In this document: one piece after another, positions 1 to 64,000 of the stretch
How the letters are laid out: every line of letters starts with the position of its first letter
How positions within the stretch are numbered: the first letter of the stretch is position 1
Virus record (IMG/VR): IMGVR_UViG_3300027770_000027
Span: 62,001 to 126,000 of that record
Reading direction: 5' to 3' (one strand)
DNA length: 64,000 bases
The notes under the pieces: model-generated
Seen by the model: the letters and a program-made list of their open reading frames with translations, nothing else
Told to the model about the DNA's origin: nothing
Database searches by the model: none
Program-made: the position numbers and the translations under genes

Positions 1-60
1 TGTTCATCTTGTTTTTCATCATGTAATAATATTAACGGACGTTGGGGGGAACTGCAAGGA

Positions 61-333
61 CTACTTCCGAGCTCTGGCCTTCTTGAACTGAGCCCTCACC
101 TTTGCAAAGGTCTCGTCCTGCTCGGGCTCCGGGTAGAACCAGTTCCAGGTGTTGCGGACTCCCTTGACCAGGAGCTCGAGGAGGCACAGAGGGATGAGGA
201 TCGGGGAGAGCACCACGGTGAGCAGAGCGGTGACAACGATCGTGGTGATACAGGCGCTCGCTAGTGCGTTGATCGTGGACTGGTGGCGGAGGCGGAAAGC
301 GAAGGCTTCGGTGGGTGTCATGGTGTCTTTCAT
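61..333 (-). CDS. hypothetical membrane protein
   Basis: 90-aa ORF with a hydrophobic stretch, directly behind a TTCCCC promoter. Confidence 0.8.
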   Translation of the reverse strand: MKDTMTPTEAFAFRLRHQSTINALASACITTIVVTALLTVVLSPILIPLCLLELLVKGVRNTWNWFYPEPEQDETFAKVRAQFKKARARK

Positions 334-375
334 CTTGTATATATCTTAGGTGAGGAGAGGGGGAACCGCACGGAC

Positions 376-468
376 TTAGTTGAGGTCGAAGAGGTAGATA
401 AAGGTCGCGCCGAGGCCTACGAGAAGGACGAAGTGAACTGTCACGGCTACTACTTGGAACGTTGTCAT
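376..468 (-). CDS. 30-aa single-TM microprotein (MTTFQVVAVTVHFVLLVGLGATFIYLFDLN)
   Basis: Not in the ORF track. Starts 7 nt after the -10 box of a TTCCCC promoter and its stop abuts the next promoter. Confidence 0.75.
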   Translation of the reverse strand: MTTFQVVAVTVHFVLLVGLGATFIYLFDLN

Positions 469-500
469 TGTTAAGATATTAAAGGATGTACTGGGGAACC

Positions 501-695
501 TCAAGCGAAGACTTCGTGGGCGATCCCGGACTCTGGCTGCTCGTAGGACTCGATGAAGAACCTCTTAGAGTCCTTCCGTTGCCAGATCCACTCCTCCGCG
601 GACTTCCGATCGAAGAAGACTCCGATGAACTCATTGCCGCCGTTGGAGAAGGCTCCGGCTTCCTTGAACACGATATGGACTTGGGTCTTGGTCAT
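501..695 (-). CDS. small hypothetical protein, paralog of 734-898 and of the C-terminus of 16880-17218
   Basis: V(H/Y)IV...FIGVF...A pattern; own TTCCCC promoter. Confidence 0.8.
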   Translation of the reverse strand: MTKTQVHIVFKEAGAFSNGGNEFIGVFFDRKSAEEWIWQRKDSKRFFIESYEQPESGIAHEVFA

Positions 696-733
696 AGTTC
701 TATTATGGGTTAGGAACTGGGGAAGCTCAACGC

Positions 734-898
734 TTATCGTCCGAGAGCAGGCAGGGGCTTCTGAACAGTCACCCAGTGGAGGATCTCGGTCGGGACTCGG
801 AACACCTTAGCTGCCTGCTCTGCGTCCTCGCGCTTGGCGTAAGCTCCGAGGAAAGCCTGATTGTCTTCGCGAACGAGAATGTAAACGGTGTCTTTCAT
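734..898 (-). CDS. small hypothetical protein (start revised to MKDTVY)
   Basis: TTCCCC-N11-TAAGAT module places the start at 898. Confidence 0.75.
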   Translation of the reverse strand: MKDTVYILVREDNQAFLGAYAKREDAEQAAKVFRVPTEILHWVTVQKPLPALGR

Positions 899-930
899 TG
901 TTAATATCTTAGTGGATCTAACGGGGAAGC

Positions 931-1128
931 TCAAGCCTCAAGAGCGAGGACGTTGAACGGGACCTGGACTACCTGATTGCTGGGAAGTTCCACGCAGACA
1001 TCCAGCTCGGTGTTCTTCTCCAGGCGAGCGGCCACGGACATGGCCTGCCAGAGAGTCTCGTGGGATGTGTGGATCCGGTAGGGCTTGTTGGGGTAGAGAG
1101 GGGAGCGAGTGAGGACGTTGTAGGTCAT
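931..1128 (-). CDS. hypothetical protein
   Basis: 65-aa ORF in a tightly packed run. Confidence 0.7.
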   Translation of the reverse strand: MTYNVLTRSPLYPNKPYRIHTSHETLWQAMSVAARLEKNTELDVCVELPSNQVVQVPFNVLALEA

Positions 1129-1140
1129 GGTGATTGGGAA

Positions 1141-1242
1141 TTAGAGGTTATGCTTAGCTGCTACGTAGGTCACGAAGACTGCGGCGACTCCGGTGAGAGC
1201 GACTCCGGTGAACATCAGGATGGGAAGGACTGTTTCAATCAT
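1141..1242 (-). CDS. 33-aa single-TM microprotein (MIETVLPILMFTGVALTGVAAVFVTYVAAKHNL)
   Basis: Not in the track; leaderless ATG 6 nt after TAAGAT. Confidence 0.75.
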   Translation of the reverse strand: MIETVLPILMFTGVALTGVAAVFVTYVAAKHNL

Positions 1243-1281
1243 GTAATAATCTTAGCACATGACTGGGGGAACCTCCCGCCC

Positions 1282-1530
1282 TCAATAGTGCCGTGTCTTT
1301 GACTCTGTCTTGACTCGCTCATACTCTGCTCGCGTCCTCTCGTCTTCCAAAGAGAGGAGTAGCCGGTGGAGTTGGCCTGCAGCAACCTGATAGGCCTTCT
1401 CGGCGGTGTAGGCTTCCCGGCGAAGGGCATTGACGGCATCCAGCTTATCTGTCTTGTGAGCAGAGAGACTGTCCAGGAGGTCGAGTTGTTGGCGGACGCC
1501 GGGGTTATTGAGGATGTCTTGGTTATTCAT
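1282..1530 (-). CDS. hypothetical coiled-coil protein
   Basis: 82-aa helical ORF. Confidence 0.7.
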   Translation of the reverse strand: MNNQDILNNPGVRQQLDLLDSLSAHKTDKLDAVNALRREAYTAEKAYQVAAGQLHRLLLSLEDERTRAEYERVKTESKTRHY

Positions 1531-1554
1531 AGATTTATTGGTTGTGGGGAAAGA

Positions 1555-1731
1555 TTAGTGGCGGTTCCGGGGATTGATTCCCTTCCCGGCGTTCTCCTGC
1601 CGGTGGATGATGACCCCGGCGATCACGAAGAGGACAATCACAGGCCAGAAGTTCACGGCGAGCTTGAGGAAGACCTGGCCAATGAGGGAAAGCTTGTCTG
1701 TGAGGGTCATGTCGAAGTGTTCTTGAATCAT
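1555..1731 (-). CDS. 58-aa membrane protein (MIQEHFDMTLTDKL...)
   Basis: Not in the track; TTCCCA-N11-CATAAT-N6-ATG; one TM segment. Confidence 0.75.
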   Translation of the reverse strand: MIQEHFDMTLTDKLSLIGQVFLKLAVNFWPVIVLFVIAGVIIHRQENAGKGINPRNRH

Positions 1732-1788
1732 GTTTCTATTATGGCTGGGAATGCTGGGAAGGGAACGGCTGACTTTAACATTGAGGTC

Positions 1789-1971
1789 CTACTTGCACAG
1801 GCAGTAGACTCCGAAGAGGGCCAGCCCTCCCACGATGAGGCCGTGGTTCCCCAGGAACGCGAGACATAGGGTTCCCAGGGCGGTTCCGGCCATCGCCATT
1901 CCTAGGAAGGCGGACGGGCATAGGAACCAGAGGGCTGCGAGAACGGCGAGGAACATCATTACTTTCATCAT
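1789..1971 (-). CDS. 60-aa hydrophobic membrane protein
   Basis: Almost entirely hydrophobic; MMK leaderless start. Confidence 0.8.
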   Translation of the reverse strand: MMKVMMFLAVLAALWFLCPSAFLGMAMAGTALGTLCLAFLGNHGLIVGGLALFGVYCLCK

Positions 1972-2032
1972 GTATATATCTTACAGGACTTGAGGGGGAA
2001 GGGAACGCCGGAACGGGAAGGAAGGGAAGCGG

Positions 2033-2057
2033 GGGAGCCCCCACACAGGAGCTCCCC
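2033..2057 (-). terminator. GC-rich hairpin after 2072-2719 (weak U-tract)
   Basis: GGGAGCTCC...GGGGCTCCC stem on the minus strand. Confidence 0.4.
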
Positions 2058-2071
2058 TATGATGAAAGTGA

Positions 2072-2719
2072 TTAGGCTTTGCGCCGGGGGCCTTTGGTTC
2101 CCTTCCGGGTATCCTCAGGCTTGCGCTTCATGTCCTTGGAGTTGCAGAGACAGAACTCAGACAGAGGACATTGGGAACAACCAGCGTCTAGGAAGATATC
2201 GGGGCGCTGGCAGACCCCACGCGTGAGTTCTTCCACGGCTTCTCTAGACTTGAAATCAATCTTAACACCCTTGGCATCAGGATTAAACTTTGGGAGCTCA
2301 GCACGGACCTTGTCTTTACGGTCCTCCATATCTTCTCGAGTAAGGTAGTCCTCCTTAACATTACTACCCACCGTGATATTATCCTCTTTGGCTTTACGGA
2401 CCTTCGGAACTTTAACTTGTTTCGCAGGAGTACTAGCCTTACGACAATCTCCACATACGAACTTAGTAAGAAGTAATTCAATGGTGTTATACTCCGGCTT
2501 AGCCAACTGGCGTTTCAGGTTATCCCCGAACATGGAGGTCTGCTTATTCTTACAGCAAGAGCAATTGATCTTCTGTACCGGGAGGCGATCATTCTCCTTA
2601 TAGAAGGCAACCCACTCCTTAAGGTTCTTGAACTGATCGCCTCCCGAGGCCTGCTTGATGGCCACCTTAGCGGCTTTGGCTGCTGCACCGAACTTCTTAC
2701 GATATACTTTCTTCATCAT
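2072..2719 (-). CDS. Lys-rich protein with several Cys clusters (putative Zn-binding nucleic-acid-binding early protein)
   Basis: CSCC, CGDC and CQRP...CSQC...CLC motifs; basic termini. Confidence 0.8.
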   Translation of the reverse strand: MMKKVYRKKFGAAAKAAKVAIKQASGGDQFKNLKEWVAFYKENDRLPVQKINCSCCKNKQTSMFGDNLKRQLAKPEYNTIELLLTKFVCGDCRKASTPAKQVKVPKVRKAKEDNITVGSNVKEDYLTREDMEDRKDKVRAELPKFNPDAKGVKIDFKSREAVEELTRGVCQRPDIFLDAGCSQCPLSEFCLCNSKDMKRKPEDTRKGTKGPRRKA

Positions 2720-2757
2720 GTAATAATCTTAGCTGAAGTTGTGGGGAAGGGACCGAC

Positions 2758-2991
2758 TTACTTGCCGCAGTAGGCTTCGTCGTACACCGCGTTCATCTCC
2801 TGAGCCGCTTCGAGGCCTTCGCTATATCCTTTGTCTCGGCCAGCTTCAAAGGTCTTCTTCACCAGGGTGACCAGGGAACCGATGTACACGTCCCGGAAGT
2901 CCAGGCGATCCATATTACGGACCGCAATCGTTTCGATCTCGGTGTCGATGTGCTTCTGCAGGAGGGAAAGGATTTCGTCGTTCTTCATCAT
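2758..2991 (-). CDS. DUF6900-like small protein
   Basis: IETIAVRNMDRLDFRDV...FEAG matches the recalled family pattern TLETRNSDxLDFHDV. Confidence 0.65.
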   Translation of the reverse strand: MMKNDEILSLLQKHIDTEIETIAVRNMDRLDFRDVYIGSLVTLVKKTFEAGRDKGYSEGLEAAQEMNAVYDEAYCGK

Positions 2992-3029
2992 GTAATAATC
3001 TTAGCTGAAGTTGTGGGGAAGCTCCCGGC

Positions 3030-3212
3030 TTATCGGCCGAGGTTGTTTAGCTTGCGAATGGCGGCGTGAACTGCCCTAAGCTGGTTTACCAGGGGGTCTC
3101 CCAGACCGACGAGGCCTCCGTCTAGGACGATCTCGTCGATCTGCTTGTTGATGTCCCTGGACCGGTCCTTAAGTGCCGCCAGGGTCTTTGCTCTCTTCAT
3201 CTTGCTCATCAT
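3030..3212 (-). CDS. hypothetical protein (start revised to MMSKMK)
   Basis: TTCCCC-N11-TATGAT-N6-ATGATG. Confidence 0.75.
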   Translation of the reverse strand: MMSKMKRAKTLAALKDRSRDINKQIDEIVLDGGLVGLGDPLVNQLRAVHAAIRKLNNLGR

Positions 3213-3265
3213 GTAATAATCATAGAGCAGAATATGGGGAAGCGCAAGCGCGAATTTGCGTCTCC

Positions 3266-3478
3266 TCAATCAAGGGGGTATAGTTTCTCCTCCTGATCTT
3301 GGTGGGTCATATAAGCCACCGCGTCTGGGGAGAGTTGCGCATGGAGGAGGTCCTGCTCTAATTGCCACCCCATGTGAGGGCATATTCGGCGGGGCATGCC
3401 CTCCTGAGGTGGCGGACGTTCCTGGGCGACCTTCCGACCCATCGGGCCCCATTGCGCTGCGGGTGTATCATCTGACAT
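3266..3478 (-). CDS. hypothetical protein (start MSDDTP)
   Basis: TTCCCG...TATAAT-N6-ATG promoter at 3479-3510. Confidence 0.55.
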   Translation of the reverse strand: MSDDTPAAQWGPMGRKVAQERPPPQEGMPRRICPHMGWQLEQDLLHAQLSPDAVAYMTHQDQEEKLYPLD

Positions 3479-3588
3479 GCTATCATTATAGCGCAGGGTC
3501 ACCGGGAAGGCAATCGGAGCTTCGGGTTCCCCATGATTTTATAATTTGGTAGTTGCAAAAATTTTTTTTGTGATTAGACTTCCCCTAA

Positions 3589-3634
3589 CCGAAATACTGG
3601 CCGAAATCGAGACCGACAATCATCAGGCCGAAAT
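3589..3634. repeat. short direct repeats CCGAAAT (3589, 3601, 3628; variant CCGACAA at 3613)
   Basis: Read directly, in non-coding DNA at the GC boundary. Confidence 0.6.
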
Positions 3635-3673
3635 ACAAACCTGATCTCCTCTTACCATTACTGTTCTATAGAT

Positions 3674-3751
3674 CTACCAGATACCTAACAACAAACTAAT
3701 AACGGCCAAGCCTATTAGAAGTACTTGCAAGGTATCTGATAGATGATTCAT
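3674..3751 (-). CDS. 25-aa TM microprotein (MNHLSDTLQVLLIGLAVISLLLGIW)
   Basis: ATGA overlap with the upstream micro-ORF; hydrophobic. Confidence 0.6.
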   Translation of the reverse strand: MNHLSDTLQVLLIGLAVISLLLGIW

Positions 3752-3825
3752 TCTTGTTTATGAGAACAATGATAACCTAAAACCCAGACGGCTATAAAAC
3801 CTAAGAGTCCTAAGAACTCCATCAT
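3748..3825 (-). CDS. 25-aa TM microprotein (MMEFLGLLGFIAVWVLGYHCSHKQE)
   Basis: ATGA overlaps on both sides. Confidence 0.6.
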   Translation of the reverse strand: MMEFLGLLGFIAVWVLGYHCSHKQE

Positions 3826-3905
3826 ACAATAAACAGGAAGATGAATAGATATGCCAAGATGGATATACTAAGGGCAATCTTAATAAAGTAGTGGTTATCT
3901 TTCAT
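3822..3905 (-). CDS. 27-aa TM microprotein (MKDNHYFIKIALSISILAYLFIFLFIV)
   Basis: Downstream of TTGAGT...TGnTATAAT at 3941-3968. Confidence 0.6.
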   Translation of the reverse strand: MKDNHYFIKIALSISILAYLFIFLFIV

Positions 3906-3976
3906 GGTCTAATATTTTAAGCTGTATTAACTTATACGGTATTATAACATACCTCTCTATTAACTCAAGATCTTTC

Positions 3977-4600
3977 TTAGGCTTTAATGGCTCTTCCTTC
4001 TTTGTCTACTAGATATCCATAGAAGTCCACCTCAGGATACTCATCTCCTAATTGTTTGAATGCTTCTATATTCTTTTCCGCGTCGTCATATAATCTAGCC
4101 ACATCAAACTCTTTACTATCTAGATACCTTCTAATGATAACCGCTTTCTTCTCTGCTATATTCAGATTAGGAATCTGTAGATTACCAGCGCGTTCCACAT
4201 ATACCATATCAATGTTGATCCCATGCTTTCTAAAGGTATCTAGGAATACTTCTTTGTTATCGAAATCCGAACGGGCTGTAATAATGATTACTCTACTCTT
4301 AGGATTCCTATGGACATTACCTAGAATACCAATCATCTTATTCACCATAGAAGGAATGGGAACACTCTCCTGATTAAACTTCTTAGCATCCTTGAACTCC
4401 TGGAAGTCTGGTTTTTCTCCCGGTTGCCACTCATAGGTATTGAACTCACTATTGCTAATAGGCTTGGTCTTTCCTTCCGAGTCTGTCACTCCCACCTTAG
4501 CCGTAGTATGGAACAAAGTATCATCTATATCAAACACCGTAAGAGACCCTAGATTATGTCTATGGGTCGTCTCCGTATAATAGTCTTGAAAGCTTTGCAT
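3977..4600 (-). CDS. HAD-superfamily phosphatase (polynucleotide 3'-phosphatase-like); start revised to MQSFQDYYTE
   Basis: FDIDDT (motif I), ITAR (II), K, YDD (IV). Confidence 0.85.
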   Translation of the reverse strand: MQSFQDYYTETTHRHNLGSLTVFDIDDTLFHTTAKVGVTDSEGKTKPISNSEFNTYEWQPGEKPDFQEFKDAKKFNQESVPIPSMVNKMIGILGNVHRNPKSRVIIITARSDFDNKEVFLDTFRKHGINIDMVYVERAGNLQIPNLNIAEKKAVIIRRYLDSKEFDVARLYDDAEKNIEAFKQLGDEYPEVDFYGYLVDKEGRAIKA

Positions 4601-4601
4601 A

Positions 4602-4814
4602 CTATTCACCGGAGATGGTCTCCTTAATATGTTTCTGTACCGCATCAAACAATTCAGTAACCAACCCGCTGATGTTTTCTTCTATCCTATAAGCCTTAAG
4701 GATGGATCTAAAAGTATCTTTCAAGGTAGCATCTTCCTTAGCATCTGGATTAGCTTCTTCCTTTAAGAGTTGTTCATAGATAGATTCTAATTGTAATTGT
4801 TCGCGGTCTTCCAT
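4602..4814 (-). CDS. small late protein with N-terminal targeting-like peptide (MEDREQLQLESIYEQLLKE)
   Basis: ATAAATA box immediately upstream. Confidence 0.75.
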   Translation of the reverse strand: MEDREQLQLESIYEQLLKEEANPDAKEDATLKDTFRSILKAYRIEENISGLVTELFDAVQKHIKETISGE

Positions 4815-4926
4815 AATCTTTATTTATCAATTCATTTATTTTAAAGTACGAGATAACTTCGTTAATAGCGCGGTATTAAAGGGTATTTTATTAGTTTCTT
4901 CTAGAAAAACCTAAAATAGAATTCCC

Positions 4927-4994
4927 TTTTTCTCACTTTTTGAGCCCTTTTTTGCGATTTTTGTCCCCTTTTTCTCAATTTTTGAAAGGTTTTT
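4927..4994. other. phased T5-6 tracts (intrinsically curved DNA)
   Basis: Tracts start at 4927, 4937, 4948, 4958, 4969, 4979 and 4990, a 10.5-bp period. Confidence 0.9.
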
Positions 4995-5011
4995 GCTATT
5001 AAAGTTAGTGT

Positions 5012-5197
5012 TTAATCCTGTTTATGCAGCAAAAAATGGTAGATATTCTTTATTTGATTTTCGAGATCTTTGACCTTTTCCTCTAGATCTTTAATCCTAT
5101 TCCTAGAGTCTTCAATCAATGCATCCCTAGAATCTTTTATTTCATGCCCATACATTTTAGCGGTAAGAGTGGGTCCTGGATAATCGTAGTCATTCAT
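5012..5197 (-). CDS. hypothetical coiled-coil protein
   Basis: ORF track; packed operon. Confidence 0.7.
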   Translation of the reverse strand: MNDYDYPGPTLTAKMYGHEIKDSRDALIEDSRNRIKDLEEKVKDLENQIKNIYHFLLHKQD

Positions 5198-5198
5198 A

Positions 5199-5561
5199 TT
5201 AATAAGAAGGTTTTCTAAAGGTTTCCTTGCCGTTTAGATAATACACTAGCTCTTCGTCTTTTTCCAGATACTTTATGGTAAAACGATAAGGTTTATTAGG
5301 CTTAAATGTAATCCCATCTACCTGATGCCTCGGCATACTATTAGTACAGACCTCGCCATCGTACTGATGCAATAGCTTCTCATCATCTTCAATGTCTGAA
5401 AGATATAGATCATTTCCGCAAGAGAACTCCATATCAAAGGCTTGTTCAATATGTTCTACTGAACCACAGGCCTTATACAATTCATTGTAGTCAGACTCTT
5501 GATCTTCAGTCAAAGGAAACATTAAATATACATCAAATACTGTGTTACTCATATCTTTCAT
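5199..5561 (-). CDS. hypothetical acidic protein
   Basis: ORF track; packed operon. Confidence 0.75.
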   Translation of the reverse strand: MKDMSNTVFDVYLMFPLTEDQESDYNELYKACGSVEHIEQAFDMEFSCGNDLYLSDIEDDEKLLHQYDGEVCTNSMPRHQVDGITFKPNKPYRFTIKYLEKDEELVYYLNGKETFRKPSY

Positions 5562-5572
5562 ATTTACTCATA

Positions 5573-5758
5573 TTAGACAAGTTTCACTGCCAGTTGAGTG
5601 TCGTAAGGGCCTTCCTTCTTACCATTATAGACAATGTACTCGTTCTGGTAGGCTTCTTGGATTTCATAAGTGCCTTCTTCATTTGTGGCAACAACAATAA
5701 GGTCTCCGTGCTTAGCTTTAAGTGCTTCCAGCTTTTCAATTAGTTCTGAGATCTTCAT
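5573..5758 (-). CDS. hypothetical protein (MKISELIEKLE..HGDL.V type)
   Basis: N-terminus typical of small phage proteins. Confidence 0.75.
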   Translation of the reverse strand: MKISELIEKLEALKAKHGDLIVVATNEEGTYEIQEAYQNEYIVYNGKKEGPYDTQLAVKLV

Positions 5759-5788
5759 ATTAGTATACTTCCTTTGATGTGTTTCGTA

Positions 5789-6016
5789 CTAGTCAACAAG
5801 ATCCACTTGAATGCTAATCCCGTTGAATGTGGCTCCGATTCCTTTGTATTGGAATCGATCATCTGCAATACACTTCAAGGCTTCTTCCACTGCTCCAGCC
5901 GTACGAAGATCAACCGTATCATGTAGTTTACTATACGTACAATTCACCATCATACGACCATCTACACCCCAGGTCCGAACGATCCGCAGCTTCTGTTTCG
6001 ATTTGATCTTCATCAT
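5789..6016 (-). CDS. hypothetical protein (start revised to MMKIK)
   Basis: TTCCCC promoter with leaderless ATGATG. Confidence 0.75.
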   Translation of the reverse strand: MMKIKSKQKLRIVRTWGVDGRMMVNCTYSKLHDTVDLRTAGAVEEALKCIADDRFQYKGIGATFNGISIQVDLVD

Positions 6017-6035
6017 GTATATATTATGTAGGAGG

Positions 6036-6257
6036 TTAGGGGGAAGGTCCACCTGGTTGTCGGCTTTCTAAGACCTCATGGGTTGCAACCTGGCGAATCA
6101 ATTCAATATGCCTATCTGGGTAATCATAACAAGTAAACTTGTAAGAGTTACGAGCAGGCTGCTCATCTTTGAATTCACCCCAACACCAGAACTCTCCATT
6201 GTTATCTCTATAGCCCACTAGATAGGTATATTGATTATCACCGGTTCTCATATCCAT
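6036..6257 (-). CDS. small paralogous-family protein
   Basis: YxxLVGYRD..W...F.DE..A...I.LIR pattern. Confidence 0.7.
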   Translation of the reverse strand: MDMRTGDNQYTYLVGYRDNNGEFWCWGEFKDEQPARNSYKFTCYDYPDRHIELIRQVATHEVLESRQPGGPSP

Positions 6258-6679
6258 TCAGACTTAATAGTTACTTCTCTTTTGACGATTCGATATGTAT
6301 CACAATAAGGTCTACCAGAGTATTCGGCAATGTAATCATAGGCCTCTTTCAAGGTGTCTAGATTATACCTACGAACATTCCATTCATCTTTCTTTTCCCA
6401 GTCTTGAACTTCAATGTCATAAGAGATTCTAGTAGTGGTTTCCGCTGGCTTAGTATTGTTCTTACGAAAACAAAAAGACCTTTTATGTTCAATCACCTGA
6501 GCATCTAGGATCAAAGGGTCTTTGAAAAGTTCTTTAATGGCTATAGAAACATCATCTACATTATGATACTCTGAGGTCCTGTCGTAATCATCAGTTTGAG
6601 TATAGACCTCTACAGCATCTCGCTTTTTATTAGTCTTAGTGACCTCAATGGTATATACAGTTTTATTTAGGTATGCCAT
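6248..6679 (-). CDS. small paralogous-family protein, apparently two tandem domains
   Basis: YTIEV... and YDIEV...W...EA...YRIVKREV. Confidence 0.75.
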   Translation of the reverse strand: MAYLNKTVYTIEVTKTNKKRDAVEVYTQTDDYDRTSEYHNVDDVSIAIKELFKDPLILDAQVIEHKRSFCFRKNNTKPAETTTRISYDIEVQDWEKKDEWNVRRYNLDTLKEAYDYIAEYSGRPYCDTYRIVKREVTIKSEWI

Positions 6680-6685
6680 ATTAAT

Positions 6686-6886
6686 TTAATCCTTTGCTCT
6701 CGCACCATATATGGTATCATATCCACTATCATATCCAATCTGATAACCAGCTTCGAATCCTTCATTCAAAGCTTCCTTAGCAATCTGCCTGAATAGCTCT
6801 CGATGGTGCTCATAAGACATAGCTTTGTGTTTAGTCTCTAGTACTTTGTTAATGATCTTGTCAATGGCTTCGTATTCTTCTTCCAT
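6686..6886 (-). CDS. hypothetical protein
   Basis: GFEAGYQIGYDSGY repeats. Confidence 0.7.
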   Translation of the reverse strand: MEEEYEAIDKIINKVLETKHKAMSYEHHRELFRQIAKEALNEGFEAGYQIGYDSGYDTIYGARAKD

Positions 6887-6887
6887 A

Positions 6888-7106
6888 TTAGTAAGGGTAA
6901 CTTGATTCTACTCCATCTTGACGCCAAAAGCTAGCTAATTCATCAAAGAAGTCTTGTTCTTTGTAACTGGTATCCCAATAGAATTCAGCACCATAAGGAC
7001 TTTTGCCTTTAATGATCCACTTTTCTAATGAAGTGTAGTATTGTACCTCAAAAGTATAAGCTGCGGCAACATGCAATAAGGTTTGGGAAGGAGGATTGGA
7101 GGTCAT
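6888..7106 (-). CDS. hypothetical protein
   Basis: ORF track. Confidence 0.65.
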   Translation of the reverse strand: MTSNPPSQTLLHVAAAYTFEVQYYTSLEKWIIKGKSPYGAEFYWDTSYKEQDFFDELASFWRQDGVESSYPY

Positions 7107-7150
7107 AATAGAATAAACAGAGAGGAAAGACCTGTATTAACACACTTGTA

Positions 7151-7477
7151 TTAGTGGTTCAATTCCAAGCTATCAACAACGTCTTGGATGGTTTCATAAT
7201 CTTCTTCGGAGATCTCATTCTTAAAATGGGTCTTAGCGATCTCTACCCAATTAACCGCATTGAGATAATCTCCAACAGCTTGATACGCCAAAGACCCCTG
7301 TTTAAGGTCTGCGAACTCCAACTCTTCCACTAGCTGCTCAAAGGCATCTGCCATATGCTCTACATCATCGAACTCCTGGTCTTCTGCCATTGACGCGAAG
7401 ATCTCCTCATACATGAGGTTGATGTTCCAGGTCTGCTTGTTCGTCCAGCCGTTGTATGTCGTATCGTTTCTCATCAT
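7151..7477 (-). CDS. conserved phage hypothetical protein (YNGWTN..TW motif)
   Basis: Motif common in phage and mobile-element proteins; TTCCCC promoter. Confidence 0.8.
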   Translation of the reverse strand: MMRNDTTYNGWTNKQTWNINLMYEEIFASMAEDQEFDDVEHMADAFEQLVEELEFADLKQGSLAYQAVGDYLNAVNWVEIAKTHFKNEISEEDYETIQDVVDSLELNH

Positions 7478-7515
7478 GTAAATATCTTATAGGAAGAAAG
7501 GGGGAACCACACGCC

Positions 7516-7926
7516 TTACAGACTGCCGACATGCAGGACCTTGTCATCCTGGGAAAATTCAAAGCCGTGGCTGTAGTAACCGTTATGTACATTCCATAGA
7601 TGAAGGAATTGTTCCTGATCTCCCTTAATCATACGAAAGACTGCCCGGTTGTCATCATCGTAGTAATCATCAATGCTAGTCGAAAGCTTTTCAAAGAACG
7701 CAGGATCAAAGGTCCAACCTTCGAGTAGTTGATTAACATCTTTACCATCCTGGATGGTGTCATTAAACAAATGATCGTGAAGGTCGGTAGTAACCTTGTC
7801 ACTAACATACCAACCAAAGCTCTCACAGCAGCTAGCTGAGAAATCATATCCGACAAGAACATTGTTCTCGTCTACGAAGTTAATCTTAGAACCCCAGCTA
7901 TCAGGATCTGCATGGAAATAACGCAT
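7516..7926 (-). CDS. conserved phage hypothetical protein (CCE...HNGYYSH motif)
   Basis: Motif recognition. Confidence 0.8.
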   Translation of the reverse strand: MRYFHADPDSWGSKINFVDENNVLVGYDFSASCCESFGWYVSDKVTTDLHDHLFNDTIQDGKDVNQLLEGWTFDPAFFEKLSTSIDDYYDDDNRAVFRMIKGDQEQFLHLWNVHNGYYSHGFEFSQDDKVLHVGSL

Positions 7927-7974
7927 AGTTGTATTGTATAGAGGTCGTGTGGTTGTATTGTTTAGAGGTAAGAC

Positions 7975-8340
7975 TTACCGCTCCATGGAAGACATGAAAC
8001 GATCTTCGAAATCATTCATGTAGAGGAACTCTGGGTCATTCACCGGAGCATCAAAGGTTGGTTCAAACTTCCCGGCACTTTCAGGAAACTTAGCTTCTCC
8101 TGCCACTTTCCCGTTAATCAAGATACGGACACAACGAAGCTCGTTCGGGTGGCAGACATATTGCCGGGAGTTATTAACAACCCAATCCATCTCCCGCTTG
8201 AGGTCTTGCAGAGCACTGGCTCGGGTCATTCCCACGACCGAATAGATCGTATTCCAATGAATTACTCCAGTATCAGTGAAGACCTGGATCTGAAGGCGAC
8301 CGACGACTGTTTCTTCTGCGAATGATTGTGTTTCCATCAT
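7975..8340 (-). CDS. hypothetical protein
   Basis: Leaderless MM start behind a TTCCCC promoter. Confidence 0.8.
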   Translation of the reverse strand: MMETQSFAEETVVGRLQIQVFTDTGVIHWNTIYSVVGMTRASALQDLKREMDWVVNNSRQYVCHPNELRCVRILINGKVAGEAKFPESAGKFEPTFDAPVNDPEFLYMNDFEDRFMSSMER

Positions 8341-8382
8341 GTATATATCTTAGACGAGGTTGTGGGGAACCGCAAGGACTAC

Positions 8383-8601
8383 TTAAAGGACCACCTGCTC
8401 TGGCTCACTGGCCTGACACACTAGCTCGAGCACCTCCTCCATGTAGGAGACTCCTGCGGCGAAGTTCGCGCGGCCACGGTTGTCGGAGACGTACTGGAGG
8501 ATCACCTGGACTGCTTCAGCCACTGAGACGTGGTTGGCCTTGAGGATCTCTGCGGCGGCGGACTTGGCTGCTTCGGACTGGATGTATTCGTTCTTCATCA
8601 T
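8383..8601 (-). CDS. hypothetical protein
   Basis: MMKN start, own promoter, GC-rich codons. Confidence 0.8.
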   Translation of the reverse strand: MMKNEYIQSEAAKSAAAEILKANHVSVAEAVQVILQYVSDNRGRANFAAGVSYMEEVLELVCQASEPEQVVL

Positions 8602-8643
8602 GTTTATATCTTAGAGGAGGTAATGGGGAAACTCAACGCTTAC

Positions 8644-8904
8644 TTAGATGCCCTGGGCAAGTACGGCGTCCTCTGGGCTCTGCCAGTAGGTCTTCGAGAA
8701 GGTCACTATCCAGGTGTCTCTGTTCACTCGAAGGGCTTTGAACACCAGAGCATTGTCCTCATTGTCCAGCACCGTGATGGCATCCACTGAAGAGGGATGG
8801 AAGACGCGGACCTTGTTGACGATGTACTGGACGCGCTTGGCTTCCTTGGCGAGGACGTTGACTTGCTTCGTGCTGAGGACTCGTGTGTATGTGTTCTTCA
8901 TCAT
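8644..8904 (-). CDS. hypothetical protein
   Basis: MMKN start, own promoter. Confidence 0.8.
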   Translation of the reverse strand: MMKNTYTRVLSTKQVNVLAKEAKRVQYIVNKVRVFHPSSVDAITVLDNEDNALVFKALRVNRDTWIVTFSKTYWQSPEDAVLAQGI

Positions 8905-8913
8905 GTATATATC

Positions 8914-9135
8914 TTAGACGAGGTTGTGGGGAAACGCAAGGGCTTCTGCCTTCTCAAGTGCTTCTTCTCCATCCATTCCCAGCTTCTCGATCTGCTCGAT
9001 CGTGGCGTTGGCTGCTTCACAAGCGGACCTGCGGAGCTTTGCGGCTTCATCCCCCCAAACACCGTCCAGGTCGAAAGCCTGTTGGAGTTGCAAGGTGAGC
9101 TGCTCAAGGAGAATGTCGATCGTGTTTTTCATCAT
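8914..9135 (-). CDS. hypothetical protein
   Basis: MMKN start; C-terminus runs through the next promoter. Confidence 0.8.
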   Translation of the reverse strand: MMKNTIDILLEQLTLQLQQAFDLDGVWGDEAAKLRRSACEAANATIEQIEKLGMDGEEALEKAEALAFPHNLV

Positions 9136-9144
9136 GTAATAATC

Positions 9145-9345
9145 TTAGTCGATCTTAGGGGGAACCGCACGAGCATTGTGCTGCTGGGTCTCATAGCTCC
9201 ACATGACTTGTTCCCAATACTTGATTTCTAATTCCAGGTGTCTAGGAATTAAACATAAGTCTATCTTTCTTCTAGGAAGTTGATCATCTAATTCATTCAA
9301 TCGAGCAATGGCTTGTTCGTAATGTTCTCGAGATATAGGAATCAT
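9145..9345 (-). CDS. hypothetical protein
   Basis: ATGA overlap with the upstream gene. Confidence 0.7.
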   Translation of the reverse strand: MIPISREHYEQAIARLNELDDQLPRRKIDLCLIPRHLELEIKYWEQVMWSYETQQHNARAVPPKID

Positions 9346-9716
9346 TTGCTTTGTAACAATGCTACTCTTTCAGGAACTTCTAGTAACCAGGTTAATCTAA
9401 ACTCACCACCAAATCGATCGGAGATGTAATTTAAGCTACCTTCAATTGAATCAATGGATTCGTAACCATAGGTCTCATCTCCTGTTCGACGATCTGGTTC
9501 GTATGGTGTTATGCTTTTGTATTTTTTGCAGGTTCTTATGTTTCTTTGTTCAAGATAAGACCGATACTTGATAATAACATTCTGATGTTTAATGATTCGT
9601 TCACAGATCTTTTCTAGGTTCCAGTGATAATAAAAGTCTTCAAAGACCTGGTTAGCAATAACTGATCGCCAGGTTTTGGCTTTCTTCTCTAGTCGCTTAA
9701 AGGTCTTGTTCTTCAT
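9342..9716 (-). CDS. hypothetical protein
   Basis: ORF track. Confidence 0.7.
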   Translation of the reverse strand: MKNKTFKRLEKKAKTWRSVIANQVFEDFYYHWNLEKICERIIKHQNVIIKYRSYLEQRNIRTCKKYKSITPYEPDRRTGDETYGYESIDSIEGSLNYISDRFGGEFRLTWLLEVPERVALLQSK

Positions 9717-9717
9717 A

Positions 9718-9981
9718 TTACTTCTCTACAATAGTAACGATGCCTTCTAATACACCGTAAGTAGACTTCTCAGTATACTTGTAAGTGTCTGGTTGTTCTC
9801 CTTCTTTACGTACTCGTGTTAGAATCCAAAGGTCTGTTTGTTTCCAGGAGCAATTGATAAGCTTCTGATCCTTTTCAAGTTCTACGGTCATATTACCACC
9901 AACTGCTCGAGTAAAATAGTTACAGGAAGAAAGAGAAAGAATGGAAACAAGGCCGATTACTTTAAGAATGTTATTGATCAT
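9718..9981 (-). CDS. putative lipoprotein
   Basis: Signal peptide with LSSC lipobox; GG.MTV.L...WK..LW.LTR pattern. Confidence 0.75.
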   Translation of the reverse strand: MINNILKVIGLVSILSLSSCNYFTRAVGGNMTVELEKDQKLINCSWKQTDLWILTRVRKEGEQPDTYKYTEKSTYGVLEGIVTIVEK

Positions 9982-10023
9982 ACGTTAATAATACATGCTG
10001 TGATGGGGAAGAGCAACGTGGTA

Positions 10024-10272
10024 TTAACGAGAAACTCGACTGGTCAATGCTGTCTCATACTTGAGAGCATTACGAACTTCTTCAGGAGTTCCCCCGGTTG
10101 TTGCCAGGGTAACCAAATGGCGTAGAGCTGAGGTAAGAACCCCAGTTGCATAGGGGTAATTGATTGCACCATCTCCTTTACGGCGAGCAGCGTCTTCTAC
10201 TTCATTCAGGTAGTTGCGAAGCAGTTCGTTGATCTCTGAGACGCTGACGGTGTTCTTCTTTCTTTTCATCAT
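10024..10272 (-). CDS. hypothetical protein
   Basis: MMK start, TTCCCC promoter. Confidence 0.8.
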   Translation of the reverse strand: MMKRKKNTVSVSEINELLRNYLNEVEDAARRKGDGAINYPYATGVLTSALRHLVTLATTGGTPEEVRNALKYETALTSRVSR

Positions 10273-10303
10273 GTAATAATCTTACATGATGATGGGGGGA
10301 ACG

Positions 10304-10849
10304 TCACTGTTGAACGCCGTAGAGACTCGCGAGCAAGGACTCGGCTTTATTCAAAGCACCTGGAATACTTGTCTTGTCTACTTTCAATTCTTTAGATGGC
10401 ATAATACCAAATGAATCATAAGCTCTGATGAGTATATGACTTGAGTTATGTATTAAAGTAACTGTGTTGGTAATGTCAGTTAATTGAGCAGTACGACCCT
10501 TGTTTGGATGTTCTGGATCTAATACCTTATGAGTGCTAAGAAAGATACGAGTCCAATCATAACCTTGTTTGCTTAAATCTTTAATCACTTGCGGGGCTTC
10601 CATCAATAGATCTTGAAGGTTTCCATTCTTTAGGTCTTTACTAATAGACTTCTCTCTAGACCAATCTTCTTCACCAAAAACCAAACCATGTATAGAACCA
10701 AAGAACTCTGCTCTAGTAGATAGGTATTGAAACATCTTTGCCAGGACTTCAGGGTCTCTATTAACCTTTGCCTTATTAACGCTCAAAGCATTGGACTCTA
10801 GGACCTTTGCGTAGGCCTGTTCTAATAAAATGGAGTCTTTGGTTCTCAT
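10304..10849 (-). CDS. putative internal virion protein with MRTKDSILLEQAY leader
   Basis: Shared N-terminal peptide; late operon. Confidence 0.8.
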   Translation of the reverse strand: MRTKDSILLEQAYAKVLESNALSVNKAKVNRDPEVLAKMFQYLSTRAEFFGSIHGLVFGEEDWSREKSISKDLKNGNLQDLLMEAPQVIKDLSKQGYDWTRIFLSTHKVLDPEHPNKGRTAQLTDITNTVTLIHNSSHILIRAYDSFGIMPSKELKVDKTSIPGALNKAESLLASLYGVQQ

Positions 10850-10853
10850 ATGA

Positions 10854-11408
10854 TTAACGTTTCATTCCACCGATTCTAAAGCTTTGTCCAGCTTTTGCAT
10901 GAACTTCTGCAGGGGAGTCTTCCAGGAAACGAACACTAACTGTGGTGCCTTGATTTACATTATAGTCCTGACCTTTAATGGTTAAAATTAAATTACCGTT
11001 CTTTGTGTAATCTTGATCTCCGGAAGATCTCTTAACATCCTGAATAACGCCTTGAGCAAATACTCCATCCTCTAATTCAAACTTTGTATGAGCAACACTA
11101 CCACCAGATCCAGGCACTGTAGCACTACCATCATCACGACCATAACCAGAGGTTTGTTTATGACCAGTGACTCTAGACAAAGACACTTCTTTACCAACCA
11201 GGGTCTTTAGTTTAGCAAAGGCATTATCCTTTTCAAAAGATGGGAGCATATTGAATCTAGGAATAAGATTATTAGCTTCGTCTTCAGATATAGGAGCTTG
11301 TTGATCCTTGAAATGCATTGCATCAATCTCTTTAGCTCTCCTGGAACTAATCCCTTCTTGGACAGTTTCATAGGCTTGCTCAAGTAAAATAGTGTCTTTA
11401 GTTCTCAT
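10854..11408 (-). CDS. putative internal virion protein with MRTKDTILLEQAY leader (start revised)
   Basis: ATAAATA 9 nt upstream of the ATG at 11408. Confidence 0.8.
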   Translation of the reverse strand: MRTKDTILLEQAYETVQEGISSRRAKEIDAMHFKDQQAPISEDEANNLIPRFNMLPSFEKDNAFAKLKTLVGKEVSLSRVTGHKQTSGYGRDDGSATVPGSGGSVAHTKFELEDGVFAQGVIQDVKRSSGDQDYTKNGNLILTIKGQDYNVNQGTTVSVRFLEDSPAEVHAKAGQSFRIGGMKR

Positions 11409-11419
11409 TGTTATATTAT

Positions 11420-11770
11420 TTATTCTCCTTGTTCGTCTTCTTCTGTAGGATGAGACATATAATCCCACTTATCCCAGCTACTCATTTCAGGTTCTTCTTC
11501 TTCATCTTGATCATTGCTTTGATCCTTAGCTTTAATGAGAGCGGCTAGTTGAACTGCTAACTTGGCAATCTCTGGGTCCATTACTCTTTGATGCCCGTAT
11601 TGACCCCAATGAGCTAGTTCATCCAATACAGCTTCCATACTATGAGGAAGAGTCCCACTTGGTTTATTTGGATTTGCTAGGATATCTTTAGCCTCTTTCT
11701 CTGGATTGAATTCCATGACAAGCTTATAAGCTTCATGTATATTGGTTAATTCTTTACTCGGGAGTCTCAT
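11420..11770 (-). CDS. putative internal virion protein (MRLPSKELTNIHEAYKLVME)
   Basis: ATAAATA upstream; variant leader; acidic tail. Confidence 0.75.
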   Translation of the reverse strand: MRLPSKELTNIHEAYKLVMEFNPEKEAKDILANPNKPSGTLPHSMEAVLDELAHWGQYGHQRVMDPEIAKLAVQLAALIKAKDQSNDQDEEEEPEMSSWDKWDYMSHPTEEDEQGE

Positions 11771-11832
11771 TTGTTTTTATTATTTATCCTCAAAGAGCAT
11801 CATAAACACAAACCAAAATAAGATTAAAGCAA

Positions 11833-12063
11833 TCATTTGTTGGCGTTGCATTTGTAATGTTCGTACAAAGCTTCTTCGATTTCTCTACGTTCTTTTCTAT
11901 TAAATTGACTAGTGACATCATCACATTCCCAGTTTTGAATCCTTACTGAATGTGGACAACCTTGTTGATCTAGATATTCAAATACGAATAGTCTGTAGTC
12001 ATCATATACAATTTCTGTGACTCGTTCAATGATAGCTCGAAGGGTTGATTTAACAATTTTCAT
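11833..12063 (-). CDS. hypothetical protein
   Basis: ORF track. Confidence 0.65.
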   Translation of the reverse strand: MKIVKSTLRAIIERVTEIVYDDYRLFVFEYLDQQGCPHSVRIQNWECDDVTSQFNRKERREIEEALYEHYKCNANK

Positions 12064-12182
12064 TTAAGCAAATAAGCAATAAGAATGGTGGCTGTGACTG
12101 CTCCTGTGAATGATGCTACAACTACTCCTAGAAACATAAGAGTATAGCGAAGGTATGGTTTGTCTGTATTAAACGTTTTCAT
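12060..12182 (-). CDS. 40-aa single-TM protein
   Basis: Not in the track; ATGA overlap with 11833-12063. Confidence 0.6.
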   Translation of the reverse strand: MKTFNTDKPYLRYTLMFLGVVVASFTGAVTATILIAYLLK

Positions 12183-12228
12183 TATTCCGGATAGTGGACT
12201 TCAACTACTTTATGTACTTTGGTTTGTT

Positions 12229-12579
12229 CTACCAATTGATGTCTTTATTTTCAACAATGCCGACAGGAGAACCATCTGTACGAAAGATGACAATCCGGAA
12301 ATCTTCCTTAGCTTTGCTCCAAGCTTCTAATTGGTCAAACTCTTTATTACCAAACATCATCAACGTATGGCCCCGACGCAATTCAGCTCGAAAAGTACTC
12401 AAAGCTACTGAAGGAATATTAGATGACAAAGCTATAAGAGTCTTACCCAGATCAATAAGATCTTCTGCAAATTCAGAGACATCATTATCTCCTTGAGTGT
12501 CATTCAAGAAATCCATCATGGCTTCCTGATACCGTGTGATCATGTCTTCTGCGTTAGCAATCAATGTGTTCTTCATCAT
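12229..12579 (-). CDS. hypothetical protein
   Basis: MMKN start, TTCCCC promoter. Confidence 0.8.
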   Translation of the reverse strand: MMKNTLIANAEDMITRYQEAMMDFLNDTQGDNDVSEFAEDLIDLGKTLIALSSNIPSVALSTFRAELRRGHTLMMFGNKEFDQLEAWSKAKEDFRIVIFRTDGSPVGIVENKDINW

Positions 12580-12617
12580 GTAAATATATTAGTTAAAGTT
12601 ATGGGGAACCTCAAGGC

Positions 12618-12938
12618 TTACTTGCAGAGAGCCTTGCGAATCGGATCTACTCCGGTCAGGCGAACCAACTGCCTCGCATACACCGGGACCTTCCTCATTA
12701 CGAGGGCTAGCTGCTTGGGAGTCAATCTCCCGTATTGCTGGAAGGCTTTGGCCATGCGAGTGAGGATGAAAGCATCACAGCAACGGAACCCCACTCCATT
12801 GTGCATCTCTGTGCGGTCCTTATCTTGCTCCTCATCAGTCTGCTCCTTGGCGATGCGGACCAAGGCTCGAACAGCCCATGCTTCATCGGTGGCGAGCTTG
12901 TTTTGGAGAGCGGCGATAACGTCTTCTTGTTTCATCAT
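12618..12938 (-). CDS. conserved phage hypothetical protein (NGVGF...DA..LT...LTPKQ)
   Basis: Motif recognition; own promoter. Confidence 0.8.
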   Translation of the reverse strand: MMKQEDVIAALQNKLATDEAWAVRALVRIAKEQTDEEQDKDRTEMHNGVGFRCCDAFILTRMAKAFQQYGRLTPKQLALVMRKVPVYARQLVRLTGVDPIRKALCK

Positions 12939-12976
12939 GTAAATATATTAGCAGAGGATGGAGGGAACCTCCCGCT

Positions 12977-13441
12977 CTATTCCAGTGTCACGAGACCTGG
13001 AGCGATGCGATACACGATACAACCGAGGACTTCGGTTCCCTGCTTCCAATGAGCTTCACAGCGGTAAACTCCTTCTTCTACAAGCTTATTACAAAACACG
13101 GTAATCTCTAAATCACGACCGGTCTTAACCTTAAAAGCATAAGCTCCTTCACCAGGAGATTCTACTCGAACGATACGAGTACGAACCTTAAAGCCTGCAT
13201 GCTTCTGAGGAATGGGGTTGCCGTTGATCATCGTGGGCAGAGAAAACTTCCCGGGAGTATCATAGGTGACCACTCCACTCTGCTCGCCGCCTACAACAAC
13301 CTCCGGAATGTTATTGCGGTTGGAAGGCGTAAACAAAGTCCCTCGATCAGCATGTGCAAGAGCGTAGCTGAGGACATAGATCACGTTGCGGTTGTGCTGC
13401 TTCTGATTGTTCTGCGTAGGCTTGAAGGTGTTTCTCATCAT
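12977..13441 (-). CDS. hypothetical protein
   Basis: MM start, own promoter. Confidence 0.8.
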   Translation of the reverse strand: MMRNTFKPTQNNQKQHNRNVIYVLSYALAHADRGTLFTPSNRNNIPEVVVGGEQSGVVTYDTPGKFSLPTMINGNPIPQKHAGFKVRTRIVRVESPGEGAYAFKVKTGRDLEITVFCNKLVEEGVYRCEAHWKQGTEVLGCIVYRIAPGLVTLE

Positions 13442-13453
13442 GTAAATATCTTA

Positions 13454-13882
13454 TCAGACCAAGTGGGGAACCTCACGCGCGATCTCAGCTTTCAGTTCAG
13501 CTTCGAACTTTTCGCTGTTAATTAGCCGAGAGAGCTCGTCCGCCTCTTCTGGGGTTACGAACATGTCGACCCAGAAATTTCTCCCGTAAGTGTTAAGTTC
13601 GTGTTTGACGATATATCCCTGAGAACAACCACAGGAACACCCAGCCTTGGAGGAGAACTTAATACTACAAGCATCCGGGAACAACTCCTTCAAAGCCTTC
13701 GAGTTTGCTTTACTAGCCAAGGCTTTGACCTTACCCCAGGTCTTACATTTGAAGGGGAGGTTGTAGATCTGGTTCTTATCAAACCAAGCATCCACTACCT
13801 TATCTAGGAAGGATTCAACATAGACAATGCTGTTCCCGATTTTGTTGCGCTGACTGGATTGGGTGATCGTTGCTTTCATCAT
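13454..13882 (-). CDS. hypothetical protein (FS.KAGCSCGCS.G motif)
   Basis: Cys motif seen in phage proteins; own promoter. Confidence 0.8.
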   Translation of the reverse strand: MMKATITQSSQRNKIGNSIVYVESFLDKVVDAWFDKNQIYNLPFKCKTWGKVKALASKANSKALKELFPDACSIKFSSKAGCSCGCSQGYIVKHELNTYGRNFWVDMFVTPEEADELSRLINSEKFEAELKAEIAREVPHLV

Positions 13883-13911
13883 GTAATAATCTTACATGAT
13901 GATGGGGGGAA

Positions 13912-14673
13912 CTACACGGCAGATTTGCTCAATTCAAACTCAACCTGGTAACTACTCCTGAAGACATCTAAATCCCATTGAGGTCCTAATTTGTTCTTTA
14001 GTTGTTGAGCTAATCTTTTGTATAAAGTAACTTTGCCGTGATCAGAAGACTTAGCTGAGAATCCAATGATGGTATACTTCTTAGAGTTCTTAGACAAATA
14101 TTCATTCACTATCTTCAACACAGTGGCCATAACTCTAAATGCTTTACCAGTGCCAGTCATGTCTGCGGTGCCTTGAATATTCTTATCCTCATCTGTATAA
14201 TGGAACATAATAGTTAACCTTTGAGGATATTCCGGATCTTCTAATGTCAGTACGGTGTATAAAACTTTTGGGTTATTAGGATCAGGGAAGAATATAAAAC
14301 CCCCATCCCTTTCAGACCATTGGTATGGATAGGGATTATCCATAGATTCTTCTACTACACTTTCAGGTACACAGTTAGGTACTTGTTTACCATTCTTGGT
14401 CTTAGTGCCTATTGGTTTATAACCATCCCAACAGGTGTTTTTCATTCTCTTTTTTTCTTCCAGATACTCTGAGAATGTAGGAATGGTTGCTTCTGTATGA
14501 GAATGATACTTGGCTAACCGTTTCTTTAACATCTTAACCCAACCAATGTTATTAGTACGTTTAGCCTCTTTCATATCCTTATGAGCTGCTGCAGCTTTGT
14601 GAGACCAGAACTGTTTTTTATCTGTGTTGGATTCTTTCTTGCCCGGCTTAGCTTTCTTGGATATATCACTCAT
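13912..14673 (-). CDS. modular late protein with CWDGY...KVPNCVP motif (start revised to MSDISK)
   Basis: ATAAATA upstream of 14673; internal IPTFSEYLEE and VVEES. Confidence 0.8.
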   Translation of the reverse strand: MSDISKKAKPGKKESNTDKKQFWSHKAAAAHKDMKEAKRTNNIGWVKMLKKRLAKYHSHTEATIPTFSEYLEEKKRMKNTCWDGYKPIGTKTKNGKQVPNCVPESVVEESMDNPYPYQWSERDGGFIFFPDPNNPKVLYTVLTLEDPEYPQRLTIMFHYTDEDKNIQGTADMTGTGKAFRVMATVLKIVNEYLSKNSKKYTIIGFSAKSSDHGKVTLYKRLAQQLKNKLGPQWDLDVFRSSYQVEFELSKSAV

Positions 14674-14677
14674 ATAT

Positions 14678-15136
14678 CTATTTATTGTTTGATCCCCTCT
14701 TTCCAAAGGCAGGTAATAAATCAAAGGCTATACCATCTTCAATCAATTGAAGAACCGGATCTGATACTTCATACTCTTTAATAGTAATCTTTACTTGTCC
14801 AGTGAACCAATCTTTAAGATGAAGGGCATATGTCTTTTGAGGGCCTAAGCCGGCGTGTTGTAATAACCTGTCCTTAAGATTCTTTCTAGAAGATCCTACA
14901 TACATTACATCTGAAGCACAGTTAAGCTTGGGCATAGCTACATACTCTTTATATTTAAGAGCCAAAAAATCTGCCCGGGTCTTAATCTTATCCCCATTGA
15001 CTTCTTCGATGATATAAACTCCTCTAGTAATGGTTAATGATTTAATATCCTCTAGGTCTGTAATAACCACCTCTTTCTTAGGAACAGCTTTAAGGGCTAA
15101 CTCTGTATCCTTAATAAGGTTTTCGAGATACTTCAT
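14678..15136 (-). CDS. GIY-YIG-like nuclease
   Basis: GVYII...MYVGSS...L.DRL.QH...IE. Confidence 0.6.
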   Translation of the reverse strand: MKYLENLIKDTELALKAVPKKEVVITDLEDIKSLTITRGVYIIEEVNGDKIKTRADFLALKYKEYVAMPKLNCASDVMYVGSSRKNLKDRLLQHAGLGPQKTYALHLKDWFTGQVKITIKEYEVSDPVLQLIEDGIAFDLLPAFGKRGSNNK

Positions 15137-15303
15137 TTTACTATTACTCTTGGTTCTCCGGTGTCTGAGGGAGTATTAGCAATAACTTGTTTATAGAAAG
15201 CACTTACAGCTTTACAACAACTTGGAGGTATACTCAAAGCAGTTCCTACAAAGAGCCATACCAAACCTATCTTTACCAAACTATCTTTTATTTCTTCTCT
15301 CAT

Positions 15304-15753
15304 TTAAGTTGTTTTATTAATAAAATATTCTTCTACGGCTTCTTTACCATATCGTTCAATTGCGTGGGTATCACACAAAGTTTTAATCCATCCAAGAGAA
15401 ATGCGCCTACCAGGGCACCCACATTTCTCACAAGTAACACTACTTAGCAACTCAGCATATCTAACAAGGTGACTAGTAACACTGTTTCCCCCATCACAAT
15501 ATAAACGAAGAGTTCCGAACTTTTCTTTAATTTGAACAAATACCGGGAGTTCCTTTTTAATTGCTTCTAATTGAGTAGAATCTTCTTGTCTTTTAAAATG
15601 TTCATAATCCATACAAATGGTTTTGCATAGACCGTGAATAATATTAAACCAACCAATGCCACATTCAAATCCATAATGTAAAGATCTTTTAGTAGAATCC
15701 TTATGGTTGAATAAGAGGGGATAATCTGCTTCTAATAGTTTATAGTTTTTCAT
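15304..15753 (-). CDS. conserved phage protein (QIKEKFGTLR...CEKCG)
   Basis: Motif recognition. Confidence 0.85.
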   Translation of the reverse strand: MKNYKLLEADYPLLFNHKDSTKRSLHYGFECGIGWFNIIHGLCKTICMDYEHFKRQEDSTQLEAIKKELPVFVQIKEKFGTLRLYCDGGNSVTSHLVRYAELLSSVTCEKCGCPGRRISLGWIKTLCDTHAIERYGKEAVEEYFINKTT

Positions 15754-18700
15754 TTTGTTCTCTCAAATCATCTAATTTATTAAACATCTCACAAGACTTT
15801 AAAGTGTGATACGAAGCCAATAAACGGATAACTCCCATCAACACGGTATCCTCTTCACTACAGAAATCGTCTACATAGGCTCCAATTACCCCAAGCATTC
15901 GACTATGAGACTTGAGCTCTTCAAATTGTTCTTCTGTCAATTCTTTCATATTAACCTATTTGTTTTTTACTTCTTTCTTATTATAGTATAAATTGATAGG
16001 AACATCACCGTACACCTATCACTTTTTGCATCTCTTCAAGAGCTTTTTTGACATCATCACAACCTCTATTATAATGCCAATCGTTCTTAGCTCCTAACCA
16101 ACAATCAAAATCTGAGTAATTCCAAGTTTCAAATCTGACGTATTTAAATGCTTCAAATTCTGTAACCTTTACCCATTCTTCGGTGAATGATATTCCTGCT
16201 TTTGGTCCTTTGTAATCTTTTGGATAATCTGTTCTCATTTATTCCTTTTGCTATTTTCTTTCAGCCAATTATATTGAGCCAATGCTTCTTCTGTAGTAAC
16301 AATTCGTCTGATGATTTCATTTTCTTTTACTACAAGATGCCCACCATCAACCTTAAATTTATACTCAACACAATCAACATCAAAATAATGAGGAGTAAGA
16401 ACAGTTTCCACAAAAGTTCCAACATCTTCATATGTTTTACCAGCAAACTCATATCGAAGCAAGTATCTTTTATCTTCTTTAGGAATCATAACAAATTCAC
16501 TCCATGTGATGCAGCATCATATCCGAATAATATTCTACAGATTCTTTTTAGTTTAGCAATCTCTTCTCTCTGCTCATCAATGATCCTTTGTTTATCCTGC
16601 TCTCTAATGTCCATCATTTTAATCCTATCTGCTGCGTGCATTGCTAATGATGCAGCAGTATTAGGTGCAACACAAACTCCATCAGCTTCTGTAGCATTAG
16701 GAAAGTTCGTTGGATCATCTTTGTACCAAGGATATCCCAATGCTTTGCCTAAGATTTGTTCAATTTGATGAAATTCTTCCAGCATCTTATCTCTCACACG
16801 TTTGAGCCTGAGAATATCATCTATCCCTCCGTCGATGATAGCTGCATAATCTTTTAGTAGTTGATCTCTGTCTGTCATATTAGTAAATCTCTTTGCTTCT
16901 TCCGTTATCAGTTTCTTCGAAGACTTCTATCTCGTATGAATTTGATCTTGATTTTCTAGAAATATATTTTTTTGCTGCGTCTTCTGTAAAGAATACATCA
17001 ATAAATGGACGAGAATCATATCCGTTAAAGAATACGAGGTAAACTCTTTGCTTCTTTATCACTCGTTCTTCAACCATATGTGGGGCAAAAAGTTCTTCTT
17101 GATCTACACGCTCTCTATTATTACCCAATCTCTCGTCTAGTCTATCTCGTTCCATCTTTCTCCGTTCAGCCAAAGCATCAATACCTTCTGTTAGTTCATT
17201 CATAAGATTGCGGTTCATTATCTTTATTGACCAGAATAAGACTTTAACAATCCTTCTAATGCTTGTTCTAAAATAAGCTTTTCGTTTTTGAGGATTTCTA
17301 AATACTTTTTATTTTTTCTATCAACATAATCATTATCGTGAATGTAAATCTCGTCATTTACATGCTCAAGACCGATACGAATTGCTTGTTGCGCTGCATA
17401 AATGTCGTCTTTTAGCATTACCCATGTTTCTGGGGCGTAGCCTTGACTATAATTAGGTGTTTCTTCGTTCATAAGGTTACGTTTCATATTTTTCAATAGC
17501 ATCTGCGTAGCTAACTAAATTATCATCACATTCTTCCCAAGATTTAGCTGTTCTCTCTTTTTCTGCCTCAACTAGACGCTGAACTACTTCCTTTACCTTT
17601 TCTGGAAGAGTTTCGATTTCATGTTTTGGGTATAGTACAGACAATTCTTTCATTATGTCAATTAAGATGCCATAAAGGTTTGTATTCTTTTTTGCAAGAT
17701 CTGTAGTACTTTCTACAAGGTTAATGAGTTGTTCGTTATTCATAGTTCTCTGTATTTCATCAACTCTGCCAAAAATTTATCTGCCATCAGTACCCATTGT
17801 TCGTTTTGTTTTTTAAGTGTTTCTAATTCTTCTTCTAAATTTTCTGCTTTGATCTGAGCTTTGTCTAGTTCTTTGGAAAGTAGATGTATTTGATTCACAA
17901 AATCATCATACTCAACTCTAAACTTATCTTCCATAATCGTAGCAACAATATTCACCATCTCTGGAACTTCAAGATATTTTCGGTATCCAGCTTCATCATT
18001 AACTTCTTTGATTTTTTGAAGAGTTAGTTCTTCAAGGTGTTCTCTGTTGAATTTCATACATCAATTATTTTTCAAAAATTATTAAAATCATCTTCTGTTG
18101 GATGAGTTCTCCAAGTGTTATAGGAATAGTATTTCACTTTACGTAATATTTTTTGGGGTCTAATTCATAAATGAACCAAGATTCAACCTTAACAATTCTC
18201 TTCATTACTCTGAGTTTGATAGGACATCCCCATCTACCTTCTTTAGCAATCGCTATGGCTTTATGAATAGCTGTTTGCTCATCTTTGTATCTGTATTCAT
18301 TACCAAAAGGATCTTGTAGTTCTTTCCATAGATAAGACATTTTTCCTGTTACATGGTCTACGTAACCAGCTTCAAATTCTATGCAGTAAAATTGTGTATC
18401 TTCATTCATATTAAGCAACGCTTAATTCTTCTCCAATATACCAAAGAATAGCTGTAAATTTGTTATTATCAAATTTACCTTCTTCATCGTATACATCTAA
18501 AATTTCATGATCTAGACAAATATCTTCAATTCTAGATTCAAGATCTCGTGCAATCTTTTCGAGCAATACTTTTTGCTCTGAAGTTAAAGTGTAGTTTGAC
18601 ATTCCCATATTAATTTTTTAGTTGAGCTGCAATTTGATCAATTACTTTTTGACCAGAAAGTTCATCCCGTTCAGACTTAGAAAACAATACATTGTGTTTT

Positions 18701-19066
18701 GTAGCATTATGTAAAAGTGTTCGAATAAATTCTAATTGTTCTGGAGTCAGATCTTCTAGAGTCAAATCTGCTGTATACTCAATAAGTACGAGGCTTGTTT
18801 GTTTTAATTTGTATTGTACTTTCATATTATAAATTGTTAGCTACATTCTTGACATGCTCTATAACATTAGACTTCATGCAAGTTAGTTTACTAATAACTT
18901 CAACAAAATTAATTTCAATATCATCAATACTATTTAAAATGTCTTCTTTTGTTACTGTACCATCTGCAATCATTCGATTAAAATCATTCTGCACCCAACC
19001 TTTCAAGTCGTCAACTTTGAGTGCTAGATTTTTGATGTCGTTAAATAGTTCTTTTTGAGTTTTCAT
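15740..19066 (-). other. run of 12 small AT-rich hypothetical CDSs (15740-15949, 16005-16238, 16235-16489, 16486-16878, 16880-17218, 17224-17487, 17477-17743, 17740-18057, 18134-18409, 18411-18608, 18610-18825, 18827-19066)
   Basis: Abutting or overlapping start and stop codons; no recognisable function. Confidence 0.75.
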
Positions 19067-19107
19067 TTATACGCTAGATTGGATAAAATTAAGTTATACG
19101 GTAGATC

Positions 19108-19138
19108 GAATATTACTCTGTTTCCTGTGGAATGTCAA
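19108..19138 (-). promoter_or_regulatory. sigma70-type promoter TTGACA-TTCC..N17-TAATAT
   Basis: Near-identical copy at about 20589-20617 (TTGACA-N17-TAGTAT-N6-ATG). Confidence 0.75.
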
Positions 19139-19505
19139 GCTTCGTTTCAAAAATGTTTCCTACTACGTTAAAAAACTGATCATATTCAATTAGATCTTGA
19201 AATGTTTCAAATGCTTTATCTATTACAACTCCAAAAGAACCAAACTCTTTAAAATATTGAACTTCACCAACAAATTGCATACCATCATCTCGATAAGCAA
19301 ACTCTAACAAGTCACCTTCATAGATCTCTTTGCCATTCTTATCAACAAGCCCTGTGAATTGCTGAAAGACTGCATCCTTATAACCACCTCGTTCCCAATT
19401 ACCCAAGTAAACATGCAGTTCTCCTTCTTTAGGATATTCTAACATATCAAACTCACCATGACCTCCCCAATGCTTAACATAAACTCTATATTTTGGTGTT
19501 CTCAT
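19113..19505 (-). CDS. YopX family protein
   Basis: QFTGLVDKNGKEIYEGD...VVGNIFE. Confidence 0.9.
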   Translation of the reverse strand: MRTPKYRVYVKHWGGHGEFDMLEYPKEGELHVYLGNWERGGYKDAVFQQFTGLVDKNGKEIYEGDLLEFAYRDDGMQFVGEVQYFKEFGSFGVVIDKAFETFQDLIEYDQFFNVVGNIFETKLDIPQETE

Positions 19506-19536
19506 TTTTTATTCAGCGTATACTTGGATGCTCATG

Positions 19537-22391
19537 TTAACATAGAATAGTTTCGTATTCTACATACGTTTTTTTAGTTACTTCTAATAGTTTGTATATA
19601 TTGTCTGTATACTTTTCAGACATACGATGGTAAGCTATTTTAGCTTCATCGCAAAATTCATACTCTGCTAATTTCTCCCAACGGTCTGGTGCTGTTTTTA
19701 GAGCCCATCTCAATTCAAAAGTAATTTCTGGTTCCATATTAGTCCTCTCTATCATATTTCGCCATTTCCAACATGTAAACGGAATTTTCTAGTTCTTTGA
19801 TTCTTTCCGCATTATCTCTAGTCGTATCTTCTAGTTCTTTAAGTCTGTTGAAGATTTCTATATATTTTGATACCCTTAGTCTTATTGTTTCTTCCATACT
19901 AATCTTTGATCCATTCTACAGGCACATCGACCCATTTAACTTCCTGTTTGGTAATGACATAATTCCCAAAAGTGCTAATTGTTACTTGTTGTTGGAGAAT
20001 TAACTCCTGACTACCTTTCTCTTTTTGTCTCCACCGAATCTGTCCTGTATAGGAAGTTTGAGTGTATACATTATCTTCTACCTTATTGTTAGAACTATTC
20101 ATATCTGTTGGGGTTTGCAAATAAGCTTTGACGCCGCTCTTGTAGTTTATCCATAAACTTCTTAAAGGTTTCTTCTACAAAGTAATCTGTAGCCTCTTTA
20201 GGGTTATCCTTACCATGATGCATTACTATTTTCAACAATTCCATATTATGTCCAAAGAGAGCATATGTATCAAACAAAGTACCTCCCTTAATCTTCAACA
20301 ACTGTTTAGAGTCTTGTTCTAATACATAATAGACATCAAAGTCATATCCTGTAGGTTCTGTTCTAATGGTGTAGCTCATATTATTATTCGGTTTACTCGC
20401 GATCTCCAATGTATTCAGCATTCAATTTAATTTCATTTCTTGCTAGAGTATCAAGCAAACCTAATGCTAGATCTTTGATTGCTTTTTCACCATTACCACC
20501 AGCTTGTTCTATTGCTTCTTTCAAAGCAAGATAATTATTATGGTATAGCAGATCTCTTTTTGATTCAAAAACGTAACTCATGATACAATACTATTCTGTT
20601 TCCTCTGGAATGTCAACAAAATTGTTGATGCTGCAAACTTCTTCTCCATTTTCGTCAGTTTGTTGTTCATTTTTTTAATTTGTGATCAAAAGCTTTTAAT
20701 ATAAGACTGATATCGGTATCATACAACTTCATCAAATCTGAACACTTATCGCAAGCTTCTAAATTTACTCTATCTCTGATATCTTTTAAAGAAGTGTATT
20801 CATACTTTTCAATAGATTGCTGCTCTTCGGTTGTTAATTCTTTAACGTAATCAAAGAAACTCAAAGAGAATTTATGTTCTGGAAATTCTTTTAATACTAC
20901 TCCACACCAACTAGATGCTAATTCTAATTTGGAGATTGTGTATTCTTTGCCAACCTCTAGAAGCTCATTAGCATCTTTGACAATGTTAACAAACCAGAAC
21001 ATTGTTGTTCCTTTGAAGGTTACTTTACTATTAATTTTGGGCCACTGTTTCATAAAATTATAAAGACCAAGTATCTTCGCCTTGTTCGTTTTGTCCAACT
21101 ATCTCTACTTCAATTCCTAAGTGCTTGAGCACAGCCATCCATCCATTATCTTCACAAGGGCTACGATGTACAAGCTCTCCGTCCACATACCATTCTGTAC
21201 CCCATTCACTACAGCATCCATCACCACATTCATAAGAGTAATCTTTTTGTACAATTTTACGTTTCATGTCCTGTGAACAAATGCTCCTCTCCAAAGATAT
21301 CTTCCACATTGTTCAAAGGTCATATACAAAACCATATCTCGAGTTTTGCATTGTACATTAAGAAGAAATATTTTCATCTCATGCAAACTATCGAAAGTTT
21401 GAGTTTCTGCTTCTACAGCTTTGTTTTTAAACAACCCAACCGGGCCAATCATAAACCCCTTTGCTGCGTTAATGATTTCATCATCAAAAAGGATTGTTGT
21501 CTCTACGGGATAAGGCCAAAAACTTTTATCCTTGTCAGCATCAAAGACTTCTTTATGTTCATCATAAACTTTCTGAATTTGAATTTTATGGTTGTCCATA
21601 GCCTTAAACCACTCTTCCTTAGTGATGTCATTGGCACAGATAGGATTAGTAGCATTACCCTCTTCTACTTCCTTTTCAATCTTAGTCATCTCAATGCTTA
21701 CTAGGTTTGAAATATCAGATTCATCCCCCTCTAATTCTTCTGGAGCATACGCAGGTCGAGGAGTTCCAGAAAGACTCTTATAATATCCAGTAAGTCCTAA
21801 AGCTTGTCTGGCTAACATTTGTAGATAGTTACAAGAACTTATAAATTCTTTTTCATGTTCTACATTTTGAGGCTGTGTATAAACCTTTTCCAAGGCTTCT
21901 GCTAATTGTTTGTTTTGGTTATCTATCTTATTGATAACATCCAAGATTTGTTCTTTTTTATTCCTTTGTGTTGTATTCATAAACTATAATTTCACTGATT
22001 TCTTTTTTAAGAGTTTCTCTTTGTTTACCGGTGTTTTCTAAACTAATTTCTATTTGCAATGCTTTGTTTTTATCTTCTAATTTGCCCACTTTATAGATAT
22101 GTTCAAGATGTTTTAAATATTTGTATACCTGATCTAGATAATGAAGTTCATCTGTCTTTGCGATGATGAGAGACGTTTTGATACGTTTTTTTGTTTCTGC
22201 ATCCATGGTTAAGGAAGCTCGTCTCCGTGAATGTCTACGGCTTCTTCCGGATTAACTAGATCTTTAATCTCGGCTTGCAGGCGTTTAATCTCATCATTAA
22301 ACGCACTGACTACTTGCTTCTTACGTTTTTTAGTCTCTTCCAATTCTGTGCAGAGTTGGAACACTTTAGCTGCATTATTAGTTTCACTCAT
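19537..22391 (-). other. run of small hypothetical CDSs (19537-19755, 19899-20120, 20095-20379, 20393-20581, 20667-21098, 21058-21267, 21264-21980, 21958-22206, 22209-22391)
   Basis: ORF track, packed on one strand; 21058-21267 has a CGDGCC motif. Confidence 0.7.
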
Positions 22392-22527
22392 GTTTAAATT
22401 ATAAATTAAAATAAGAAAAATACTAGTAATATTTGCTCATAAGTAGAATTATGCGCTCTTTCTTTATTGTTATTTTAATACTGTTAATGATTGGTTTGTG
22501 TATTCATTGGGAACACCATTTGTAACT

Positions 22528-22767
22528 TTATTTTTTATGGGTCTTTAGACCAACGTAAGTTCCAAAGAAAGATCCTATACATGCTGGTATTAAAGTCCAA
22601 TGATTGGTGGTATAATTAATAACAGCTACACTTGCCATGACACTAATTAAAAAAGACCAAGTAGAAGCTTTCCATGGTTTGTTGTCTTCTACGGCTTTTA
22701 TGTAATGAGCATAAAAGACATTGGTAAAAAATACAGATAAAAATGTTAAAAGACCTTCTAATATCAT
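22528..22767 (-). CDS. small multi-TM membrane protein
   Basis: Three hydrophobic segments, G.F.GTYVG. Confidence 0.75.
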   Translation of the reverse strand: MILEGLLTFLSVFFTNVFYAHYIKAVEDNKPWKASTWSFLISVMASVAVINYTTNHWTLIPACIGSFFGTYVGLKTHKK

Positions 22768-24851
22768 TGTTTGATCTGATAATAATCAGCAAAGGAAACT
22801 GATTCACTCGTAGGAGCATCATCCAAAACTGCTCGAGTAAGAACGGTTTGTTTAGTTACCTTACCTGTCTGCTTGTTGGCATACTCTTTATGGTTCTTAA
22901 CCAAGGCTCGAGTGATGATAAGTTTTTGACCCTTCTCTACTTCCATAGAGCCATTGGCAAAGTATACATATACATTGCCTTTATCATCTAACATATTGAC
23001 CATGGTAGTAGAACCACCAGTGTCATAATAACCGTAACCCTGTCTTTCAAAGCCCCTGGAACCTGTAACGGTTACTTGAATAGGGCCGTTGTAAGGAAAG
23101 CCGTCCAATCCTTCTACACCCATCTTTTTAAGCTTACGCTTATCATTATAAGACAATTCTCCGATAGGCCCTCCAACAGAACCTACATACTCACTTACCT
23201 GCTCTCCTCTTTCTTTAGAGAGCTTATCCTGATCCTGAGCATCAATGGCTTTGTTATAAGCCGGAAGAATGGAAATCAAATAACCAAGATACTTCTCTGG
23301 AATAGCTCCACTAGATGCTGCACCATTAAGAATGGTTTGAAGATTCTTAAAGTACTCCGTCATATTGGAAGGTCTTTCCAACTGTTTAGCAATATACTCT
23401 TTACCCCATTCAATGACCTTATCAGCCTCATCATTGTACTTCTCTTTATTATTTCTGTAATCATCCAGAGCATTCAACTCTGCCATAGCACCACCACCAG
23501 CTTTAGCTGGACCACCTGCCTTAGCAATGATATCTTCCAATTCACCTGTAATGCCTTTAACAATCTTAGCACTGGTGGGTTCACTGTAATTACCATTTTC
23601 ATTATCTGCATTGGCCTTGGATCTGCTAACGTAACCCAGCTTACGAACATAGGCTAAGGCTACTCCCAAGGTTTCTTTAATGCGGAAGCTATCGTATTTA
23701 GATCTCCCACCTCCACCACCACCTTCACTATCATAATCTCCTTCACCACCCTTCTCTTCCCATTCCCTAAGGCCTTCTGCAATCTTGGAAAGATAATCTG
23801 CAAAGTCCAACATCTTCTTAACACCTTGTTCTCCGCCGGGCAGATAGTCTTTCAGACATTGGCGACCGATGCGCTTGAGTTTGCTCTGCTCGTCTTGCAC
23901 CACAAAGGTAGATGTCCTCTTGCGAGTAGTGTTACAGTGATCACAGAAGCTTGGCTGAGAATTGCCGTAGAGTCTGTGGAGGTCTTCTTCGTGTCCGCTA
24001 TTAGGAACACTGACGATCAGGTTACCGATGTCTGTATGATCTACACGACCGATAAACTTCCATCCACCTGGCAATTGAAGCTGCGGCACTCTGATACGGA
24101 ACTTAACCTTTTTAAGCATCACTCCTCGGCGAGAGTTAACCTTACTTGGGTCATATCTCTTCTCTACCATCTCCTCACCAGTTCTCTCAACGGTGATCAA
24201 AGGAATGCCCTTCTTAGTGGCTCTTTTATTAAGAGCATCTACCTGCTCTACAACCTTATCATACAACTCTTCAACCATAGAAAATTCTTGGTCGAGGATG
24301 TCTGTTACTTCTTTGGTTTCTCCGCCACCAGCTGCAGGAACTTCTTCTGCTTTCTTTTCTGGTTGTGGTTCTGGTTGTACCTGGGTCACAACCTCTGCAG
24401 AGGACTGTGCAGCTTGCGTAGCAATTTGAACAGCTTTAGCGGGAGTTTCTTCTGCGGCCTTAGCAGCTACTGCAACGGTCTGTGCTACGGCTTGTTTAGA
24501 AGAATTTGGCTGAGATTTCAAGGTGTCTAGTAATTGTTTGACTGCTCTCTTAGAAATGACTTCTGAGGTAGTAGGACTCATAGAACCCGCTCGGAAAGCT
24601 TTAATCAATTCAGCTGCCAAGTCTTTGTCTTCAATCTCTGCTAGATTAGGATCCTTGGAAATCTCTAGGACCGCATTCTTAATCAAGGTCTGCAACTGTT
24701 CTGAGCTATACTTCTTTCCGTATTTGTTCTGGAAAACACTACTAGTGTCATTGAACTCTGGATGAGCATAGGAAGGCCAGTTAGAAAGATCAGACACTTT
24801 AACTTGAGCCATTTCGTCTAGAAGATTTTGTACAAAAGAATTGAACTGCAT
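22764..24851 (-). CDS. large late protein with Zn-ribbon (CDHC...GRQC) and C-terminal OB-like domain; start revised to MQFNSF
   Basis: ATAAATAAATA upstream of 24851; Ala/Gln/Pro linker. Confidence 0.8.
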   Translation of the reverse strand: MQFNSFVQNLLDEMAQVKVSDLSNWPSYAHPEFNDTSSVFQNKYGKKYSSEQLQTLIKNAVLEISKDPNLAEIEDKDLAAELIKAFRAGSMSPTTSEVISKRAVKQLLDTLKSQPNSSKQAVAQTVAVAAKAAEETPAKAVQIATQAAQSSAEVVTQVQPEPQPEKKAEEVPAAGGGETKEVTDILDQEFSMVEELYDKVVEQVDALNKRATKKGIPLITVERTGEEMVEKRYDPSKVNSRRGVMLKKVKFRIRVPQLQLPGGWKFIGRVDHTDIGNLIVSVPNSGHEEDLHRLYGNSQPSFCDHCNTTRKRTSTFVVQDEQSKLKRIGRQCLKDYLPGGEQGVKKMLDFADYLSKIAEGLREWEEKGGEGDYDSEGGGGGGRSKYDSFRIKETLGVALAYVRKLGYVSRSKANADNENGNYSEPTSAKIVKGITGELEDIIAKAGGPAKAGGGAMAELNALDDYRNNKEKYNDEADKVIEWGKEYIAKQLERPSNMTEYFKNLQTILNGAASSGAIPEKYLGYLISILPAYNKAIDAQDQDKLSKERGEQVSEYVGSVGGPIGELSYNDKRKLKKMGVEGLDGFPYNGPIQVTVTGSRGFERQGYGYYDTGGSTTMVNMLDDKGNVYVYFANGSMEVEKGQKLIITRALVKNHKEYANKQTGKVTKQTVLTRAVLDDAPTSESVSFADYYQIKQ

Positions 24852-24862
24852 ACTATATTTAT

Positions 24863-25078
24863 TTATCGAGTTAACTCTTTTTCGTCTTCGCAAAAGATAG
24901 ACTCCCATTCTTCAGCAGTGATACCAGACTTAATAAACTCTCTCTCACTTGGACTTAAGTTAGGAAATGCTACTTGGAGAAGAGCTCCATCCTCATATGC
25001 TTCTAACTGCTCTCGAGTGACATCAAGGTTTAGGATTCTTGGAATATGGCTGAGTTGGGATACACGTGCGATTAACAT
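24863..25078 (-). CDS. conserved phage hypothetical protein (Q.AFPNLS..EREFI.SGI...EW)
   Basis: Motif; TTCCCC promoter. Confidence 0.8.
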   Translation of the reverse strand: MLIARVSQLSHIPRILNLDVTREQLEAYEDGALLQVAFPNLSPSEREFIKSGITAEEWESIFCEDEKELTR

Positions 25079-25116
25079 AATTCAATACTAAGTCTAAGTA
25101 TGGGGAATCTCAACCT

Positions 25117-25764
25117 TTAAGATTTCGTGTTACGAGCGCTCTTCTTAGCGGCCGGTGCTAGGACCATGTCTTCTCGGAGATCGCCTGTTTTAAGCGCGGT
25201 TTTGCGCGATTTCTTTAGTAGAACTGGAGGCTCCAAGAGAGCGGCACGCTGCACAAACTCTCTCACCTCTTCATCTTGGATTGCCTTCCCTTCATGCACT
25301 ATAGAGACCACTTCGCGATAGATCTTCACGGCATGTCGCTCAAAGAATCGATCTGCTTCTTCCTTACCCAAAGCATCATACCAACACTGAGCCTGGGGAA
25401 ATTGAGGAGCGGCGTGAAAGATGCATCCATTATGGAAATTACCAATCCAACACAGAAGAAAGATACCACCCTTAATATCTTTGTCCTTACACATAAATTC
25501 AAAGAACACAGCTCTTTCCTCTGGAGCCTTGCCTACATAGCGATTAAGCTTTGTAATATATTCTCCATCTAGGAATACAATAGACCTGCCCTTAGATGTA
25601 ACGTATTTCTTTAGAACTGAAACGTTATCATCATTCATATAAGCCTTACGAATAGTGGGCCAAGCTACTTTATTCTTGCGCATAGCAAAGAACGGAGAAG
25701 AGGCATTACCCTGACGGTTCATTGAAACCTTCTTATTCTTACGAGGATCTTTAGTGCTTATCAT
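25117..25764 (-). CDS. hypothetical basic protein
   Basis: Own TTGCGG-TTCCCC promoter. Confidence 0.8.
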   Translation of the reverse strand: MISTKDPRKNKKVSMNRQGNASSPFFAMRKNKVAWPTIRKAYMNDDNVSVLKKYVTSKGRSIVFLDGEYITKLNRYVGKAPEERAVFFEFMCKDKDIKGGIFLLCWIGNFHNGCIFHAAPQFPQAQCWYDALGKEEADRFFERHAVKIYREVVSIVHEGKAIQDEEVREFVQRAALLEPPVLLKKSRKTALKTGDLREDMVLAPAAKKSARNTKS

Positions 25765-25802
25765 ATTTATATCTTAAAGGAAGACTGGGGGAACCGCAAG
25801 AC

Positions 25803-26255
25803 TTACCAAGATGCTTGATAGGTAATCCACCATTTCTTAGCGTCTGGACTCTTTAGAATCTTATCTAGCTTCTCTACGGTCCTCTGAAGATCCCGTTCAT
25901 AGTACTCATCATACTCATAAGAGCCAAAAAAGAAACCTTTCTGAGAAGGTAAAAGAGTAGGAGCCAAACTAATATCTTCTAGAACCTTAGCACACACATC
26001 ACGAAGCTTTGTTAGGTGATCCAAAGACACATAAGACTTCTGGCATTCGTCTTTACCTTCCTGAATATTTGTTACAAACCAATTGTGGATAGCATTAGCT
26101 TTACGCCAATAAGCAATCTCAAAACTAACATTCTTAGGCCTAAATTCTCCTAGACCTAAAGGAGCATTCTCTTTAATAGCCTCCTGCAAAGGCTTATCTT
26201 TTTCATCATAATCCGTTACGTATAGTTCGGCCTCTAGGTACATGTCTAATCCCAT
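25803..26255 (-). CDS. conserved phage protein (MGLDMYL...YWRKANAIHNWF)
   Basis: Motif recognition. Confidence 0.85.
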   Translation of the reverse strand: MGLDMYLEAELYVTDYDEKDKPLQEAIKENAPLGLGEFRPKNVSFEIAYWRKANAIHNWFVTNIQEGKDECQKSYVSLDHLTKLRDVCAKVLEDISLAPTLLPSQKGFFFGSYEYDEYYERDLQRTVEKLDKILKSPDAKKWWITYQASW

Positions 26256-26269
26256 ATATTTTCTTTCTA

Positions 26270-26548
26270 TTATTCTACTGTAAAGGTTTTAATTACTTCT
26301 GTTTTAACTGTTACTTGTCGTTCAACTACTTGATATTCCAAACAAAAAGGTTCATGTATACCAGCATCTTTAGATTCTTTTATTCTCACCAAGATGTCTC
26401 GAACATCTTTACAAGCCTCCACATAGGACTTATAGATTCCGCGAGCAGTGGGTCCAAAACATTTCCATGTTTCTGGATCCTTCTTATCACGATACTGAAG
26501 CTCGTAGTAGCTCTCAAATTCTGGTCTACCTGGTTTCGTCTCAATCAT
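26270..26548 (-). CDS. small paralogous-family protein (start revised to MIETK)
   Basis: TTCCCC promoter; YELQYRD...W...EA...YQVVERQV. Confidence 0.75.
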   Translation of the reverse strand: MIETKPGRPEFESYYELQYRDKKDPETWKCFGPTARGIYKSYVEACKDVRDILVRIKESKDAGIHEPFCLEYQVVERQVTVKTEVIKTFTVE

Positions 26549-26659
26549 GTAATAATCATAGATGATGATATGGGGAAGCTCCCGTCTTTTGTTGAAAGTG
26601 GGGTTAAATGAAGGTCTACAAATAGTATATGCAGACTTTTTAACCAAATAATATATGGA

Positions 26660-26905
26660 CTAAGATGTTAGTACATATTCTGTTTGTTCCTGCATGACAA
26701 CTCTATACAAACTTAAAGGTTCTGTTTTGAGTTTTTCTCTCCAAGCATTTAATGCCTCCTGGCCATCTGTATACATTCTTACAGATGACCATTCGAGGTC
26801 TTTATTAAAGAACTCTAGAAAAAATAATTTTGAATCACTGATACAAGTAGAAAGATATCTACCAGATTCTATTAATTCATTATAAGTGGCAGAGCTGTTT
26901 ATCAT
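26660..26905 (-). CDS. small paralogous-family protein
   Basis: FLEF...W...Y....EA...YRVV. Confidence 0.7.
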   Translation of the reverse strand: MINSSATYNELIESGRYLSTCISDSKLFFLEFFNKDLEWSSVRMYTDGQEALNAWREKLKTEPLSLYRVVMQEQTEYVLTS

Positions 26906-26933
26906 ATCACTACTTATCTAGATTTGACCGTTA

Positions 26934-27224
26934 TTACAGTTTCTGTAGAGGACTAATTTGCTGTGTACTAAGACTATTAATATCTTTAGTGGTTAATGTT
27001 GGAAAAGAATTATTACCATAACAAAAATTAGGAATATTCAAATTTTCAAGACTTCGGAGAGCAACTTTGGTTTCATTTAAAACCTTGAAAGAAGCTACTT
27101 CTGCTTCTAATGTGGAAGTTCTGTTCTTATAGAAAGAAAGGGCTTCTGTCAAAGCTTTATTAAGTTCTGTGAGAACAGTAACTTCTGTGCGAGGAAACAA
27201 ATGGGATGGGTATGGATTGTACAT
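26934..27224 (-). CDS. hypothetical protein
   Basis: ORF track. Confidence 0.6.
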   Translation of the reverse strand: MYNPYPSHLFPRTEVTVLTELNKALTEALSFYKNRTSTLEAEVASFKVLNETKVALRSLENLNIPNFCYGNNSFPTLTTKDINSLSTQQISPLQKL

Positions 27225-27238
27225 ATTTATATTATATT

Positions 27239-27562
27239 TTATTTGGTTTTTAATTCAACTACATTGTCTACTTTAGAATTCTCTTTAACTAAATTTTGTA
27301 TTTGGCGTTTTCTCCATCCTGAACCTTCTTTAGTGCTATTACTATCAAGAAATTGATAGAAACCAACACCTTGAGGACAATCTTCTGCATGAAAGATTGG
27401 TCCTGCTGCATCATCTAATTGAACCCAGAGCTTATCATAATCAATGTGATAAACTGTTCGTAGAATAGTTTGTCCAGATCCTGGATAATTCAAATCTGGC
27501 CAATTGACTTTGGAGTTTTTGCTGGTGACCTGATGGCTAATTACTAATATAACGTCTTTCAT
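27239..27562 (-). CDS. hypothetical protein
   Basis: ORF track. Confidence 0.7.
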   Translation of the reverse strand: MKDVILVISHQVTSKNSKVNWPDLNYPGSGQTILRTVYHIDYDKLWVQLDDAAGPIFHAEDCPQGVGFYQFLDSNSTKEGSGWRKRQIQNLVKENSKVDNVVELKTK

Positions 27563-27566
27563 AAAA

Positions 27567-27863
27567 TTATTCTTCTACAGCTGCTAGATTACCTTCTTCA
27601 TCTCTTTCAGGTCCATAAGCGGTTTCAATTGGTTTACTACATTCAACACAATCAAAGACCCCTTCCCAAAGAACATCTACACGGACATTCCAAGGACCTA
27701 CATTCATTCGGGTGTCATTAACAATGACCTTGAAATCTCTTCGCACACATTCAGAACAAAGAACTCCGTCATGTACCAGGAAAGCTTTTGGATAAGCACC
27801 GGGCCATGTGTAAGGCTGACGGAGAGCTTCTTTGATATTTTCGACTCTTTTATTTTTCATCAT
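27567..27863 (-). CDS. Zn-binding hypothetical protein (YTWPGAYP, CxxC x2)
   Basis: Motifs; own promoter. Confidence 0.8.
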   Translation of the reverse strand: MMKNKRVENIKEALRQPYTWPGAYPKAFLVHDGVLCSECVRRDFKVIVNDTRMNVGPWNVRVDVLWEGVFDCVECSKPIETAYGPERDEEGNLAAVEE

Positions 27864-27899
27864 GTCTAATATTACCCTGTGATGTGGGGAAGCTCCCGG

Positions 27900-28253
27900 T
27901 TAATGTGAATCTGGAAACCGATGCTCGCAAAAGGAGCAGCGTAGTGTAGTACTACCTTCCTCTACTGGAGACAAAGCTCCGGCTTGACAATCTGGACAAT
28001 GTCTTGTTTCTTGAATACTAGAATCATATTCCGTTGCTGAATGAGACATTTGAGTATAAGAACGTCCATCACCTACCACCGGACATATTGCTATATTATA
28101 TTCTCGACGAGGAGTTGGGGAGACATTAGTCAATACTACCTGAGCTGGTTTTTCAATAAAAGAAACTTCTGGTTCCGAAGGTTTATTACCAAAGTCTGTA
28201 AACCCTAAGCCCGCTACCAAACTAGTCACTACTACAAATATTTCTCTTTTCAT
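27900..28253 (-). CDS. exported or anchored protein with C-terminal Zn ribbon
   Basis: N-terminal hydrophobic segment; CPDC...CSFC. Confidence 0.7.
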   Translation of the reverse strand: MKREIFVVVTSLVAGLGFTDFGNKPSEPEVSFIEKPAQVVLTNVSPTPRREYNIAICPVVGDGRSYTQMSHSATEYDSSIQETRHCPDCQAGALSPVEEGSTTLRCSFCEHRFPDSH

Positions 28254-28283
28254 ATGATTATTCTATCTTGTTATTTCTTTATA

Positions 28284-29195
28284 TTAAGCTGCGAACCAAA
28301 CAGTATCTGCTGCGCGACCTTGTTTAACAAGGAATCCAGCATTAACTAAATCTTTCATTACTTTCTGAACTTTCGATACGTCTCCACACACCTTAGCTGC
28401 ATTAGCTGCATTAATGGATCCGTTCTTCTGGACATATTCAAGGACATCATCAGAAGCTTTCTTAGCTTTCGAAACCTTAGGCTTCTTTTCATCACTATCT
28501 ACTTCAACGGATTCAAATACGAAACCGGTTTCAGACATTGGAAAAGAGGTAAATCCAGCCATTCCAAAACGATTCTTCGTAACTTCAATCTCACGGATAG
28601 CATAATCTTCTTCTGATTTACGAATCATAATATTCGCATCAACCGAATGAGGAAGAAGGGTAGAACCTTTATACTTTCCTTGCTTGGTAATATGCAGAAC
28701 AACTCCAACAACCACTTCTAATTCTTTCGCTTTCGTGGTAATAAAATTTGTAAGATATTCTTCAAGAGCTTTACCAGAAAGATCTTCATCACGCGAACGC
28801 ATAGAAGGAAGAGAATCAAGAATAACCATTCCGAAACCATTCTCTTTAACCGATTCAAAGATATCTTCGATACAGGTCATATTAGCAATCGAAACCATCT
28901 TTAGCTGTAAACGCTTAGCTGCAAACGCAAGCTGGTAGATAGATTCTTCTCCAGAGATATAAGCGGTACGCTTACCAGCTCTTTCAAGCAATTCGAGAAC
29001 CTGCAGAAGCAAGGTTGTCTTACCAGCTCCAGGCTCTCCCGCGAGGGTAAAGGTAGATCCAGGAACAAACCCATCCCCACCCAAGGCGACATCAAGATCC
29101 GCGACACCGGTCTTAAAACGACGATTGAAGACATCAGGAATCACAACTTCACTGACGCGTTGGAACTTCGTAGCTGCTTTAATTACTTTCATCAT
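28284..29195 (-). CDS. radA: RadA/Sms-like RecA-fold ATPase lacking the Zn finger and Lon domain
   Basis: GEPGAGKTT, YISGEES, ILDS, KNRFG signature. Confidence 0.85.
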   Translation of the reverse strand: MMKVIKAATKFQRVSEVVIPDVFNRRFKTGVADLDVALGGDGFVPGSTFTLAGEPGAGKTTLLLQVLELLERAGKRTAYISGEESIYQLAFAAKRLQLKMVSIANMTCIEDIFESVKENGFGMVILDSLPSMRSRDEDLSGKALEEYLTNFITTKAKELEVVVGVVLHITKQGKYKGSTLLPHSVDANIMIRKSEEDYAIREIEVTKNRFGMAGFTSFPMSETGFVFESVEVDSDEKKPKVSKAKKASDDVLEYVQKNGSINAANAAKVCGDVSKVQKVMKDLVNAGFLVKQGRAADTVWFAA

Positions 29196-29233
29196 GTATA
29201 TATCTTAAGGGTTTATGTGGGGAACTGCAAGGT

Positions 29234-29320
29234 CTATCGAAGGTTCAACTCGAGGATCTCATTCAGTACAGCGGTGGCCTTGTTGCGGAGAACTGCGAGT
29301 GTCTTCTTTGCTTCCTTCAT
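29234..29320 (-). CDS. 28-aa microprotein
   Basis: Own TTCCCC promoter; not in the track. Confidence 0.6.
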   Translation of the reverse strand: MKEAKKTLAVLRNKATAVLNEILELNLR

Positions 29321-29360
29321 CGTGTAATAATCTTAATAAAAGATGTGGGGAAGAGCCCGC

Positions 29361-29564
29361 TTATGATGTGAGGAAGCGCTCCTCGAACGCCGCCATCTCC
29401 TCATAGACAGACTGCTCTGCGACGATCTCCGAAGCCCAATCATCTGCACATTGCTGAGCATTGTCTCGAGAGAAGAATCCTCCCTCCACGAGACGATCGT
29501 TAATGAACACACCCCAATTCTTAGAACCTTGTTCTGTTTGTTTCTTGACGGTGATGTTAGTCAT
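29361..29564 (-). CDS. hypothetical protein
   Basis: ORF track. Confidence 0.75.
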   Translation of the reverse strand: MTNITVKKQTEQGSKNWGVFINDRLVEGGFFSRDNAQQCADDWASEIVAEQSVYEEMAAFEERFLTS

Positions 29565-29574
29565 ATTTAAAATC

Positions 29575-29706
29575 TTAAAGGTTCTCTACTTTAAATTTAC
29601 TCTTGCGTTGATATGTCTTGCGGTTCATGTAAACCACCTTGATCTGTCGATTACCAAACTGGGCTGTCTTTGCATATACCTTGTCTCCAACTTTGAGTGT
29701 TTTCAT
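29575..29706 (-). CDS. 43-aa basic microprotein
   Basis: Promoter nearly identical to that at 2991-3025; not in the track. Confidence 0.65.
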   Translation of the reverse strand: MKTLKVGDKVYAKTAQFGNRQIKVVYMNRKTYQRKSKFKVENL

Positions 29707-29746
29707 CTTGTAATAATCTTAGCTGAGGTTGTGGGGAAGCTCCCGA

Positions 29747-29995
29747 CTATAAAGAGAATCTCTTTTGAAACGCCTGCATCAACAAATCATACATTGTCTC
29801 TCGGAATATTGAGAACTGCCAGGGCTCCTTGAGATACTGTGTTTCTGTAATCCATAGTTTAAGATTATGAGAGTCTCTAATAAACTGGACATAACTTTCA
29901 CCCTGGAAATTAAAACTCTCTGCAGTATTAAACAATGTTGTCAGACGATCCAGGACATCATTAAGCTCTTCACTGATAACATCATATCTATCCAT
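29747..29995 (-). CDS. hypothetical protein
   Basis: Own TTCCCC promoter. Confidence 0.75.
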   Translation of the reverse strand: MDRYDVISEELNDVLDRLTTLFNTAESFNFQGESYVQFIRDSHNLKLWITETQYLKEPWQFSIFRETMYDLLMQAFQKRFSL

Positions 29996-30052
29996 ACTTT
30001 AATACTACATGATGATGTGGGGAAGGTCACTGTTGTATTAACGAGAGTTGTA

Positions 30053-30238
30053 TTAAAGAATACAAGATCCGTGACGGCTTATAATATATGTTTTAATTCG
30101 ACACTGATGTAGATCTTCTAACCATTTGATAATATCTTTATCTGGTAATTGTCCAATAATCAAGGGAGGTATTACTTGAAAAGGAAGACTTCTTTTATCA
30201 GACTCCCATTCTATATTTTTAAGATGTGTCCAGTTCAT
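30053..30238 (-). CDS. hypothetical protein
   Basis: ATGA overlap with the phosphoesterase. Confidence 0.65.
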   Translation of the reverse strand: MNWTHLKNIEWESDKRSLPFQVIPPLIIGQLPDKDIIKWLEDLHQCRIKTYIISRHGSCIL

Positions 30239-30978
30239 TGACTATTGTCTATTGATTCAAATGAATCTTTATCAAGATTAAATAAGAGAACTTCTGCTAG
30301 ATGACAATCAACATTAATATTTGTAGAATTAGTTTCCGGATGTGTAGAAGTAATTATTTTTCTAGAAGGAGTATGTCCTACAATCTGAGTGACATTATCA
30401 AAGAATTCTGAATTGTGCCAATCATTCCAAAGTAATCCACCCTTCTTATGTCTTCCACCTCTTATACGATCTGCTGCATACAAACAAGCAATGTCCCAGT
30501 CTCCTGTAGGAGCCTTTAAGGTTCTCTTGGCGTTTTCTATATTATAATTAATAGTATCTACAGTAACTCCCTTAAGAGGATGTTCAAACCAAAGTTTTGT
30601 AATACCCGCATGAGAGAACCAATACTCTTTATCTTTACCTTTAATGGAATGAAAGTATAAGAGTTTTTCCCAATCATCTGGTGTGAGAATTTTATTAATA
30701 ATTTCATGTTTCCAGTAAGCAAAACCGGAACAATACAACTTACCAATAGGTACCATATAATGAATGTCATGGTTACCCATTAAATGAAGACGCTTGGGAT
30801 TGGATAAAGATTCTTTAAGCCAATGTGCCATTGCTTCTACTTCAATAGCATTATCATCAAAGTCATCAAAGTAATCTCCTATAAAAATAGTTTGATCCAC
30901 TTCTGGTTCTCTTTTGAGAGCTTGCTCTACCAGAGCTACTTTTTGATGGACATCTCCAATAATTAAAAATTGATTCAT
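30235..30978 (-). CDS. calcineurin-like metallophosphoesterase
   Basis: GDVH, GDYFD, GNHD, HAG, GHT. Confidence 0.9.
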   Translation of the reverse strand: MNQFLIIGDVHQKVALVEQALKREPEVDQTIFIGDYFDDFDDNAIEVEAMAHWLKESLSNPKRLHLMGNHDIHYMVPIGKLYCSGFAYWKHEIINKILTPDDWEKLLYFHSIKGKDKEYWFSHAGITKLWFEHPLKGVTVDTINYNIENAKRTLKAPTGDWDIACLYAADRIRGGRHKKGGLLWNDWHNSEFFDNVTQIVGHTPSRKIITSTHPETNSTNINVDCHLAEVLLFNLDKDSFESIDNSQ

Positions 30979-31395
30979 ATATTAGGAACAAAGAGCTTTA
31001 CACCAAGAAGACCAATCATGGACAGATTTTGTTTCAATTTTTGTTTCCTCTGCAAGTTGTTTTTGGGTCTCTTCTATTTCTAGATAGGTTTCTTCAAGGG
31101 CGAGGATGTCGTCAAAGGTCTCAATGTTGCTCATCATGTTCTAATAATAACTGCTCTTTAGGGGAAGAGCAACTAGATTTACATCTAGAACATTCCGAGC
31201 CCATTAATATGTCATACGCCTTGTCCAAGGCTAACTTATATTGTTCAAAGGTTTCCTCCAGCATAATTTTTTTCTCTCTAATTTCAAGCAAAGCTCTATA
31301 TAATAATATTGCTTGAACCGATACCATTAACAACCAAAAGAACGCTAGAAGAGCATCAAGAGTAAACATAACAATACTATATACCAAAGCAATAA

Positions 31396-31426
31396 AAAAG
31401 GTCTAGACTTTAGATCTAGACCTTTT
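31396..31426. terminator. intrinsic terminator, possibly bidirectional
   Basis: AAAAGGTCTAGA-N7-TCTAGACCTTTT. Confidence 0.8.
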
Positions 31427-31449
31427 CAAATTCTGGGAGAGAATTTTAT

Positions 31450-31614
31450 TTAGAAACCCTTAGCGGCTGCTGTGTTCTTTTTAGACTTTTTACAAGCCGG
31501 ACATGTACATTTTTCATTTTTACATTTCTTACCCACTGTGCAAGGGCAAGGTGTTTTGGCTTCGTGAACAATTTGATAAGCTTGTTCTAATAGAATAGTG
31601 TCTTTGGTTCTCAT
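31450..31614 (-). CDS. MRTKDTILLEQAY-leader peptide with Cys/Lys-rich metallothionein-like body (start revised)
   Basis: CPC..C...CTC..C in the C-terminal 35 aa. Confidence 0.75.
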   Translation of the reverse strand: MRTKDTILLEQAYQIVHEAKTPCPCTVGKKCKNEKCTCPACKKSKKNTAAAKGF

Positions 31615-31618
31615 AAAA

Positions 31619-31798
31619 TTACATTTGTTCTCTGCGCCACCAATTTTCAAAATCAATTTGATCTTGGGATTTTACATCAGTGGGTTTTACATCAGCAAGT
31701 TTTGCTGCGGGAGGTTTAATAGGAGCAACAACTTCAGGAGTTTTGGTGTCGACAACTGGAGGAAGCTCTACTGGAGTTAAATTGTTATCAGCTGGCAT
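31619..31798 (-). CDS. 59-aa Pro-rich protein (MPADNNLTPVELPP...)
   Basis: Not in the track; TAAGTA box upstream. Confidence 0.65.
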   Translation of the reverse strand: MPADNNLTPVELPPVVDTKTPEVVAPIKPPAAKLADVKPTDVKSQDQIDFENWWRREQM

Positions 31799-31822
31799 AT
31801 GATATACTTACCCTAAAAGGGG

Positions 31823-31903
31823 TACGGACGGAGAGACTCGAACTCTCATGCCTTTCGGCGCCAGTTCCTAAGACTGGAGTGTCTGCCATTCCACCACGTC
31901 CGC
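31823..31903 (-). tRNA. trnL: tRNA-Leu(TAG)
   Basis: Cloverleaf, CCAGT-CTTAGGA-ACTGG, long V-arm, no encoded CCA. Confidence 0.95.
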
Positions 31904-31925
31904 TTTTATGTATTTATCCAGAAAA

Positions 31926-32016
31926 TGGTACACCGGGTGGGAATTGAACCCACACCTAGGAGTTATCTACTCAGTACGTGTATAAGACGTCTTGCTCTAC
32001 CGTGAGCTACCGGTGC
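31926..32016 (-). tRNA. tRNA with TAT anticodon (Ile?) and long variable arm
   Basis: ACGT-CTTATAC-ACGT; V-arm GAGT..ACTC; canonical T-arm; ACCA end. Confidence 0.8.
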
Positions 32017-32036
32017 CTGTTGGGTTAAGTATTGTT

Positions 32037-32411
32037 ATGATTAGATTGGTTAAAGCTATCGGAGAAAAATTAAAAGGCAAGCCATTGGCAATGAGATCTC
32101 CTCATTGGGCAACTACTAGACGTCATCACTTAAAAGATCATTCTACATGTGCAGCTTGTGGTGGTACAGAAAAATTACAAGTACACCACAAACAGCCTTA
32201 TCATCTACATCCAGATTTAGAATTGGAACCTACTAATTTGATTACCTTGTGTGAATTTGGAGATATTGATTGTCATTATAATATAGGTCATCATAGAGAC
32301 TGGAAATCTTTTAATCCAAATGTAGTACAAGATGCTGCCGCCAACCTAACAATTATTAACGAAAAGAAAGTGCGCCCGGTTGGGATTGAACCAACGACCA
32401 AGGAATTATGA
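32037..32411 (+). CDS. HNH endonuclease (start revised to MIRLVK)
   Basis: CAACG..L.VHH...NLITLC....CH; TAAGTA box upstream. Confidence 0.9.
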   Translation: MIRLVKAIGEKLKGKPLAMRSPHWATTRRHHLKDHSTCAACGGTEKLQVHHKQPYHLHPDLELEPTNLITLCEFGDIDCHYNIGHHRDWKSFNPNVVQDAAANLTIINEKKVRPVGIEPTTKEL

Positions 32412-32443
32412 GTTCCCTGCTCTGACCACTGAGCTACAGGCGC
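32371..32443 (-). tRNA. tRNA-CAT, probably Ile2 (lysidine type)
   Basis: GGGAA-CTCATAA-TTCCT; body resembles bacterial tRNA-Ile2. Confidence 0.85.
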
Positions 32444-32484
32444 TTATGATAAAATTATAATATATCGTAAGAGGGAAATCAACC

Positions 32485-32668
32485 AGGATGATGTGTTTTT
32501 CTCGCGAGTGTCTGTCACATCGTTCAACGGCCGACCAGCTTGAGCCAATCCATTACCGTCTAAGACCAGTGTTTAAGAAACACCCCTTTCACTAGGGTGT
32601 ACAGCTAGAGGTACTAACTTCAAACTGGACTAACTCTCTCTAGGTTGTCCGGCTAAGCCGGCTCGGAT
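32485..32668 (-). ncRNA. candidate structured RNA of about 185 nt
   Basis: ORF-free and GC-rich; several hairpins with G-U pairs on the minus strand; ATAAATA upstream. Confidence 0.55.
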
Positions 32669-32669
32669 T

Positions 32670-32900
32670 CTATTTATCTAGTTGTTCTACAATATCTTCT
32701 TCTGAAAAAAGACCAGTAGGAGTAAACCCCAAATCTGCTTCAAGTTCTTCAAATCTATAAAGAAATCCTTTAGAGAGATCTTGCTCATCACTATCTTCTT
32801 CAATCTCTCCGGTATACAGACCTTCTCCTCGATATGAGGCGTCTGGCCACTTAGGATCTACATAGTCAATATAATAACGTTTACCGGTTACTGGAATCAT
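32670..32900 (-). CDS. hypothetical acidic protein
   Basis: ORF track. Confidence 0.75.
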   Translation of the reverse strand: MIPVTGKRYYIDYVDPKWPDASYRGEGLYTGEIEEDSDEQDLSKGFLYRFEELEADLGFTPTGLFSEEDIVEQLDK

Positions 32901-32935
32901 ATTTATATATTATAAGAACATTTAAAATATATCAA

Positions 32936-33202
32936 CTATGCTTTGGGTTTTCTTTTAAGAAACTCTGAAACAACTTTGTCTGCTGCTTTGAATTCTGTTG
33001 TATGATTAGCAACTGGCTCGATGTAACGATCCCAAAAGACTTCTGTATCAGGTTCACTACCGAACCTATTCTTGTAATCTACAACAAGAAAGCAACCTTC
33101 CTTTATGTTCACTCTAAACGCCTTCGTTTCTGGACCATCATATACACATTCAGTGCGGACATCCAACAATTGCTTACCTGAAGTTTGAGTTTGCTTTGTC
33201 AT
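32936..33202 (-). CDS. hypothetical protein
   Basis: ORF track. Confidence 0.7.
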   Translation of the reverse strand: MTKQTQTSGKQLLDVRTECVYDGPETKAFRVNIKEGCFLVVDYKNRFGSEPDTEVFWDRYIEPVANHTTEFKAADKVVSEFLKRKPKA

Positions 33203-33226
33203 GTTTAATACTTATAGAAAATAAAT

Positions 33227-33313
33227 CCAACGGCGCTCATGTCTCTGTCTCCCAACCACGGGACACACCAGAGAAATTATACATGGGTCGATGGTATAAT
33301 GAGATTCCGTTGG
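33227..33313 (-). ncRNA. candidate three-way-junction RNA
   Basis: CCAACGG/CCGTTGG and CTCAT/ATGAG closing stem with two inner hairpins. Confidence 0.55.
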
Positions 33314-33432
33314 CCACCAGAAGAGCTCACCGGGTCTTATATGTTACTGGTTAGATAACTTTTGTCCCTTTAAGTGATTTTTTTAAGTGAATCAACACCG
33401 GATCTTGTTTTAAGTGAAAGCCAACACTAAGC

Positions 33433-33532
33433 TTTTCCAGGTTGGATTCGAACCAACGGCGAGCGCTTTGTCCCGGCATTTTGGCCCTTAACCATGAGGG
33501 AGCACTAGATCTACCAACTGAGTTACTGGAAA
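33433..33532 (-). ncRNA. tRNA-like RNA with expanded, anticodon-less arm
   Basis: Perfect acceptor stem and T-arm GTTGG-TTCGAAT-CCAAC; extra hairpin replaces the anticodon loop. Confidence 0.75.
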
Positions 33533-33536
33533 ATTA

Positions 33537-33634
33537 TGGAGACTAGGTTGGTCATTTCATCCAACATCCTGTACTGGTTCCTCAGAGTTTTATACTTAAA
33601 CTACTAGTCATTTGAAATTAAAGTGTCTAGTCTC
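33537..33634 (-). ncRNA. candidate structured RNA ending in CCA
   Basis: GAGACTAG/CTAGTCTC closing stem; motif shared with 34991-35029. Confidence 0.5.
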
Positions 33635-33641
33635 TCCCAGT

Positions 33642-33708
33642 GTCACACAACTACTTTACCAGATTAATCCGGTTACTCACTCCACATTGTGTAGAGGGCA
33701 TGTGTCGC
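33642..33708 (-). ncRNA. candidate small three-way-junction RNA
   Basis: CTCTACA/TGTGGAG and ACCGGA/TCTGGT hairpins within an ACACA/TGTGT stem. Confidence 0.45.
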
Positions 33709-33715
33709 AAAAAAA

Positions 33716-33803
33716 TGGTCGCCTAGGCCGGACTCGAACCGGCACGAGGAGTGCTCCTCGACAGATTTTAAGTCTGTTGTGTCTGCCATTTCACCACTAG
33801 GCG
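33716..33803 (-). tRNA. trnL: tRNA-Leu(TAA)
   Basis: Cloverleaf, long V-arm, CCA. Confidence 0.95.
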
Positions 33804-33806
33804 TGT

Positions 33807-33818
33807 CTATCAAAGATC
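33807..33818 (-). promoter_or_regulatory. boxA-like element GATCTTTGATAG
   Basis: Just downstream of a TTCCC promoter; identical copy at 35052-35063. Confidence 0.6.
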
Positions 33819-33871
33819 ATTTATTATGTTAATATCTTAACATCACTTACTGGGAAGGTCACCTGGGAAAT

Positions 33872-33945
33872 TGGTAGTCCGCCCAGGGCTCGAACCTGGA
33901 ATAAGAGATTCAAAATCTCCTGTGTTACCATTACACCAACGGACT
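33872..33945 (-). tRNA. trnQ: tRNA-Gln(TTG)
   Basis: Cloverleaf, CCA. Confidence 0.95.
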
Positions 33946-33948
33946 ATA

Positions 33949-34024
33949 TGGTCGTGATGGAGAGACTCGAACTCTCGATACCTTGGTCCCAAACCAAGTG
34001 CCATAGCCGCTAGGCGACATCACG
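33949..34024 (-). tRNA. trnP: tRNA-Pro(TGG)
   Basis: Cloverleaf, CCA. Confidence 0.95.
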
Positions 34025-34035
34025 TTATCTAAAAA

Positions 34036-34109
34036 TGGTTGACCATGAAGGTAACGCTCCTTCGTCCTTCGATTATCAGTCGAGAGCTCTACTTTTAAGC
34101 TAATGGTCA
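34036..34109 (-). tRNA. trnI: tRNA-Ile(GAT) with non-canonical D- and T-loops
   Basis: T-loop AGCGTTA, D-loop AAAAGTA; CCA. Confidence 0.85.
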
Positions 34110-34112
34110 ATA

Positions 34113-34187
34113 TGGAGCCAACAGTCGGGATTGAACCGACGACCGGTGGTTTACAAAACCACTGCTCTACCACTGAGCTATGCTGGC
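34113..34187 (-). tRNA. trnT: tRNA-Thr(TGT)
   Basis: Cloverleaf, CCA. Confidence 0.95.
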
Positions 34188-34191
34188 AATG

Positions 34192-34264
34192 TGGAGCCTA
34201 AGGGATTCGAACCCTTCACCTATAGCTTGCAAAGCTACCGCTCTACCGAATGAGCTAAGACCCC
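34192..34264 (-). tRNA. trnA: tRNA-Ala(TGC)
   Basis: G3-U70 pair; no encoded CCA. Confidence 0.95.
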
Positions 34265-34270
34265 TTAAAA

Positions 34271-34344
34271 TGGTGGACCATGAGGGTAACGCTCCCTCTT
34301 GATTCGGTTAAAAGCCGAGTGCTTTACTTTTAAGCTAATGGTCC
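34271..34344 (-). tRNA. trnK: tRNA-Lys(TTT) with non-canonical D- and T-loops
   Basis: Same scaffold as tRNA-Ile(GAT); CCA. Confidence 0.85.
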
Positions 34345-34348
34345 GAAA

Positions 34349-34424
34349 TGGTTGCACAGGTCGGATTCGAACCGACGATCTTTTGGTTATGAGCCAAATG
34401 AGTTGACCTCTTCTCTACCGTGCG
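34349..34424 (-). tRNA. initiator-type tRNA-Met(CAT)
   Basis: C1-A72 mismatch; anticodon stem has only two G-C pairs. Confidence 0.85.
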
Positions 34425-34431
34425 ATTAAAA

Positions 34432-34506
34432 TGGCTCCTGGAGTAGGACTCGAACCTACAACGTCCTCGTTAACAGCGAGGTGCTCTACCATTGAGCTAT
34501 CCAGGA
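34432..34506 (-). tRNA. trnN: tRNA-Asn(GTT)
   Basis: Cloverleaf, GCCA end. Confidence 0.95.
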
Positions 34507-34510
34507 ATGT

Positions 34511-34580
34511 AAGACCCGAGAGGAATTGAACCTCTAAACAGAAAGACTCATCTATCTGCCGACTTCCTTTCGGCGGGTCT
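34511..34580 (-). ncRNA. tRNA-like RNA with a 4-nt loop instead of an anticodon loop
   Basis: AGACCCG/CGGGTCT acceptor; AGAGG-TTCAATT-CCTCT T-arm; CAGATAGA-TGAG-TCTTTCTG arm. Confidence 0.75.
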
Positions 34581-34591
34581 ATTAAAATTAT

Positions 34592-34855
34592 TTATAGTTC
34601 ATAGACAGCATTGCTGTCAGATTCTTCACAAAACTCAACAAATCGTTTAAAATCTTCAACTGCATCAAGAGTACTTTCAAATTGATCCCAATAGCTGACA
34701 CCGTCCTGGTGTTCCGCTTCTGTAATATACTCTGCCAATAGATCTTCTAGAGGTTCTTTCCAAGAGACAACAGTCATGGCTGCATCAATAAAAGAAGTCT
34801 TCAAAGGATGTTCAAGGGTGTTCATGTCGTGGTGATTAGGATTGGTGTTTTTCAT
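34592..34855 (-). CDS. hypothetical acidic protein within the tRNA cluster
   Basis: Own TTCCC promoter. Confidence 0.75.
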   Translation of the reverse strand: MKNTNPNHHDMNTLEHPLKTSFIDAAMTVVSWKEPLEDLLAEYITEAEHQDGVSYWDQFESTLDAVEDFKRFVEFCEESDSNAVYEL

Positions 34856-34898
34856 TGTTTATATATTAGAGGTTTATTATGGGAAGGTCACTAAAAAA

Positions 34899-34984
34899 TG
34901 GTGGGAGATGTGGGTAACGATCCCACCGAGCATGAATGCGCCAGATTTACAGTCTGGACCGTCTCCTTAACGGTATACTCTCCC
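34899..34984 (-). tRNA. trnY: tRNA-Tyr(GTA), atypical T-loop ATCGTTA
   Basis: CCAGA-CTGTAAA-TCTGG, V-arm, CCA. Confidence 0.9.
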
Positions 34985-35127
34985 AAAAACTCCTAGGGGT
35001 TGGTCTCATTATTAAGAGGTGCCCTAGGACATGATGAAAACTGCTATGTAACTATCAAAGATCTAACTTAATTATGGTTTAAGTATACCAGCAGTCATGG
35101 GGAACTGCTCCTGGAAATTTATTTATC

Positions 35128-37030
35128 CTACACGTTGCTGATTTCCAAATTAATTTCTTCATCACTTAGTCGGCAATAAAGAGTTTCACCTGTGTCTGGA
35201 CAAATTTGAATCTTTACAAAACCTTCAGCTACCATGTATTTCAGATTTCGCATAATTGCTTCGCGAAGATATTCTTTATATTCTTTGTCGGTCATCATCA
35301 TTTCATCGTCTTTCATTGTTAGAATCTTAAAGGATCTTACCGGGAAAGGCACCTTGTTATTCAAGGCGGTGAGAACTGAAACGATGAGGAAATTTTTTAT
35401 CTATGCAAATAAATTCAATAGGCCCAAATCCTCTTTGTACTGCTAGGTACTCTTTATTGATCAGGGTAATTACTTTGTAATGAGTAACTTCTTCTTCTTC
35501 CTTGGGGGAATTCTTATCGGAAGCAAGTGCCGGAATAAAAACTGCGGCGGCTAATAGTAAACTTAAAGTCAATTTCATAGGTTGTTTTTATTATAGTCTT
35601 TTATTTGTTCTTTGCAAGCTTCTTTTCTCGCCGTTGATCTAAAAAGGCGATTATTTCTACACCAAGAACAACGACCATGATTGCGGCAAGTCCAGTCAAA
35701 AGTCTTACTGGTACGTCCATAATAGGGTTTGCGGTTTTCTTTACCATGTAAAATAGATTTATCTAAGCTCATGTAAAAATTACCGGATGATGTGCTTCTT
35801 TTTTAGCTAAAAAACAAGGTACACAAGATACTCTATTTTCTACACGATAACGGGCAAATCTTTTATCTAGACGCAATCCACAATGAACACAGGATTCATC
35901 AACAATTACCGGTTCATCATTAAACATTAGAACTTGTTTGTTCTTTTGGTTTTTGCTCATTTTTTTTCGACCAGTCTATTTCAGACCAATTTTCTACTAT
36001 TTTTTTAAGATTTTCTTTACGGCGTTTACTTCCTTTTCCGTTTGACATAATCTATTCAACCAAAACAGCGGCATTGAGTCGATCAACCTCTGAAAGAATA
36101 GCACCGTCAACGTCTTCTACAACTTCACCGATTACTCGCTGAGTACTTTCTGGGTGATAAGAATAGAATCCTTGATCATTGCGAACAATTTCACCTAGTA
36201 CAGAGCCATTACGGTTATCATAGACGTCAAAACGACTTCCTGTCTTAGTTTGGATATGGATTAGTTTATTCATGTGTATTTATTTTATATGTAGTTTAGT
36301 AAGAGTCACCGGAGTCTGAAGAATTAATACAATCTAATGCAAGCCACACATCAGAACTTATTTTAGGAGTTGTTGTTACAAGAGTTGCAGTAGCCCCGGA
36401 TGCAAATGATAGAGTGTATAGATGTTTGTTGTTACGTGTGAAGGTTCCTAGCAAAACATTTGTAGTAGTTCTGTAAAAATTGTAGGTGAGATATGTATCA
36501 TATTGTACATATATGGTAGAAAGGGAAGGGAATCTCATCTTATATTTAGGAAATAATGAATATAGTACAGAGAATAAGAATACTAAAGCCTAAACTTAAA
36601 CATCCCAGGATTACTACTTTTTGTTTATATGAAAACATTTCTGTATTTCTATAAGGTAAAGGGGAATAAATAGGCCGGCCGTTGTCATAACTAATTAAAT
36701 ATTTCATAGGTGATTACCATTTTTAAGTTCTTCCAAATAACCACACAGGTGTAATACTTTATAGAAAGCTTTTTTATTATTTTGCTTCTTATTAAAACGG
36801 GCAGTATCTGGACAAATATGTTCAGCCATGGCTGTATGAGGGCCTCCTGCAAAAATACCCGCCGGAATAGTAACCTTGCACAAAGTAGAACCTCCTAGAT
36901 GAGACAATCTTTTAGATTGGTCCATGCGTTTTTGTCCAAATGGAGGTTCTACGTAACGACGCCAATGGCGAAAGGTGATCTTCCACCCGTGTTTCTTCAA
37001 GCTATTGTAGTCTAGTGGTTGCTTGCTCAT
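35128..37030 (-). other. small hypothetical CDSs (35128-35316, 35357-35578 with signal peptide, 35575-35772, 35769-35960, 36052-36273, 36296-36538, 36704-37030)
   Basis: ORF track with overlaps; 35575-35772 has a CRNHG.C.WC motif. Confidence 0.7.
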
Positions 37031-37039
37031 GATTTTATA

Positions 37040-37678
37040 TTAGGTAGAAATGATGGGAACTTCAATGCTCTTGTGGTGTATATCATTAGCATTTTTTGTT
37101 CTCATAATTTTCTCTACCTCTTTTGAAAGTGATATGGGTTTACGAAATACATCCCAACCACAATCTAAGATTTTGCTTTCCTTGTTTTGAGGAAGGGAAT
37201 ACTGAAGATCTCCATGACTATGTCCACAAAGATGAAAGGCCCCTTTACCCCGACCATCCCAAACTTGAATAGGAAAGTGGAAACAAACAAAGAATTTACC
37301 ATTAGAGGTAAATGTAAAATAATGGCCCAGAAACTTAACTTTACAAGTTAACCCCATGGCAGTATAATCTGCAGCTGCCCTATTCCAAGGATTATTATGA
37401 TTACCGTGCAGCATCCAAATCTCTCCAATTCTCAATTGTCTTAGAATATCTTTATAACGATCCCAAGAAGTGTTTAGGCAAAAATCGCCCAAGTGCAAAA
37501 GAATACCATCCGGGCCTACGGTTTTATTAATAGTTTGAATGATGTCTTCATCCATTTCTTGAGGAGATTTATATCCCCTCTTTGCATAAAGAAATTCTTT
37601 ATTATGACCAAAATGTGTGTCTGAGGTGACAAACATCCTATCATATTCTTCTGTCGGAGATTTATACATTACTTCCAT
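37040..37678 (-). CDS. metallophosphoesterase (type often found beside RNA ligases)
   Basis: SDTHFGH, HLGDF, GNH, HFP, GHSH. Confidence 0.9.
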   Translation of the reverse strand: MEVMYKSPTEEYDRMFVTSDTHFGHNKEFLYAKRGYKSPQEMDEDIIQTINKTVGPDGILLHLGDFCLNTSWDRYKDILRQLRIGEIWMLHGNHNNPWNRAAADYTAMGLTCKVKFLGHYFTFTSNGKFFVCFHFPIQVWDGRGKGAFHLCGHSHGDLQYSLPQNKESKILDCGWDVFRKPISLSKEVEKIMRTKNANDIHHKSIEVPIIST

Positions 37679-37711
37679 AACTTTTACAATTTTTGACCTA
37701 AATAATATTAT

Positions 37712-37981
37712 ATGAAATTTAATGAACTAGTCAATTTTTTATTAGAAAAATACAGTAAACCATGTACTAAAGTAACCGGGCAACAATCTTCTACTCGAGA
37801 TGATAAAAAATATATGAGATGTGCTAAAGTAGATGGTAAACTTAAAAGAGTTCATTATGGAGACCCTAATATGAGAATTAAGAAGTCTAACCCTAAAAAC
37901 CGCAAAAGTTATAGGGCTAGACATCATTGTAGCTCAGCCAAACCAGGAACTCCCGAATATTTTAGCTGCAAGAACTGGTAA
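37712..37981 (+). CDS. small basic late protein (DUF5754/DUF6321-like) with MKFNELVNFLLE leader
   Basis: V.YGD..M....RKSYRARH.C...SC..W; TAAATA upstream. Confidence 0.8.
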   Translation: MKFNELVNFLLEKYSKPCTKVTGQQSSTRDDKKYMRCAKVDGKLKRVHYGDPNMRIKKSNPKNRKSYRARHHCSSAKPGTPEYFSCKNW

Positions 37982-39074
37982 AGGCTTTCCAATACTTGTG
38001 GGGAGAGATTTCTTTGCCATCTAGTATAGCAAATGCTATGCCACTACAATCGGAAAGATATTGCAAGATCTTTTGAGCCTTTCCCTTTCGATCTAAAGTA
38101 ACAAAATCTGGTTTGGTGAAATATATTTTAATTCTGTTAATTTCAATATTAATTTTATTCATCTTCAAATATAACTCATCCATTAAAGATTCCAGAGTTA
38201 CAACTAACTCCCAATCAAAATTAGCAGCTAACAATGCTTCAAAGTTCTCTCTTTGAGGTTGTCCATACTCTACAAATAAATCAAATAAATGATCTACGGT
38301 CTTTACACCTGTAAAGATTCGATGTAGCTGAAGATAACGAAGAGTCTTAATCTTCTTCAAGATTTGGCCACCACCATATCCAGGAGCATCATCATAAATA
38401 ACCACTCCTTCAATGTCAGCCAGTGGCTCAATGCGCTTTTTAATATCTTCAATACTACCCCCTAAACTAATACCGTAAGACTTGGGTCGTTCAACACCCA
38501 TTTCTTTTGCATAGGTGTCAAGGTTGTGTTGGTTAACATATGAATAATCTGGGTGATAAACCATTCCAATCAACCACAAGGTGGGTTCGGTAGATTCATT
38601 CAATACAATTCTATTAGTTGGTGTAGTCCACTCAAACAGTAAAGTATATAAACCACAATCCAACCATTCCAACCATTCATTATCAAAAACTTTGGGATAC
38701 TTCTTCTTGAGAAATTCAATTTCATGACCATTTTCAAGCTGAGAGGCATCAACTGTGCCTCGGGTGCGAATAATAAGTTCACCCCTGTATCTGCTAACAA
38801 TTAAACAAGACCCATCAATTTTCTGAATTGCTCTAACACCATCTTCTGGATTTAGAGGTTCAAATTCTGGCTTCTCACCATAGTTCATGAACTTCCGGAA
38901 ACCTAGAGACACTGGCATCATATCAGACTTGCGCCATATAGAAGAACGGAAGAACTTATTTTCTTCGGTCCATTCTACACCCATGTTCTTGGGGGTAACC
39001 AGAACACATTCATCCCCTGCAATGACACAATCCTTGAGGTGAAATTGGTCTGAATTGGGAAGTTCTATTTTCAT
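37962..39074 (-). CDS. RNA ligase, T4 Rnl1-like
   Basis: KF.NYGE, KIDGS (motif I), LFEW, EGVVI, KIK. Confidence 0.85.
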   Translation of the reverse strand: MKIELPNSDQFHLKDCVIAGDECVLVTPKNMGVEWTEENKFFRSSIWRKSDMMPVSLGFRKFMNYGEKPEFEPLNPEDGVRAIQKIDGSCLIVSRYRGELIIRTRGTVDASQLENGHEIEFLKKKYPKVFDNEWLEWLDCGLYTLLFEWTTPTNRIVLNESTEPTLWLIGMVYHPDYSYVNQHNLDTYAKEMGVERPKSYGISLGGSIEDIKKRIEPLADIEGVVIYDDAPGYGGGQILKKIKTLRYLQLHRIFTGVKTVDHLFDLFVEYGQPQRENFEALLAANFDWELVVTLESLMDELYLKMNKINIEINRIKIYFTKPDFVTLDRKGKAQKILQYLSDCSGIAFAILDGKEISPHKYWKAFTSSCS

Positions 39075-39775
39075 ATACTATGAGGATATAGCAAATGATT
39101 GACAAAGTCCAGCAGCAAATCGTGAAGAAGGGGATTTTTCCACCCTTCATGAACCTGAGACTGGGAATAGAACCACCAGCGCATAGCTTCTGGATGAGGA
39201 CCAATTACTCCAATAGAACCCTTCCATAGGTGTTGGATCAGAGCCGCTGCATCGCCGTTCTCATAGAAGGCGTGTATGGTAGCATAACACGCTTTCTCTC
39301 TGCCCTCTGAGACAACAAAAGAAGCTCCGTCATGAAAATAGGTTAAAAGAGGTCCTTCATTCCTCCAAGTCAAAGGAACAATGGCGGCTCCACTTCTCCG
39401 AGTAGATGCCCCTGGTCTTTTAATATGTTGCACTGCTTCTATATCTCCAAGGAGATCAAAGTAGTGTTTACTAGCAAAGTAAGCTCCTTGACAAATACCT
39501 AAATAACAACCACCCTCTGCAATATAATCATAAACCATTTGTTTGTAGTTTATAAGATTTTCATCAAATTGATCTGCATCTCCTAAGCCTCCCGGAAAGA
39601 CTATGCAAGCTGCTTTAGAAATATTTTCTTTATTAAATTCTAGATAAGGATAGGAACTAGGACCTATCATCATAATGTCATACAAACCTGAACCACTCAA
39701 AACCTCACAAGTGGCATCAGCACAATCAATGCTGCACATTGGATGGTCTGTATAAACCAATATCAACGGTTTCAT
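39071..39775 (-). CDS. stand-alone BPL-N / class I glutamine-amidotransferase-like protein
   Basis: FPGG, YLGICQGAY, GPHPE. Confidence 0.8.
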   Translation of the reverse strand: MKPLILVYTDHPMCSIDCADATCEVLSGSGLYDIMMIGPSSYPYLEFNKENISKAACIVFPGGLGDADQFDENLINYKQMVYDYIAEGGCYLGICQGAYFASKHYFDLLGDIEAVQHIKRPGASTRRSGAAIVPLTWRNEGPLLTYFHDGASFVVSEGREKACYATIHAFYENGDAAALIQHLWKGSIGVIGPHPEAMRWWFYSQSQVHEGWKNPLLHDLLLDFVNHLLYPHSI

Positions 39776-39806
39776 ACTACCATATTAGTATAGAAAGAAG
39801 AGAAAA

Positions 39807-40178
39807 TCACTTCTGTTTGTGATTTTTGTTTGTAGGGGTAATTCTAGACCTTGATTTTTGTTTGGGGTTTGATCTTTTTAAAGCAGCCGCTTTTTTAATT
39901 TCTTGAAATTGTTCCCATTGCCACCAGGATAACCAAAAAAACGTCAAAGACATACCCACATTCAATAAAATCTCTGTGATATTGGGAGTTGATATTGTTA
40001 ATACATTTGTAATGGCTCCACATGTAGTGACAGTTAAACCAAATTTAGCTAGATAGGCTTTAATTTTATTATCCCATATTTTATTATCCGGATCACCAAA
40101 AATATGAATAAGAAGTGCTAGAGAGGAAAATGCTATAGTACAATTGGAGATAATATTGATAATTGAGTATATAGACAT
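39807..40178 (-). CDS. three-TM membrane protein (holin-like)
   Basis: TM segments with a basic tail. Confidence 0.6.
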   Translation of the reverse strand: MSIYSIINIISNCTIAFSSLALLIHIFGDPDNKIWDNKIKAYLAKFGLTVTTCGAITNVLTISTPNITEILLNVGMSLTFFWLSWWQWEQFQEIKKAAALKRSNPKQKSRSRITPTNKNHKQK

Positions 40179-40183
40179 ATAAT

Positions 40184-40534
40184 TTATTTATGTCGACGGA
40201 CTCTTCTTGTCGGTTTTGTTACTGGTTTTGTTTCAGGTTCAAGAATATGGTCCGGTAATATTTTGCTGCTGAAATATTCTATACCTTTGAGCCCCAAAAA
40301 TCCTAATAAAAAAGCTATTCCATAATGATAATGGCTCTCATCTAACTTAGTTAAATTAATAACAATTGGTGTTATATAGTTAGCACTAGCTGCGCCTCCA
40401 ACTAAACAAGAAATGGTTCTAGTCAGATTCATGGCGGAACCTTTAGAGGTTAAAAGAATTGCTCCGAACAGACCACTGATCAACAATCCAATGTCTATAC
40501 CATATTCCTTCAAATTAACTTGTGGAGCCTCCAT
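40184..40534 (-). CDS. putative holin
   Basis: Three TM segments, AFLLGFLG, basic C-terminus; TAAGTA upstream. Confidence 0.6.
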   Translation of the reverse strand: MEAPQVNLKEYGIDIGLLISGLFGAILLTSKGSAMNLTRTISCLVGGAASANYITPIVINLTKLDESHYHYGIAFLLGFLGLKGIEYFSSKILPDHILEPETKPVTKPTRRVRRHK

Positions 40535-40568
40535 GAAGATACTTACACCACAAGCTGGGTCTTTGTCT

Positions 40569-41042
40569 TTAAAGACCTCTGTGTATACAATAGTAGATAT
40601 TAGACCAATCCGGAGGCATGGATAGATCCCACCGTTGAATCATCTTATCTATAACGTGTTGAGGCACATTGTGGATATTTTTACGAAAACCTTCAACAAC
40701 TGGAATTTCACTCATTTCATGAATTTCAATTTTAGCCCCTAATTCTCTGGCCATTTTAACATAGGGCTCCATTTCTTTGATGGTGCTGAAAGTGTTAGAC
40801 ACATACACCTTACCACCATTTGTTAAGGCTTCTCGAGTTCTAAATAGACACATTTCATGTGCTTCTTTTAAACGAGAGGCATCAAAGCGATATTCAAATT
40901 GACGAGACAAACTATTATGAACTTCAAAATACATATCTGCCTCAAAATGATAGCTGTATTCTACATTATCTGTCTGTCGCTGGTTGTTTACGAAAGTAGT
41001 CTTTCCGGAACCGGGAATACCACGAACAAGAATTAATTTCAT
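40569..41042 (-). CDS. AAA_33 P-loop kinase (polynucleotide-kinase-like)
   Basis: RGIPGSGKTT, EADMYF, VSNTF, HNVP. Confidence 0.85.
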   Translation of the reverse strand: MKLILVRGIPGSGKTTFVNNQRQTDNVEYSYHFEADMYFEVHNSLSRQFEYRFDASRLKEAHEMCLFRTREALTNGGKVYVSNTFSTIKEMEPYVKMARELGAKIEIHEMSEIPVVEGFRKNIHNVPQHVIDKMIQRWDLSMPPDWSNIYYCIHRGL

Positions 41043-41197
41043 AATATTATTTTATATCAGTCCTCAAAGAAAGACCCGACAATTCTGAAATTGTGTGTAA
41101 AAGATTTCCCAGACCACAATCACAAGAGTCTGTGGTTACACTATCACTAGTACATTCCTTATCATGTTCTACATAAGACAATAATACTAGAAGTAAA

Positions 41198-42466
41198 CTA
41201 TTGATTGAATCCGAAACCAACTTTTCGTTTGGGTTTGTGCCCTTCTTCATTGTTTGAGTATTGTTTTTCATGATTAAAAATATCAGCTAATGTCATATCA
41301 TCTTCTACAAGGATATCATGCCCTAAATTATTCATAAGAATTTGAGATTTTTCTTTACTAAGTTTGTGAAATCTATATTCAGACTTTAATCTTCCCTTTC
41401 GCAACAAGGCGGGATCAATCAAATTACGATCACAATTATAGGTTGCTATAATGGCTGATTTTGTCAAATCCGCATATAAACCATCTGTAAGATTTAATAC
41501 ACTAGACACTAAGGTTGAATTAGAAAATCCATCACCTTCCTCTCTTTTCATCAAAGCCTTTTCAGCATCTTCCAAAACTAATACACATCCCTTATGGTCT
41601 CTGGTAAGAATATCTGTAAATTCTGGTGAAGACAAAGAATGGATCATCTGAGGAGGTATAAAAATAAATTCTCTATCCACAACAGACAACAAATGTCGAA
41701 TAGCAGATGACTTACCTGTACCAGGTTCTCCGTGCATTAAGTAAAGCCCTGCCTGTTCATCTGATAATTGATCTTGGAGATTATTTAAATATCCCTCAAA
41801 ATCATCGTTATAATAACCACTGTCATAAACATTAGAATTGTCTAATTCCATTTTTCCAACATATGGTCCATATTTGTTTTGTTTAATGATACCAATGCTG
41901 GCTTTCTCTGGTTTGTCTGCCAATTTGTATTTTAAAATTTCTTCTATAATTGGAGGGGTGTCAATATTAGACCAAGTCCAAATACTACCAAGTACTGGAG
42001 TATCGCTAAATGATCCCGCACCTCCTGGAATATAATGACCAACTGCATGATGACAAACATGCACTACATGTTTCTTATATAAGAAATAATAATTGATCTG
42101 TGTGTCTTCTGTGTCAGTACTTCCCCATTCTGTACATTTACGAACCATTAAAGTTCCATTTACAAATAGGTCCTGAATAAATCGCTCATCATAATATCCG
42201 GGATATCCTACTTCACTTGGAATAGTTTTTGCATACTTACTCCATATATCAAATCCAAGATCTATATAACCATCCGTACGATGGTCCAATTCTGTATCTG
42301 TCAATATAAGTTTATCTGTATAAATTAAAGCCTTAGAAACGGCTTCAATACCTCGGACAGTTCTACCAACTTTTTCAAACTTTCTCTTTTTTGAGACAGT
42401 TTTTCTACCAGTTGAAAATTCAATGGTATCAGATCGATCAAAAAGTCTGTCTAAAATATCACTCAT
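41198..42466 (-). CDS. AAA+ ATPase
   Basis: GEPGTGKS, LEDAE, LN.TDG, DPALLRKGR. Confidence 0.9.
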   Translation of the reverse strand: MSDILDRLFDRSDTIEFSTGRKTVSKKRKFEKVGRTVRGIEAVSKALIYTDKLILTDTELDHRTDGYIDLGFDIWSKYAKTIPSEVGYPGYYDERFIQDLFVNGTLMVRKCTEWGSTDTEDTQINYYFLYKKHVVHVCHHAVGHYIPGGAGSFSDTPVLGSIWTWSNIDTPPIIEEILKYKLADKPEKASIGIIKQNKYGPYVGKMELDNSNVYDSGYYNDDFEGYLNNLQDQLSDEQAGLYLMHGEPGTGKSSAIRHLLSVVDREFIFIPPQMIHSLSSPEFTDILTRDHKGCVLVLEDAEKALMKREEGDGFSNSTLVSSVLNLTDGLYADLTKSAIIATYNCDRNLIDPALLRKGRLKSEYRFHKLSKEKSQILMNNLGHDILVEDDMTLADIFNHEKQYSNNEEGHKPKRKVGFGFNQ

Positions 42467-42509
42467 ATTGGAAAAATTATTATAATTCTTTTTTAATTAT
42501 TAATCAACG

Positions 42510-43547
42510 TTAGTCTTTGTAATTTTGATTAATAATTTTTACACTTAACATCTTATTGAGAGTTTCGCTGTATCTCAAATCTCCATTTAAATTATAACCT
42601 CGAATAACAATACCTTCTGCGGGTTTACCATTTTTAACATAAGTCATTTCATTGGCCAGAGTTTGTAATTTTTCTAACGTCAAATTTGGGATTTCGCTTG
42701 CTGTAAAAGATTCTACAAATGGTACAGAAAGACACATATGTGAAAAATCTGATTTCATTACATCTTGAGCTTCTTTATATACTCCAGTTGACAAGTCTTT
42801 TACATTAAAATGAAAGAAAGAAAGCTGCTGAAGGCCAGCTGGATTTCCTTGAATACCTGGTCCACAAATTTCTCCCTGCACTGCGGTGCCTAGTGGTAGA
42901 TAACTTTCAATTTGATATTTCTTAGCCATTTGCCAGTAAACACTGTCTGGTGTCTCCCTTAGCTCTAAGTTACGAGAACATACTTTAAAGTTTCCTTCGT
43001 GATCTTTGATGTAAGTAACAGAAGTCCCATCCATCTTGAGGGTAACACGGACAAACGCAGATGCTTTTAATTCTTCCAATACTTTAATATTAGACAAAAG
43101 GTTGTCTTCATCTGTTCTGCTTATGAATTGAGTAGGAAAATTACCAGCTACTTCCCCTCGTAAATTAGCTGGGATGGGTTTTTCGTATTTGGTAATACCT
43201 AACATCCCTGCAATAGAGGTGTCTTCTTCTGGATCATCTGAATGGTCCCAGATTTCTTGAGCACTAATTAGAGATCTAGGAAAAATAAGTCCTTGAGAAA
43301 CCGTACCTCGAAGCTTAACGGTTTTTACTCGAATAGGTTTGGTAGGATCATTCTTATCCCACAGAAATTCATTCCATACTCTCGGCTGGAGTACGGTATC
43401 AATAGGTACAAAAATTACTCCATCTCCTACCTTATATTCTCCCTTTTTGATAACGCTCTGCCACCCCTGCACTCGAGCAATCTCAATACGGTCTGCTCCT
43501 TCGATAGGAAGGATTTCTGTGATGGTTTCATATGACGCAAGTTCCAT
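42510..43547 (-). CDS. RNA ligase, DRB0094 family with N-terminal OB domain
   Basis: PIEGADRIE, SQGL, KMDGTS, QGE..GPGIQGN, EGIVI, K.IN. Confidence 0.9.
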   Translation of the reverse strand: MELASYETITEILPIEGADRIEIARVQGWQSVIKKGEYKVGDGVIFVPIDTVLQPRVWNEFLWDKNDPTKPIRVKTVKLRGTVSQGLIFPRSLISAQEIWDHSDDPEEDTSIAGMLGITKYEKPIPANLRGEVAGNFPTQFISRTDEDNLLSNIKVLEELKASAFVRVTLKMDGTSVTYIKDHEGNFKVCSRNLELRETPDSVYWQMAKKYQIESYLPLGTAVQGEICGPGIQGNPAGLQQLSFFHFNVKDLSTGVYKEAQDVMKSDFSHMCLSVPFVESFTASEIPNLTLEKLQTLANEMTYVKNGKPAEGIVIRGYNLNGDLRYSETLNKMLSVKIINQNYKD

Positions 43548-43585
43548 GTTACAAGATTAATATGGATACCGGGGAAGGGCAACAA

Positions 43586-43617
43586 AAAACCCTCTTGGAT
43601 TTTGCCAAGAGGGTTTT
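43586..43617. terminator. intrinsic terminator
   Basis: AAAACCCTCTTGG-N6-CCAAGAGGGTTTT. Confidence 0.85.
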
Positions 43618-43642
43618 GTTTTTTGTGCTTCTATAGGAATTG

Positions 43643-44035
43643 TTACATTGGAGGAAACTCTTCGCCGTCAGTTTCTCCTTCACCGGTTTCACTATCTACG
43701 GGAAATTCTTCACCACCAGCTTCTCCTTCTCCTTGATCTTGAGGTAATCTTTCTTGTAAACTACCAACAGCTGCCTGCACTGCTGATACAGCTGCAATCA
43801 ATCCTTGAAATTCTTCACTCATATCACCTTGTTCAAAGGTACCTATTAGAGGTTGGATGGTTTCTAGATGTGCTGCAGTTGCGTTTAAATCTTCTGTGAT
43901 GGCTTTGATTAGAGTTTTTTCAACTGCTAACGCCTTGGCGTCTTCTCCTGCTACTTGGCTTTCTGGACCAGCGGCGCGGGACTCTAGGACCATTCTATAG
44001 GATTTTTCTAATTGGATTGAATCTTTGTCTCTCAT
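43643..44035 (-). CDS. putative internal virion protein (MRDKDSIQLEKSYRMVLES leader)
   Basis: ATAAATA upstream; acidic tail. Confidence 0.8.
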   Translation of the reverse strand: MRDKDSIQLEKSYRMVLESRAAGPESQVAGEDAKALAVEKTLIKAITEDLNATAAHLETIQPLIGTFEQGDMSEEFQGLIAAVSAVQAAVGSLQERLPQDQGEGEAGGEEFPVDSETGEGETDGEEFPPM

Positions 44036-44233
44036 ATATTGTTTATATTTATTCTAACAGATACCCGAAGCATAAGCCATATAAAAAAACACAATTGTGT
44101 AAGTTGAAAGCCTATAAAGGAATAAAACAACCAATTCGGAATATCTGAATTGGATTTGTTGCCCATGTTAATATTTAGGCAACATCGTAAGAATTTTCGT
44201 GAGGTTCCCTAAAAAAATTTTTAGTATGTATAT

Positions 44234-44581
44234 ATGAAAATAACAAAAGAATGGATTCGCAAATGGGGTCTAATAAGTGTTATAGCGGCTGGCAATTATT
44301 TTGCAGGGTCCTTGACCTACCACTTGGCTTACAAACGAGGATATGAGGAAGGATATCAACAAGCTCAACAAGAGTGGCGTCTGGCTTTAATAGACGCAGA
44401 TTTTGCAGAGTATGACAGGAGAACTGGTAATTGGAAATTTCGAAGTATGGAAGAAGTTCTGATGGTGGGTACCATCATGGGTCAAATGCCGATATCCGGC
44501 ATATTTCCAGAACCGCCGGTGGATAAAGAAGATGTCAAATTTGCTCTGAGAAAAGCTTCTTTAAAATCTAAAATTAGATAG
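44234..44581 (+). CDS. membrane-anchored hypothetical protein
   Basis: Plus-strand TTCCCT-N11-TAGTAT-N6-ATG promoter. Confidence 0.8.
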   Translation: MKITKEWIRKWGLISVIAAGNYFAGSLTYHLAYKRGYEEGYQQAQQEWRLALIDADFAEYDRRTGNWKFRSMEEVLMVGTIMGQMPISGIFPEPPVDKEDVKFALRKASLKSKIR

Positions 44582-44897
44582 TTTCTTTTAATTTATTGAG
44601 AATTTGTTCGTGATATTCTTCTGGAAAATTCTTAAGTAAGTCCTCTATAATATTAGCTGTCACTCTAGCAGTTAAGGTATCTATTGCTTTGTCTGACTCT
44701 TCCTTAAGAGGAGGACATCCTAAACTGGCGTTTGAACCCTTCATTACAGCATTTAACAATTGGTTTTTTTGAAATTCTTGATTAATTTCCTCTGGAGGGG
44801 ATGTACATTTAGAAGATGTTTTAACTGTTGAGGAGTTATTTAAATTGTCTGACAGGGCTATAGTGTGGCGAAATTCTTCGGGAATATAATCTTCCAT
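44574..44897 (-). CDS. hypothetical protein (start MEDYIP)
   Basis: ORF track, start revised. Confidence 0.6.
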   Translation of the reverse strand: MEDYIPEEFRHTIALSDNLNNSSTVKTSSKCTSPPEEINQEFQKNQLLNAVMKGSNASLGCPPLKEESDKAIDTLTARVTANIIEDLLKNFPEEYHEQILNKLKETI

Positions 44898-44952
44898 AAA
44901 ATAATTTAGCAAAAAAGTCTTGTAATCAAGGTAAATTAAATTATAATAAATT

Positions 44953-45144
44953 ATGATTCTTGTATTATATGTAATTGCAGCAAATCTTTTGGCTATAACT
45001 TGCATAGCAGCTGCTACATATTTACAAGCCACTGGGCGTGAAGGATTTTGGGCTATGATTATTTTAGCCTGGTTGTCGGCAAGACTACCATATGGTCAAA
45101 CTACTTTTAACAATCAACCCAACAAAGATGAAAAATCAAATTGA
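44953..45144 (+). CDS. small membrane protein
   Basis: Two TM segments. Confidence 0.65.
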   Translation: MILVLYVIAANLLAITCIAAATYLQATGREGFWAMIILAWLSARLPYGQTTFNNQPNKDEKSN

Positions 45145-45361
45145 AATGAACAGTGGTGGTAATTTTTGTACCATATTACAAACTGCATTAATAATATTAA
45201 AATTAACTGGATCTATTACCTGGTCTTGGTGGTGGGTTCTAAGTCCAATGTGGGCTCCTATAGTTTTTATATTATTGTTATGTGGTTTGTTTTTAGCGGC
45301 ATTAATTGTAGCTGCGTGTTGTATTTTATTAACTAGTTCAGATAAAGATGAAGAATATTAA
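45128..45361 (+). CDS. membrane protein (LKLTG.I.WSWWWVLSP.W family)
   Basis: Motif common in phages. Confidence 0.8.
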   Translation: MKNQIEMNSGGNFCTILQTALIILKLTGSITWSWWWVLSPMWAPIVFILLLCGLFLAALIVAACCILLTSSDKDEEY

Positions 45362-45792
45362 GCTCCTGGTTTATCATATTTTGTAGATAATACAAACACA
45401 AATCCTTTTCGTTCCATATCAAACTCTAAGACATATGTCTTAGAGTTTTTTCTTTCTAAAATAGCTCCAGCAAAATTACCTCCTTTGGCCAATACAAACC
45501 CAAAAGTAGTATCATCAACGTTATTAATTTTTCCGTATACTTTATAATGAGTATCTGCTTCTTCAATTTCTGTAATCATTCCATTATAACAAAATCCGTC
45601 TGTTCTATAAATTTTTATTAATTTGCCAATAGGAACTTTAATAACTTGTCCGGGAACTACTATTCCATTTTTATCGGTAAGATAGGTTTCTTCTTCTAAT
45701 TGAAGTTTAAATCCCGGAATGGTTTGTTTGTCTGTAGATAAACCAGCAAACAATAATTGAGGAATTAATAGCATTGATAATATATATTTCAT
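45358..45792 (-). CDS. exported protein
   Basis: Signal peptide ending LFA. Confidence 0.7.
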   Translation of the reverse strand: MKYILSMLLIPQLLFAGLSTDKQTIPGFKLQLEEETYLTDKNGIVVPGQVIKVPIGKLIKIYRTDGFCYNGMITEIEEADTHYKVYGKINNVDDTTFGFVLAKGGNFAGAILERKNSKTYVLEFDMERKGFVFVLSTKYDKPGA

Positions 45793-46007
45793 TTTTTCTT
45801 TCTCCTTTTTTTGGGATCTTCTAGTTGGGGTTTACAAACATATTCGTGTCCAAAATATGTTATACGAAAGGGTTCTTCGAAATTTTCAAAACCTTCAGCT
45901 ATTAAATAATTCTTAAGTCTGCTCACATGTTCTTGATATTCATCTGAAGTATAAAAATCATGATCAAATACTCCATTTGCATCTATAGGATCTACACGGA
46001 AATTCAT
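45789..46007 (-). CDS. hypothetical protein
   Basis: ATGA overlap. Confidence 0.7.
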   Translation of the reverse strand: MNFRVDPIDANGVFDHDFYTSDEYQEHVSRLKNYLIAEGFENFEEPFRITYFGHEYVCKPQLEDPKKRRKKK

Positions 46008-46026
46008 GTAAAATAATTAGTCTCTT

Positions 46027-46061
46027 AAAAAGAAAAAGCCCCATCTTTTGAAGAAGGGGCT
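46027..46061 (-). terminator. intrinsic terminator downstream of the Hsp20 gene
   Basis: AGCCCC...GGGGCT followed by a T-run. Confidence 0.7.
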
Positions 46062-46120
46062 AAATCTTGGATTCGGCTACGTGAATCCGAAAAGGGATCT
46101 CTGGGACTCTTGTGTGTTGT

Positions 46121-46624
46121 TTAGTCTATCTGAATGGTTATATCTGTTGACTTTGGTAAAGAGACTGGAATAGTTACTTTAAGAAGTCCGTTGATAAATT
46201 TACTATGGATATTTTGTGCTTCTACTTTATCTGAGAGGGAGAATTCTAGTGTAGCTTTGCGAGCACTAATTCCACTTCGTAGATAAGATATAAAATGATC
46301 TTTGGGTGGAATTTCTTCCTGAGGATCTATATTAATGGTCAATCTATCTTCTTTGACCTTAATTTTAATATCTTGTTTATCTAAACCAGCAAGTGCTATG
46401 TGTACCTCATACTCATATACTTCATTAGTGTCGCAGGTTTTGCGAGATATGATGTCATATGGATAATGAACATTTGGAACATCAAAGGCTTTGGTCAGAC
46501 TCTTGTCAAAGTCTGCAAAGAATGTATTAAACCAATTATCGTTAAACAATGCAGGTAATTGATTGAAACCATGCAAAGTGTCCGTTAGGACCCTATTTGG
46601 GGTGTGTATTATTTTAGTTGTCAT
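46121..46624 (-). CDS. hsp20: small heat-shock protein (Hsp20/alpha-crystallin)
   Basis: YPYDI...IALAG..K.DI...GIS.R...NGLL.V. Confidence 0.92.
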   Translation of the reverse strand: MTTKIIHTPNRVLTDTLHGFNQLPALFNDNWFNTFFADFDKSLTKAFDVPNVHYPYDIISRKTCDTNEVYEYEVHIALAGLDKQDIKIKVKEDRLTINIDPQEEIPPKDHFISYLRSGISARKATLEFSLSDKVEAQNIHSKFINGLLKVTIPVSLPKSTDITIQID

Positions 46625-46697
46625 ATTACTCCTTATTTCTAAGCAAGTTATGTTTTGATTCTAGTCCACAAGAGCCCCAGAATCAAAAATATTTACC

Positions 46698-46892
46698 CTA
46701 AGAAGCGATCAAATCAACAATTTCTGCTACACAATCGAGCATGGCTTGCTTGGCCTCTTTGACACACATAGATTCCCTCCAATACTTTTCACACATATCA
46801 TTGGGAATGTCTAGAGGTGTGAGTCCGTAGAGTTTCTTGCACTCTTTTAATACCATTTTTTCAAAATCCTCAAATTGAATATGGACACTCAT
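46698..46892 (-). CDS. hypothetical protein
   Basis: ORF track. Confidence 0.7.
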   Translation of the reverse strand: MSVHIQFEDFEKMVLKECKKLYGLTPLDIPNDMCEKYWRESMCVKEAKQAMLDCVAEIVDLIAS

Positions 46893-46900
46893 AATTAGTT

Positions 46901-47755
46901 TTAATTGTTACCGATGAGAAGAGTTTTGCGAGGCCTGTCTTTCTTAGGAAAGAGAGCCCTTAAAGAAGAATCTAAATCTGTTCCTCCGTATGATAGGGCT
47001 TTATCAGCACCTGTCCAAAGTTCCTGATTGAACCTAGTATCGTCCTGGAATTGGGTAATTCCCTTGCCTAGAGAATTTCCACCACCACGAGACACATTTT
47101 CCTGAATGACGTTAAAGGTCTTCCATAAGTCATCTCCGGCGTCGAAATCACGGCGAGGTTTGAGAACTTCTTCAAAATCAAATTTCTTAGGCTGCATCAT
47201 GCGATAACGAAACCGAATGTAGTAGGCGTAACGAGCCAAAATTGTCTTTTCTTGTGGTGTCAAGATTCTATTCCTCATAGCATCAATTTTTGAAGTCATG
47301 GTAGAATAATCGGCAAAACTAGATTCCAACAAAGGAAGTAGGTCATCAAAATTACCTCCTTCTTTCTGACGATGTACCATCGGGCGAAGGTTGGAACAAA
47401 CTCCAGAAGGAGCAATGAGACCATTTTTGCAAACTAAACGAAAGAATCCCAAAGCCATAGAAAATTTCTTAGACAGGTTGTGACTATTTGAAATCAGTAC
47501 TTGAGGATATCCTTCAAGGGAAGAGATATCTTTATGCAACTGTGAAGTGTGGACTAGAGTCACTCGGTGTTGACCTGTGAGTCCTCCACGGTCCTGAGCT
47601 GCCTTATTAATTGCCCATCCATTTTCCAAGGCCTTGTCAATAATTTGACGAGTGGAGATGAAGGAGTAGCGAGCCGAAGCCTTTGCAGCTGGTGCGGTGG
47701 CGTTAATTGCAGGGCAACGGCTGATGGCTTGTTCGAGTGTCAGTGTTTCAATCAT
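46901..47755 (-). CDS. DUF932/DUF945 family protein
   Basis: Y.FIST, NSH, G.FRLVC.NGL, DLW.TFNVIQEN. Confidence 0.88.
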   Translation of the reverse strand: MIETLTLEQAISRCPAINATAPAAKASARYSFISTRQIIDKALENGWAINKAAQDRGGLTGQHRVTLVHTSQLHKDISSLEGYPQVLISNSHNLSKKFSMALGFFRLVCKNGLIAPSGVCSNLRPMVHRQKEGGNFDDLLPLLESSFADYSTMTSKIDAMRNRILTPQEKTILARYAYYIRFRYRMMQPKKFDFEEVLKPRRDFDAGDDLWKTFNVIQENVSRGGGNSLGKGITQFQDDTRFNQELWTGADKALSYGGTDLDSSLRALFPKKDRPRKTLLIGNN

Positions 47756-47976
47756 GTATCTATAGTAACCCCAGATGCGGGGAACCTCAACGGTAAAAAA
47801 ATGTGACAGATACTTTACGGTCGGATCTATTATTGACTCGATGGTCTAGATAAACAAACCCCTTACCCTCAATTTCATTACGATGTTGTTGAATTTGTCT
47901 ATTGACAGAAGTTTCTCTTTCTGCAAATCCCAAACCCGGAGCTATCGTAAGTGCTGTTGTGTATTCTAACATATAG

Positions 47977-48744
47977 TTATTTATTACCGAATCCAAAAGG
48001 GCAAGATGCTTTAGTCTTGGTTTCAACCTCTTTAAATTCTTTTGTACTTCTAAAGAATCTAGAGTATCTGTCAAAAAATACAGTATGAGCTTTATCCCAT
48101 GTTTTTTTCAAGATTCCTTCCTCATCCCACCCACAGGTAGCCGTAAAAGATTCTCTCTTAAAGGGAATAACCTGAATAATTGGAGTATCTTTTGGTATAA
48201 GACCACTAAATCCTTTACGCAGAAAGAATGGAAAATTTACAGGTGTGGGGTGTTTATCTGTATCTACCATCGCTGATAAACATCTAAATGGCAATTCCTC
48301 ATGATGTTGAGGATGGACAAACAAGCAAGACCATCCCGGTGGAGTTTTAACTATCCATTGATTAACCCATTTAAATACAGAAGGATAACATCCTAATGAT
48401 ACTGGATATGTTTGATGTTGATCTGGTTTCTGTAAAGTTACAATATCTCCTAGCTCCCACGACCACTTAAATGATAGGTTATTAGGACCATTATTATCTA
48501 CCCACACATCACTACACAGGGGAATATGATATCCGGCAGACATCATATCAACAACCGGCATACACTTTTTAATAGTACTAGTGGGATCACTAAACGAATC
48601 AACATCCTTTTCCCCGTTAACGTAGCGAGAAGTTTTTTTAAACCATTCCGGAAAAGCCTTAGATGCAAGATAAGGTTTTTCTACAATTTCTAAAATTTCT
48701 TTCGAGGTAGATATAAATTCAATATTGACTTTACGAGAAAACAT
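47977..48744 (-). CDS. DUF6065-like protein
   Basis: TIKKCMP..D....GY.IPL, KTPPGWS.LF.HP, TPIIQVIPFKRE. Confidence 0.75.
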   Translation of the reverse strand: MFSRKVNIEFISTSKEILEIVEKPYLASKAFPEWFKKTSRYVNGEKDVDSFSDPTSTIKKCMPVVDMMSAGYHIPLCSDVWVDNNGPNNLSFKWSWELGDIVTLQKPDQHQTYPVSLGCYPSVFKWVNQWIVKTPPGWSCLFVHPQHHEELPFRCLSAMVDTDKHPTPVNFPFFLRKGFSGLIPKDTPIIQVIPFKRESFTATCGWDEEGILKKTWDKAHTVFFDRYSRFFRSTKEFKEVETKTKASCPFGFGNK

Positions 48745-48811
48745 ACAGTTTATAATACTAGGATTTGTAAAAAAGTCTAGTAAAAATTGAATAATACCAT
48801 AAGTTTATTAT

Positions 48812-49087
48812 ATGGCGGATGAAGTAGTAATTATTACTGATTATGTAAAAGATGGCCAACCCATTAATGGTCGGTTTCCTATTACTGTAAAGGGATATCT
48901 CAACTGTCCATTAAAAGGACAATTAGAAACTGATCAAATTTTACTAAAGCAAAGACTTCACATTTTATCAGAAGAACCGGATGAAATTAATGAAATAGGG
49001 GATCATTATATGGTGTCAATTAAGGATAAAGACACCCAATATGTATCAGTTGATGGATCCGATGATGTGTATTTGTATCTTTCGTAA
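48812..49087 (+). CDS. hypothetical structural-region protein
   Basis: ORF track. Confidence 0.7.
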   Translation: MADEVVIITDYVKDGQPINGRFPITVKGYLNCPLKGQLETDQILLKQRLHILSEEPDEINEIGDHYMVSIKDKDTQYVSVDGSDDVYLYLS

Positions 49088-49099
49088 TAAATAATAAAT

Positions 49100-50800
49100 A
49101 TGGCCACTAAGAGTTTTTTAAATTTTACCACAAAAGGAGACATAGGAGTTCCTATAAAATCTTTAGATTATATAGTAGGATACCGACCTGCTTCATCGGG
49201 TGATGTAAACACTCCATATGAAATACAGTTTACTATTAAAAATTTAGTAACTTCTTTAGATGCTTACTTAGAAAATAAATCTATTAACGGCAATAAAATA
49301 TATTTTACTCCGTTTGGATTAGATATTCTTAGACTTGATGTTGTTGAAAAATTAAATGATGTGAGGGCAACTACAGACTACCTTTCTCCAGCAGCTGCTG
49401 GTATTGCTTGCAGAGGTAAACGATTGTTTGTAGCAAGAGAACTACAGGACCAAAAAATAACAACAGATGTAACTATTATAGTACCATCTACCGGTGCCAG
49501 TAATTTGGCTGAAGCTTTGTATAATATTGCTGGATGGCACATTGAAGCTGGCAACTCTGTAACTATAAGATTAACTCAAGACCAAGACATATCTAGTGCC
49601 TATAATTTAAACCATCCTCAAGGTTCTCAAATAAGAATAATAGGGGATAAAAATGGTGCGGGGGGAATGGTTAACATATCAACCAGTAATGCAGGAATAA
49701 CCTATAACGCATTTGAATGCACAAACGGTAACAAATGGGGTTTAATTGATAATGTTAATATTACTGGGTTTTCTGGTCAATACAGTGATGGCTGGTCTGT
49801 TAATAGATATGCCGCGATATATGCGTCTTACGGTTCTTATATAAATTTGGGATCAAATGTTCAAATTAGCTACTGGTATTATGGACTTAATGCTAGTTAT
49901 GGTTCAGTTATCAATGCTCCCAATGTGATTGTATCTTATTGTGGAGAAGCTGGTATATATGCCACTTGTGGTTCTCAAATTACTTCTACAAGAGCTTCTG
50001 TTAGTAGCTGTAGAATTTATGGATCAGATGTTGGTTACGGATATAAAGCAGAATACAATTCTCAAATAAATTGCAATTTATCTAAAGCAGAAAGTAATAA
50101 AGTTGCTGGGTATGCAGCATTTTCAAATTCACAAATTAAAGCAAATGGAGGGTATGCACGAGCTAATGGATATCTTACAGGAGATCCTTCCACCAACTCT
50201 GCGGGATTTATGGCTCGAGAAGGGGGTGAAATAGAATGTTATAATTATGTTAGTGGAAATACCACCACCAATACCAATTCAGACGGAAACAATGGTTTTG
50301 GATATGATATGTCTAGTGGGGGATATATTGCGGGGTCTCTTAATGCTTCTGGAAATCGAACCAGGGCTACAAATTTTAAAGTAACTGCTTCTTGGGCGGG
50401 TTCCTATCCAAATGATTACGCAAATGTTTCTGCAAGTGCTGGAAAATTAGTGGTTAGTACTAGTGACTCTAGTCCTGTTATCTTTAATACAAGCAATACT
50501 AGAACACAGGCAATTATTCAAGACAATGGGTATAATACTACTACCTATATTACAATGGCAGGTGGTGATTCTAGCACACATGTACCAACCATTTCTTCTG
50601 GTGGAGCTGGCACCAATATAAATTTAAACCTCAGATCTAAAGGATTTTCTTCTTTTGTTACATTAGGATCTGCTGTTCAATTTGGAGCATATTCAACAAC
50701 TAATTTAGCATTGTCAACTTTTCCCACTGGATATATTACTATAAGAGATAGTGTTAACAACTATGAATATAGATTACTTGCAGTGAGGGGTACAGTGTAA
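49100..50800 (+). CDS. tail fibre or spike with parallel beta-helix repeats
   Basis: G(I/Y)xA..xS.I repeats; TAAATA upstream. Confidence 0.75.
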   Translation: MATKSFLNFTTKGDIGVPIKSLDYIVGYRPASSGDVNTPYEIQFTIKNLVTSLDAYLENKSINGNKIYFTPFGLDILRLDVVEKLNDVRATTDYLSPAAAGIACRGKRLFVARELQDQKITTDVTIIVPSTGASNLAEALYNIAGWHIEAGNSVTIRLTQDQDISSAYNLNHPQGSQIRIIGDKNGAGGMVNISTSNAGITYNAFECTNGNKWGLIDNVNITGFSGQYSDGWSVNRYAAIYASYGSYINLGSNVQISYWYYGLNASYGSVINAPNVIVSYCGEAGIYATCGSQITSTRASVSSCRIYGSDVGYGYKAEYNSQINCNLSKAESNKVAGYAAFSNSQIKANGGYARANGYLTGDPSTNSAGFMAREGGEIECYNYVSGNTTTNTNSDGNNGFGYDMSSGGYIAGSLNASGNRTRATNFKVTASWAGSYPNDYANVSASAGKLVVSTSDSSPVIFNTSNTRTQAIIQDNGYNTTTYITMAGGDSSTHVPTISSGGAGTNINLNLRSKGFSSFVTLGSAVQFGAYSTTNLALSTFPTGYITIRDSVNNYEYRLLAVRGTV

Positions 50801-50811
50801 TATTTCTTTTT

Positions 50812-53800
50812 ATGTCTGTATCTTATAATACAAACTCACCATATTCTTATCTTGAATGGACAATGCGACAGAATTCTCTTGTTAAGGGATTTTCTGAAAC
50901 TGAATATTTAATATATTTAAAAAATTGGTATAAAGAAAAAAATATTACCTTACCAAAAACCTCTTTAGTAAAGGCAGAATATATACAAATGTTAAAGGAT
51001 CTTAATTACTTGTTTGGTCAAGTAGAATCTGATCCATTTATAAGTGATATAGATTATGATAATGATGAAGATCTTATATTAGCAATTCCCTTTTTTGCAA
51101 AAAAACTTAAAGACATCTCTAGAGTTCTTAACAATAAAAGAGATTCTATTAAAAAGGCAAAATCTAAATACAATTTAATAGGGTCTAATAAAGGTCTTCA
51201 AACTTTATTATATGAATATGTATTAAAAACTTTCACAAAAAAGGACGGCTATATTACACAAGTTCCGGCTCTTACTATTCAAAGTATTTTTCCAGAATTA
51301 TCTTCTATTAAAGATACTTTCTATTTAGAAATTGAAGAATTACATGACCCATCAAATTATCACGATTCTGATAATACCGTCAAAGTTTCTGAATATTTAG
51401 ACCCTTCTCAATTAACCGATTTATTTCCATTAATTGATCCAGAAAATCCAATATCAGAACAAGAAATTCTCAACATATTGTCTAGTAGATTTTTTCCAAA
51501 AGCTGCTAATTCTCCGTTATCTCAAGTTTTTAAAGATTATATTACGTTATCCACCCAATTTCCAGCACTGTCTGATGAAGCTGGTATGAAATTTAGTAAT
51601 CAAATAGCTATAAATCAAAAATATCTAGGAGAAACTGTATATGGATTGTCTGCCGTAAAAATAGAAGATATTCGTCAACCAGATTATTTGTTAGATTTAC
51701 ACTTTACTACTGGTAGTAATTGGTTTTTATGGCCTAGTGGTTATCAGGCGTTAAATGACAATGTATATAATAATGCATATTCTCCTATTTTGTTAATAGA
51801 TTCTAATCTAGAATATTCCGGTGCAACTGCCGGTACACATTACACAACATCTGATATTATTTTTACAGACAAAAACGGAATAGTAGAAGGAGCGTGGCTG
51901 CAAGGAGATTATACCATACCAGTGAAGGGTAATACTCTCATAACATTAAAATCTGGAGAAACTATGGAATTCTTATTTCCATTTGTAGGTTTTGACGTTT
52001 CTTCTCAAGGACTTGCTTTCGGCACTCATACATTAACAGAAAGAGATGTAAAGTTTTTTAGAAATTTAAGCACTCCACAGCAGGAAGAATTACTAAAAGC
52101 CTATTATACATATTTTACACCCAAATCTGCATCCGATCCCATATATTTAAATCAATCTACTTTGGTTCTCGATGGGGCGTATGCTGGTAAATTTCATGAT
52201 GAAGCTGATTCTATAACCAGAAGAACCCATGAACATTTATTATTTGATGTAAGACCAGATTCAAAATGGGGTGACACGGAACAAGCCTTTCTATTCAAAT
52301 TTGATCGCACAGATCTTCCCATCTCTCCAGGAGACACCAACATTTTATGGCCCGTCACAACCTTCGGAGCTGGAGATAATATACCAGTTTCTTTAAATAC
52401 AAAAACTAGTTTACCGGTACGTTTATCAAATCTCAAATCTTGTTATAGTTTTGATGGAGCAATTGCTGGTTTAAATTTTGCTACAGCAGATGTTATATAC
52501 AAAACATCCATAAGAGGACAGAAAAGTTCTGCCATAGAAGCTGCTTGGTTGGGTGCGGAATTATTGGATAATTTGAATCAAGGAGATTTAAACGTCTATG
52601 GAGATACTGTTGCTATACAATGTCCCCATTACGTAGAAGGTCCTATACAAGATTCTTTAAGTTTCTTGTGTGGTCCAGGAGAACGTGTATCATTTATATG
52701 GTGCGGTCCGGATACATTTGCTGACAATGTTTTTAAATACGTAGAACACACGGATGGTTGCGAATACGGCAAGACTTATCCTCATGATTATTATAACGAT
52801 CAAGATTATATCAATCCAACTCCTTTAAATGATCAAAGTTATTGGACAAAGTGTACGTGTAAAGCCGTAAAATATTCTCCCATTGGACACGCTGGAAATA
52901 TTGTGTCGGATTACAACGGGATTACAGATTATTTGTATGCAGATCCTTATGGCCTGGGTAATAAATTTACATTTAATAATTGGACAGATACTAGAAATTT
53001 TACAGTTAAAAATAGTCCACAATTTAGTTTTTTCCAATTAGATACAGTTAGAATAGGAGACCAAGAAGTAGGATATGGTCATGGGAGATGGAAGTCTTCA
53101 AATAGTACCCTGACTTCATTAGGAGATCGTATGGTATTGAAAACTGGAAAAAGATATACCTATTACAGAACCAATTTACGTAGAAATGAAACAAGCGGCA
53201 CCTATGATGGTACCACTCTCCAAGTTCCATCGCCTGGATTGGTTGTTAAACATATTTACAACACCTTAGACGGCGCTATGTGTGATGACGGTACCAATTA
53301 TGATATTATTATTTTAATGGATATAAGCCGGTCAATGACTTATGACTTTGATCAAATTAGAAACTCTGTTGCAACTATATGCGAGAAGGCTATTAAAGGT
53401 AAAACCAAGAAAACTCAAATAGGAGTGGTTACCTTTGGCACCAAGGCCTCTTACATTAATTATTTAACAACTGGAGCGTATGAACTAGCAATAGAAGTGC
53501 AGTCTATCCAACAACCAGTCACCTATGATAGTTATCAAACAGATATATATGCTGGATTAGTGATTGCCGATTCTATTCTCTCTTCTTCTATATACACCGG
53601 TTCCAAGTCTTTATTAGATCTAAGAACTTTGTGTTCTAATTTAAACGTAACAATACAAAATGAATCTAAGATTGTTAAAGATATTAATACACCTCGTATT
53701 AATGCTTTAAAGAAAATAGTGGTAATAAGTGATGGAGTCCATAACCTAGATATAGACAAAACCATACCATATGCCCAAACTTTAAAAAACAAAGGTATAG

Positions 53801-56016
53801 AAATTTCTACAATTGATATAGGACCTCTCAGTAAGACTAATGGAGTAATGGCAGAACTGGCTAGTACTCCGTCTCATTATTTTGACCTACAACAATTTTT
53901 AACGTCTGGGGATGGTGATTATGATACTTTTGTGTCTTATGTTTCTCGTAGGCTTAATGGATGTTTACCATACCAACCAGTATGGAGGAAGGCTATTAAA
54001 AACAATTTAGGACAATGGGAGGGTATAAATGAAATTTCTGACATGGCAGTGGGTCCTAGTGATCTTTTAATATACAGCCATCAAAAGGGAATTGTTTATA
54101 ACGATACCTTTGCAAATACTACATTCACCCAAACGGGTATATCTTTTACAATCAATGTAAAATTAGATGGCTGGGATTATGAAACTAATACTTTTTCAGA
54201 TCAGTTCATAGGTCCAGAATACGGGGCTAAACCTTTTTGGGGTAATGTTCCAGTTGCTCCTGTGAGTGTTGGAGGTGTTATAAAATTTGTAGATGATTAT
54301 GTTCCAGTTCATCAACCAGATATTTCTAAGATGGTGTTGAAGCATGTAGATTTTATACAGTATAATAGATTAGGAAAAGAGGATATGGTATGGAACCAGC
54401 CATTATCCTTTATGGTCTCTCTTAGCGGTCACGGATGGAGCAAGATAAATTTACATAAAACATATTCAAATTTAGCAGATTTTCTAAAATCTGGTAAGAT
54501 GGATATAATGATAGACGGTTCTACAGAACCGAGTGACATGTTGTTGGAGGGGTATTCTCAATATAAACCAGCTCGTTATCATTACATATCTCAGTCAGAT
54601 TTTCATTACACAGAAAATTTATATCTAAGAAACAAATGTTATAATTCATTTATGGTGTTAATGACTTCTACATTGTTGGCACCAGTGGAACCATATGCTA
54701 ATTTAAATAATAGGTTTGCTCCTACAGTTGCAACTGTTTCATTTCCTTCAATGGCTGTGACAGAAAAACAGACAGGTGGTTATTTATTACCAGAAAATCT
54801 AGGAGTCTCTACATATAGAGGAAGGGGTTATCACTATGAATTAGATACAAATTCTCTTTCTGCTATAGATTCTTTAAATCAGGAAAGGATATTTATAGAT
54901 CCTCAGAAGTACGGTATCAGATCCCGTGGTTTAACACATAAAGACAACCTGTCTCCTCATGTTCTGGCATCTATTGACAGCAAATGGGTCATGGAACCCT
55001 TTGGCACAGGAGATAAGGCCGGTGTTATGATTAATTCAAGAATTAATCAAAAATTTACACCATATCAAAGTTCTTATGAAACTCTAAATTGTAACTATGA
55101 TGGAGTATCAAGACAAGATGATGATTTTACTTTTTGGAAATTTGAAGGCAATAATATTAAATGGAATAATCCAAAAGATATAACAAATTTTAGAAAAGAA
55201 TATGCAGATGGTATTTATCAGGAAAGAATTGCTGGATTATTGACCAATAAGGGATCTATGGTTCAATGGAAAAAAGATATATTGGGTAATGATTATGCAT
55301 TATTTAAGCATATACCAGCAACTCCAGATGACATAGTTAGGACATTAAGATTGCCTCCAGAAATAACATATCAAAGTTCTGATAAAAGGATATATGTGAA
55401 TTCTTTCAATACCTTAAATGTAAGTGTATCTGGTACTGCTCCGTTTTCTTATCAATGGTATAAAGACAATAAATTAATTCGCTCGAAGGCCAGGGATGTG
55501 TATACCATTTACAGAGCAACTTTTGCAGATACTGGTACTTATAGATGTGTGGTTTCTAATGTAGTTGGAAAGGTTGCTAGCAAAGAAATATATGTAACAA
55601 TTACACCACCGCCAGAATTTAAATGGTTACTGCAACCAGTTTCTTATACAAAAGATCTAGAGGGATATGCAGTATTAAAAGCCGTTGCTGGCGGTACCGA
55701 AACTGGAGATATCACATATGAGTGGAAAAAATATGATACCTCAGAACATGCAGATCCTTTAGGCCAACCAACTAGCTTGTCTGGTACTAACAGTATTTAT
55801 TATGAAAAATATAATTTAGATCCAGAAGATCTTGGAGACTTTGTTTGTGTTGCTAGTTGTCAACTAGGTTCTTTGACTAGTAATAAAGTATCCCTACTGA
55901 CTGACGGGTATGTGTTATCACAAACATACCATGAATTCCTTAGAGGAGATGAAACTCCTACACTTGCAAATCCGGATCCAAAAATATGGATCAAATATAA
56001 TCCAGAAATTGTTTAA
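50812..56016 (+). CDS. large virion protein with a VWA domain and two C-terminal Ig-like domains
   Basis: DISRSM (MIDAS), ISDG; YQWYKD...D.GTYRCVVSN. Confidence 0.85.
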   Translation: MSVSYNTNSPYSYLEWTMRQNSLVKGFSETEYLIYLKNWYKEKNITLPKTSLVKAEYIQMLKDLNYLFGQVESDPFISDIDYDNDEDLILAIPFFAKKLKDISRVLNNKRDSIKKAKSKYNLIGSNKGLQTLLYEYVLKTFTKKDGYITQVPALTIQSIFPELSSIKDTFYLEIEELHDPSNYHDSDNTVKVSEYLDPSQLTDLFPLIDPENPISEQEILNILSSRFFPKAANSPLSQVFKDYITLSTQFPALSDEAGMKFSNQIAINQKYLGETVYGLSAVKIEDIRQPDYLLDLHFTTGSNWFLWPSGYQALNDNVYNNAYSPILLIDSNLEYSGATAGTHYTTSDIIFTDKNGIVEGAWLQGDYTIPVKGNTLITLKSGETMEFLFPFVGFDVSSQGLAFGTHTLTERDVKFFRNLSTPQQEELLKAYYTYFTPKSASDPIYLNQSTLVLDGAYAGKFHDEADSITRRTHEHLLFDVRPDSKWGDTEQAFLFKFDRTDLPISPGDTNILWPVTTFGAGDNIPVSLNTKTSLPVRLSNLKSCYSFDGAIAGLNFATADVIYKTSIRGQKSSAIEAAWLGAELLDNLNQGDLNVYGDTVAIQCPHYVEGPIQDSLSFLCGPGERVSFIWCGPDTFADNVFKYVEHTDGCEYGKTYPHDYYNDQDYINPTPLNDQSYWTKCTCKAVKYSPIGHAGNIVSDYNGITDYLYADPYGLGNKFTFNNWTDTRNFTVKNSPQFSFFQLDTVRIGDQEVGYGHGRWKSSNSTLTSLGDRMVLKTGKRYTYYRTNLRRNETSGTYDGTTLQVPSPGLVVKHIYNTLDGAMCDDGTNYDIIILMDISRSMTYDFDQIRNSVATICEKAIKGKTKKTQIGVVTFGTKASYINYLTTGAYELAIEVQSIQQPVTYDSYQTDIYAGLVIADSILSSSIYTGSKSLLDLRTLCSNLNVTIQNESKIVKDINTPRINALKKIVVISDGVHNLDIDKTIPYAQTLKNKGIEISTIDIGPLSKTNGVMAELASTPSHYFDLQQFLTSGDGDYDTFVSYVSRRLNGCLPYQPVWRKAIKNNLGQWEGINEISDMAVGPSDLLIYSHQKGIVYNDTFANTTFTQTGISFTINVKLDGWDYETNTFSDQFIGPEYGAKPFWGNVPVAPVSVGGVIKFVDDYVPVHQPDISKMVLKHVDFIQYNRLGKEDMVWNQPLSFMVSLSGHGWSKINLHKTYSNLADFLKSGKMDIMIDGSTEPSDMLLEGYSQYKPARYHYISQSDFHYTENLYLRNKCYNSFMVLMTSTLLAPVEPYANLNNRFAPTVATVSFPSMAVTEKQTGGYLLPENLGVSTYRGRGYHYELDTNSLSAIDSLNQERIFIDPQKYGIRSRGLTHKDNLSPHVLASIDSKWVMEPFGTGDKAGVMINSRINQKFTPYQSSYETLNCNYDGVSRQDDDFTFWKFEGNNIKWNNPKDITNFRKEYADGIYQERIAGLLTNKGSMVQWKKDILGNDYALFKHIPATPDDIVRTLRLPPEITYQSSDKRIYVNSFNTLNVSVSGTAPFSYQWYKDNKLIRSKARDVYTIYRATFADTGTYRCVVSNVVGKVASKEIYVTITPPPEFKWLLQPVSYTKDLEGYAVLKAVAGGTETGDITYEWKKYDTSEHADPLGQPTSLSGTNSIYYEKYNLDPEDLGDFVCVASCQLGSLTSNKVSLLTDGYVLSQTYHEFLRGDETPTLANPDPKIWIKYNPEIV

Positions 56017-56501
56017 TATTGATCTACCGTCTTAGGAACTTGAATCATTGATAGCAAGTAATTTGTTTTGTTTATACGAGATAAAATATCTTCTTTAGTG
56101 TTATTAAGTCCTGAAATCACAGATTTAATATAAACATCCAATTCTCTTGAATTTATTATTGCTACTATTTTTATGGCAGTTTCATTATATAAATCTAGAA
56201 GAGCTGCAGTGTCTGAAGGATACTGTTCTGTATCTTCTAAGTTAAAAATCTCTGGATGAAATCCGGGAAATAAAATTTTCTGAGATTTAGAAGTACCTAT
56301 AATTTCTTCTTGAAGTTTGTCGAATAAATCATCCAGGTCTGAATACAAACTACCCAAAATTTCATGTACATTAAAATCTGTAGAATACCAATGTATCATG
56401 TGTATAATTGATAAAGATTTAGATAAAATAATACCAAAATATTTGGTAGATTCTAGAGACATTTCCTCATTTGACTGGGTGCGGATAATTTCAATTTCCA
56501 T
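56013..56501 (-). CDS. Dps/ferritin-like protein (DUF5856-like)
   Basis: HW....F..H..LG.LY..L..L.D.L.E. Confidence 0.75.
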   Translation of the reverse strand: MEIEIIRTQSNEEMSLESTKYFGIILSKSLSIIHMIHWYSTDFNVHEILGSLYSDLDDLFDKLQEEIIGTSKSQKILFPGFHPEIFNLEDTEQYPSDTAALLDLYNETAIKIVAIINSRELDVYIKSVISGLNNTKEDILSRINKTNYLLSMIQVPKTVDQY

Positions 56502-56502
56502 A

Positions 56503-56991
56503 TTAAGGTTTTGATTTATAGATTAATGTTTTGATTAAAAGATTTTCAACTTTATTTTCACTGTCACTAATAATAAAATATTTATCCATATCATGGTTTG
56601 CTGGATATGTGGGAGGATCTATGGCGTTTGGATTTCTTTTATTTTCAACCCTCACAGATAATAAGCTTCCTTTCTCAGTATCTGCAGCAACGACATAACC
56701 ACCAGCTTCTAGTTCTTCGACCAAAGAATCCATCATTTCTTTATTGGTCTTGAAAAACAAACGCCAAAAACGAAACGGAAATAATATATTCAAGGCCTTT
56801 GATCTCTTGTCACAAGCGCCACAAGGTTTGTCTTTACCGGTAATTAATTTAGTTAGCCATCCGAGTGCCTTGGAATGAAGAATGCAAGCAATGATATCAC
56901 CCAAGCCAGCAGCGTATTTAAATTTTAAATTAGGATCTTTGAGGTTCTCCATAAGATTTTCTATATTTAATTCTTTTATCTCTTTTTTCAA
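56503..56991 (-). CDS. hypothetical protein (GLGD.I...CG.C..R...LN motif)
   Basis: Motif seen in phage tail regions. Confidence 0.75.
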   Translation of the reverse strand: MKKEIKELNIENLMENLKDPNLKFKYAAGLGDIIACILHSKALGWLTKLITGKDKPCGACDKRSKALNILFPFRFWRLFFKTNKEMMDSLVEELEAGGYVVAADTEKGSLLSVRVENKRNPNAIDPPTYPANHDMDKYFIISDSENKVENLLIKTLIYKSKP

Positions 56992-57346
56992 TGGCTGGTA
57001 AAATATATTCCGCCATATCCATAAAATGGGGGTCTTGTATTGTGGTGGGTTGGTGTTTAGATATTTGATATATCTGTTTTATAAGATAGGTTAATTGAAT
57101 TCCTAAAGGATATCGACGAGCCATTTCTTCAAATACTAATTTTTCTTCTGTATCTTCGCCTTCTGTCACTTTGTGAATATCCAGTACATTTTCCACCATT
57201 CTTCCGGAATCATAGTCTCCAACCCATTTCCAACGTAACAGGTCTCTTTGGTTTTCTGGAATTTCTCTAGTAAAGATTGTAGGATTTGGTTGTATGTCTG
57301 GGCTATAACCTATGAACTCTTTTGAGCTATTAAAAATAACAAACAT
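56930..57346 (-). CDS. putative tail-fibre chaperone
   Basis: Directly downstream of the fibre gene. Confidence 0.5.
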   Translation of the reverse strand: MFVIFNSSKEFIGYSPDIQPNPTIFTREIPENQRDLLRWKWVGDYDSGRMVENVLDIHKVTEGEDTEEKLVFEEMARRYPLGIQLTYLIKQIYQISKHQPTTIQDPHFMDMAEYILPAIEKRDKRIKYRKSYGEPQRS

Positions 57347-57354
57347 GTTTTATT

Positions 57355-58782
57355 TTACAACAAATCACCTTTGGTTTCACCGGGAACTGCCCAATAAACA
57401 TTGGGATTTCCTAACAAATAATATCCGGCAGCTCCTCCAAGAGCAGAATTGCTGTCTAAGGCTCTTTCTCCAATATTTCCACCATCTGTACCTTTAGCCA
57501 AATCAGAAGCAAGAGAAGTACTAGCATCTGCATTTTGAATACGAGCATTAACATCACATAGTCCGGGTCCACCACTTCCACCAGAAGTATCTGCTCCAGG
57601 TGTAGAATCAGTTATTATGAGATTTTTGCTTTTAAATATAGCATTAACACCCCGACGACCGCCCTTTCCTCCAAATACCCCTGCTCCACCGCCGCCACCT
57701 CCACCGGTACTATTAGATCCTGTAACACCCCCGGTGCCTCCCGCGCCTCCGCCTCCGCCTCCATATATTCTTCCGTGATTTTCTATAATAGTAGGCACAA
57801 AAGCCGCTATAGCGGTGCCTCCACGAGACCCGTTATTACCCTTAACACTACCAGTATCAGGAGCATTTCCTCCATTTCCTCCAGTGCCACCAGCCCCGAT
57901 GATTAAACCATAATTGAAAATAATAACAGAATCTCCCGTTCTTAAATTTGCCAACGTCATTGCTGGAGAGTCTACAGACTTACTACCCACAATTGCAGAA
58001 GATGATATGTGTATTACCACGTCTGTTTTGCCGGCAACGTAATCTTTTCTGAGCACAACATCAGCTACATTATAATTGTTTACATTACTATTGATGTTAA
58101 TAGTAATTTGAGTACGATTTGTTTGAGAAGGGACTGTAGGTTCTATAATATTGATTAAAGTCCAAACTCCATCAGCATTAGCAAATTTTAAAATTCTTCC
58201 GTATTCAAAATGAACATCTTTGCGTCCAAAATATCCAGTTACGTATCGTTGCCAAAAAGAGAATTCCTTGTTAGTGTATGTTTGGGTTGCTAACCCGTCC
58301 ATGTTTAGGGAATCCCCTTCTCTATATGGAGTCACCGTTTGAGTATACAAAAACATACAAACATTAACCTTAGTACCAGTGGGAAAATTTTTGGTTGGGA
58401 AATTTTTATTTAAATAAAGAGTACTCAGAAATGTCAAATGTTCCACTGGATTAAACACGGTGGGTTGGATAAAATCTTGATTTACTTTTGTGCTTATATT
58501 TAATTCATATAAAACAGAAAATTCATGATGACCCCAGTGAGTAGACAGCAAACTAACAGTGGTACTAGCTGTATTATACCTCCCAACATTTCCGTATAAA
58601 AATACAGTGTCCATTTGTTCTGAGAAAGCACTTAATGCTAGCAGAGAGGTGTCTGTGTTAAAAAATTGAGAAGATATATTACATACTTTAGTTTCTAAAC
58701 TTAAAGCATTAAAATTGTGTTTACCAACATCATTGCCTACACAATCTTCTTCAAAGAGTTCAAATGTATATTGTCTTGTCAT
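57355..58782 (-). CDS. tail-fibre/adhesin protein with Gly-rich C-terminus
   Basis: GGGGGGAGG repeats as in gp38-type adhesins. Confidence 0.75.
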   Translation of the reverse strand: MTRQYTFELFEEDCVGNDVGKHNFNALSLETKVCNISSQFFNTDTSLLALSAFSEQMDTVFLYGNVGRYNTASTTVSLLSTHWGHHEFSVLYELNISTKVNQDFIQPTVFNPVEHLTFLSTLYLNKNFPTKNFPTGTKVNVCMFLYTQTVTPYREGDSLNMDGLATQTYTNKEFSFWQRYVTGYFGRKDVHFEYGRILKFANADGVWTLINIIEPTVPSQTNRTQITININSNVNNYNVADVVLRKDYVAGKTDVVIHISSSAIVGSKSVDSPAMTLANLRTGDSVIIFNYGLIIGAGGTGGNGGNAPDTGSVKGNNGSRGGTAIAAFVPTIIENHGRIYGGGGGGAGGTGGVTGSNSTGGGGGGGAGVFGGKGGRRGVNAIFKSKNLIITDSTPGADTSGGSGGPGLCDVNARIQNADASTSLASDLAKGTDGGNIGERALDSNSALGGAAGYYLLGNPNVYWAVPGETKGDLL

Positions 58783-58787
58783 AAAGA

Positions 58788-59690
58788 TTACCGAATTACA
58801 GAATCAAAGGTCCATCTACAATTTTTTACTTTAAATCTTAAGCCGTTAATTGTGGGGTGTTCTCTGGTGTCGTTATATTTTATGTATAATGTAGCTTGTA
58901 TGGACGAAAACGCTTTATTTCCATCTGTACCATATTCTGTTATTATTTCTGGTGGAGGATTGGTTACAATTGTGTTGTAATTGGCATCTACAGTTATTAT
59001 CGATGGTTTGGCTATAGATCGTGTATAATACCCGTCATCCATTATATAAGGAGTAAACGGATATGTGTTGTAATAACACTCTGTACTAGCAGTTTGAGGA
59101 CAAGTTGTATATTGACCATCACAGGACATGTCACCATTACTACAAAAAGCTACTCCAAACAGATCTGTGCGGCAATTAGCATACGCTGTTACGTCTGCAG
59201 TTGTACAGGTGGTCCGATCTATTAAAACTTCAGTTCTATCTATAGCAGTTGATAATTGTGGATCTGAGTAAAAATTGTATATAACAGCCACTTGATTTTC
59301 AACATAAATAGGATCTCTTAAAAAGTCTGAAGTTACTGGAAAATAGTTATTAAGCCAAGTGTCTACCACATCTCTAATGTCGGCAACACCAGTACCCAAT
59401 GGAAAAATTCCGGGATAATACAAAGATAATGGGGTCAACCATTTAGCACTATTTAATTCCACAGTACTTGACATACTGATCCACTTGGCACTGTTTTGTT
59501 GAGCCAATGTATAAGATGTCCTCCATTCTTCTTGACGTTCTGTAAAAAGATCTAATAGAGGAGCCCACATTCTAACGGCACTGGATTGTACAGATGTTGT
59601 CCATTTATCTAAATCTAAATAAGATTGATTTATCGTTGCCAGAGTATCCCCTATGGCTAATGATGTGTCTATGAGATTGATATTACGCAT
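58788..59690 (-). CDS. structural protein, paralog of its neighbours
   Basis: LID....IGD.L..IN N-terminus; Cys-rich insert. Confidence 0.75.
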   Translation of the reverse strand: MRNINLIDTSLAIGDTLATINQSYLDLDKWTTSVQSSAVRMWAPLLDLFTERQEEWRTSYTLAQQNSAKWISMSSTVELNSAKWLTPLSLYYPGIFPLGTGVADIRDVVDTWLNNYFPVTSDFLRDPIYVENQVAVIYNFYSDPQLSTAIDRTEVLIDRTTCTTADVTAYANCRTDLFGVAFCSNGDMSCDGQYTTCPQTASTECYYNTYPFTPYIMDDGYYTRSIAKPSIITVDANYNTIVTNPPPEIITEYGTDGNKAFSSIQATLYIKYNDTREHPTINGLRFKVKNCRWTFDSVIR

Positions 59691-59691
59691 T

Positions 59692-60519
59692 TTAGTTAAG
59701 TAGTTGCCAATTGTAATTTACATTTTTAAAACGTATTCTGCGAACATAAGCCACTGAGGTATCATATGATTTTAAATTGTATGATACCTTTAAAGTTCTT
59801 GCTCCATAACTAGGACACCCCGCATAGGATACGTGTCCCGCGTTTGAGTGAGTACAATAATCATAAGCATTGTCACAACCTCTCGAACCAGCTCGACCAC
59901 CGTGGTGATTACATCCTCGATATAACTTAATGCCTTTGTCTAAAAAACAATCTTGACACGTAATGGATGCTCCTCCATTAGATACTAAACAAGGTTCATA
60001 CAATTCTCTATAAAAATTCCAGGAGAAGGGGCGAGCTTCGAAGAAATTTACAAACAAAGAAATTACCTGGTCTAAACAATAGTTAGACGCTGGAAAATTA
60101 AGTTTTAACCAAGGAAGCCAATATGACGTAGAATATGAAAGATTTATAGTATAATCATTACTACTACCCTTAGCTGTCACAAAATCTGGTAAGCTCATTA
60201 TTGTGGGATAGTATAAAGAAAATTCTAAGCTCCAGTTGGCACTTAAGGTGTTAACAGTTGTGTAAGAATTGTTCCAATTACCGCTATATTCTTGTAGATG
60301 AGAAGCGGATGCTAACCATCTACTACTGGTTGCTTGAAATTTGGCATATATGTTATTCCAAGATGAACTACGTTTTTCTATATCAACTAATCGAGAACTT
60401 AACGCTACAAAATTATAATTGATAATATCTGCAGAATTTTTCAAACATAGATTTTCATCTATTAAATATACAGTCGAACATTCTAAATCTATTTTTTCTG
60501 GTATGGGAACGGTAGACAT
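59692..60519 (-). CDS. structural protein, paralog of its neighbours
   Basis: LIDE..C..NS...IN.NF; Cys-rich insert. Confidence 0.75.
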   Translation of the reverse strand: MSTVPIPEKIDLECSTVYLIDENLCLKNSADIINYNFVALSSRLVDIEKRSSSWNNIYAKFQATSSRWLASASHLQEYSGNWNNSYTTVNTLSANWSLEFSLYYPTIMSLPDFVTAKGSSNDYTINLSYSTSYWLPWLKLNFPASNYCLDQVISLFVNFFEARPFSWNFYRELYEPCLVSNGGASITCQDCFLDKGIKLYRGCNHHGGRAGSRGCDNAYDYCTHSNAGHVSYAGCPSYGARTLKVSYNLKSYDTSVAYVRRIRFKNVNYNWQLLN

Positions 60520-60520
60520 A

Positions 60521-63500
60521 TTATAACCAATTAATTTTATATAAAGATGTATATACTGGACTTATTTTTTCAATATTTTTTCTAATAGCATCTTCTATTA
60601 AACTTCTTACTTCTGGTGAGACTTCTAGGTTGTGAATATTAATGTTGTAATACTTGCTCTTACTTCCGGGAAGTTGCATTTGAAACCAGTGTTTAATTTC
60701 TTCTACATAGTTGCGACCACCAGATTTCATATTCCATATTAAATCCGATCTTTCATCTGAATATTTAGAGGAGAAATATAATTGTTCAACGTCGCCAGAT
60801 TGCAGAGCTTTGTTGTAAATTTTTAAATCTGAAACCTGCCCTATAAATTTATAAGCATTTTGAATTCCTATAAGATCATTTAAAGTACTATTTTTTATAG
60901 AATCTGCTCCTAACAAAAATGAAGAGCGGTATGTGTAACATAAAAATTTATTTTCCGGAATATTGACCCGATCTACTTCAACAGAATCTATATAAAATTT
61001 TGCAACATTTGAGGTAGCATCAAAAGTAAGCACAAAATGATGCCACCCACTATGCAAGGCTGCAGCATCATATGTCAATGAAAGATATTCTGGAGAATTT
61101 CCGGTAGGTTCTGCAACCTTCATTCTCCAACTTAAATTTTTGCTTTCTGCACCAAATTTGCGCAACAATTGATATCCAGTAAAGTCTCCATTTGCAGCAA
61201 ATTTAAAATTGTTAGGATTTTTTAAATTTTGTAAATTTGTTAAATCTATTCGAGATATAATATCTCCATTTAAATCCATTAATATTAATTCATTGTCTCT
61301 GGTATCTATAAGAACCAATAGATCTTTAAATTCTTGTTTTTTACAAGTCTTTATAGGAGTTTTGAGAAAATTAATATATCGATATCTTTCTGTAATTTTT
61401 TCGCAAGGATCTTCTTCCGTGCCGGCTCTTTTACCAATTCTAAATGTTGTAAAGGCTCCCTTTGGATCTAATTTAGAAATTTTATCCTGATCATGTAAAA
61501 TCCAAATATTATTTGAAGCGTCACAAGTAATTTGTTGGGTGGGTCCTACTGTTGCAAAAATAGAAGGAACCCCGTGACCAGAAGATTTACTGAATGGAGT
61601 TTTATATAAATTATTGCCCAGAGATTGCCAAATGTTTCCATTGTTATCAATAACAGAAGCATTTCCTAAAATTTCTCTTATGATAATTTTTTGACCGTGA
61701 AACTGAGCTTGTGTTTTGGGTACTCTGAACAATTCAATTCTCTTGATGTCCTGGCTAGAAAGCAAGTAATCCGCTCCTTGATAGAGTTTGCCTTCAGAAT
61801 TGAGGATAACCACTATTTGTCTATCTGGAATCAGTAGATATAACTTTAAGTCTTCATCAACTTCAATTTGGGTTACTCCATAATATTTGTCTGTTGTTCC
61901 TATTAGTCTTCCTTCAACGTCATATTTGGTACCTATCCCTGCAGTGGTATCAAATATCCAGGAACTAAAATCTGGATATCTAATAATAAACAAATTATTT
62001 GTAGAAGATTTTACTGTCGTTTGATTTATATTTGTTATTTTTAAATTATAATTTAGGTTATAACATTGACCATTAATAGAATCTACTAAAGATAAGATAG
62101 GTGCTGTATTTGCGGTATCATTTACTAACCCATAACCACTATTATAAAAATTACCAAATATTTGATATCCGTGAATATCTGCCCAGTCTTCTGTTTTTAA
62201 CCAAAGAGAAGTGGTAAAGTGAGTAGTTTCTAGTAAAGAAGTTCTAGAGGGAAACACTGCATGAGTAGTACCATCTAAATCCCAAAAAGAAGTGTCTTGA
62301 TCCTTTAGATTTTCTGAATATATTAAACCATTGTTGTGATAATCTGATTGGTCTCTCAGAGGATTAGTGTTCCACGCAGTTATTTCTAGAGTCTTAGAAC
62401 CTGTACTAGCACCTCTCACATTGTTTAAAAATGGTAAATAAGATTTACTAGTTTCTAGTCCAGCATGATAATATCTGTAAAATGCGCCAGGTTCCAAAAA
62501 CATAGTTGATGGTCTGTCTATAATAAAATTCTCCCCAGCATCAAGTCTTGAATTGTATACTTCTGTCTGGGCGGATAATGCTTGGTCTAGGGTATAATAA
62601 GCAGAATTGTAAAATCTGTCCATCCATTGTTTTGTTCCTGTGTTGGAACCGGATAACCAAGCACATAACCAGGTAGTAGAAGTTTTTGAAATACTAGCCG
62701 GCTGTAAAAACCCTGGTAACTTGTTGCTATAATCTGTTTGTTTTAAATATATGCGATCTGATATATAAGGATGATGAGAAGCAATGGCTCCATCTTCTAT
62801 AAAACCAGCATTATTTAAAAGAGTTCTTTCTGCAGTTGGCGGAAAACTAAAAAATGTTTCCCGATCTCTTTCGAATTTTTTTTCTAGAGTATGGGCTTCA
62901 TATCCGAGGTAGAGAGATTCAAGTCCGCCTCTTTGATTAGTACCTGCAAAAATGGCATCATAAGATCTATGAACCCCTTTTAATCCATCCACATAATCCG
63001 TATTAAAACTATAATTGTATTCTGGAGTTTGATAATTTTTTAATCCGTGAATATGTAAATCATATATGGCGGTATTTTCTTTAATAGTGGGAAATTCTAG
63101 AGGAAACATGCCCATATAATTTTGAGCATATAAAGCATTGCTGGTAGTCGCGTCTGGAAGCAATTCTTGTTGATAATCCAATTTATTAATTAAGTATCGA
63201 GTTAAATAACTGTCAGTTACATGGGAAGCATCTGGTAAATCTTTTTTAAATGAAACAAATTTTAAGTAAGAATCTGTTGGAAGGTTAGAACCAGCATTTA
63301 AAGCCAATTGTTGTAAATTAAATTCTGGAGAATCTAAAGATTTTTTTACTATCCAAGTATAGTTTGTATTTGGCTTAAATAAATAAATTCCTTCATCTCC
63401 TAAAATGTAAGCAAATTTTTGAGAATAGCTTTCTGGATAAATCCGAGCTTTAAAGGAAACAGATTTTGATAGGTTATTCCAGGTTAAAACAAATTTATGA

Positions 63501-64000
63501 GGAGCGTCTTTAGTACCAGCCGAAGAAGTTTGGGTTTCTACCATTACCAATTCATCTTCTGCATCTTCAAACACATGAGTATTATCTTTAGAAAATATAA
63601 AATTCAAACTGTCTTGAGATGAAAAATTTGAAGGATAACCGGTCTCGTTATATGCTGCTTTGGATGTTATGAATAATTTATTATTACCAACAACACCCTT
63701 TGCCGTATTTGCCCGGGAAGATATGCTTATTACCTTATCAAAAGGAAACCCGATAGTTGCAACCGGAGTCAAAATTTCTGATAATTCTTGTCTATCTTTT
63801 GGAGGTATAAGAGCTTCAAAAGCTGCTGAAGAATTAATCAGTGTTGTTAGAAACAATCCGGTTTTTTTGTTTATAGCAACATCTTTATAATTTTTAAGAC
63901 AATCATTGAGAATAAACTTAACCCCATACTGAAAAGTAATGGGTGTGTGTTTAAGTTGATACTGGTTGCCCGTTACATTGAAGGTAATTGGTAACCAGGG
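60521..64000 (-). CDS. large virion protein with LamG/ConA-like and beta-propeller-like segments (5' end outside the window)
   Basis: Frame open to 64000; FT.S.W.K, GWHHFVLTFD, F.G.VSDLKIYNKAL. Confidence 0.85.
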   Translation of the reverse strand, partial: PWLPITFNVTGNQYQLKHTPITFQYGVKFILNDCLKNYKDVAINKKTGLFLTTLINSSAAFEALIPPKDRQELSEILTPVATIGFPFDKVISISSRANTAKGVVGNNKLFITSKAAYNETGYPSNFSSQDSLNFIFSKDNTHVFEDAEDELVMVETQTSSAGTKDAPHKFVLTWNNLSKSVSFKARIYPESYSQKFAYILGDEGIYLFKPNTNYTWIVKKSLDSPEFNLQQLALNAGSNLPTDSYLKFVSFKKDLPDASHVTDSYLTRYLINKLDYQQELLPDATTSNALYAQNYMGMFPLEFPTIKENTAIYDLHIHGLKNYQTPEYNYSFNTDYVDGLKGVHRSYDAIFAGTNQRGGLESLYLGYEAHTLEKKFERDRETFFSFPPTAERTLLNNAGFIEDGAIASHHPYISDRIYLKQTDYSNKLPGFLQPASISKTSTTWLCAWLSGSNTGTKQWMDRFYNSAYYTLDQALSAQTEVYNSRLDAGENFIIDRPSTMFLEPGAFYRYYHAGLETSKSYLPFLNNVRGASTGSKTLEITAWNTNPLRDQSDYHNNGLIYSENLKDQDTSFWDLDGTTHAVFPSRTSLLETTHFTTSLWLKTEDWADIHGYQIFGNFYNSGYGLVNDTANTAPILSLVDSINGQCYNLNYNLKITNINQTTVKSSTNNLFIIRYPDFSSWIFDTTAGIGTKYDVEGRLIGTTDKYYGVTQIEVDEDLKLYLLIPDRQIVVILNSEGKLYQGADYLLSSQDIKRIELFRVPKTQAQFHGQKIIIREILGNASVIDNNGNIWQSLGNNLYKTPFSKSSGHGVPSIFATVGPTQQITCDASNNIWILHDQDKISKLDPKGAFTTFRIGKRAGTEEDPCEKITERYRYINFLKTPIKTCKKQEFKDLLVLIDTRDNELILMDLNGDIISRIDLTNLQNLKNPNNFKFAANGDFTGYQLLRKFGAESKNLSWRMKVAEPTGNSPEYLSLTYDAAALHSGWHHFVLTFDATSNVAKFYIDSVEVDRVNIPENKFLCYTYRSSFLLGADSIKNSTLNDLIGIQNAYKFIGQVSDLKIYNKALQSGDVEQLYFSSKYSDERSDLIWNMKSGGRNYVEEIKHWFQMQLPGSKSKYYNINIHNLEVSPEVRSLIEDAIRKNIEKISPVYTSLYKINWL

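What the first reader, a model, noticed from the sequence alone, without database searches (positions are those of the whole stretch)
17..47790. About 40 self-contained one-gene expression cassettes delimited by a repeated 35-bp promoter-start module
Seen: the minus-strand module [-35]-TTCCCC-N11-TAAGAT/TATAAT-like-N6-ATG recurs about 40 times. Starts include 22, 333, 468, 695, 898, 1242, 1731, 1971, 2719, 2991, 3212, 6016, 7477, 8340, 8601, 8904, 9135, 9981, 10272, 12579, 12938, 13441, 13882, 25078, 25764, 26548, 27863, 29195, 29320, 29706, 29995, 43547 and 47755, plus one on + at 44234. The previous gene's stop usually lies within about 10 nt of the module, so unrelated genes tile as promoter+ORF units. 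Several copies are identical across the spacer (41, 39 and 35 bp pairs), and 29709-29744 matches 2991-3026 almost exactly, 26.7 kb away. Known: PeSL-type promoter repeats mediate modular shuffling in T4-like phages. Inference: these modules act as recombination handles for a recombinase-free, integron-like array of host-takeover or anti-defence genes, possibly served by the RadA-like ATPase that itself sits in a cassette.
Basis: partly seen in the sequence, partly recalled or inferred. Interest (0 to 1): 0.85.

Follow-up and report, generated by a model that had tools for sequence, protein, structure and literature searches.

The report
Phage promoter repeats that shuffle genes
A large uncultured lake phage carries about 40 copies of one 45-base promoter set directly against the start codons of small genes, and sister phages show that genes are gained, lost and swapped at these copies, as in T4-type phages, but here without ribosome-binding sites or terminator hairpins.

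Summary

With the A of the ATG as +1, the module has textbook sigma-70 geometry:
- -35 (T/G)TG(A/C)GG
- 17-bp spacer that opens with an almost invariant TTCCCC
- -10 TAAGAT at -12..-7
- conserved A-2, C-1, A+1

Transcripts should therefore start on the start codon, i.e. be leaderless. One copy drives a tRNA, so the module is a promoter and not a translation signal.

The window is part of a 227-kb uncultured freshwater phage contig. Four closely related genome variants (93-98% identical) differ by cassette insertions, deletions and replacements. At least seven of these have junctions inside the module, producing hybrid modules. About as many other events use 7-13 nt microhomologies at module-free gene starts.

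The recombination-handle idea is therefore supported, but it is the known PeSL principle of T4-type phages. It is not integron-like, and nothing links it to the RadA-like ATPase.

Differences from PeSLs:
- no stem-loop
- no Shine-Dalgarno sequence
- the TTCCCC box
- GC3-rich cassette genes
- a late-type TAAATA-N6-ATG promoter class, which suggests leaderless expression across the genome

The parts
20..3248 (-). Distal, GC-rich end of the array. Eleven modules have ATGs at 22, 333, 468, 695, 898, 1242, 1731, 1971, 2719, 2991 and 3212. Most are single-ORF units of 30-215 aa.
   Evidence: Matrix scores 14-53 bits. ORF ends lie 2-21 nt from the next module. GC3 is 0.72. The array continues 1.3 kb beyond position 1 and ends at a hairpin terminator.
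6014..7513 (-). Two modules (ATG 6016 and 7477), each heading a short multi-gene block.
   Evidence: The 7477 ORF is DUF7249. Its homologue sits in a different context in L017.
8338..10308 (-). Six modules (ATG 8340, 8601, 8904, 9135, 9981, 10272). Four of them are back-to-back single-ORF cassettes.
   Evidence: The 9135 cassette has its homologue directly upstream of the ATPase in L016, L017 and L018.
12577..13918 (-). Four consecutive module-plus-ORF cassettes (ATG 12579, 12938, 13441, 13882).
   Evidence: Homologues occur in L015 and L017 in a different order and with different neighbours. The module at 13874-13912 is 100% identical to 10264-10302.
13912..25078 (-). Module-free block of about 25 genes, including a 714-aa protein. 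It is presumably transcribed from the module at 25114-25076.
   Evidence: No matrix hit in this stretch. Genes are tightly packed and lack Shine-Dalgarno sequences.
25076..27891 (-). Four modules (ATG 25078, 25764, 26548, 27863). The last has a 5-nt gap to the ATG.
   Evidence: The homologue of the 25764 cassette lies elsewhere in L015 and L016.
28284..29231 (-). Module plus a RadA/Sms-type ATPase gene (303 aa, ATPase domain only).
   Evidence: Pfam KaiC, AAA_25 and RecA. PDB RadA 5lkm, E = 2e-20. In the group whose ATPase is 70% identical, this cassette sits inverted between the homologues of 43643-44035 and 44234-44581. Homology ends at the stop codon and at the module.
29321..31173 (-). Four modules (ATG 29320, 29706, 29995, 31137). 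In two of them the first ATG is changed to ACG or AAG and the second ATG is kept.
33825..33863 (-). Module copy without an ORF, 22 nt upstream of tRNA-Leu(taa).
   Evidence: This shows the module is a promoter and not a translation signal.
31821..34506 (-). tRNA cluster, reached by transcription from the modules at 34892 and 33863.
   Evidence: 11 tRNAs by ARAGORN. Rfam finds a twelfth at 34039-34109.
34854..37066 (-). Weaker copies with TTCCCA or TTCCCG (ATG 34855, 35316, 37030, plus a doubtful one at 35111).
   Evidence: 13-20 bits.
43545..47791 (-). Outlying copies before the Rnl2-type RNA ligase (ATG 43547, weak) and the DUF932 gene (ATG 47755).
   Evidence: 12.6 and 37.9 bits. Pfam hits.
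44198..44236 (+). The only plus-strand copy, heading the short divergent unit 44234-44581.
   Evidence: 21 bits. In L013, L014 and L020 the ATPase cassette and its module are inserted just upstream of this gene's homologue.
49087..49102 (+). Example of the second promoter class, (A/C)TAAATA-N6-ATG (T4 late type). Others precede the ATGs at 47972, 40178, 14673 and 4814, and four tail-fibre genes just right of the window.
   Evidence: The distance from the motif to the ATG peaks at 6 nt.

Best explanation
The module is the consensus early promoter of an uncultured 227-kb freshwater tailed phage and is read by the host's primary-sigma RNA polymerase.

Its -10 hexamer lies exactly 6 nt before the ATG, so transcription should start on the A of the start codon. 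That would give leaderless mRNAs (0-3 nt leaders) translated without a Shine-Dalgarno sequence. Downstream genes in a block would be translated by stop-start coupling.

About 40 near-identical 40-55 nt copies lie in the same orientation at gene starts, so they also act as patches of homology. General homologous recombination (or copy-choice) between two copies deletes, duplicates, inserts or exchanges the promoter-plus-ORF unit between them and leaves a hybrid but functional promoter.

Status of each step:
- Shown: the motif, its geometry, its use before a tRNA, and crossovers inside it in relatives.
- Inferred: the transcription start, leaderless translation, early timing, and the recombination machinery.
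- Unexplained: the TTCCCC box at -29..-24. It is more conserved than the -35 hexamer. My best guess is that it is the site of a phage or host factor that tunes these promoters.
For: Geometry. In 79 distinct copies from this phage and its relatives, the -10 is at -12..-7, the -35 at -35..-30, the spacer is 17 nt, and A-2, C-1 and A+1 are 89-99% conserved.

Promoter, not translation signal. No Shine-Dalgarno sequence fits in the 6 nt before the ATG. SD-like 4-mers occur upstream of only 5 of 81 other genes, below the 13% chance level. One copy precedes a tRNA.

Independent support for the start position. A second, unrelated promoter class (TAAATA) sits at the same 6-nt distance from the ATG. The distance from TAnnnT to the ATG peaks sharply at 6 nt here, but not in cyanophage S-CREM1.

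Recombination:
- One site has three alleles (empty, a 77-aa cassette, or a 76-aa ORF plus a reversed 198-aa ORF), with the crossover inside TTCCCC...TAAGAT.
- The 69-aa, 58-aa and 71-aa cassettes and a three-cassette block are each present or absent, with 40-47 nt overlaps that are exactly the module.
- Two events have half-module junctions, one in GTAAGAT and one in GATGAAA.

Other comparative evidence:
- The variants are seen in independent assemblies: L016, L017 and L048; L018 and L045; L046 and L047.
- A strain variant that is 99.74% identical diverges at a module edge.
- Tandem paralogous cassettes each carry their own module.
- The ATPase cassette has been relocated and inverted.
Against: - No 5' ends could be mapped. 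The one RNA run is held only as contigs with flat depth.
- Modules sit at about half of all gene starts, so co-location with breakpoints is expected. About as many indels use module-free junctions. Adjacency between this phage and its relatives is lost at 8 of 11 module junctions and at 4 of 5 other junctions. A higher recombination rate at modules is therefore not demonstrated.
- In the 69-aa event the crossover lies at the extreme 5' edge, with about 1 nt of flanking identity.
- The same genome arrangement is found unchanged in at least five samples, so shuffling is rare on population time-scales.
- The host is unknown.
- If TTCCCC is an activator box, the class could be middle rather than early.
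Confidence: 0.72

Rival explanations
1. The modules are only promoters. Gene shuffling in this region is ordinary illegitimate or microhomology recombination, filtered by selection for intact genes. Modules appear at junctions only because they sit at gene starts.
For: About as many indels among L015, L017, L018 and L046 are at module-free junctions with 7-13 nt repeats such as TAATATGA. Adjacency is lost equally at both kinds of junction.
Against: Hybrid modules exist whose left part comes from one parental copy and whose right part comes from the other. Overlaps of 23-53 nt match the module exactly. Spacer subtypes that are otherwise variable are shared by copies many kilobases apart.
Confidence: 0.2
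2. The module is an activator-dependent (middle-type) promoter. TTCCCC at -29..-24, together with the TG at -34/-33, is the box of a phage-encoded MotA-like factor, so these genes are not immediate-early. This is compatible with the recombination role.
For: TTCCCC is 97-99% conserved, more than most of the -35 hexamer. It occurs only at chance level outside modules. It is kept in lineages whose orthologous genes are only 70% identical, while the rest of the spacer is replaced. T4-type phages have Mot-box versions of PeSLs (PMC4122927).
Against: A recognisable -35 TTG at the canonical distance is also conserved. No MotA or AsiA homologue was seen, but only 64 kb of the 227 kb was examined. The box lies a few bases downstream of where the T4 Mot box sits (my own knowledge).
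Confidence: 0.25
3. This is a dedicated, integron-like site-specific system. A recombinase, possibly helped by the RadA-like ATPase, recognises the module (for example TTCCCC) and excises or integrates single cassettes.
For: There is an invariant short core in one orientation and cassette-sized units. The PeSL authors raised the possibility of a helper protein (PMC2839356).
Against: Crossover points are scattered: -36, -32..-26, -29..-7, -13..-7 and +3..+9. No integrase or attC-like structure was found among the ORFs scanned. Cassettes carry their own promoters. The ATPase lacks any link beyond being a cassette itself.
Confidence: 0.04
4. The apparent shuffling is an artefact of metagenome assembly across a 40-55 nt repeat.
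For: The RNA-run contigs do break at the repeated modules, so assemblers are affected by them.
Against: Each arrangement but one recurs in independent samples and pipelines: the window type in at least 5 samples, the L017 type in 3, the L018 type in 2, and the L046 type in JGI and ENA assemblies. Identical stretches are shorter than the final k-mers of common assemblers. The L033 junction is not inside a shared repeat.
Confidence: 0.03

Closest known systems
PeSLs (promoter-early stem-loops) of T4-type phages RB49/phi1, PST/T4 and nt-1/KVP40 (PMC2839356, PMC4122927)
   Same: Many copies of a sigma-70-type early promoter lie in front of small ORFan genes, clustered in a hyperplastic region. Insertions, deletions and replacements between close relatives have crossovers inside the element. 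Degraded half elements are found at some junctions.
   Different: There is no stem-loop or terminator part and no Shine-Dalgarno sequence or leader. The -10 is 6 nt from the ATG. An invariant TTCCCC box opens the spacer. The cassette genes are GC3-rich in an AT-rich genome. The host and lineage are uncultured freshwater organisms. Mini-circles were not tested.
PmSLs (Mot-box middle-promoter versions of PeSLs) in Vibrio phage nt-1 (PMC4122927)
   Same: A conserved box lies upstream of a -10 element, and the elements are repeated in the plastic region.
   Different: The box sequence and position differ. A -35 TTG is retained here, and no MotA-like gene has been identified.
Leaderless promoters with the -10 adjacent to the ORF, in Deinococcus-Thermus (PMC12340547) and in Thermus phage phiYS40 (Sevostyanova 2007, cited from my own knowledge; paper not held)
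   Same: A TAnnnT -10 lies a few bases before the ATG, there is no ribosome-binding site, and many genes are served this way.
   Different: Here the element is a long, highly repeated module with a -35 and an extra box. It sits in an AT-rich T4-type phage and doubles as a recombination substrate.
Integron gene-cassette arrays
   Same: Tandem single-gene units in one orientation that are gained and lost one at a time.
   Different: Integron cassettes are promoterless and are bounded by attC sites cut by an integrase. Here each unit has its own promoter, no attC-like site or integrase was seen, and the crossover points vary.
Intergenic promoter repeats of halovirus HF2 (PMC8707807)
   Same: Repeated intergenic sequences of 29-58 bp have been shown to be promoters in a virus genome.
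   Different: HF2 has an archaeal TATA/BRE promoter, far fewer copies, and no reported role in cassette exchange.

Membership tests
PeSL regulatory cassettes of T4-type phages | Sigma-70-like -35 and -10 hexamers with a spacer of about 17 bp | tested here: met
   The logo of 79 copies has (T/G)TG(A/C)GG at -35..-30 and TAAGAT at -12..-7.
PeSL regulatory cassettes of T4-type phages | Stem-loop (terminator) immediately upstream of the promoter | tested here: not met
   The upstream stop codon is about 2 nt from the module. The 47 nt upstream fold no better than GC-matched controls, p = 0.45. There is no excess of terminators.
PeSL regulatory cassettes of T4-type phages | Shine-Dalgarno sequence between the promoter and the ATG | tested here: not met
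   Only 6 nt (consensus ATTTAC, also TATTAC) separate the -10 from the ATG. None of the 35 module genes has an SD-like 4-mer.
PeSL regulatory cassettes of T4-type phages | Clustered in hyperplastic regions among small genes of unknown function | tested here: met
   Strict-pattern copies occur only between 61.4 and 94.3 kb of the 227-kb contig. The cassette proteins are almost all ORFans.
PeSL regulatory cassettes of T4-type phages | Indels and replacements between close relatives with crossovers inside the element | tested here: met
   At least seven events among L015, L017, L018 and L046 have module-length overlaps and hybrid modules.
PeSL regulatory cassettes of T4-type phages | Mini-circles formed by exchange between neighbouring elements | not testable with these tools
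   This needs raw reads or inverse PCR. The single read-laying run returned contigs only.
PeSL regulatory cassettes of T4-type phages | The host genome is a T4-type myovirus | tested here: inconclusive
   T4-type Rnl1 and Rnl2, a gp38 adhesin domain and a tail-fibre gene row are present. A TAAATA late-type motif precedes the fibre genes. No capsid, tail or replication core gene lies in the sequence examined.
Integron cassette array | Promoterless cassettes bounded by attC sites and moved by an integrase | tested here: not met
   Every cassette has its own promoter. No attC-like imperfect inverted repeat was seen at ORF ends. No integrase was found among about 50 ORFs scanned. Crossover points vary.
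Leaderless (-10 adjacent to ORF) promoters | The -10 hexamer ends 6-7 nt before the ATG, there is no SD, and the start codon is ATG | tested here: met
   All module genes start with ATG.
Leaderless (-10 adjacent to ORF) promoters | The mapped transcript 5' end coincides with the start codon | not testable with these tools
   The RNA run is held as contigs only.

The most novel reading that the evidence does not exclude
This phage lineage runs its whole gene expression without ribosome-binding sites. Both its early promoters (the TTCCCC module) and its T4-type late promoters are fused to the start codon. The early module is then a minimal plug-and-play adaptor: any foreign ORF joined at its ATG, by as little as 7 nt of homology, is transcribed and translated at once. 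That would explain why the module-led genes form a compositionally foreign, GC3-rich pool that turns over between sister phages. The TTCCCC box would be a lineage-specific control or recombination-hotspot site.
Probability: 0.3. Interest if true: 0.75.

Novelty: new variant of a known kind. Interest (0 to 1): 0.58.

Why it matters
Promoter-repeat-mediated cassette shuffling was described in cultured T4-type coliphages and vibriophages. This case shows it also operates in an abundant uncultured freshwater phage lineage, with nucleotide-level junctions taken from natural populations.

It also suggests the principle does not need the terminator half of the PeSL. It links the principle to a fully Shine-Dalgarno-free and apparently leaderless expression strategy, which, if confirmed, would be unusual for a large virulent phage.

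Practical consequences:
- The module is a ready marker for finding early genes, the usual home of host-takeover and counter-defence functions, in this lineage.
- Gene callers that expect ribosome-binding sites will mis-annotate such genomes.
- The GC3 split between module-led and other genes offers a way to study where phage accessory genes come from.

Tried and rejected
- Near-identity search of GenBank phages found nothing. Protein searches gave only distant hits.
- IMG/VR scans with the DNA pattern found only this contig, its twin, and one unrelated phage family with a single chance match.
- The one RNA run holding the region is stored as contigs. Depth is flat and the contigs break at the repeated modules, so it gives no 5'-end or circle information.
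- The stem-loop part of a PeSL was looked for and not found.
- TTCCCC is neither depleted nor enriched outside modules.
- A test of whether module junctions lose adjacency more often than module-free ones was inconclusive (3/11 vs 1/5 kept).
- Host inference failed. Hsp20 and the RNA ligase point weakly to cyanophage- or pelagiphage-like relatives. A GC-rich cassette protein has homologues in phages of GC-rich proteobacteria. The cyanophage S-CREM1 lacks the N6 architecture.
- Walking along the contig by exact-protein look-up reached only tail-fibre genes on the right and no new sequence on the left.
- An apparent difference in cassette count in a Logan run turned out to be a difference in gene calling only.
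- Paper PMC1885378 (phiYS40) is not held.

Full report
**Source.** The window is positions 62001-126000 of IMGVR_UViG_3300027770_000027 (also Ga0209086_10000004), a 227,352-bp contig from a lake metagenome. GenBank phages hold nothing similar at the DNA level. Protein hits are distant. The window encodes:
- T4-type RNA ligases 1 and 2
- a RadA-type ATPase
- Hsp20 and DUF932
- 12 tRNAs
- a row of very large fibre proteins ending in a gp38-type adhesin domain

It is a large tailed phage with T4-type features. No core capsid or replication gene lies in the part I could read, so I do not claim membership of the T4 group.

**The observation.**
- The simple pattern with one mismatch gives 25 hits against 0.09 expected.
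- A matrix built from the strict copies gives 38 minus-strand hits and 1 plus-strand hit, against 0.05 in shuffles.
- One more copy, with a 5-nt gap, was seen by regular expression.
- Every coordinate in the finding is recovered. I add copies at 31137, 34855, 35316 and 37030, and one at 33863-33825.
- That last copy precedes tRNA-Leu rather than an ORF. This by itself shows the element is a promoter.
- The repeat finder confirms the family and the near-identical pairs.
The others lead longer blocks, one of about 25 genes.
- "Self-contained" is too strong. There is no excess of terminators inside the array. A strong hairpin plus T-run is found only at the distal end, 1.3 kb beyond window position 1.
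- Strict-pattern copies occur nowhere else in the 227-kb contig, so the array is one local region.

**Anatomy.** I pooled 79 distinct copies from this phage and its relatives and numbered them from the A of the ATG.
- The -10 TAAGAT is at -12..-7.
- The -35 (T/G)TG(A/C)GG is at -35..-30.
- The spacer is 17 nt.
- A-2, C-1 and A+1 are conserved at 89-99%.

This is the textbook geometry of a primary-sigma promoter whose start point is the A of the ATG. A Shine-Dalgarno sequence cannot fit in the 6 nt before the ATG.

Most copies read ATGATGAA. A few have lost the first ATG (AAG, ACG or AGG) and a few have only the first, so the leader is 0-3 nt.

The first six spacer bases, TTCCCC at -29..-24, are 97-99% invariant (the sixth is 77%). 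That is more than the -35 hexamer apart from its G. Outside modules the hexamer occurs at chance frequency. Its role is unknown.

The previous ORF's stop lies about 2 nt upstream of the module. There is no hairpin there beyond what GC content predicts.

**Leaderless expression is probably genome-wide.**
- SD-like 4-mers precede only 5 of 81 module-free genes, below the 13% chance level.
- Half of those genes start within 5 nt of the preceding stop.
- A second motif, (A/C)TAAATA, resembles the T4 late promoter. It precedes tail-fibre genes and several others, and its distance to the ATG also peaks at 6 nt.

Two unrelated promoter classes sharing one spacing is best explained by a constraint that the transcript must begin at the AUG. 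The hyperplastic region of cyanophage S-CREM1, the closest cultured hit for one gene, shows no such peak. I could not map 5' ends. The only RNA run is stored as contigs with flat depth.

**Relatives.** A scan of JGI metagenomes with an alignment of the ATPase, plus exact-protein look-ups, gave three tiers.

*Tier 1: the same phage.*
- It is 99.7-100% identical in at least five samples, with an unchanged cassette order.
- One exception is a 4.5-kb contig (L033) that is 99.74% identical for 3.8 kb. It then diverges immediately after a stop codon, at the 5' edge of a module, into different cassettes.

*Tier 2: a sister clade.*
- Its ATPase is 84% identical at the protein level.
- It has four genome variants that are 93-98% identical to one another in shared DNA: L015; L016/L017/L048; L018/L045; L046/L047.
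- All but L015 are seen in two or three independent assemblies.

*Tier 3: two lineages at about 70% identity.* These are L013/L020 and L014/L021.

All three tiers carry the module, including TTCCC. Lineages whose ATPase is only about 37% identical do not carry it.

**Junctions among the sister-clade variants.**
- One site has three alleles: empty, a 77-aa cassette, or a 76-aa ORF plus a reversed 198-aa ORF. The empty allele's module is the left part of one flanking module joined to the right part of the other, with the crossover within the 23 nt from TTCCCC to TAAGAT.
- A 69-aa, a 58-aa and a 71-aa cassette and a block of three cassettes are each present or absent, with 40-47 nt overlaps that are exactly the module.
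- Two cassettes are replaced by two others between conserved flanking modules.
- At another site the -10 (GTAAGAT) recombined with a chance match at the end of the upstream gene. This left a promoter stump in two variants. A third variant carries two genes there and a fourth carries one.
- One ORF was lost by a crossover in GATGAAA at the start codon.

Other indels lie at module-free junctions and use 7-13 nt repeats formed by the stop-start region, for example TAATATGA. Crossover positions range from -36 to +9. This fits homology-dependent exchange and not a site-specific cut.

**Comparison with the more distant relatives.**
- Against the sister clade, homologous cassettes are in a completely different order. 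BLAST segments overlap by about 44 nt at modules.
- In the 70% lineages the ATPase cassette sits inverted next to the homologue of 44234-44581. Homology stops at its stop codon and in its module.
- Tandem paralogous cassettes, each with its own module, lie just left of the window.

**Limits.**
- Modules occupy about half of the gene starts. Among junctions at gene boundaries in L017, 8 are at modules and about 7 are not.
- Adjacency between this phage and its relatives is lost at both kinds of junction.
- I therefore cannot say that modules raise the exchange rate. I can say only that exchanges demonstrably run through them.
- The direction of each event (gain or loss) is unknown.
- Misassembly at repeats is a concern in metagenomes. 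It is countered by the replicate assemblies and by identical stretches that are shorter than typical final k-mers.

**Comparison with known systems.**
- This is the PeSL principle (PMC2839356, PMC4122927): repeated early promoters in hyperplastic regions that mediate modular shuffling. It lacks two of the PeSL's four parts (the stem-loop and the Shine-Dalgarno sequence) and has an extra invariant box.
- It is not integron-like. Cassettes carry their own promoters, no attC-like site or integrase was seen, and the crossovers vary.
- The RadA-type ATPase is just one of the mobile cassettes.
- The leaderless layout matches the "-10 adjacent to ORF" mode described for Deinococcus-Thermus (PMC12340547). 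To my knowledge it also matches Thermus phage phiYS40.
- Transcript maps of the giant phages phiKZ and AR9 found no leaderless transcripts (PMC8244752, PMC5312081).
- I found no report of this layout for a T4-type phage in the held library.

**Composition.**
- Module-led ORFs have a mean GC3 of 0.53, against 0.29 for all other ORFs (p = 7e-12). The value reaches 0.72 in the distal 4 kb.
- They use fewer of the codons read by the phage's own tRNAs.
- The trend holds in relatives, and GC3 is conserved between orthologues.
- One GC-rich cassette protein has homologues in phages of GC-rich proteobacteria.

Either these genes come from a GC-richer gene pool, or early genes are kept on host-like codons. 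I could not decide between the two.

**Verdict.**
- It is a new variant of a known kind.
- Its main added interest is the apparently Shine-Dalgarno-free, leaderless expression strategy and the unexplained TTCCCC box.

Noticed in passing
window 1-48000 (strongest in 1-4000): Module-led ORFs are GC3-rich (mean 0.53, and 0.72 at the distal end) while all other ORFs average 0.29. They also use fewer codons served by the phage's own tRNAs. GC3 is conserved between orthologues in relatives.
   Followed up: partly
window 49087-49102 (+); ATGs at 47972, 40178, 14673, 4814 (-); L052 1243, 8642, 10001, 11458: A second promoter-like class, (A/C)TAAATA-N6-ATG, resembles the T4 late promoter and also abuts the start codon. 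It precedes tail-fibre genes.
   Followed up: partly
whole window: Virtually no gene has a Shine-Dalgarno sequence (5 of 81, below chance). Half of the module-free genes start within 5 nt of the preceding stop, often as TAATATG.
   Followed up: partly
window 34039-34109 (-): Rfam finds a twelfth tRNA (50 bits) that ARAGORN missed. It is 84% similar to the neighbouring tRNA-Lys region.
   Followed up: partly
window 10791-10856, 11350-11415, 31556-31621, 43977-44042: Four genes share a conserved stretch of about 66 nt at their 5' ends (67-74% identical), i.e. a common N-terminal segment on otherwise different proteins.
   Followed up: no
L032 4780-4815 (1.3 kb left of window position 1): A strong GC hairpin followed by a T-run (-32 kcal/mol for the 76-nt stretch folded, L032 4755-4830; z = -2.7) ends the array. 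A very GC-rich non-coding stretch follows it.
   Followed up: partly
L032 3838-4074 and 4113-4337: Two adjacent cassettes encode paralogous 78-aa and 74-aa proteins, each behind its own module. This looks like a tandem cassette duplication.
   Followed up: partly
window 1530-1555 (-): A truncated module (TTCCCC plus the first spacer bases, then AATAAAT close to the ATG) precedes the ORF starting at 1530. It looks like a degraded or recombined copy.
   Followed up: no
window 37962-43547 (-): An Rnl1-type ligase, an AAA_33 kinase-like protein, an AAA ATPase and an Rnl2-type ligase with an OB domain lie next to the tRNA cluster. Together they look like an RNA or tRNA repair set, as in T4.
   Followed up: no
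window 50812-56016 (+): A 1734-aa protein with VWA and several Ig-like domains lies opposite the fibre genes. A strain in another sample has a 1717-aa version.
   Followed up: no

What the first reader, a model, noticed from the sequence alone, without database searches (positions are those of the whole stretch)
1969..13911. Systematic leaderless translation with a doubled ATGATG start (MMK...)
Seen: in most cassettes the ATG is exactly 6 nt after the -10 box, at the expected +1. It is very often ATG-ATG-AAR, with variants AAG-ATG (333, 29706) and ACG-ATG (29320) that keep the second ATG. No Shine-Dalgarno is visible. Inference: the mRNAs are leaderless, and the doubled ATG buffers start-site wobble. 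This could bypass host initiation control. The phage also carries an initiator-type tRNA with an atypical anticodon stem.
Basis: partly seen in the sequence, partly recalled or inferred. Interest (0 to 1): 0.6.

Follow-up and report, generated by a model that had tools for sequence, protein, structure and literature searches.

The report
Leaderless phage gene cassettes, doubled ATG
A 227-kb lake-water phage distantly related to T4 places a promoter directly against the start codon of dozens of small genes, so their mRNAs most likely have no leader and no ribosome-binding site, and most of these genes begin with a conserved doubled ATG whose purpose is still unproven.

Summary
A position matrix finds 50 promoter cassettes in the 227-kb phage genome and none in shuffles. 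Each has an upstream box cTTGnG-GTTCCCC, 11 nt, TAAGAT-like -10, then 6 nt ending in AC. ATG sits on the predicted +1 in 35 cassettes, at +2 in 7 and at +4 in 4. All 16 cassettes in 1969-13911 have the 6-nt spacing, and 15 start ATGATG.

Second-codon ATG occurs in 21 of 35 cassette genes against 2 of 248 other genes. Shine-Dalgarno motifs are absent genome-wide, while two cultured T4-like relatives show clear SD peaks by the same method. The same promoter type precedes tRNA genes, so it is a transcription signal.

In 156 further distinct cassettes from other lake metagenome contigs, C(-1)/A(+1) is nearly invariant and 93 start ATGATG. The second ATG is as conserved as the -10 box, and the encoded proteins are unrelated.

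Leaderless expression is therefore well supported by sequence but not shown, because no 5'-end data could be obtained. "Wobble buffering" is one plausible reading of the doubled ATG, not a demonstrated one. The initiator-type tRNA with a two-G:C anticodon stem is confirmed.

Verdict: a new variant of a known kind.

The parts
1963..2015 (-). Cassette: box CGTTCC-CTTCCCC, -10 TAAGAT, ATATAC, ATGATGAAA at +1 = 1971; 60-aa ORF
2711..2763 (-). Cassette: -10 TAAGAT, TATTAC, ATGATGAAG at +1 = 2719; 215-aa ORF
2983..3035 (-). Cassette: -10 TAAGAT, TATTAC, ATGATGAAG at +1 = 2991; 77-aa ORF. Promoter is about 40 nt identical to the one at 2719
3204..3256 (-). Cassette: CTTGCG box, -10 TATGAT, TATTAC, ATGATGAGC at +1 = 3212; 60-aa ORF
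6008..6060 (-). Cassette: -10 CATAAT, ATATAC, ATGATGAAG at +1 = 6016; 75-aa ORF
7469..7521 (-). Cassette: -10 TAAGAT, ATTTAC, ATGATGAGA at +1 = 7477; 108-aa ORF (DUF7249)
8332..8384 (-). Cassette: CTTGCG-GTTCCCC (8376-8364), -10 TAAGAT (8352-8347), ATATAC, ATGATGGAA at +1 = 8340. The upstream gene's stop TAA is at 8385-8383, so the whole 42-nt intergenic gap is promoter
8593..8645 (-). Cassette: -10 TAAGAT, ATAAAC, ATGATGAAG at +1 = 8601; 72-aa ORF
8896..8948 (-). Cassette: -10 TAAGAT, ATATAC, ATGATGAAG at +1 = 8904; 86-aa ORF
9127..9179 (-). Cassette: -10 TAAGAT, TATTAC, ATGATGAAA at +1 = 9135; 73-aa ORF. The only RNA-run-specific hole in contig cover (9122-9184) lies over this promoter
9973..10025 (-). 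Cassette: -10 TATTAT, TAACGT, ATGATC (single ATG) at +1 = 9981; 87-aa ORF
10264..10316 (-). Cassette: -10 TAAGAT, TATTAC, ATGATGAAA at +1 = 10272. A 10-bp inverted repeat (CATCATGTAA / TTACATGATG) brackets the -10 box
12571..12623 (-). Cassette: CTTGAG box, -10 TAATAT, ATTTAC, ATGATGAAG at +1 = 12579; 116-aa ORF
12930..12982 (-). Cassette: -10 TAATAT, ATTTAC, ATGATGAAA at +1 = 12938; 106-aa ORF (phrog_21015)
13433..13485 (-). Cassette: -10 TAAGAT, ATTTAC, ATGATGAGA at +1 = 13441; 154-aa ORF
13874..13926 (-). Cassette: -10 TAAGAT, TATTAC, ATGATGAAA at +1 = 13882; 142-aa ORF. Carries the same inverted repeat as at 10272
14..66 (-). Cassette outside the given range: -10 TAATAT, TATTAC, ATGATGAAA at +1 = 22
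328..380 (-). Variant cassette: -10 TAAGAT, ATATAC, then AAG-ATG (predicted +1 = 336, ATG at 333); 90-aa ORF
891..943 (-). Cassette with a single ATG at +2 (ATTAAC-A-ATG; predicted +1 = 899)
29187..29239 (-). Cassette before a 303-aa ATPase/helicase-like gene: ATGATGAAA at +1 = 29195. Orthologues in two other phage contigs keep ATG at +1 (MMKI..., MKMN...)
29315..29367 (-). Variant cassette: ACG-ATG (predicted +1 = 29323, ATG at 29320); 28-aa ORF
29701..29753 (-). Variant cassette: AAG-ATG (predicted +1 = 29709, ATG at 29706); 43-aa ORF
33819..33871 (-). Same promoter type with no ORF: -10 TAAGAT 33839-33834, predicted +1 = 33827, 24 nt upstream of tRNA-Leu (5' end at 33803). Shows the motif is a transcription signal
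34349..34424 (-). Initiator-type tRNA-Met: C1xA72, G2:C71, C3:G70, A73, A11:U24; anticodon stem U29:A41 / G30:C40 / G31:C39
32370..32443 (-). Elongator-type tRNA with CAU anticodon (G1:C72; no G:C run in the anticodon stem). Preceded by TTGATT-17 nt-TATAAT with the TTTCCC box

Best explanation
The region is a hyperplastic block of promoter-plus-gene cassettes in a 227-kb lake-water phage distantly related to T4.

Structure of a cassette (shown). Each small gene has its own promoter:
- an upstream box cTTGnG-GTTCCCC at -36..-24;
- a variable 11-nt spacer;
- a -10 hexamer, usually TAAGAT;
- a 6-nt discriminator ending in AC.

Mechanism (inferred, not shown). This geometry puts the favoured pyrimidine(-1)/purine(+1) start, 7 nt after the -10 box, on the A of the ATG. 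The mRNA then begins with its start codon and is translated by 5'-terminal-AUG (leaderless) initiation without a Shine-Dalgarno site. Because internal cistrons have no SD, each gene needs its own promoter or a stop-start overlap. That would explain the density of about one promoter per gene.

Genome-wide pattern (shown). No SD appears anywhere. T4-type late boxes TAA[AG]TA also abut ATGs. About half of the remaining genes are stop-start coupled.

The second ATG. It is shown to be a constrained element, part of a conserved 5' block A-T-G-A-T-G-A-A-R. My preferred reading, at about 0.35, is an in-frame back-up start that keeps an AUG within the first 4 nt whatever the exact 5' end. This is inference only.
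For: Promoter matrix: 50 sites against 0 in shuffles. ATG is on predicted +1 in 35, at +2 in 7 and at +4 in 4.

Independent cassettes: in 156 distinct cassettes from 27 other lake metagenome loci, -1 is C in 150 and +1 is A in 151. An ATG lies at +1, +2 or +4 in 147.

SD absent: no peak over 282 ORFs. The same script finds SD peaks, and no -10/ATG adjacency, in Ochrobactrum phage OC and Pelagibacter phage Mosig.

Transcription signal: the same promoter type precedes tRNA genes with no ORF.

No terminators: terminator-like sites are not enriched, and the intergenic gap equals the promoter.

Conservation in relatives: related phage contigs keep the box, the -10, the 6-nt gap and the ATG. Three orthologues of the gene at 29195 all keep ATG at +1.

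Unstructured 5' ends: the first 40 nt fold at -1.4 against -6.2 kcal/mol for internal windows, p = 4e-13.

Late genes: TAA[AG]TA lies 5-8 nt before the ATG of 52 genes against about 3 expected. A gp55-type late sigma factor is encoded (phrog_234, E = 2e-27).

Established rules: TANNNT 6-7 nt before an ORF marks leaderless genes in Deinococcus-Thermus (PMC12340547). In mycobacteria a 5' ATG or GTG is necessary and sufficient (PMC4633059).

Constraint on the second ATG:
- 21/35 against 2/248 genes.
- 48 cassette proteins include only one homologous pair.
- Pairwise identity at +4..+6 is 0.87, the same as the -10 box (0.85), against 0.43 in the spacer and 0.30 in coding sequence.
- ATGATG occurs with five different -10 hexamers.

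Either position can carry the only ATG: ATG-ATT/ATC/ATA starts and AAG/ACG-ATG starts both exist.
Against: No 5'-end data. The RNA run is held as contigs that break at the repeats exactly as the DNA run does. One RNA contig (10273-13444) runs across two cassette promoters, which means read-through or DNA carry-over.

The RNA polymerase and the host are unknown. The strongest upstream conservation (TTCCCC at -29..-24) is not a standard -35 hexamer, so the start-site rule is borrowed from sigma-70 systems.

Against wobble buffering:
- The CA start dinucleotide is nearly invariant, so little wobble is expected.
- ATGATT is the commonest form in some relatives, and relatives with TATAAT-type boxes use single ATGs.
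- The AAG-ATG variants would carry a 3-nt leader. The mycobacterial rule would not allow that.

Cassettes share long identical blocks (for example 2719/2991, 8340/8904, 10272/13882), so they are not fully independent observations.
Confidence: 0.7

Rival explanations
1. Best-context reading. The mRNAs are leaderless, but the second ATG is not a spare start. It belongs to a preferred 5'-terminal context A-U-G-A-U-(G)-A-A-R, A/U-rich, C-free and unstructured, that favours promoter escape or 70S binding. Met at codon 2 is a by-product.
For: 27 of 35 +1 starts are ATGAT, including ATT, ATC and ATA. ATGATT is the most frequent form in some relatives. It occurs 11 times among the 156 metagenome cassettes. 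Conservation runs on through +7..+12 (AAR AAY), with identity 0.66 and 0.51. The predicted 5' ends are very weakly folded.
Against: G at +6 is kept far more often than this context would require: 93 ATGATG against 12 ATGAT[TC]. Met is also enriched at codons 3-8 (11/288 against 11/1488), which suggests that in-frame AUGs as such are favoured. In mycobacteria no sequence downstream of the start affects leaderless initiation (PMC4633059).
Confidence: 0.25
2. Hitchhiking. The promoter together with the first few codons spreads among cassettes as one recombining unit, as PeSL elements do in T4-type phages. ATGATGAAR is a founder sequence with no function of its own.
For: The conserved block runs from the upstream stop (TAAGTAG) to about +13. 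Several cassette pairs share identical stretches of 40 nt or more. PeSL-mediated shuffling of ORFans is documented in T4-like phages (PMC4122927).
Against: The 11-nt spacer inside the unit has diverged to 0.37-0.43 identity, while +4..+6 stays at 0.63-0.87, level with the -10 box. ATGATG is found with many spacer, -10 and discriminator variants and in contigs from about two dozen datasets.
Confidence: 0.1
3. Not leaderless. Transcripts start upstream and read through the array. The A/T-rich -10/discriminator island next to the ATG then acts as an SD-independent translation enhancer on internal cistrons.
For: There are no terminators between cassettes. One RNA-library contig spans two cassette promoters. 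The host evidently needs no SD, so some SD-independent internal initiation must exist for the 145 genes that lack an adjacent promoter.
Against: The motif has promoter anatomy: a TTG 17 nt upstream of a TAnnnT hexamer. It also precedes tRNA genes. A fixed 6-nt gap with invariant CA is what a start site needs, not what an enhancer needs. Most genes without a promoter are stop-start coupled instead (66 of 121).
Confidence: 0.1
4. DNA operator. ACATGATGAA at -2..+8 is a half-site for a phage or host DNA-binding regulator that shuts these promoters off, and its overlap with the start codon is incidental.
For: Promoters at 10272 and 13882 carry a perfect 10-bp inverted repeat (CATCATGTAA / TTACATGATG) around the -10 box. 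Those at 29995 and 26548 carry partial copies.
Against: Only 3-4 of 50 promoters have the second arm. The block is always in frame with a long ORF. The AAG-ATG and A-ATG variants break the half-site but keep an ATG.
Confidence: 0.07

Closest known systems
Leaderless middle/late transcripts of Thermus thermophilus phage phiYS40
   Same: A large, low-GC myovirus whose promoters abut the start codons, so that most transcripts of whole temporal classes lack a leader and an SD (summarised in PMC3594737).
   Different: That case was shown by primer extension; this one is inferred from sequence. Here the pattern covers a -10-plus-upstream-box class and a T4-type late class. The genome is T4-related (gp43, gp55) and comes from lake water, and the starts are doubled. 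The original paper could not be read here.
-10 motif adjacent to ORFs in Deinococcus-Thermus (also leaderless genes of Actinobacteria)
   Same: TANNNT lies 6-7 nt upstream of the start codon with no SD, which is read as leaderless mRNA (PMC12340547). In mycobacteria a 5' ATG or GTG is necessary and sufficient (PMC4633059).
   Different: Those are cellular genomes in which SD-led genes coexist with leaderless ones. This phage has no SD at all. It adds a strongly conserved upstream box and a conserved +4..+9 block, whereas the mycobacterial study found no downstream determinant.
PeSL (promoter-early stem-loop) cassettes in hyperplastic regions of T4-like phages
   Same: Repeated, near-identical promoter sequences flank small ORFan genes in variable regions of T4-type genomes and can serve as recombination points (PMC4122927).
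   Different: PeSLs are composite terminator/promoter elements. Here there is no stem-loop or terminator. The repeat unit runs into the first 3-4 codons, and the genes would be leaderless.
T4 late promoters (TATAAATA, gp55/gp33/gp45)
   Same: The phage encodes a gp55-type late sigma factor. TAA[AG]TA boxes sit at the -10 position before structural genes. The T4 late box lies about one helical turn upstream of the start (PMC2988020).
   Different: T4 late mRNAs have leaders with SD sites (my own knowledge). Here the box lies 5-6 nt from the ATG in 37 genes, so the late mRNAs would also be leaderless.
Natural initiator tRNAs lacking the first G:C pair of the anticodon stem
   Same: Alphaproteobacteria and some mycoplasmas have A29:U41 in place of G29:C41 (PMC5389676). 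The phage tRNA also lacks only the first G:C pair.
   Different: The phage pair is U29:A41 (pyrimidine:purine), which breaks the R:Y rule noted in that paper. The identical 17-nt anticodon arm was found mainly in initiator tRNAs of Candidatus Saccharibacteria (95 of 119 hits).

Membership tests
Leaderless genes (promoter -10 adjacent to the ORF) | TANNNT-type -10 hexamer 6-7 nt upstream of the start codon | tested here: met
   35 of 50 cassettes at 6 nt and 7 at 7 nt. 16 of 16 in the given range are at 6 nt.
Leaderless genes (promoter -10 adjacent to the ORF) | No Shine-Dalgarno sequence upstream of the start | tested here: met
   No SD 4-mer peak over 282 ORFs. Positive controls show peaks.
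Leaderless genes (promoter -10 adjacent to the ORF) | Transcript 5' end coincides with the first base of the start codon | not testable with these tools
   The only RNA run is held as contigs, which cannot show starts and break at the repeats as the DNA run does.
Leaderless genes (promoter -10 adjacent to the ORF) | Translation initiates on the 5'-terminal AUG | not testable with these tools
   Needs ribosome profiling, toeprinting or N-terminal proteomics.
PeSL cassettes of T4-like phages | Repeated conserved promoter sequence flanking small variable ORFs in a hyperplastic region | tested here: met
   The proteins are unrelated ORFans.
PeSL cassettes of T4-like phages | Stem-loop/terminator joined to the promoter | tested here: not met
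   Terminator-like sites are not enriched (11 against 11.4 expected). The stop codon lies 2-6 nt from the upstream box.
PeSL cassettes of T4-like phages | Serves as a point of recombination or indels between close relatives | tested here: inconclusive
   Identical promoter blocks sit before unrelated genes, and the same promoters precede different genes in metagenome contigs. No pairwise genome comparison was made.
T4-like phages (T4 superfamily) | gp43-type family B DNA polymerase | tested here: met
   856-aa protein, 28-30% identity over 95-100% of its length to gp43 of cyanophages, pelagiphage and others.
T4-like phages (T4 superfamily) | gp55-type late sigma factor and TATAAATA-like late boxes | tested here: met
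   phrog_234, E = 2e-27. TAA[AG]TA enriched before 52 genes.
T4-like phages (T4 superfamily) | gp23-type major capsid protein and T4 core virion genes | not tested
   The 398-aa protein I guessed to be the capsid protein has no tblastn match in 50,697 phage records. The true capsid gene was not identified.
T4-like phages (T4 superfamily) | MotA/AsiA middle-promoter system | tested here: inconclusive
   PF09158 and PF09010 found nothing, but the controls could not ring.
Bacterial initiator tRNA (tRNA-fMet) | Mismatch at 1:72 with G2:C71, C3:G70 and A73 | tested here: met
   C1xA72, G2:C71, C3:G70, A73, read.
Bacterial initiator tRNA (tRNA-fMet) | Three consecutive G:C pairs 29:41, 30:40, 31:39 | tested here: not met
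   U29:A41, G30:C40, G31:C39. Natural exceptions are known (PMC5389676).
Bacterial initiator tRNA (tRNA-fMet) | A11:U24 and CAU anticodon | tested here: met

The most novel reading that the evidence does not exclude
A whole lineage of T4-related lake phages has given up Shine-Dalgarno-led initiation. It expresses both its box-plus-TAAGAT promoter class and its gp55-type late class as leaderless mRNAs. It carries its own initiator tRNA with a U29:A41 anticodon stem of the kind otherwise seen in Saccharibacteria/CPR initiators, which may point to an unexpected host. It has also evolved a doubled, in-frame 5'-terminal AUG as a dedicated device that makes leaderless initiation robust to the exact 5' end. 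That would be a new cis-element of leaderless translation.
Probability: 0.3. Interest if true: 0.75.

Novelty: new variant of a known kind. Interest (0 to 1): 0.62.

Why it matters
Leaderless initiation is regarded as an old and widespread but poorly understood route into the ribosome. Its accepted rule is minimal: an AUG at the 5' end.

This phage family offers about 200 natural cassettes in which the promoter, the start site and the first three codons are fixed while everything else varies. Such a set can show what else matters for leaderless expression: the second AUG, the A-rich codons 3-4, and the tolerated 1-3-nt leaders.

It would also be the first T4-type genome in which late (gp55) promoters produce leaderless mRNAs, and a case where gene order (one promoter per gene, or stop-start coupling) follows from the lack of SD-led internal initiation.

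On the practical side, gene callers that expect an SD will mis-start many genes of such phages. The cassettes are also compact, portable expression units for hosts that translate leaderless mRNAs.

Tried and rejected
RNA evidence. One metatranscriptome run (X2) holds 96% of the region, but only as assembled contigs. Laid on 7950-13949 beside the DNA run X1, its contigs break at the same promoter repeats as the DNA contigs, so they give no start sites. The single RNA-only hole (9122-9184, over the promoter at 9135) is at most a hint.

Host identification failed.
- Megablast of 12 kb against phages: no match.
- psbA, WhiB, ribosomal protein S21 and peptide deformylase are absent.
- Cassette proteins match only scattered phage ORFans of Proteobacteria and Flavobacterium phages.
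- The protein atlas gave viral clusters only.

Saccharibacteria as host. The initiator-tRNA arm points to Saccharibacteria/CPR. I treat this as a weak lead for four reasons:
- Only two base pairs distinguish the arm.
- Saccharibacteria leaderless promoters are TGnTATAAT-type and coexist with SD genes.
- A 227-kb phage in such small cells seems unlikely.

Other dead ends.
- MotA/AsiA, as an explanation of the -30 box, were not found, but the controls could not ring.
- The 303-aa gene has no orthologue in three partial relatives. Orthologues were found elsewhere.
- My first viral-contig pattern had a wrong spacer length and found nothing. It was corrected.
- No paper in the library links leaderless mRNA with tandem AUGs.
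- The phiYS40 paper and Brock et al. 2008 are not held.
- phiKZ-type promoters were considered and dropped. phiKZ has 31-40-nt leaders and no leaderless transcripts (PMC8244752), and this phage has a gp55-type sigma factor, which implies use of the host core polymerase.
- Paralogy as the cause of MMK was rejected.

Full report
WHAT THE WINDOW IS. The window is bases 62,001-126,000 of a 227,352-bp IMG/VR virus record (36% G+C, CheckV 100% complete). It has no nucleotide match among 50,697 deposited phages.

Its 856-aa family B DNA polymerase is 28-30% identical over its full length to gp43 of T4-like cyanophages, pelagiphage Mosig, Ochrobactrum phage OC and others. It encodes a gp55-type late sigma factor (phrog_234, E = 2e-27) and both T4-type RNA ligases. 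It also carries 11-12 tRNA genes.

The DNA is held by freshwater and lake-water runs. Relatives at 60-70% protein identity occur in other IMG/VR contigs. I call it a distant T4-related jumbo phage from lake water. The host is unknown.

THE OBSERVATION. All cassette genes but one lie on the minus strand. Read on that strand, each cassette runs as follows:
- the stop codon of the previous gene (often within TAAGTAG);
- cTTGnG-GTTCCCC;
- 11 variable nt;
- TAAGAT (or TAATAT, TATGAT, CATAAT);
- 6 nt ending in AC;
- ATG ATG AAR.

A position matrix built only from -40..-1 finds 50 sites in the genome and none in three shuffles. 38 of them lie in the window. ATG occupies the 7th nt after the -10 hexamer in 35 cases, the 8th in 7, the 10th in 4 (AAG-ATG twice, ACG-ATG, AAT-ATG) and the 6th in one.

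In 1969-13911 there are 16 cassettes. All have the 6-nt gap, 15 start ATGATG and one starts ATGATC. Second-codon ATG is found in 21 of 35 cassette genes whose ATG is at +1, against 2 of 248 other genes (Fisher p = 2e-20; Met frequency 1.6%).

IS IT A PROMOTER? The TTG lies 17 nt upstream of a TAnnnT hexamer, which is sigma-70 geometry. In relatives the upstream hexamer is a plain TTGACx followed by TTTCCC.

The same motif occurs twice with no ORF behind it but a tRNA gene. At 33839-33834 (TAAGAT) the predicted +1 is 24 nt before tRNA-Leu. A TTGATT-17-TATAAT promoter with the TTTCCC box precedes the tRNA at 32443. A translation signal would have no business there.

The most conserved part of the upstream element is TTCCCC at -29..-24, not the -35 hexamer. 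In position it resembles an activator box such as T4's MotA box. MotA and AsiA were not detected, but that test was inconclusive. Whether these are early or middle promoters is therefore open.

WHY LEADERLESS.
(a) The 6-nt gap places the A of ATG at the 7th position after the -10 box, preceded by C. In 156 further distinct cassettes recovered from 27 loci of other lake metagenome contigs, -1 is C in 150 and +1 is A in 151. The preference for a pyrimidine(-1)/purine(+1) start about 7 nt after the -10 box is my own knowledge of sigma-70 promoters.

(b) There is no room for an SD and none is present. Over 282 mechanically called ORFs of the whole genome, GGAG/GAGG/AGGA show no peak at any distance. 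The same script gives clear peaks at 5-9 nt in pelagiphage Mosig and in Ochrobactrum phage OC, and no -10/ATG adjacency there.

(c) The intergenic gap equals the promoter (42 nt at 8340). Terminator-like sites are not enriched. A gene can be 5'-terminal only on the transcript from its own promoter, which would explain about one promoter per gene.

(d) The first 40 nt from the predicted +1 are almost unstructured: -1.4 against -6.2 kcal/mol for internal windows (p = 4e-13).

(e) The geometry is conserved in relatives although the sequences differ. Three orthologues of the 303-aa gene at 29195 start MMKV, MMKI and MKMN, each with ATG on +1.

(f) The pattern is genome-wide. TAA[AG]TA, the core of the T4 late box, lies 5-8 nt before the ATG of 52 genes against about 3 expected. 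The T4 late box sits at the -10 position (PMC2988020). Of the genes with no adjacent promoter, 66 of 121 start within 5 nt of the preceding stop.

These features match the accepted sequence signature of leaderless genes: TANNNT 6-7 nt before the ORF (PMC12340547) and a 5' ATG/GTG that is necessary and sufficient (PMC4633059). What is missing is any direct 5'-end measurement.

RNA DATA. A lake metatranscriptome run holds 96% of the region, but only as assembled contigs. Laid on 7950-13949 beside the DNA run, its contigs end at the same promoter repeats as the DNA contigs: 8340-8364, 8904-8928, 10273-10293 and 13874-13912. These breaks are assembly effects. One RNA contig spans 10273-13444 across two promoters, which means read-through or DNA carry-over. 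The only RNA-specific gap, 9122-9184, lies over the promoter and first 14 nt of the gene at 9135. This neither shows nor refutes leaderless starts.

THE DOUBLED ATG. It is not inherited with the proteins. Among 48 cassette proteins only one pair is homologous, and most are ORFans.

It is not simple hitchhiking either. Within this genome, pairwise identity is 0.63 at +4..+6 against 0.37 in the spacer and 0.28 at +19..+30. ATGATG occurs with five -10 variants and six discriminators.

The independent set is clearer. A pattern that did not specify positions beyond +3 retrieved 52 distinct foreign cassettes. 46 of them read ATGATG, and the other six look like chance hits lacking the upstream TTG. 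Among all 156 matrix-defined cassettes in those loci the counts are:
- 93 ATGATG;
- 28 A-ATG;
- 12 ATGAT[TC];
- 7 AAG-ATG;
- 1 ATA-ATG;
- 6 ATG-other;
- 9 with none.

In that set, identity at +4..+6 is 0.87, equal to the -10 box (0.85) and the TTCCCC box (0.86). The spacer is 0.43 and coding sequence 0.30. The third codon is AAR in 66 of 93. So the second ATG, and more weakly AAR, is under constraint.

What the constraint is for remains open.

In favour of a spare in-frame start:
- Either position can carry the only ATG (ATG-ATT/ATC/ATA, or AAG/ACG-ATG).
- An ATG lies within the first 4 nt in 147 of 156 cassettes.
- Met is also enriched at codons 3-8.

Against wobble buffering:
- The invariant CA should fix the start tightly.
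- ATGAT[TC] starts exist.
- Relatives with TATAAT-type boxes have single ATGs followed by A-rich codons.

I put the back-up-start reading at about 0.35, a preferred 5' context at about 0.25, a DNA-level operator or promoter role at about 0.1-0.2, and pure hitchhiking at about 0.1. No paper in the searchable library connects tandem AUGs with leaderless mRNAs.

THE INITIATOR tRNA. The tRNA at 34349-34424 (-) has the bacterial initiator marks C1xA72, G2:C71, C3:G70, A73 and A11:U24, with anticodon CAU. It has only two of the three G:C pairs (U29:A41). The second CAU tRNA (32370-32443) is elongator-type (G1:C72).

A relative (G001) carries an initiator-like tRNA (A1xA72, A11:U24) that also has U29:A41. 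Natural initiators without the first G:C pair are known, but they have A29:U41 (PMC5389676).

The exact 17-nt anticodon arm of the phage tRNA was found in 119 or more bacterial genome stretches. 95 of these are initiator tRNAs of Candidatus Saccharibacteria and allied CPR lineages. In those same loci TAnnnT peaks 6 nt before ATG (134 of 709 ORFs, mostly TGnTATAAT), next to a normal SD peak.

This makes a CPR-like host a lead, but no more than that. The scan was truncated. The promoters differ in type. Those genomes do use SD. The size of the phage also argues against such small cells.

COMPARISON WITH KNOWN SYSTEMS. In function this resembles phage phiYS40 of Thermus, whose middle and late mRNAs are leaderless (PMC3594737). 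It also resembles the -10-adjacent genes of Deinococcus-Thermus and Actinobacteria.

In genome architecture it resembles the PeSL promoter cassettes of T4-like hyperplastic regions (PMC4122927), but it lacks their stem-loop.

It differs from all of these in four ways: the total absence of SD in a T4-related genome, T4-type late boxes abutting ATGs, the conserved box at -30, and the conserved doubled ATG. phiKZ-type jumbo phages are not comparable. They have 31-40-nt leaders and no leaderless transcripts (PMC8244752).

VERDICT. Leaderless expression is the best-supported mechanism (0.7) but is inferred, not shown. The doubled ATG is a real, selected element of unknown role. "Bypassing host control" is untested. 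I rate this a new variant of a known kind, of moderate to good interest.

Noticed in passing
window 1-14000 (and genome 61149-62000 just upstream of the window): The 26 cassette ORFs of this block form a compositional island: G+C 0.53 and GC3 0.66, against 0.36 and 0.27 for the 248 non-cassette ORFs. Nearly all the phage tRNAs have U at position 34 and so read A-ending codons (Leu-UAG, Ile-UAU, Leu-UAA, Gln-UUG, Pro-UGG, Thr-UGU, Ala-UGC, Lys-UUU). One idea: genes expressed first are tuned to a G+C-rich host, and the rest rely on phage tRNAs. Alternatively, the cassettes were acquired from G+C-rich phages.
   Followed up: partly
whole genome; e.g. window 14673 (-) and many structural genes outside the window: TAA[AG]TA, the core of the T4 late box, lies 5-8 nt upstream of the ATG of 52 genes (21 at 5 nt, 16 at 6 nt), and a gp55-type late sigma factor is encoded at genome 192358-192987. 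Late mRNAs would then also be leaderless, which I have not seen described for a T4-type phage.
   Followed up: partly
window 10273-10297 and 13883-13907; partial copies near 29996-30020 and 26549-26573: A perfect 10-bp inverted repeat (CATCATGTAA, 5 nt, TTACATGATG) brackets the -10 box and the +1 of two promoters. It may be an operator. Only the downstream arm is transcribed.
   Followed up: no
loci L026-L144 (genome contigs, mostly Candidatus Saccharibacteria): Saccharibacteria initiator tRNAs carry U28:A42 and U29:A41 in the anticodon stem (two G:C pairs only). The neighbouring genes show a strong leaderless signature (TGnTATAAT, 6 nt, ATG; 134 of 709 ORFs) beside a normal SD peak. Many of these loci are syntenic, so the counts are not independent.
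   Followed up: partly
metagenome loci L149-L191: Four cassettes read ...TTAAC-A-ATC-AAG-AAC, that is the A-ATG form with ATG replaced by ATC and the next in-frame ATG several codons downstream. This may be a non-AUG leaderless start or decaying cassettes. AAG is the recurrent replacement of the first ATG (7 of 8 cases), so A at +1 and G at +3 are kept even when the first triplet is not a start codon.
   Followed up: no
whole genome: Of 121 genes that have no adjacent promoter and a same-strand upstream neighbour, 66 start within 5 nt of the preceding stop codon (TAATG, ATGA, TAAT-ATG and similar). This suggests termination-reinitiation as the second mode of SD-free initiation.
   Followed up: partly
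window 34039-34109 (-) and 31926-32016 (-): Rfam finds a twelfth tRNA at 34039-34109 that ARAGORN did not list. The tRNA-Ile (UAU) at 31926-32016 is 91 nt long, which suggests an insertion or intron.
   Followed up: no
window 3478-3513 (-): One gene (ATG at 3478) has a textbook TTGCCT-17 nt-TATAAT promoter, also exactly 6 nt from its ATG, without the full TTCCCC consensus. The leaderless geometry is therefore not tied to the cassette box.
   Followed up: no
genome 164165-165364 (outside the window; locus L002): A 398-aa protein behind a late-type box, which I first took for the capsid protein, has no tblastn match in 50,697 phage records. It has 45-69% identical relatives in eight IMG/VR contigs.
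   Followed up: no

What the first reader, a model, noticed from the sequence alone, without database searches (positions are those of the whole stretch)
2720..2754. TTCCCC box at about -29 to -24: a candidate new promoter element replacing -35
Seen: TTCCCC sits a near-fixed 11 nt before the -10 hexamer. The hexamer in the -35 position varies from perfect TTGACA (near 19138 and 20617) through TTGCGG/TTGAGG to unrecognisable (GGTCCC here, GTGACC near 30030), so the box is better conserved than -35. Known: T4 middle promoters replace -35 with a MotA box near -30. Inference: a phage activator or an unusual host sigma reads TTCCCC. The motif could also identify the host lineage if it occurs in host promoters.
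Basis: partly seen in the sequence, partly recalled or inferred. Interest (0 to 1): 0.7.

Follow-up and report, generated by a model that had tools for sequence, protein, structure and literature searches.

The report
TTCCCC box in phage early promoters
About forty promoters of an uncultivated freshwater T4-like phage carry an invariant TTCCCC right after a weak -35 and appear to start transcription on the ATG itself. Related phages keep the box, so it is very probably a real, undescribed promoter element, but what reads it is still unknown.

Summary
TTCCCC-N11-TANNNT occurs 33 times in the window against 3.4 expected. In the 227-kb phage genome I count about 50 such promoters, nearly all on the coding strand.

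The geometry is fixed:
- a degenerate -35, with G at -33 in 47 of 50 sites and TTG in only 25;
- TTCCCC at -29 to -24;
- an 11-nt C-rich spacer;
- a TAAGAT-like -10;
- 6 nt, then ATG, which implies leaderless mRNAs.

Two copies precede tRNA genes, so this is a promoter and not a translation signal. Orthologous promoters in phages about 60-78% identical in protein keep TTCCC while the -35, spacer and -10 drift. Sister phages without the box have near-consensus TTGAC(A/T) and AT-rich spacers.

Box-driven ORFs are GC-rich and avoid the codons read by the phage's own tRNAs, which suggests an early class. The genome has no MotA, AsiA or sigma region-4 domain. No phage gene co-varies with the box. 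Neither the 201 Cyanobacteriota genomes searched nor the one MAG carrying a relative's contig shows enrichment.

Best reading: an auxiliary element of an early, leaderless, sigma-70-type promoter class that compensates for a weak -35. Whether host RNA polymerase or a phage factor reads it is unresolved. No transcription-start data exist.

The parts
2749..2754 (-). Hexamer at the -35 position of the promoter in the finding (GGTCCC, no match to TTG)
2743..2748 (-). TTCCCC box, -29 to -24
2726..2731 (-). -10 hexamer TAAGAT, -12 to -7
2717..2719 (-). ATG of a 215-aa ORF (2072-2719). Its A at 2719 is the predicted +1, which makes this a leaderless start.
   Evidence: Geometry. No transcription-start data.
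22..3247 (-). Cluster 1: 11 box promoters. Each span runs from +1 to -35: 22-57, 336-371, 469-504, 695-730, 899-934, 1242-1277, 1731-1766, 1971-2006, 2719-2754, 2991-3026, 3212-3247.
   Evidence: The promoters at 695 and 1731 have CATAAT as the -10. Those at 2719 and 2991 are identical copies.
6016..13917 (-). Cluster 2: 12 box promoters at 6016-6051, 7477-7512, 8340-8375, 8601-8636, 8904-8939, 9135-9170, 9981-10016, 10272-10307, 12579-12614, 12938-12973, 13441-13476, 13882-13917.
   Evidence: All lie upstream of small ORFs with no family match above the curated cut-off.
25078..31172 (-). Cluster 3: 9 box promoters at 25078-25113, 25764-25799, 26548-26583, 27862-27897, 29195-29230, 29323-29358, 29709-29744, 29995-30030, 31137-31172.
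   Evidence: The promoter at 29195 drives the 303-aa helicase-like ATPase, and its orthologous promoters in L033 and L034 keep the box.
33827..37065 (-). Cluster 4: 5 box promoters at 33827-33862 (24 nt before tRNA-Leu), 34856-34891, 35075-35110 (before a non-coding, tRNA-like stretch and the tRNA array), 35317-35352, 37030-37065.
   Evidence: The two copies before RNA genes have no ATG at +1.
43547..47790 (.). Three dispersed box promoters: 43547-43582 (minus, RNA ligase gene), 44199-44234 (plus, 115-aa ORF), 47755-47790 (minus, 284-aa ORF).
19103..20616 (-). Two variant promoters, 19103-19138 and 20581-20616, with a perfect TTGACA followed by TTCCAC or TTCCAG and a shared AGGAAACAGA spacer.
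   Evidence: Where the -35 is perfect, the box is imperfect.

Best explanation
TTCCCC at -29 to -24 is a functional third element of this phage's early-class, sigma-70-type, leaderless promoters.

The holoenzyme of the unidentified host binds a TAAGAT-like -10 and a degenerate -35 that are 17 bp apart, and it starts on the A of the ATG. The invariant box just downstream of the -35 hexamer supplies recognition that the poor -35 lacks. I think the most likely route is contact with the polymerase itself, on the sigma region 4 / beta-prime zipper side of the spacer. The box marks the genes expressed first: GC-rich ORFs of unknown function, the tRNA arrays, and genes such as the gp41-type helicase and an RNA ligase.

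Shown: the motif, its geometry, its conservation and its inverse relation to -35 quality.
Inferred: promoter activity, the start site, early timing, and what reads the box.
For: - Enrichment, strand bias and fixed spacing.
- Sigma-70-type frame: TANNNT at -12 to -7, G at -33 in 47 of 50 sites, and 17 bp between the -35 and -10 hexamers.
- ATG exactly 6 nt after the -10 in 34 of 53 sites, and two copies in front of tRNA genes without an ATG.
- The box is invariant while the spacer at -23 to -13 carries little information.
- Box promoters also serve dispersed conserved genes on both strands: a gp41-type helicase at genome position 216,785, an RNA ligase, and an ATPase.
- Orthologous promoters in L033, L034, G004 and G010 keep TTCCC while the -35, spacer and -10 differ.
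- The complete relatives G005, G006 and G007 lack the box and have TTGAC(A/T)-N17-TAYAAT with AT-rich spacers.
- Where this genome has a perfect TTGACA, the box is imperfect.
- Box-driven ORFs have GC 0.457 against 0.364 for the genome and GC3 0.43 against 0.25. They avoid codons read by the phage tRNAs: TTA 0.11 vs 0.42, ATA 0.08 vs 0.36, CAA 0.43 vs 0.78, AAA 0.45 vs 0.75. ORFs behind box-less promoters have genome-typical GC. This fits expression before the phage tRNAs are made.
- No phage MotA, AsiA or sigma region 4, and no phage gene co-varies with the box.
Against: - There are no transcription-start or expression data. The one metatranscriptome run is held only as contigs, which break at the same repeats as the DNA contigs.
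- No sequence-specific readout at -29 to -24 is known for bacterial RNA polymerase. The known Z-element lies at -24 to -18 (PMC3173786).
- Close relatives do without the box.
- There is no enrichment in the MAG that holds a relative's contig, nor in 201 Cyanobacteriota genomes. The true host was not tested.
- Each phage's promoter cassettes have their own conserved spacer flavour, so part of the conservation is concerted evolution.
- GC-rich ORFs could reflect horizontal acquisition rather than early timing.
Confidence: 0.45

Rival explanations
1. The box is the binding site of a phage-encoded or virion-injected activator. This activator would be a functional analogue of T4 MotA, unrelated in sequence, that recruits polymerase to promoters with a poor -35 and so defines a temporal class.
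For: - The geometry equals that of the Mot box: 11 nt to the -10 here, against 11-13 nt in T4.
- The site is asymmetric, 5-6 bp long and all-or-none, with few near-matches.
- The -35 is weak and the -10 suboptimal: TATAAT occurs in only 2 of 50 sites.
- Box-less promoters with good -35 hexamers exist in the same genome and could drive an activator gene.
- In clade-B relatives TTCCC recurs at -18, 11 bp away and therefore on the same helix face.
Against: - No MotA, AsiA or sigma region-4 domain in the genome.
- Twelve genes are present in G004 but absent from G005, G006 and G007. The two best candidates, of 111 aa and 215 aa, also occur in contigs without box promoters.
- Codon usage suggests these genes are translated before phage products accumulate.
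- The retained G at -33 and the 17-bp frame argue that sigma region 4 still binds.
Confidence: 0.25
2. The box is conserved mainly because promoter-plus-ORF cassettes spread and homogenise by recombination, as PeSL cassettes do in RB49 and phi1. On this reading the box is hitch-hiking sequence or a recombination signal and not a transcription signal.
For: - Promoters are repeated upstream of small unannotated ORFs in a hyperplastic region. Some promoters are identical copies (2719 and 2991), and several share spacers.
- Each relative has its own cassette flavour.
- The box-driven ORFs differ in composition from the rest of the genome.
- The PeSL precedent is described in PMC2839356.
Against: - The box is invariant while the adjoining spacer varies.
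- It is kept at orthologous promoters across phages about 60-78% identical in protein.
- It also occurs at dispersed conserved genes on both strands.
- There is no stem-loop: mean folding energy is -11.7 against -10.3 for shuffles, and the box bases have a pairing probability of 0.36.
Confidence: 0.12
3. The box is an operator. A phage repressor made after the early phase binds TTCCCC between the -35 and -10 and shuts off the whole early class at once.
For: - The box sits inside the polymerase footprint, is invariant and is limited to one gene class.
- The phage lacks AsiA, the T4 tool for early shut-off.
Against: - It does not explain the inverse relation between the box and -35 quality.
- No co-varying DNA-binding gene was found.
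Confidence: 0.08
4. The signal acts in RNA. In read-through transcripts from the upstream gene, the C-rich, G-poor stretch would serve in termination, processing or avoidance of internal initiation.
For: - Genes are tightly packed, with no excess of predicted terminators (11 found against 11.4 expected).
- The non-template spacer is C-rich and G-poor in all these phages.
Against: - The position is fixed relative to the -10 and not to the upstream stop codon.
- A 6-nt invariant core with a variable remainder fits DNA recognition better than an RNA signal.
- The box also lies upstream of the first gene of transcription units and of the tRNA arrays.
Confidence: 0.05

Closest known systems
T4 MotA-dependent middle promoters (Mot box at -30 plus a sigma-70 -10)
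   Same: A phage-specific box about 11-13 nt upstream of a TANNNT -10 in a T4-type phage. It goes with a poor or absent -35 and occurs before tRNA and replication genes (PMC1524935).
   Different: The box sequence differs (TTCCCC, not TGCTTtA). MotA, AsiA and their domains are absent. G at -33 and the 17-bp frame are retained. Codon usage points to an early rather than a middle class.
Z-element, a spacer element read by the beta-prime zipper of core RNA polymerase
   Same: A basal element inside the spacer that can substitute for the -35 contact (PMC3173786).
   Different: The Z-element lies at -24 to -18, centred on -21, and is weakly defined. This box lies at -29 to -24 and is invariant. Only position -24 overlaps.
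PeSL cassettes (promoter-early stem-loops) of RB49 and phi1
   Same: Dozens of near-identical early promoters upstream of small unannotated ORFs in hyperplastic regions of T4-type genomes, with signs of cassette duplication (PMC2839356).
   Different: PeSLs have consensus sigma-70 hexamers, a GGGG...CCCC stem-loop and a Shine-Dalgarno site. Here there is no stem-loop, no Shine-Dalgarno site and a weak -35.
Leaderless-gene promoters: a -10 about 6-7 nt before the start codon, as in Actinobacteria, Deinococcus-Thermus and Thermus phage phiYS40 (from my own knowledge, not checked in the library)
   Same: TANNNT 6 nt before the ATG and no Shine-Dalgarno site.
   Different: None of those systems is described with a conserved element at -29 to -24. 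Here the T4-type late promoters are placed for leaderless starts as well.

Membership tests
Sigma-70-type (primary sigma) promoter | -10 hexamer TANNNT at -12 to -7 | tested here: met
   47 of 50 box promoters have TANNNT and 3 have CATAAT.
Sigma-70-type (primary sigma) promoter | -35 hexamer resembling TTGACA, 17 +/- 1 bp upstream of the -10 | tested here: inconclusive
   The frame is exactly 17 bp and G at -33 occurs in 47 of 50 sites. TTG occurs in only 25 of 50, and the mean match to TTGACA is 3.06 of 6. A scan for E. coli-type promoters recovers only 2 of the box promoters in 1-14000.
Sigma-70-type (primary sigma) promoter | Transcripts start 6-8 nt downstream of the -10 | not testable with these tools
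   The only RNA run is held as contigs.
T4 MotA/AsiA middle promoter | Mot box (a/t)(a/t)(a/t)TGCTTtA centred on -30 | tested here: not met
   The box is TTCCCC. Consensus taken from PMC1524935.
T4 MotA/AsiA middle promoter | Box lies 11-13 nt upstream of the -10 | tested here: met
   11 nt in 34 of 39 sites.
T4 MotA/AsiA middle promoter | motA and asiA genes present in the phage | tested here: not met
   PF09158, PF09114 and PF09010 give no match at E <= 1 in the complete genome.
PeSL regulatory cassette | Early promoter repeated upstream of unannotated ORFs in hyperplastic regions | tested here: met
PeSL regulatory cassette | Stable stem-loop within or next to the promoter | tested here: not met
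   Folding energy does not differ from shuffles, and the box bases are mostly unpaired.
Z-element | Located at -24 to -18 and acting through the beta-prime zipper | tested here: not met
   The position is -29 to -24. The zipper contact cannot be tested here.
Leaderless transcription unit | Start codon at the predicted +1 and no Shine-Dalgarno site | tested here: met
   ATG is 6 nt after the -10 in 34 of 53 sites. Shine-Dalgarno-like strings occur upstream of 7% of genes against 10% at random positions.

The most novel reading that the evidence does not exclude
TTCCCC is a new basal promoter element read directly by the RNA polymerase holoenzyme of a still unidentified, GC-richer freshwater host. 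It would act at -29 to -24, and one helical turn downstream at -18 in a sister clade. It would substitute for the -35 hexamer in a clade of T4-like phages that express essentially all genes, early and late, as leaderless mRNAs.
Probability: 0.3. Interest if true: 0.75.

Novelty: new variant of a known kind. Interest (0 to 1): 0.55.

Why it matters
If the box is read by the transcription machinery, it adds a sequence-specific promoter contact in a part of the spacer (-29 to -24) where none is described. It would show how a T4-type phase that lacks MotA and AsiA still sets apart a promoter class.

The motif is also a practical marker. It identifies the early gene set, about 50 transcription units, in a large and uncultivated freshwater phage clade.

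Together with the absence of Shine-Dalgarno sites, the motif narrows the search for the host.

Tried and rejected
- **RNA evidence.** The one metatranscriptome run (X2) holds 93-95% of the sampled words, but only as contigs that break at the same repeats as the DNA contigs. It gives no 5' ends.
- **Cultured relatives.** There is no nucleotide match in the phage collection. The capsid protein is only about 35% identical to cyanophage capsids, and two early ORFs have no match.
- **Motif scans of IMG/VR.** Two strict patterns gave only the same phage plus single hits at about the number I estimate for chance. One 130-kb record that looked promising (G024) is not enriched.
- **Candidate readers of the box.**
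  - The 111-aa protein (genome 47076-47411) and the 215-aa protein (window 25117-25764) are present in box-bearing genomes and absent from G005-G007. Their homologues also sit in contigs without box promoters, so I rejected them.
  - The 173-aa protein (genome 37088-37609) has no family, solved-structure or atlas lead.
  - I made no structure or complex prediction because no candidate survived.
- **Host.** A FolE2-bearing contig in a 'Melainabacteria' MAG is syntenic phage DNA, and the MAG is not enriched. In 201 Cyanobacteriota genomes no genome has more than 5 matches, and the controls are similar. The phage has no psbA.
- **Hairpin or terminator reading.** Rejected.
- **Archaeal TATA/BRE reading.** Rejected, because the box is not AT-rich and the phage encodes a gp55-type late sigma.

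Full report
**What the window is.** The window is bases 62,001-126,000 of a 227,352-bp IMG/VR virus record rated 100% complete, with GC 36.4%. The DNA is held by freshwater and lake metagenome runs.

The record is a T4-type phage. It has:
- a gp23-family capsid protein that is only about 35% identical to the nearest cultured phages, which are cyanomyoviruses;
- a gp55-type late sigma;
- gp43, gp41, gp32, UvsX and clamp-loader homologues;
- RNA ligases;
- at least 11 tRNA genes.

**The observation.** The site in the finding reads, on the minus strand: GGTCCC (2754-2749), TTCCCC (2748-2743), 11 nt, TAAGAT (2731-2726), 6 nt, ATG (2719-2717).

TTCCCC-N9-13-TANNNT occurs 33 times in the window against 3.4 expected, and 32 of these are on the minus strand. 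The whole genome has 50 minus-strand and 3 plus-strand copies of TTCCC-N12-TANNNT.

I also selected sites without using the box, taking TANNNT-N6-ATG followed by an ORF of at least 40 codons. Of 89 such sites, 33 carry TTCCC at -29, and no other pentamer exceeds 3. Scanning every offset puts TTCCC at -29 in 40 sites and at any other offset in at most 5. Among the TTCCCC sites that meet the -10 and ATG criteria, the spacing to the -10 is 11 nt in 34 of 39.

I count 40 box promoters in the window and about 50 in the genome.

**Anatomy**.
- C at -36.
- A degenerate -35: TTG in 25 sites, GTG in 11, GGG in 8, with G at -33 in 47 of 50.
- The box: TTCCCC in 39 sites, TTCCCT in 5, TTCCCA in 4, TTCCCG in 2.
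- A C-rich, G-poor spacer with a secondary preference for T at -17 and C at -16.
- A -10 that is TAAGAT in 22 sites and TAATAT in 11, but TATAAT in only 2.
- An AT-rich -6 to -3, then A and C at -2 and -1.
- ATG at +1, usually followed by ATGAA.

The -35 and -10 hexamers are exactly 17 bp apart, so the frame is that of a primary-sigma promoter and the box fills the first six spacer positions. A scan for E. coli-type promoters finds no excess in 1-14000 and recovers only two of the box promoters. By E. coli rules these are weak promoters.

**Why it is a promoter.**
- Every copy points the same way as the gene behind it.
- The ATG lies where +1 is expected, 6 nt after the -10 in 34 of 53 sites.
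- Two copies, at 33827-33862 and 35075-35110, precede tRNA genes and have no ATG at +1. That excludes a purely translational signal.
- There is no stem-loop and no excess of terminators.

The start site itself is inferred. The only RNA run is stored as contigs and shows nothing about 5' ends.

The box class is present in:
- G002 (L033) and G003 (L034), which are about 70% identical in an early ATPase;
- G004, G010, G018 and G025.

In these phages the spacer and the -10 differ. G004 mostly uses TACACT with a short leader. G010 often has the box one base further downstream.

Five orthologous promoters, giving eight pairs in all, keep TTCCC in seven of the pairs while the -35, the spacer and the -10 have changed. 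The eighth pair reads ATCCCA.

Three complete relatives, G005, G006 and G007, lack the box at -29. They have TTGAC(A/T)-N17-TAYAAT-N6-ATG with AT-rich spacers, including at orthologous genes. On the capsid tree the box-bearing phages fall in one well-supported clade, which also contains the box-less G005 subclade.

In this genome the promoters with a perfect TTGACA have an imperfect box. So the box goes with a weak -35, within the genome and between genomes.

In the other clade (G006, G007), TTCCC recurs directly upstream of the -10, at -18. G007 has 5 such sites, where I estimate about 0.1 by chance from base composition. That is 11 bp from -29, so it lies on the same face of the helix.

**The gene class.** ORFs behind box promoters are GC-rich: 0.457 against a genome value of 0.364. 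The same holds in G004 (0.452 against 0.309) and G010 (0.461 against 0.350). ORFs behind box-less promoters have genome-typical GC.

Box-driven ORFs have GC3 of 0.43 against 0.25, and they avoid the codons that the phage's own tRNAs read. Box promoters also drive the tRNA arrays.

I infer that this is the class expressed first, on the host's tRNA pool, in a host that is GC-richer than the phage. Horizontal acquisition of the cassettes is the alternative explanation.

**What reads the box.** The genome has no MotA, AsiA or sigma region-4 domain. Its only sigma-like gene is the gp55 homologue.

Twelve genes are present in G004 and absent from G005-G007. The two most attractive candidates fail, because their homologues lie in contigs whose promoters lack the box. 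The others gave no lead.

I could not test the true host. A relative's contig binned in a 'Melainabacteria' MAG is phage DNA, and that MAG is not enriched. None of 201 Cyanobacteriota genomes is enriched either.

I therefore favour direct reading by the host holoenzyme, or by something that enters with the DNA, at confidence 0.45. The early-class codon signature, the retained G at -33 and 17-bp frame, and the lack of any co-varying phage gene all fit that reading. A sequence-unrelated MotA analogue remains a serious rival at 0.25. It is supported by the Mot-box-like geometry, the all-or-none nature of the site and the suboptimal -10.

Cassette homogenisation of the PeSL type explains part of the pattern, namely the identical copies and the phage-specific spacer flavours. 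It does not explain why the box is invariant next to a variable spacer, nor why it is kept at orthologous and dispersed promoters.

**Comparison and novelty.** The literature searches found no description of TTCCCC as a promoter element. The nearest known things are:
- the T4 Mot box, which has the same geometry but a different sequence, and whose proteins are absent here;
- the Z-element, which also lies in the spacer and can substitute for the -35 but sits at -24 to -18;
- PeSL cassettes, which share the genomic setting but have a stem-loop and a Shine-Dalgarno site.

I class the box as a new variant of a known kind: a phage-specific auxiliary promoter element. I rate its interest as moderate. 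It is a clean and conserved signal, but it comes from an uncultivated phage with no host and no expression data.

Noticed in passing
whole genome G000 and relatives G004, G005, G010; e.g. window 37962-39074, 57355-63856: The phage and its relatives have essentially no Shine-Dalgarno sites: 7% of genes have one upstream, against 10% at random positions. The T4-type late motif TAAATA sits mostly 5-6 nt before the ATG. Late genes therefore also look leaderless, and the clade appears to express nearly all genes this way.
   Followed up: partly
window, +1 to +8 of most box promoters (e.g. 2712-2719, 8333-8340): Most early ORFs begin ATGATGAA (Met-Met-Lys/Asn). The same start recurs in the box-less relatives G006 and G007, so it may be a preferred 5' end for leaderless translation.
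   Followed up: no
window 1-14000 and 25000-31000: Box-driven ORFs are far GC-richer than the genome, up to 0.60 against 0.364, and avoid the codons read by the phage tRNAs. The same holds in G004 and G010.
   Followed up: yes
window 34039-34109 and about 34905-34990, minus strand: There are extra tRNA-like sequences that ARAGORN did not call. Rfam scores 34039-34109 as a tRNA at 50 bits. A stretch ending in CCA after the box promoter at 35075-35110 looks like a long-arm tRNA with a GTA anticodon.
   Followed up: partly
window 33806-33820 and 35052-35066, minus strand: The transcripts predicted from the two promoters before the tRNA arrays share the leader GATCTTTGATAG shortly after +1.
   Followed up: no
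window 19103-19138 and 20581-20616, minus strand: Two promoters share a perfect TTGACA followed by TTCCA(C/G)AGGAAACAGA, which contains a TTCC-N3-GGAA inverted repeat. This is a distinct subclass and possibly an operator.
   Followed up: no
G006 and G007 (loci L152-L174), e.g. G007 220-224 kb: In the sister clade a TTCCC element sits directly upstream of the -10, at -18 to -14, in promoters with a good TTGACT -35. That is 11 bp downstream of its position in this phage.
   Followed up: partly
G000 220920-221891 (locus L037 10921-11892), outside the window: A FolE2-type GTP cyclohydrolase I gene lies next to the gp32 gene. By tblastn it is 87% identical to the G004 copy. A relative's syntenic contig with an 83%-identical copy is binned in a 'Melainabacteria' MAG.
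   Followed up: partly
window 3375-3726: The contigs of the RNA run leave this intergenic stretch uncovered, while the DNA run covers it with one contig. This is a hint that the run holds real transcripts, but it is too coarse to place their ends.
   Followed up: no
window 2719-3026: The promoters at 2719-2754 and 2991-3026 are identical from the box through the first ATGATGAAGAA. Contigs of both the DNA and the RNA run break here, so this repeat is a likely weak point of the assembly.
   Followed up: no
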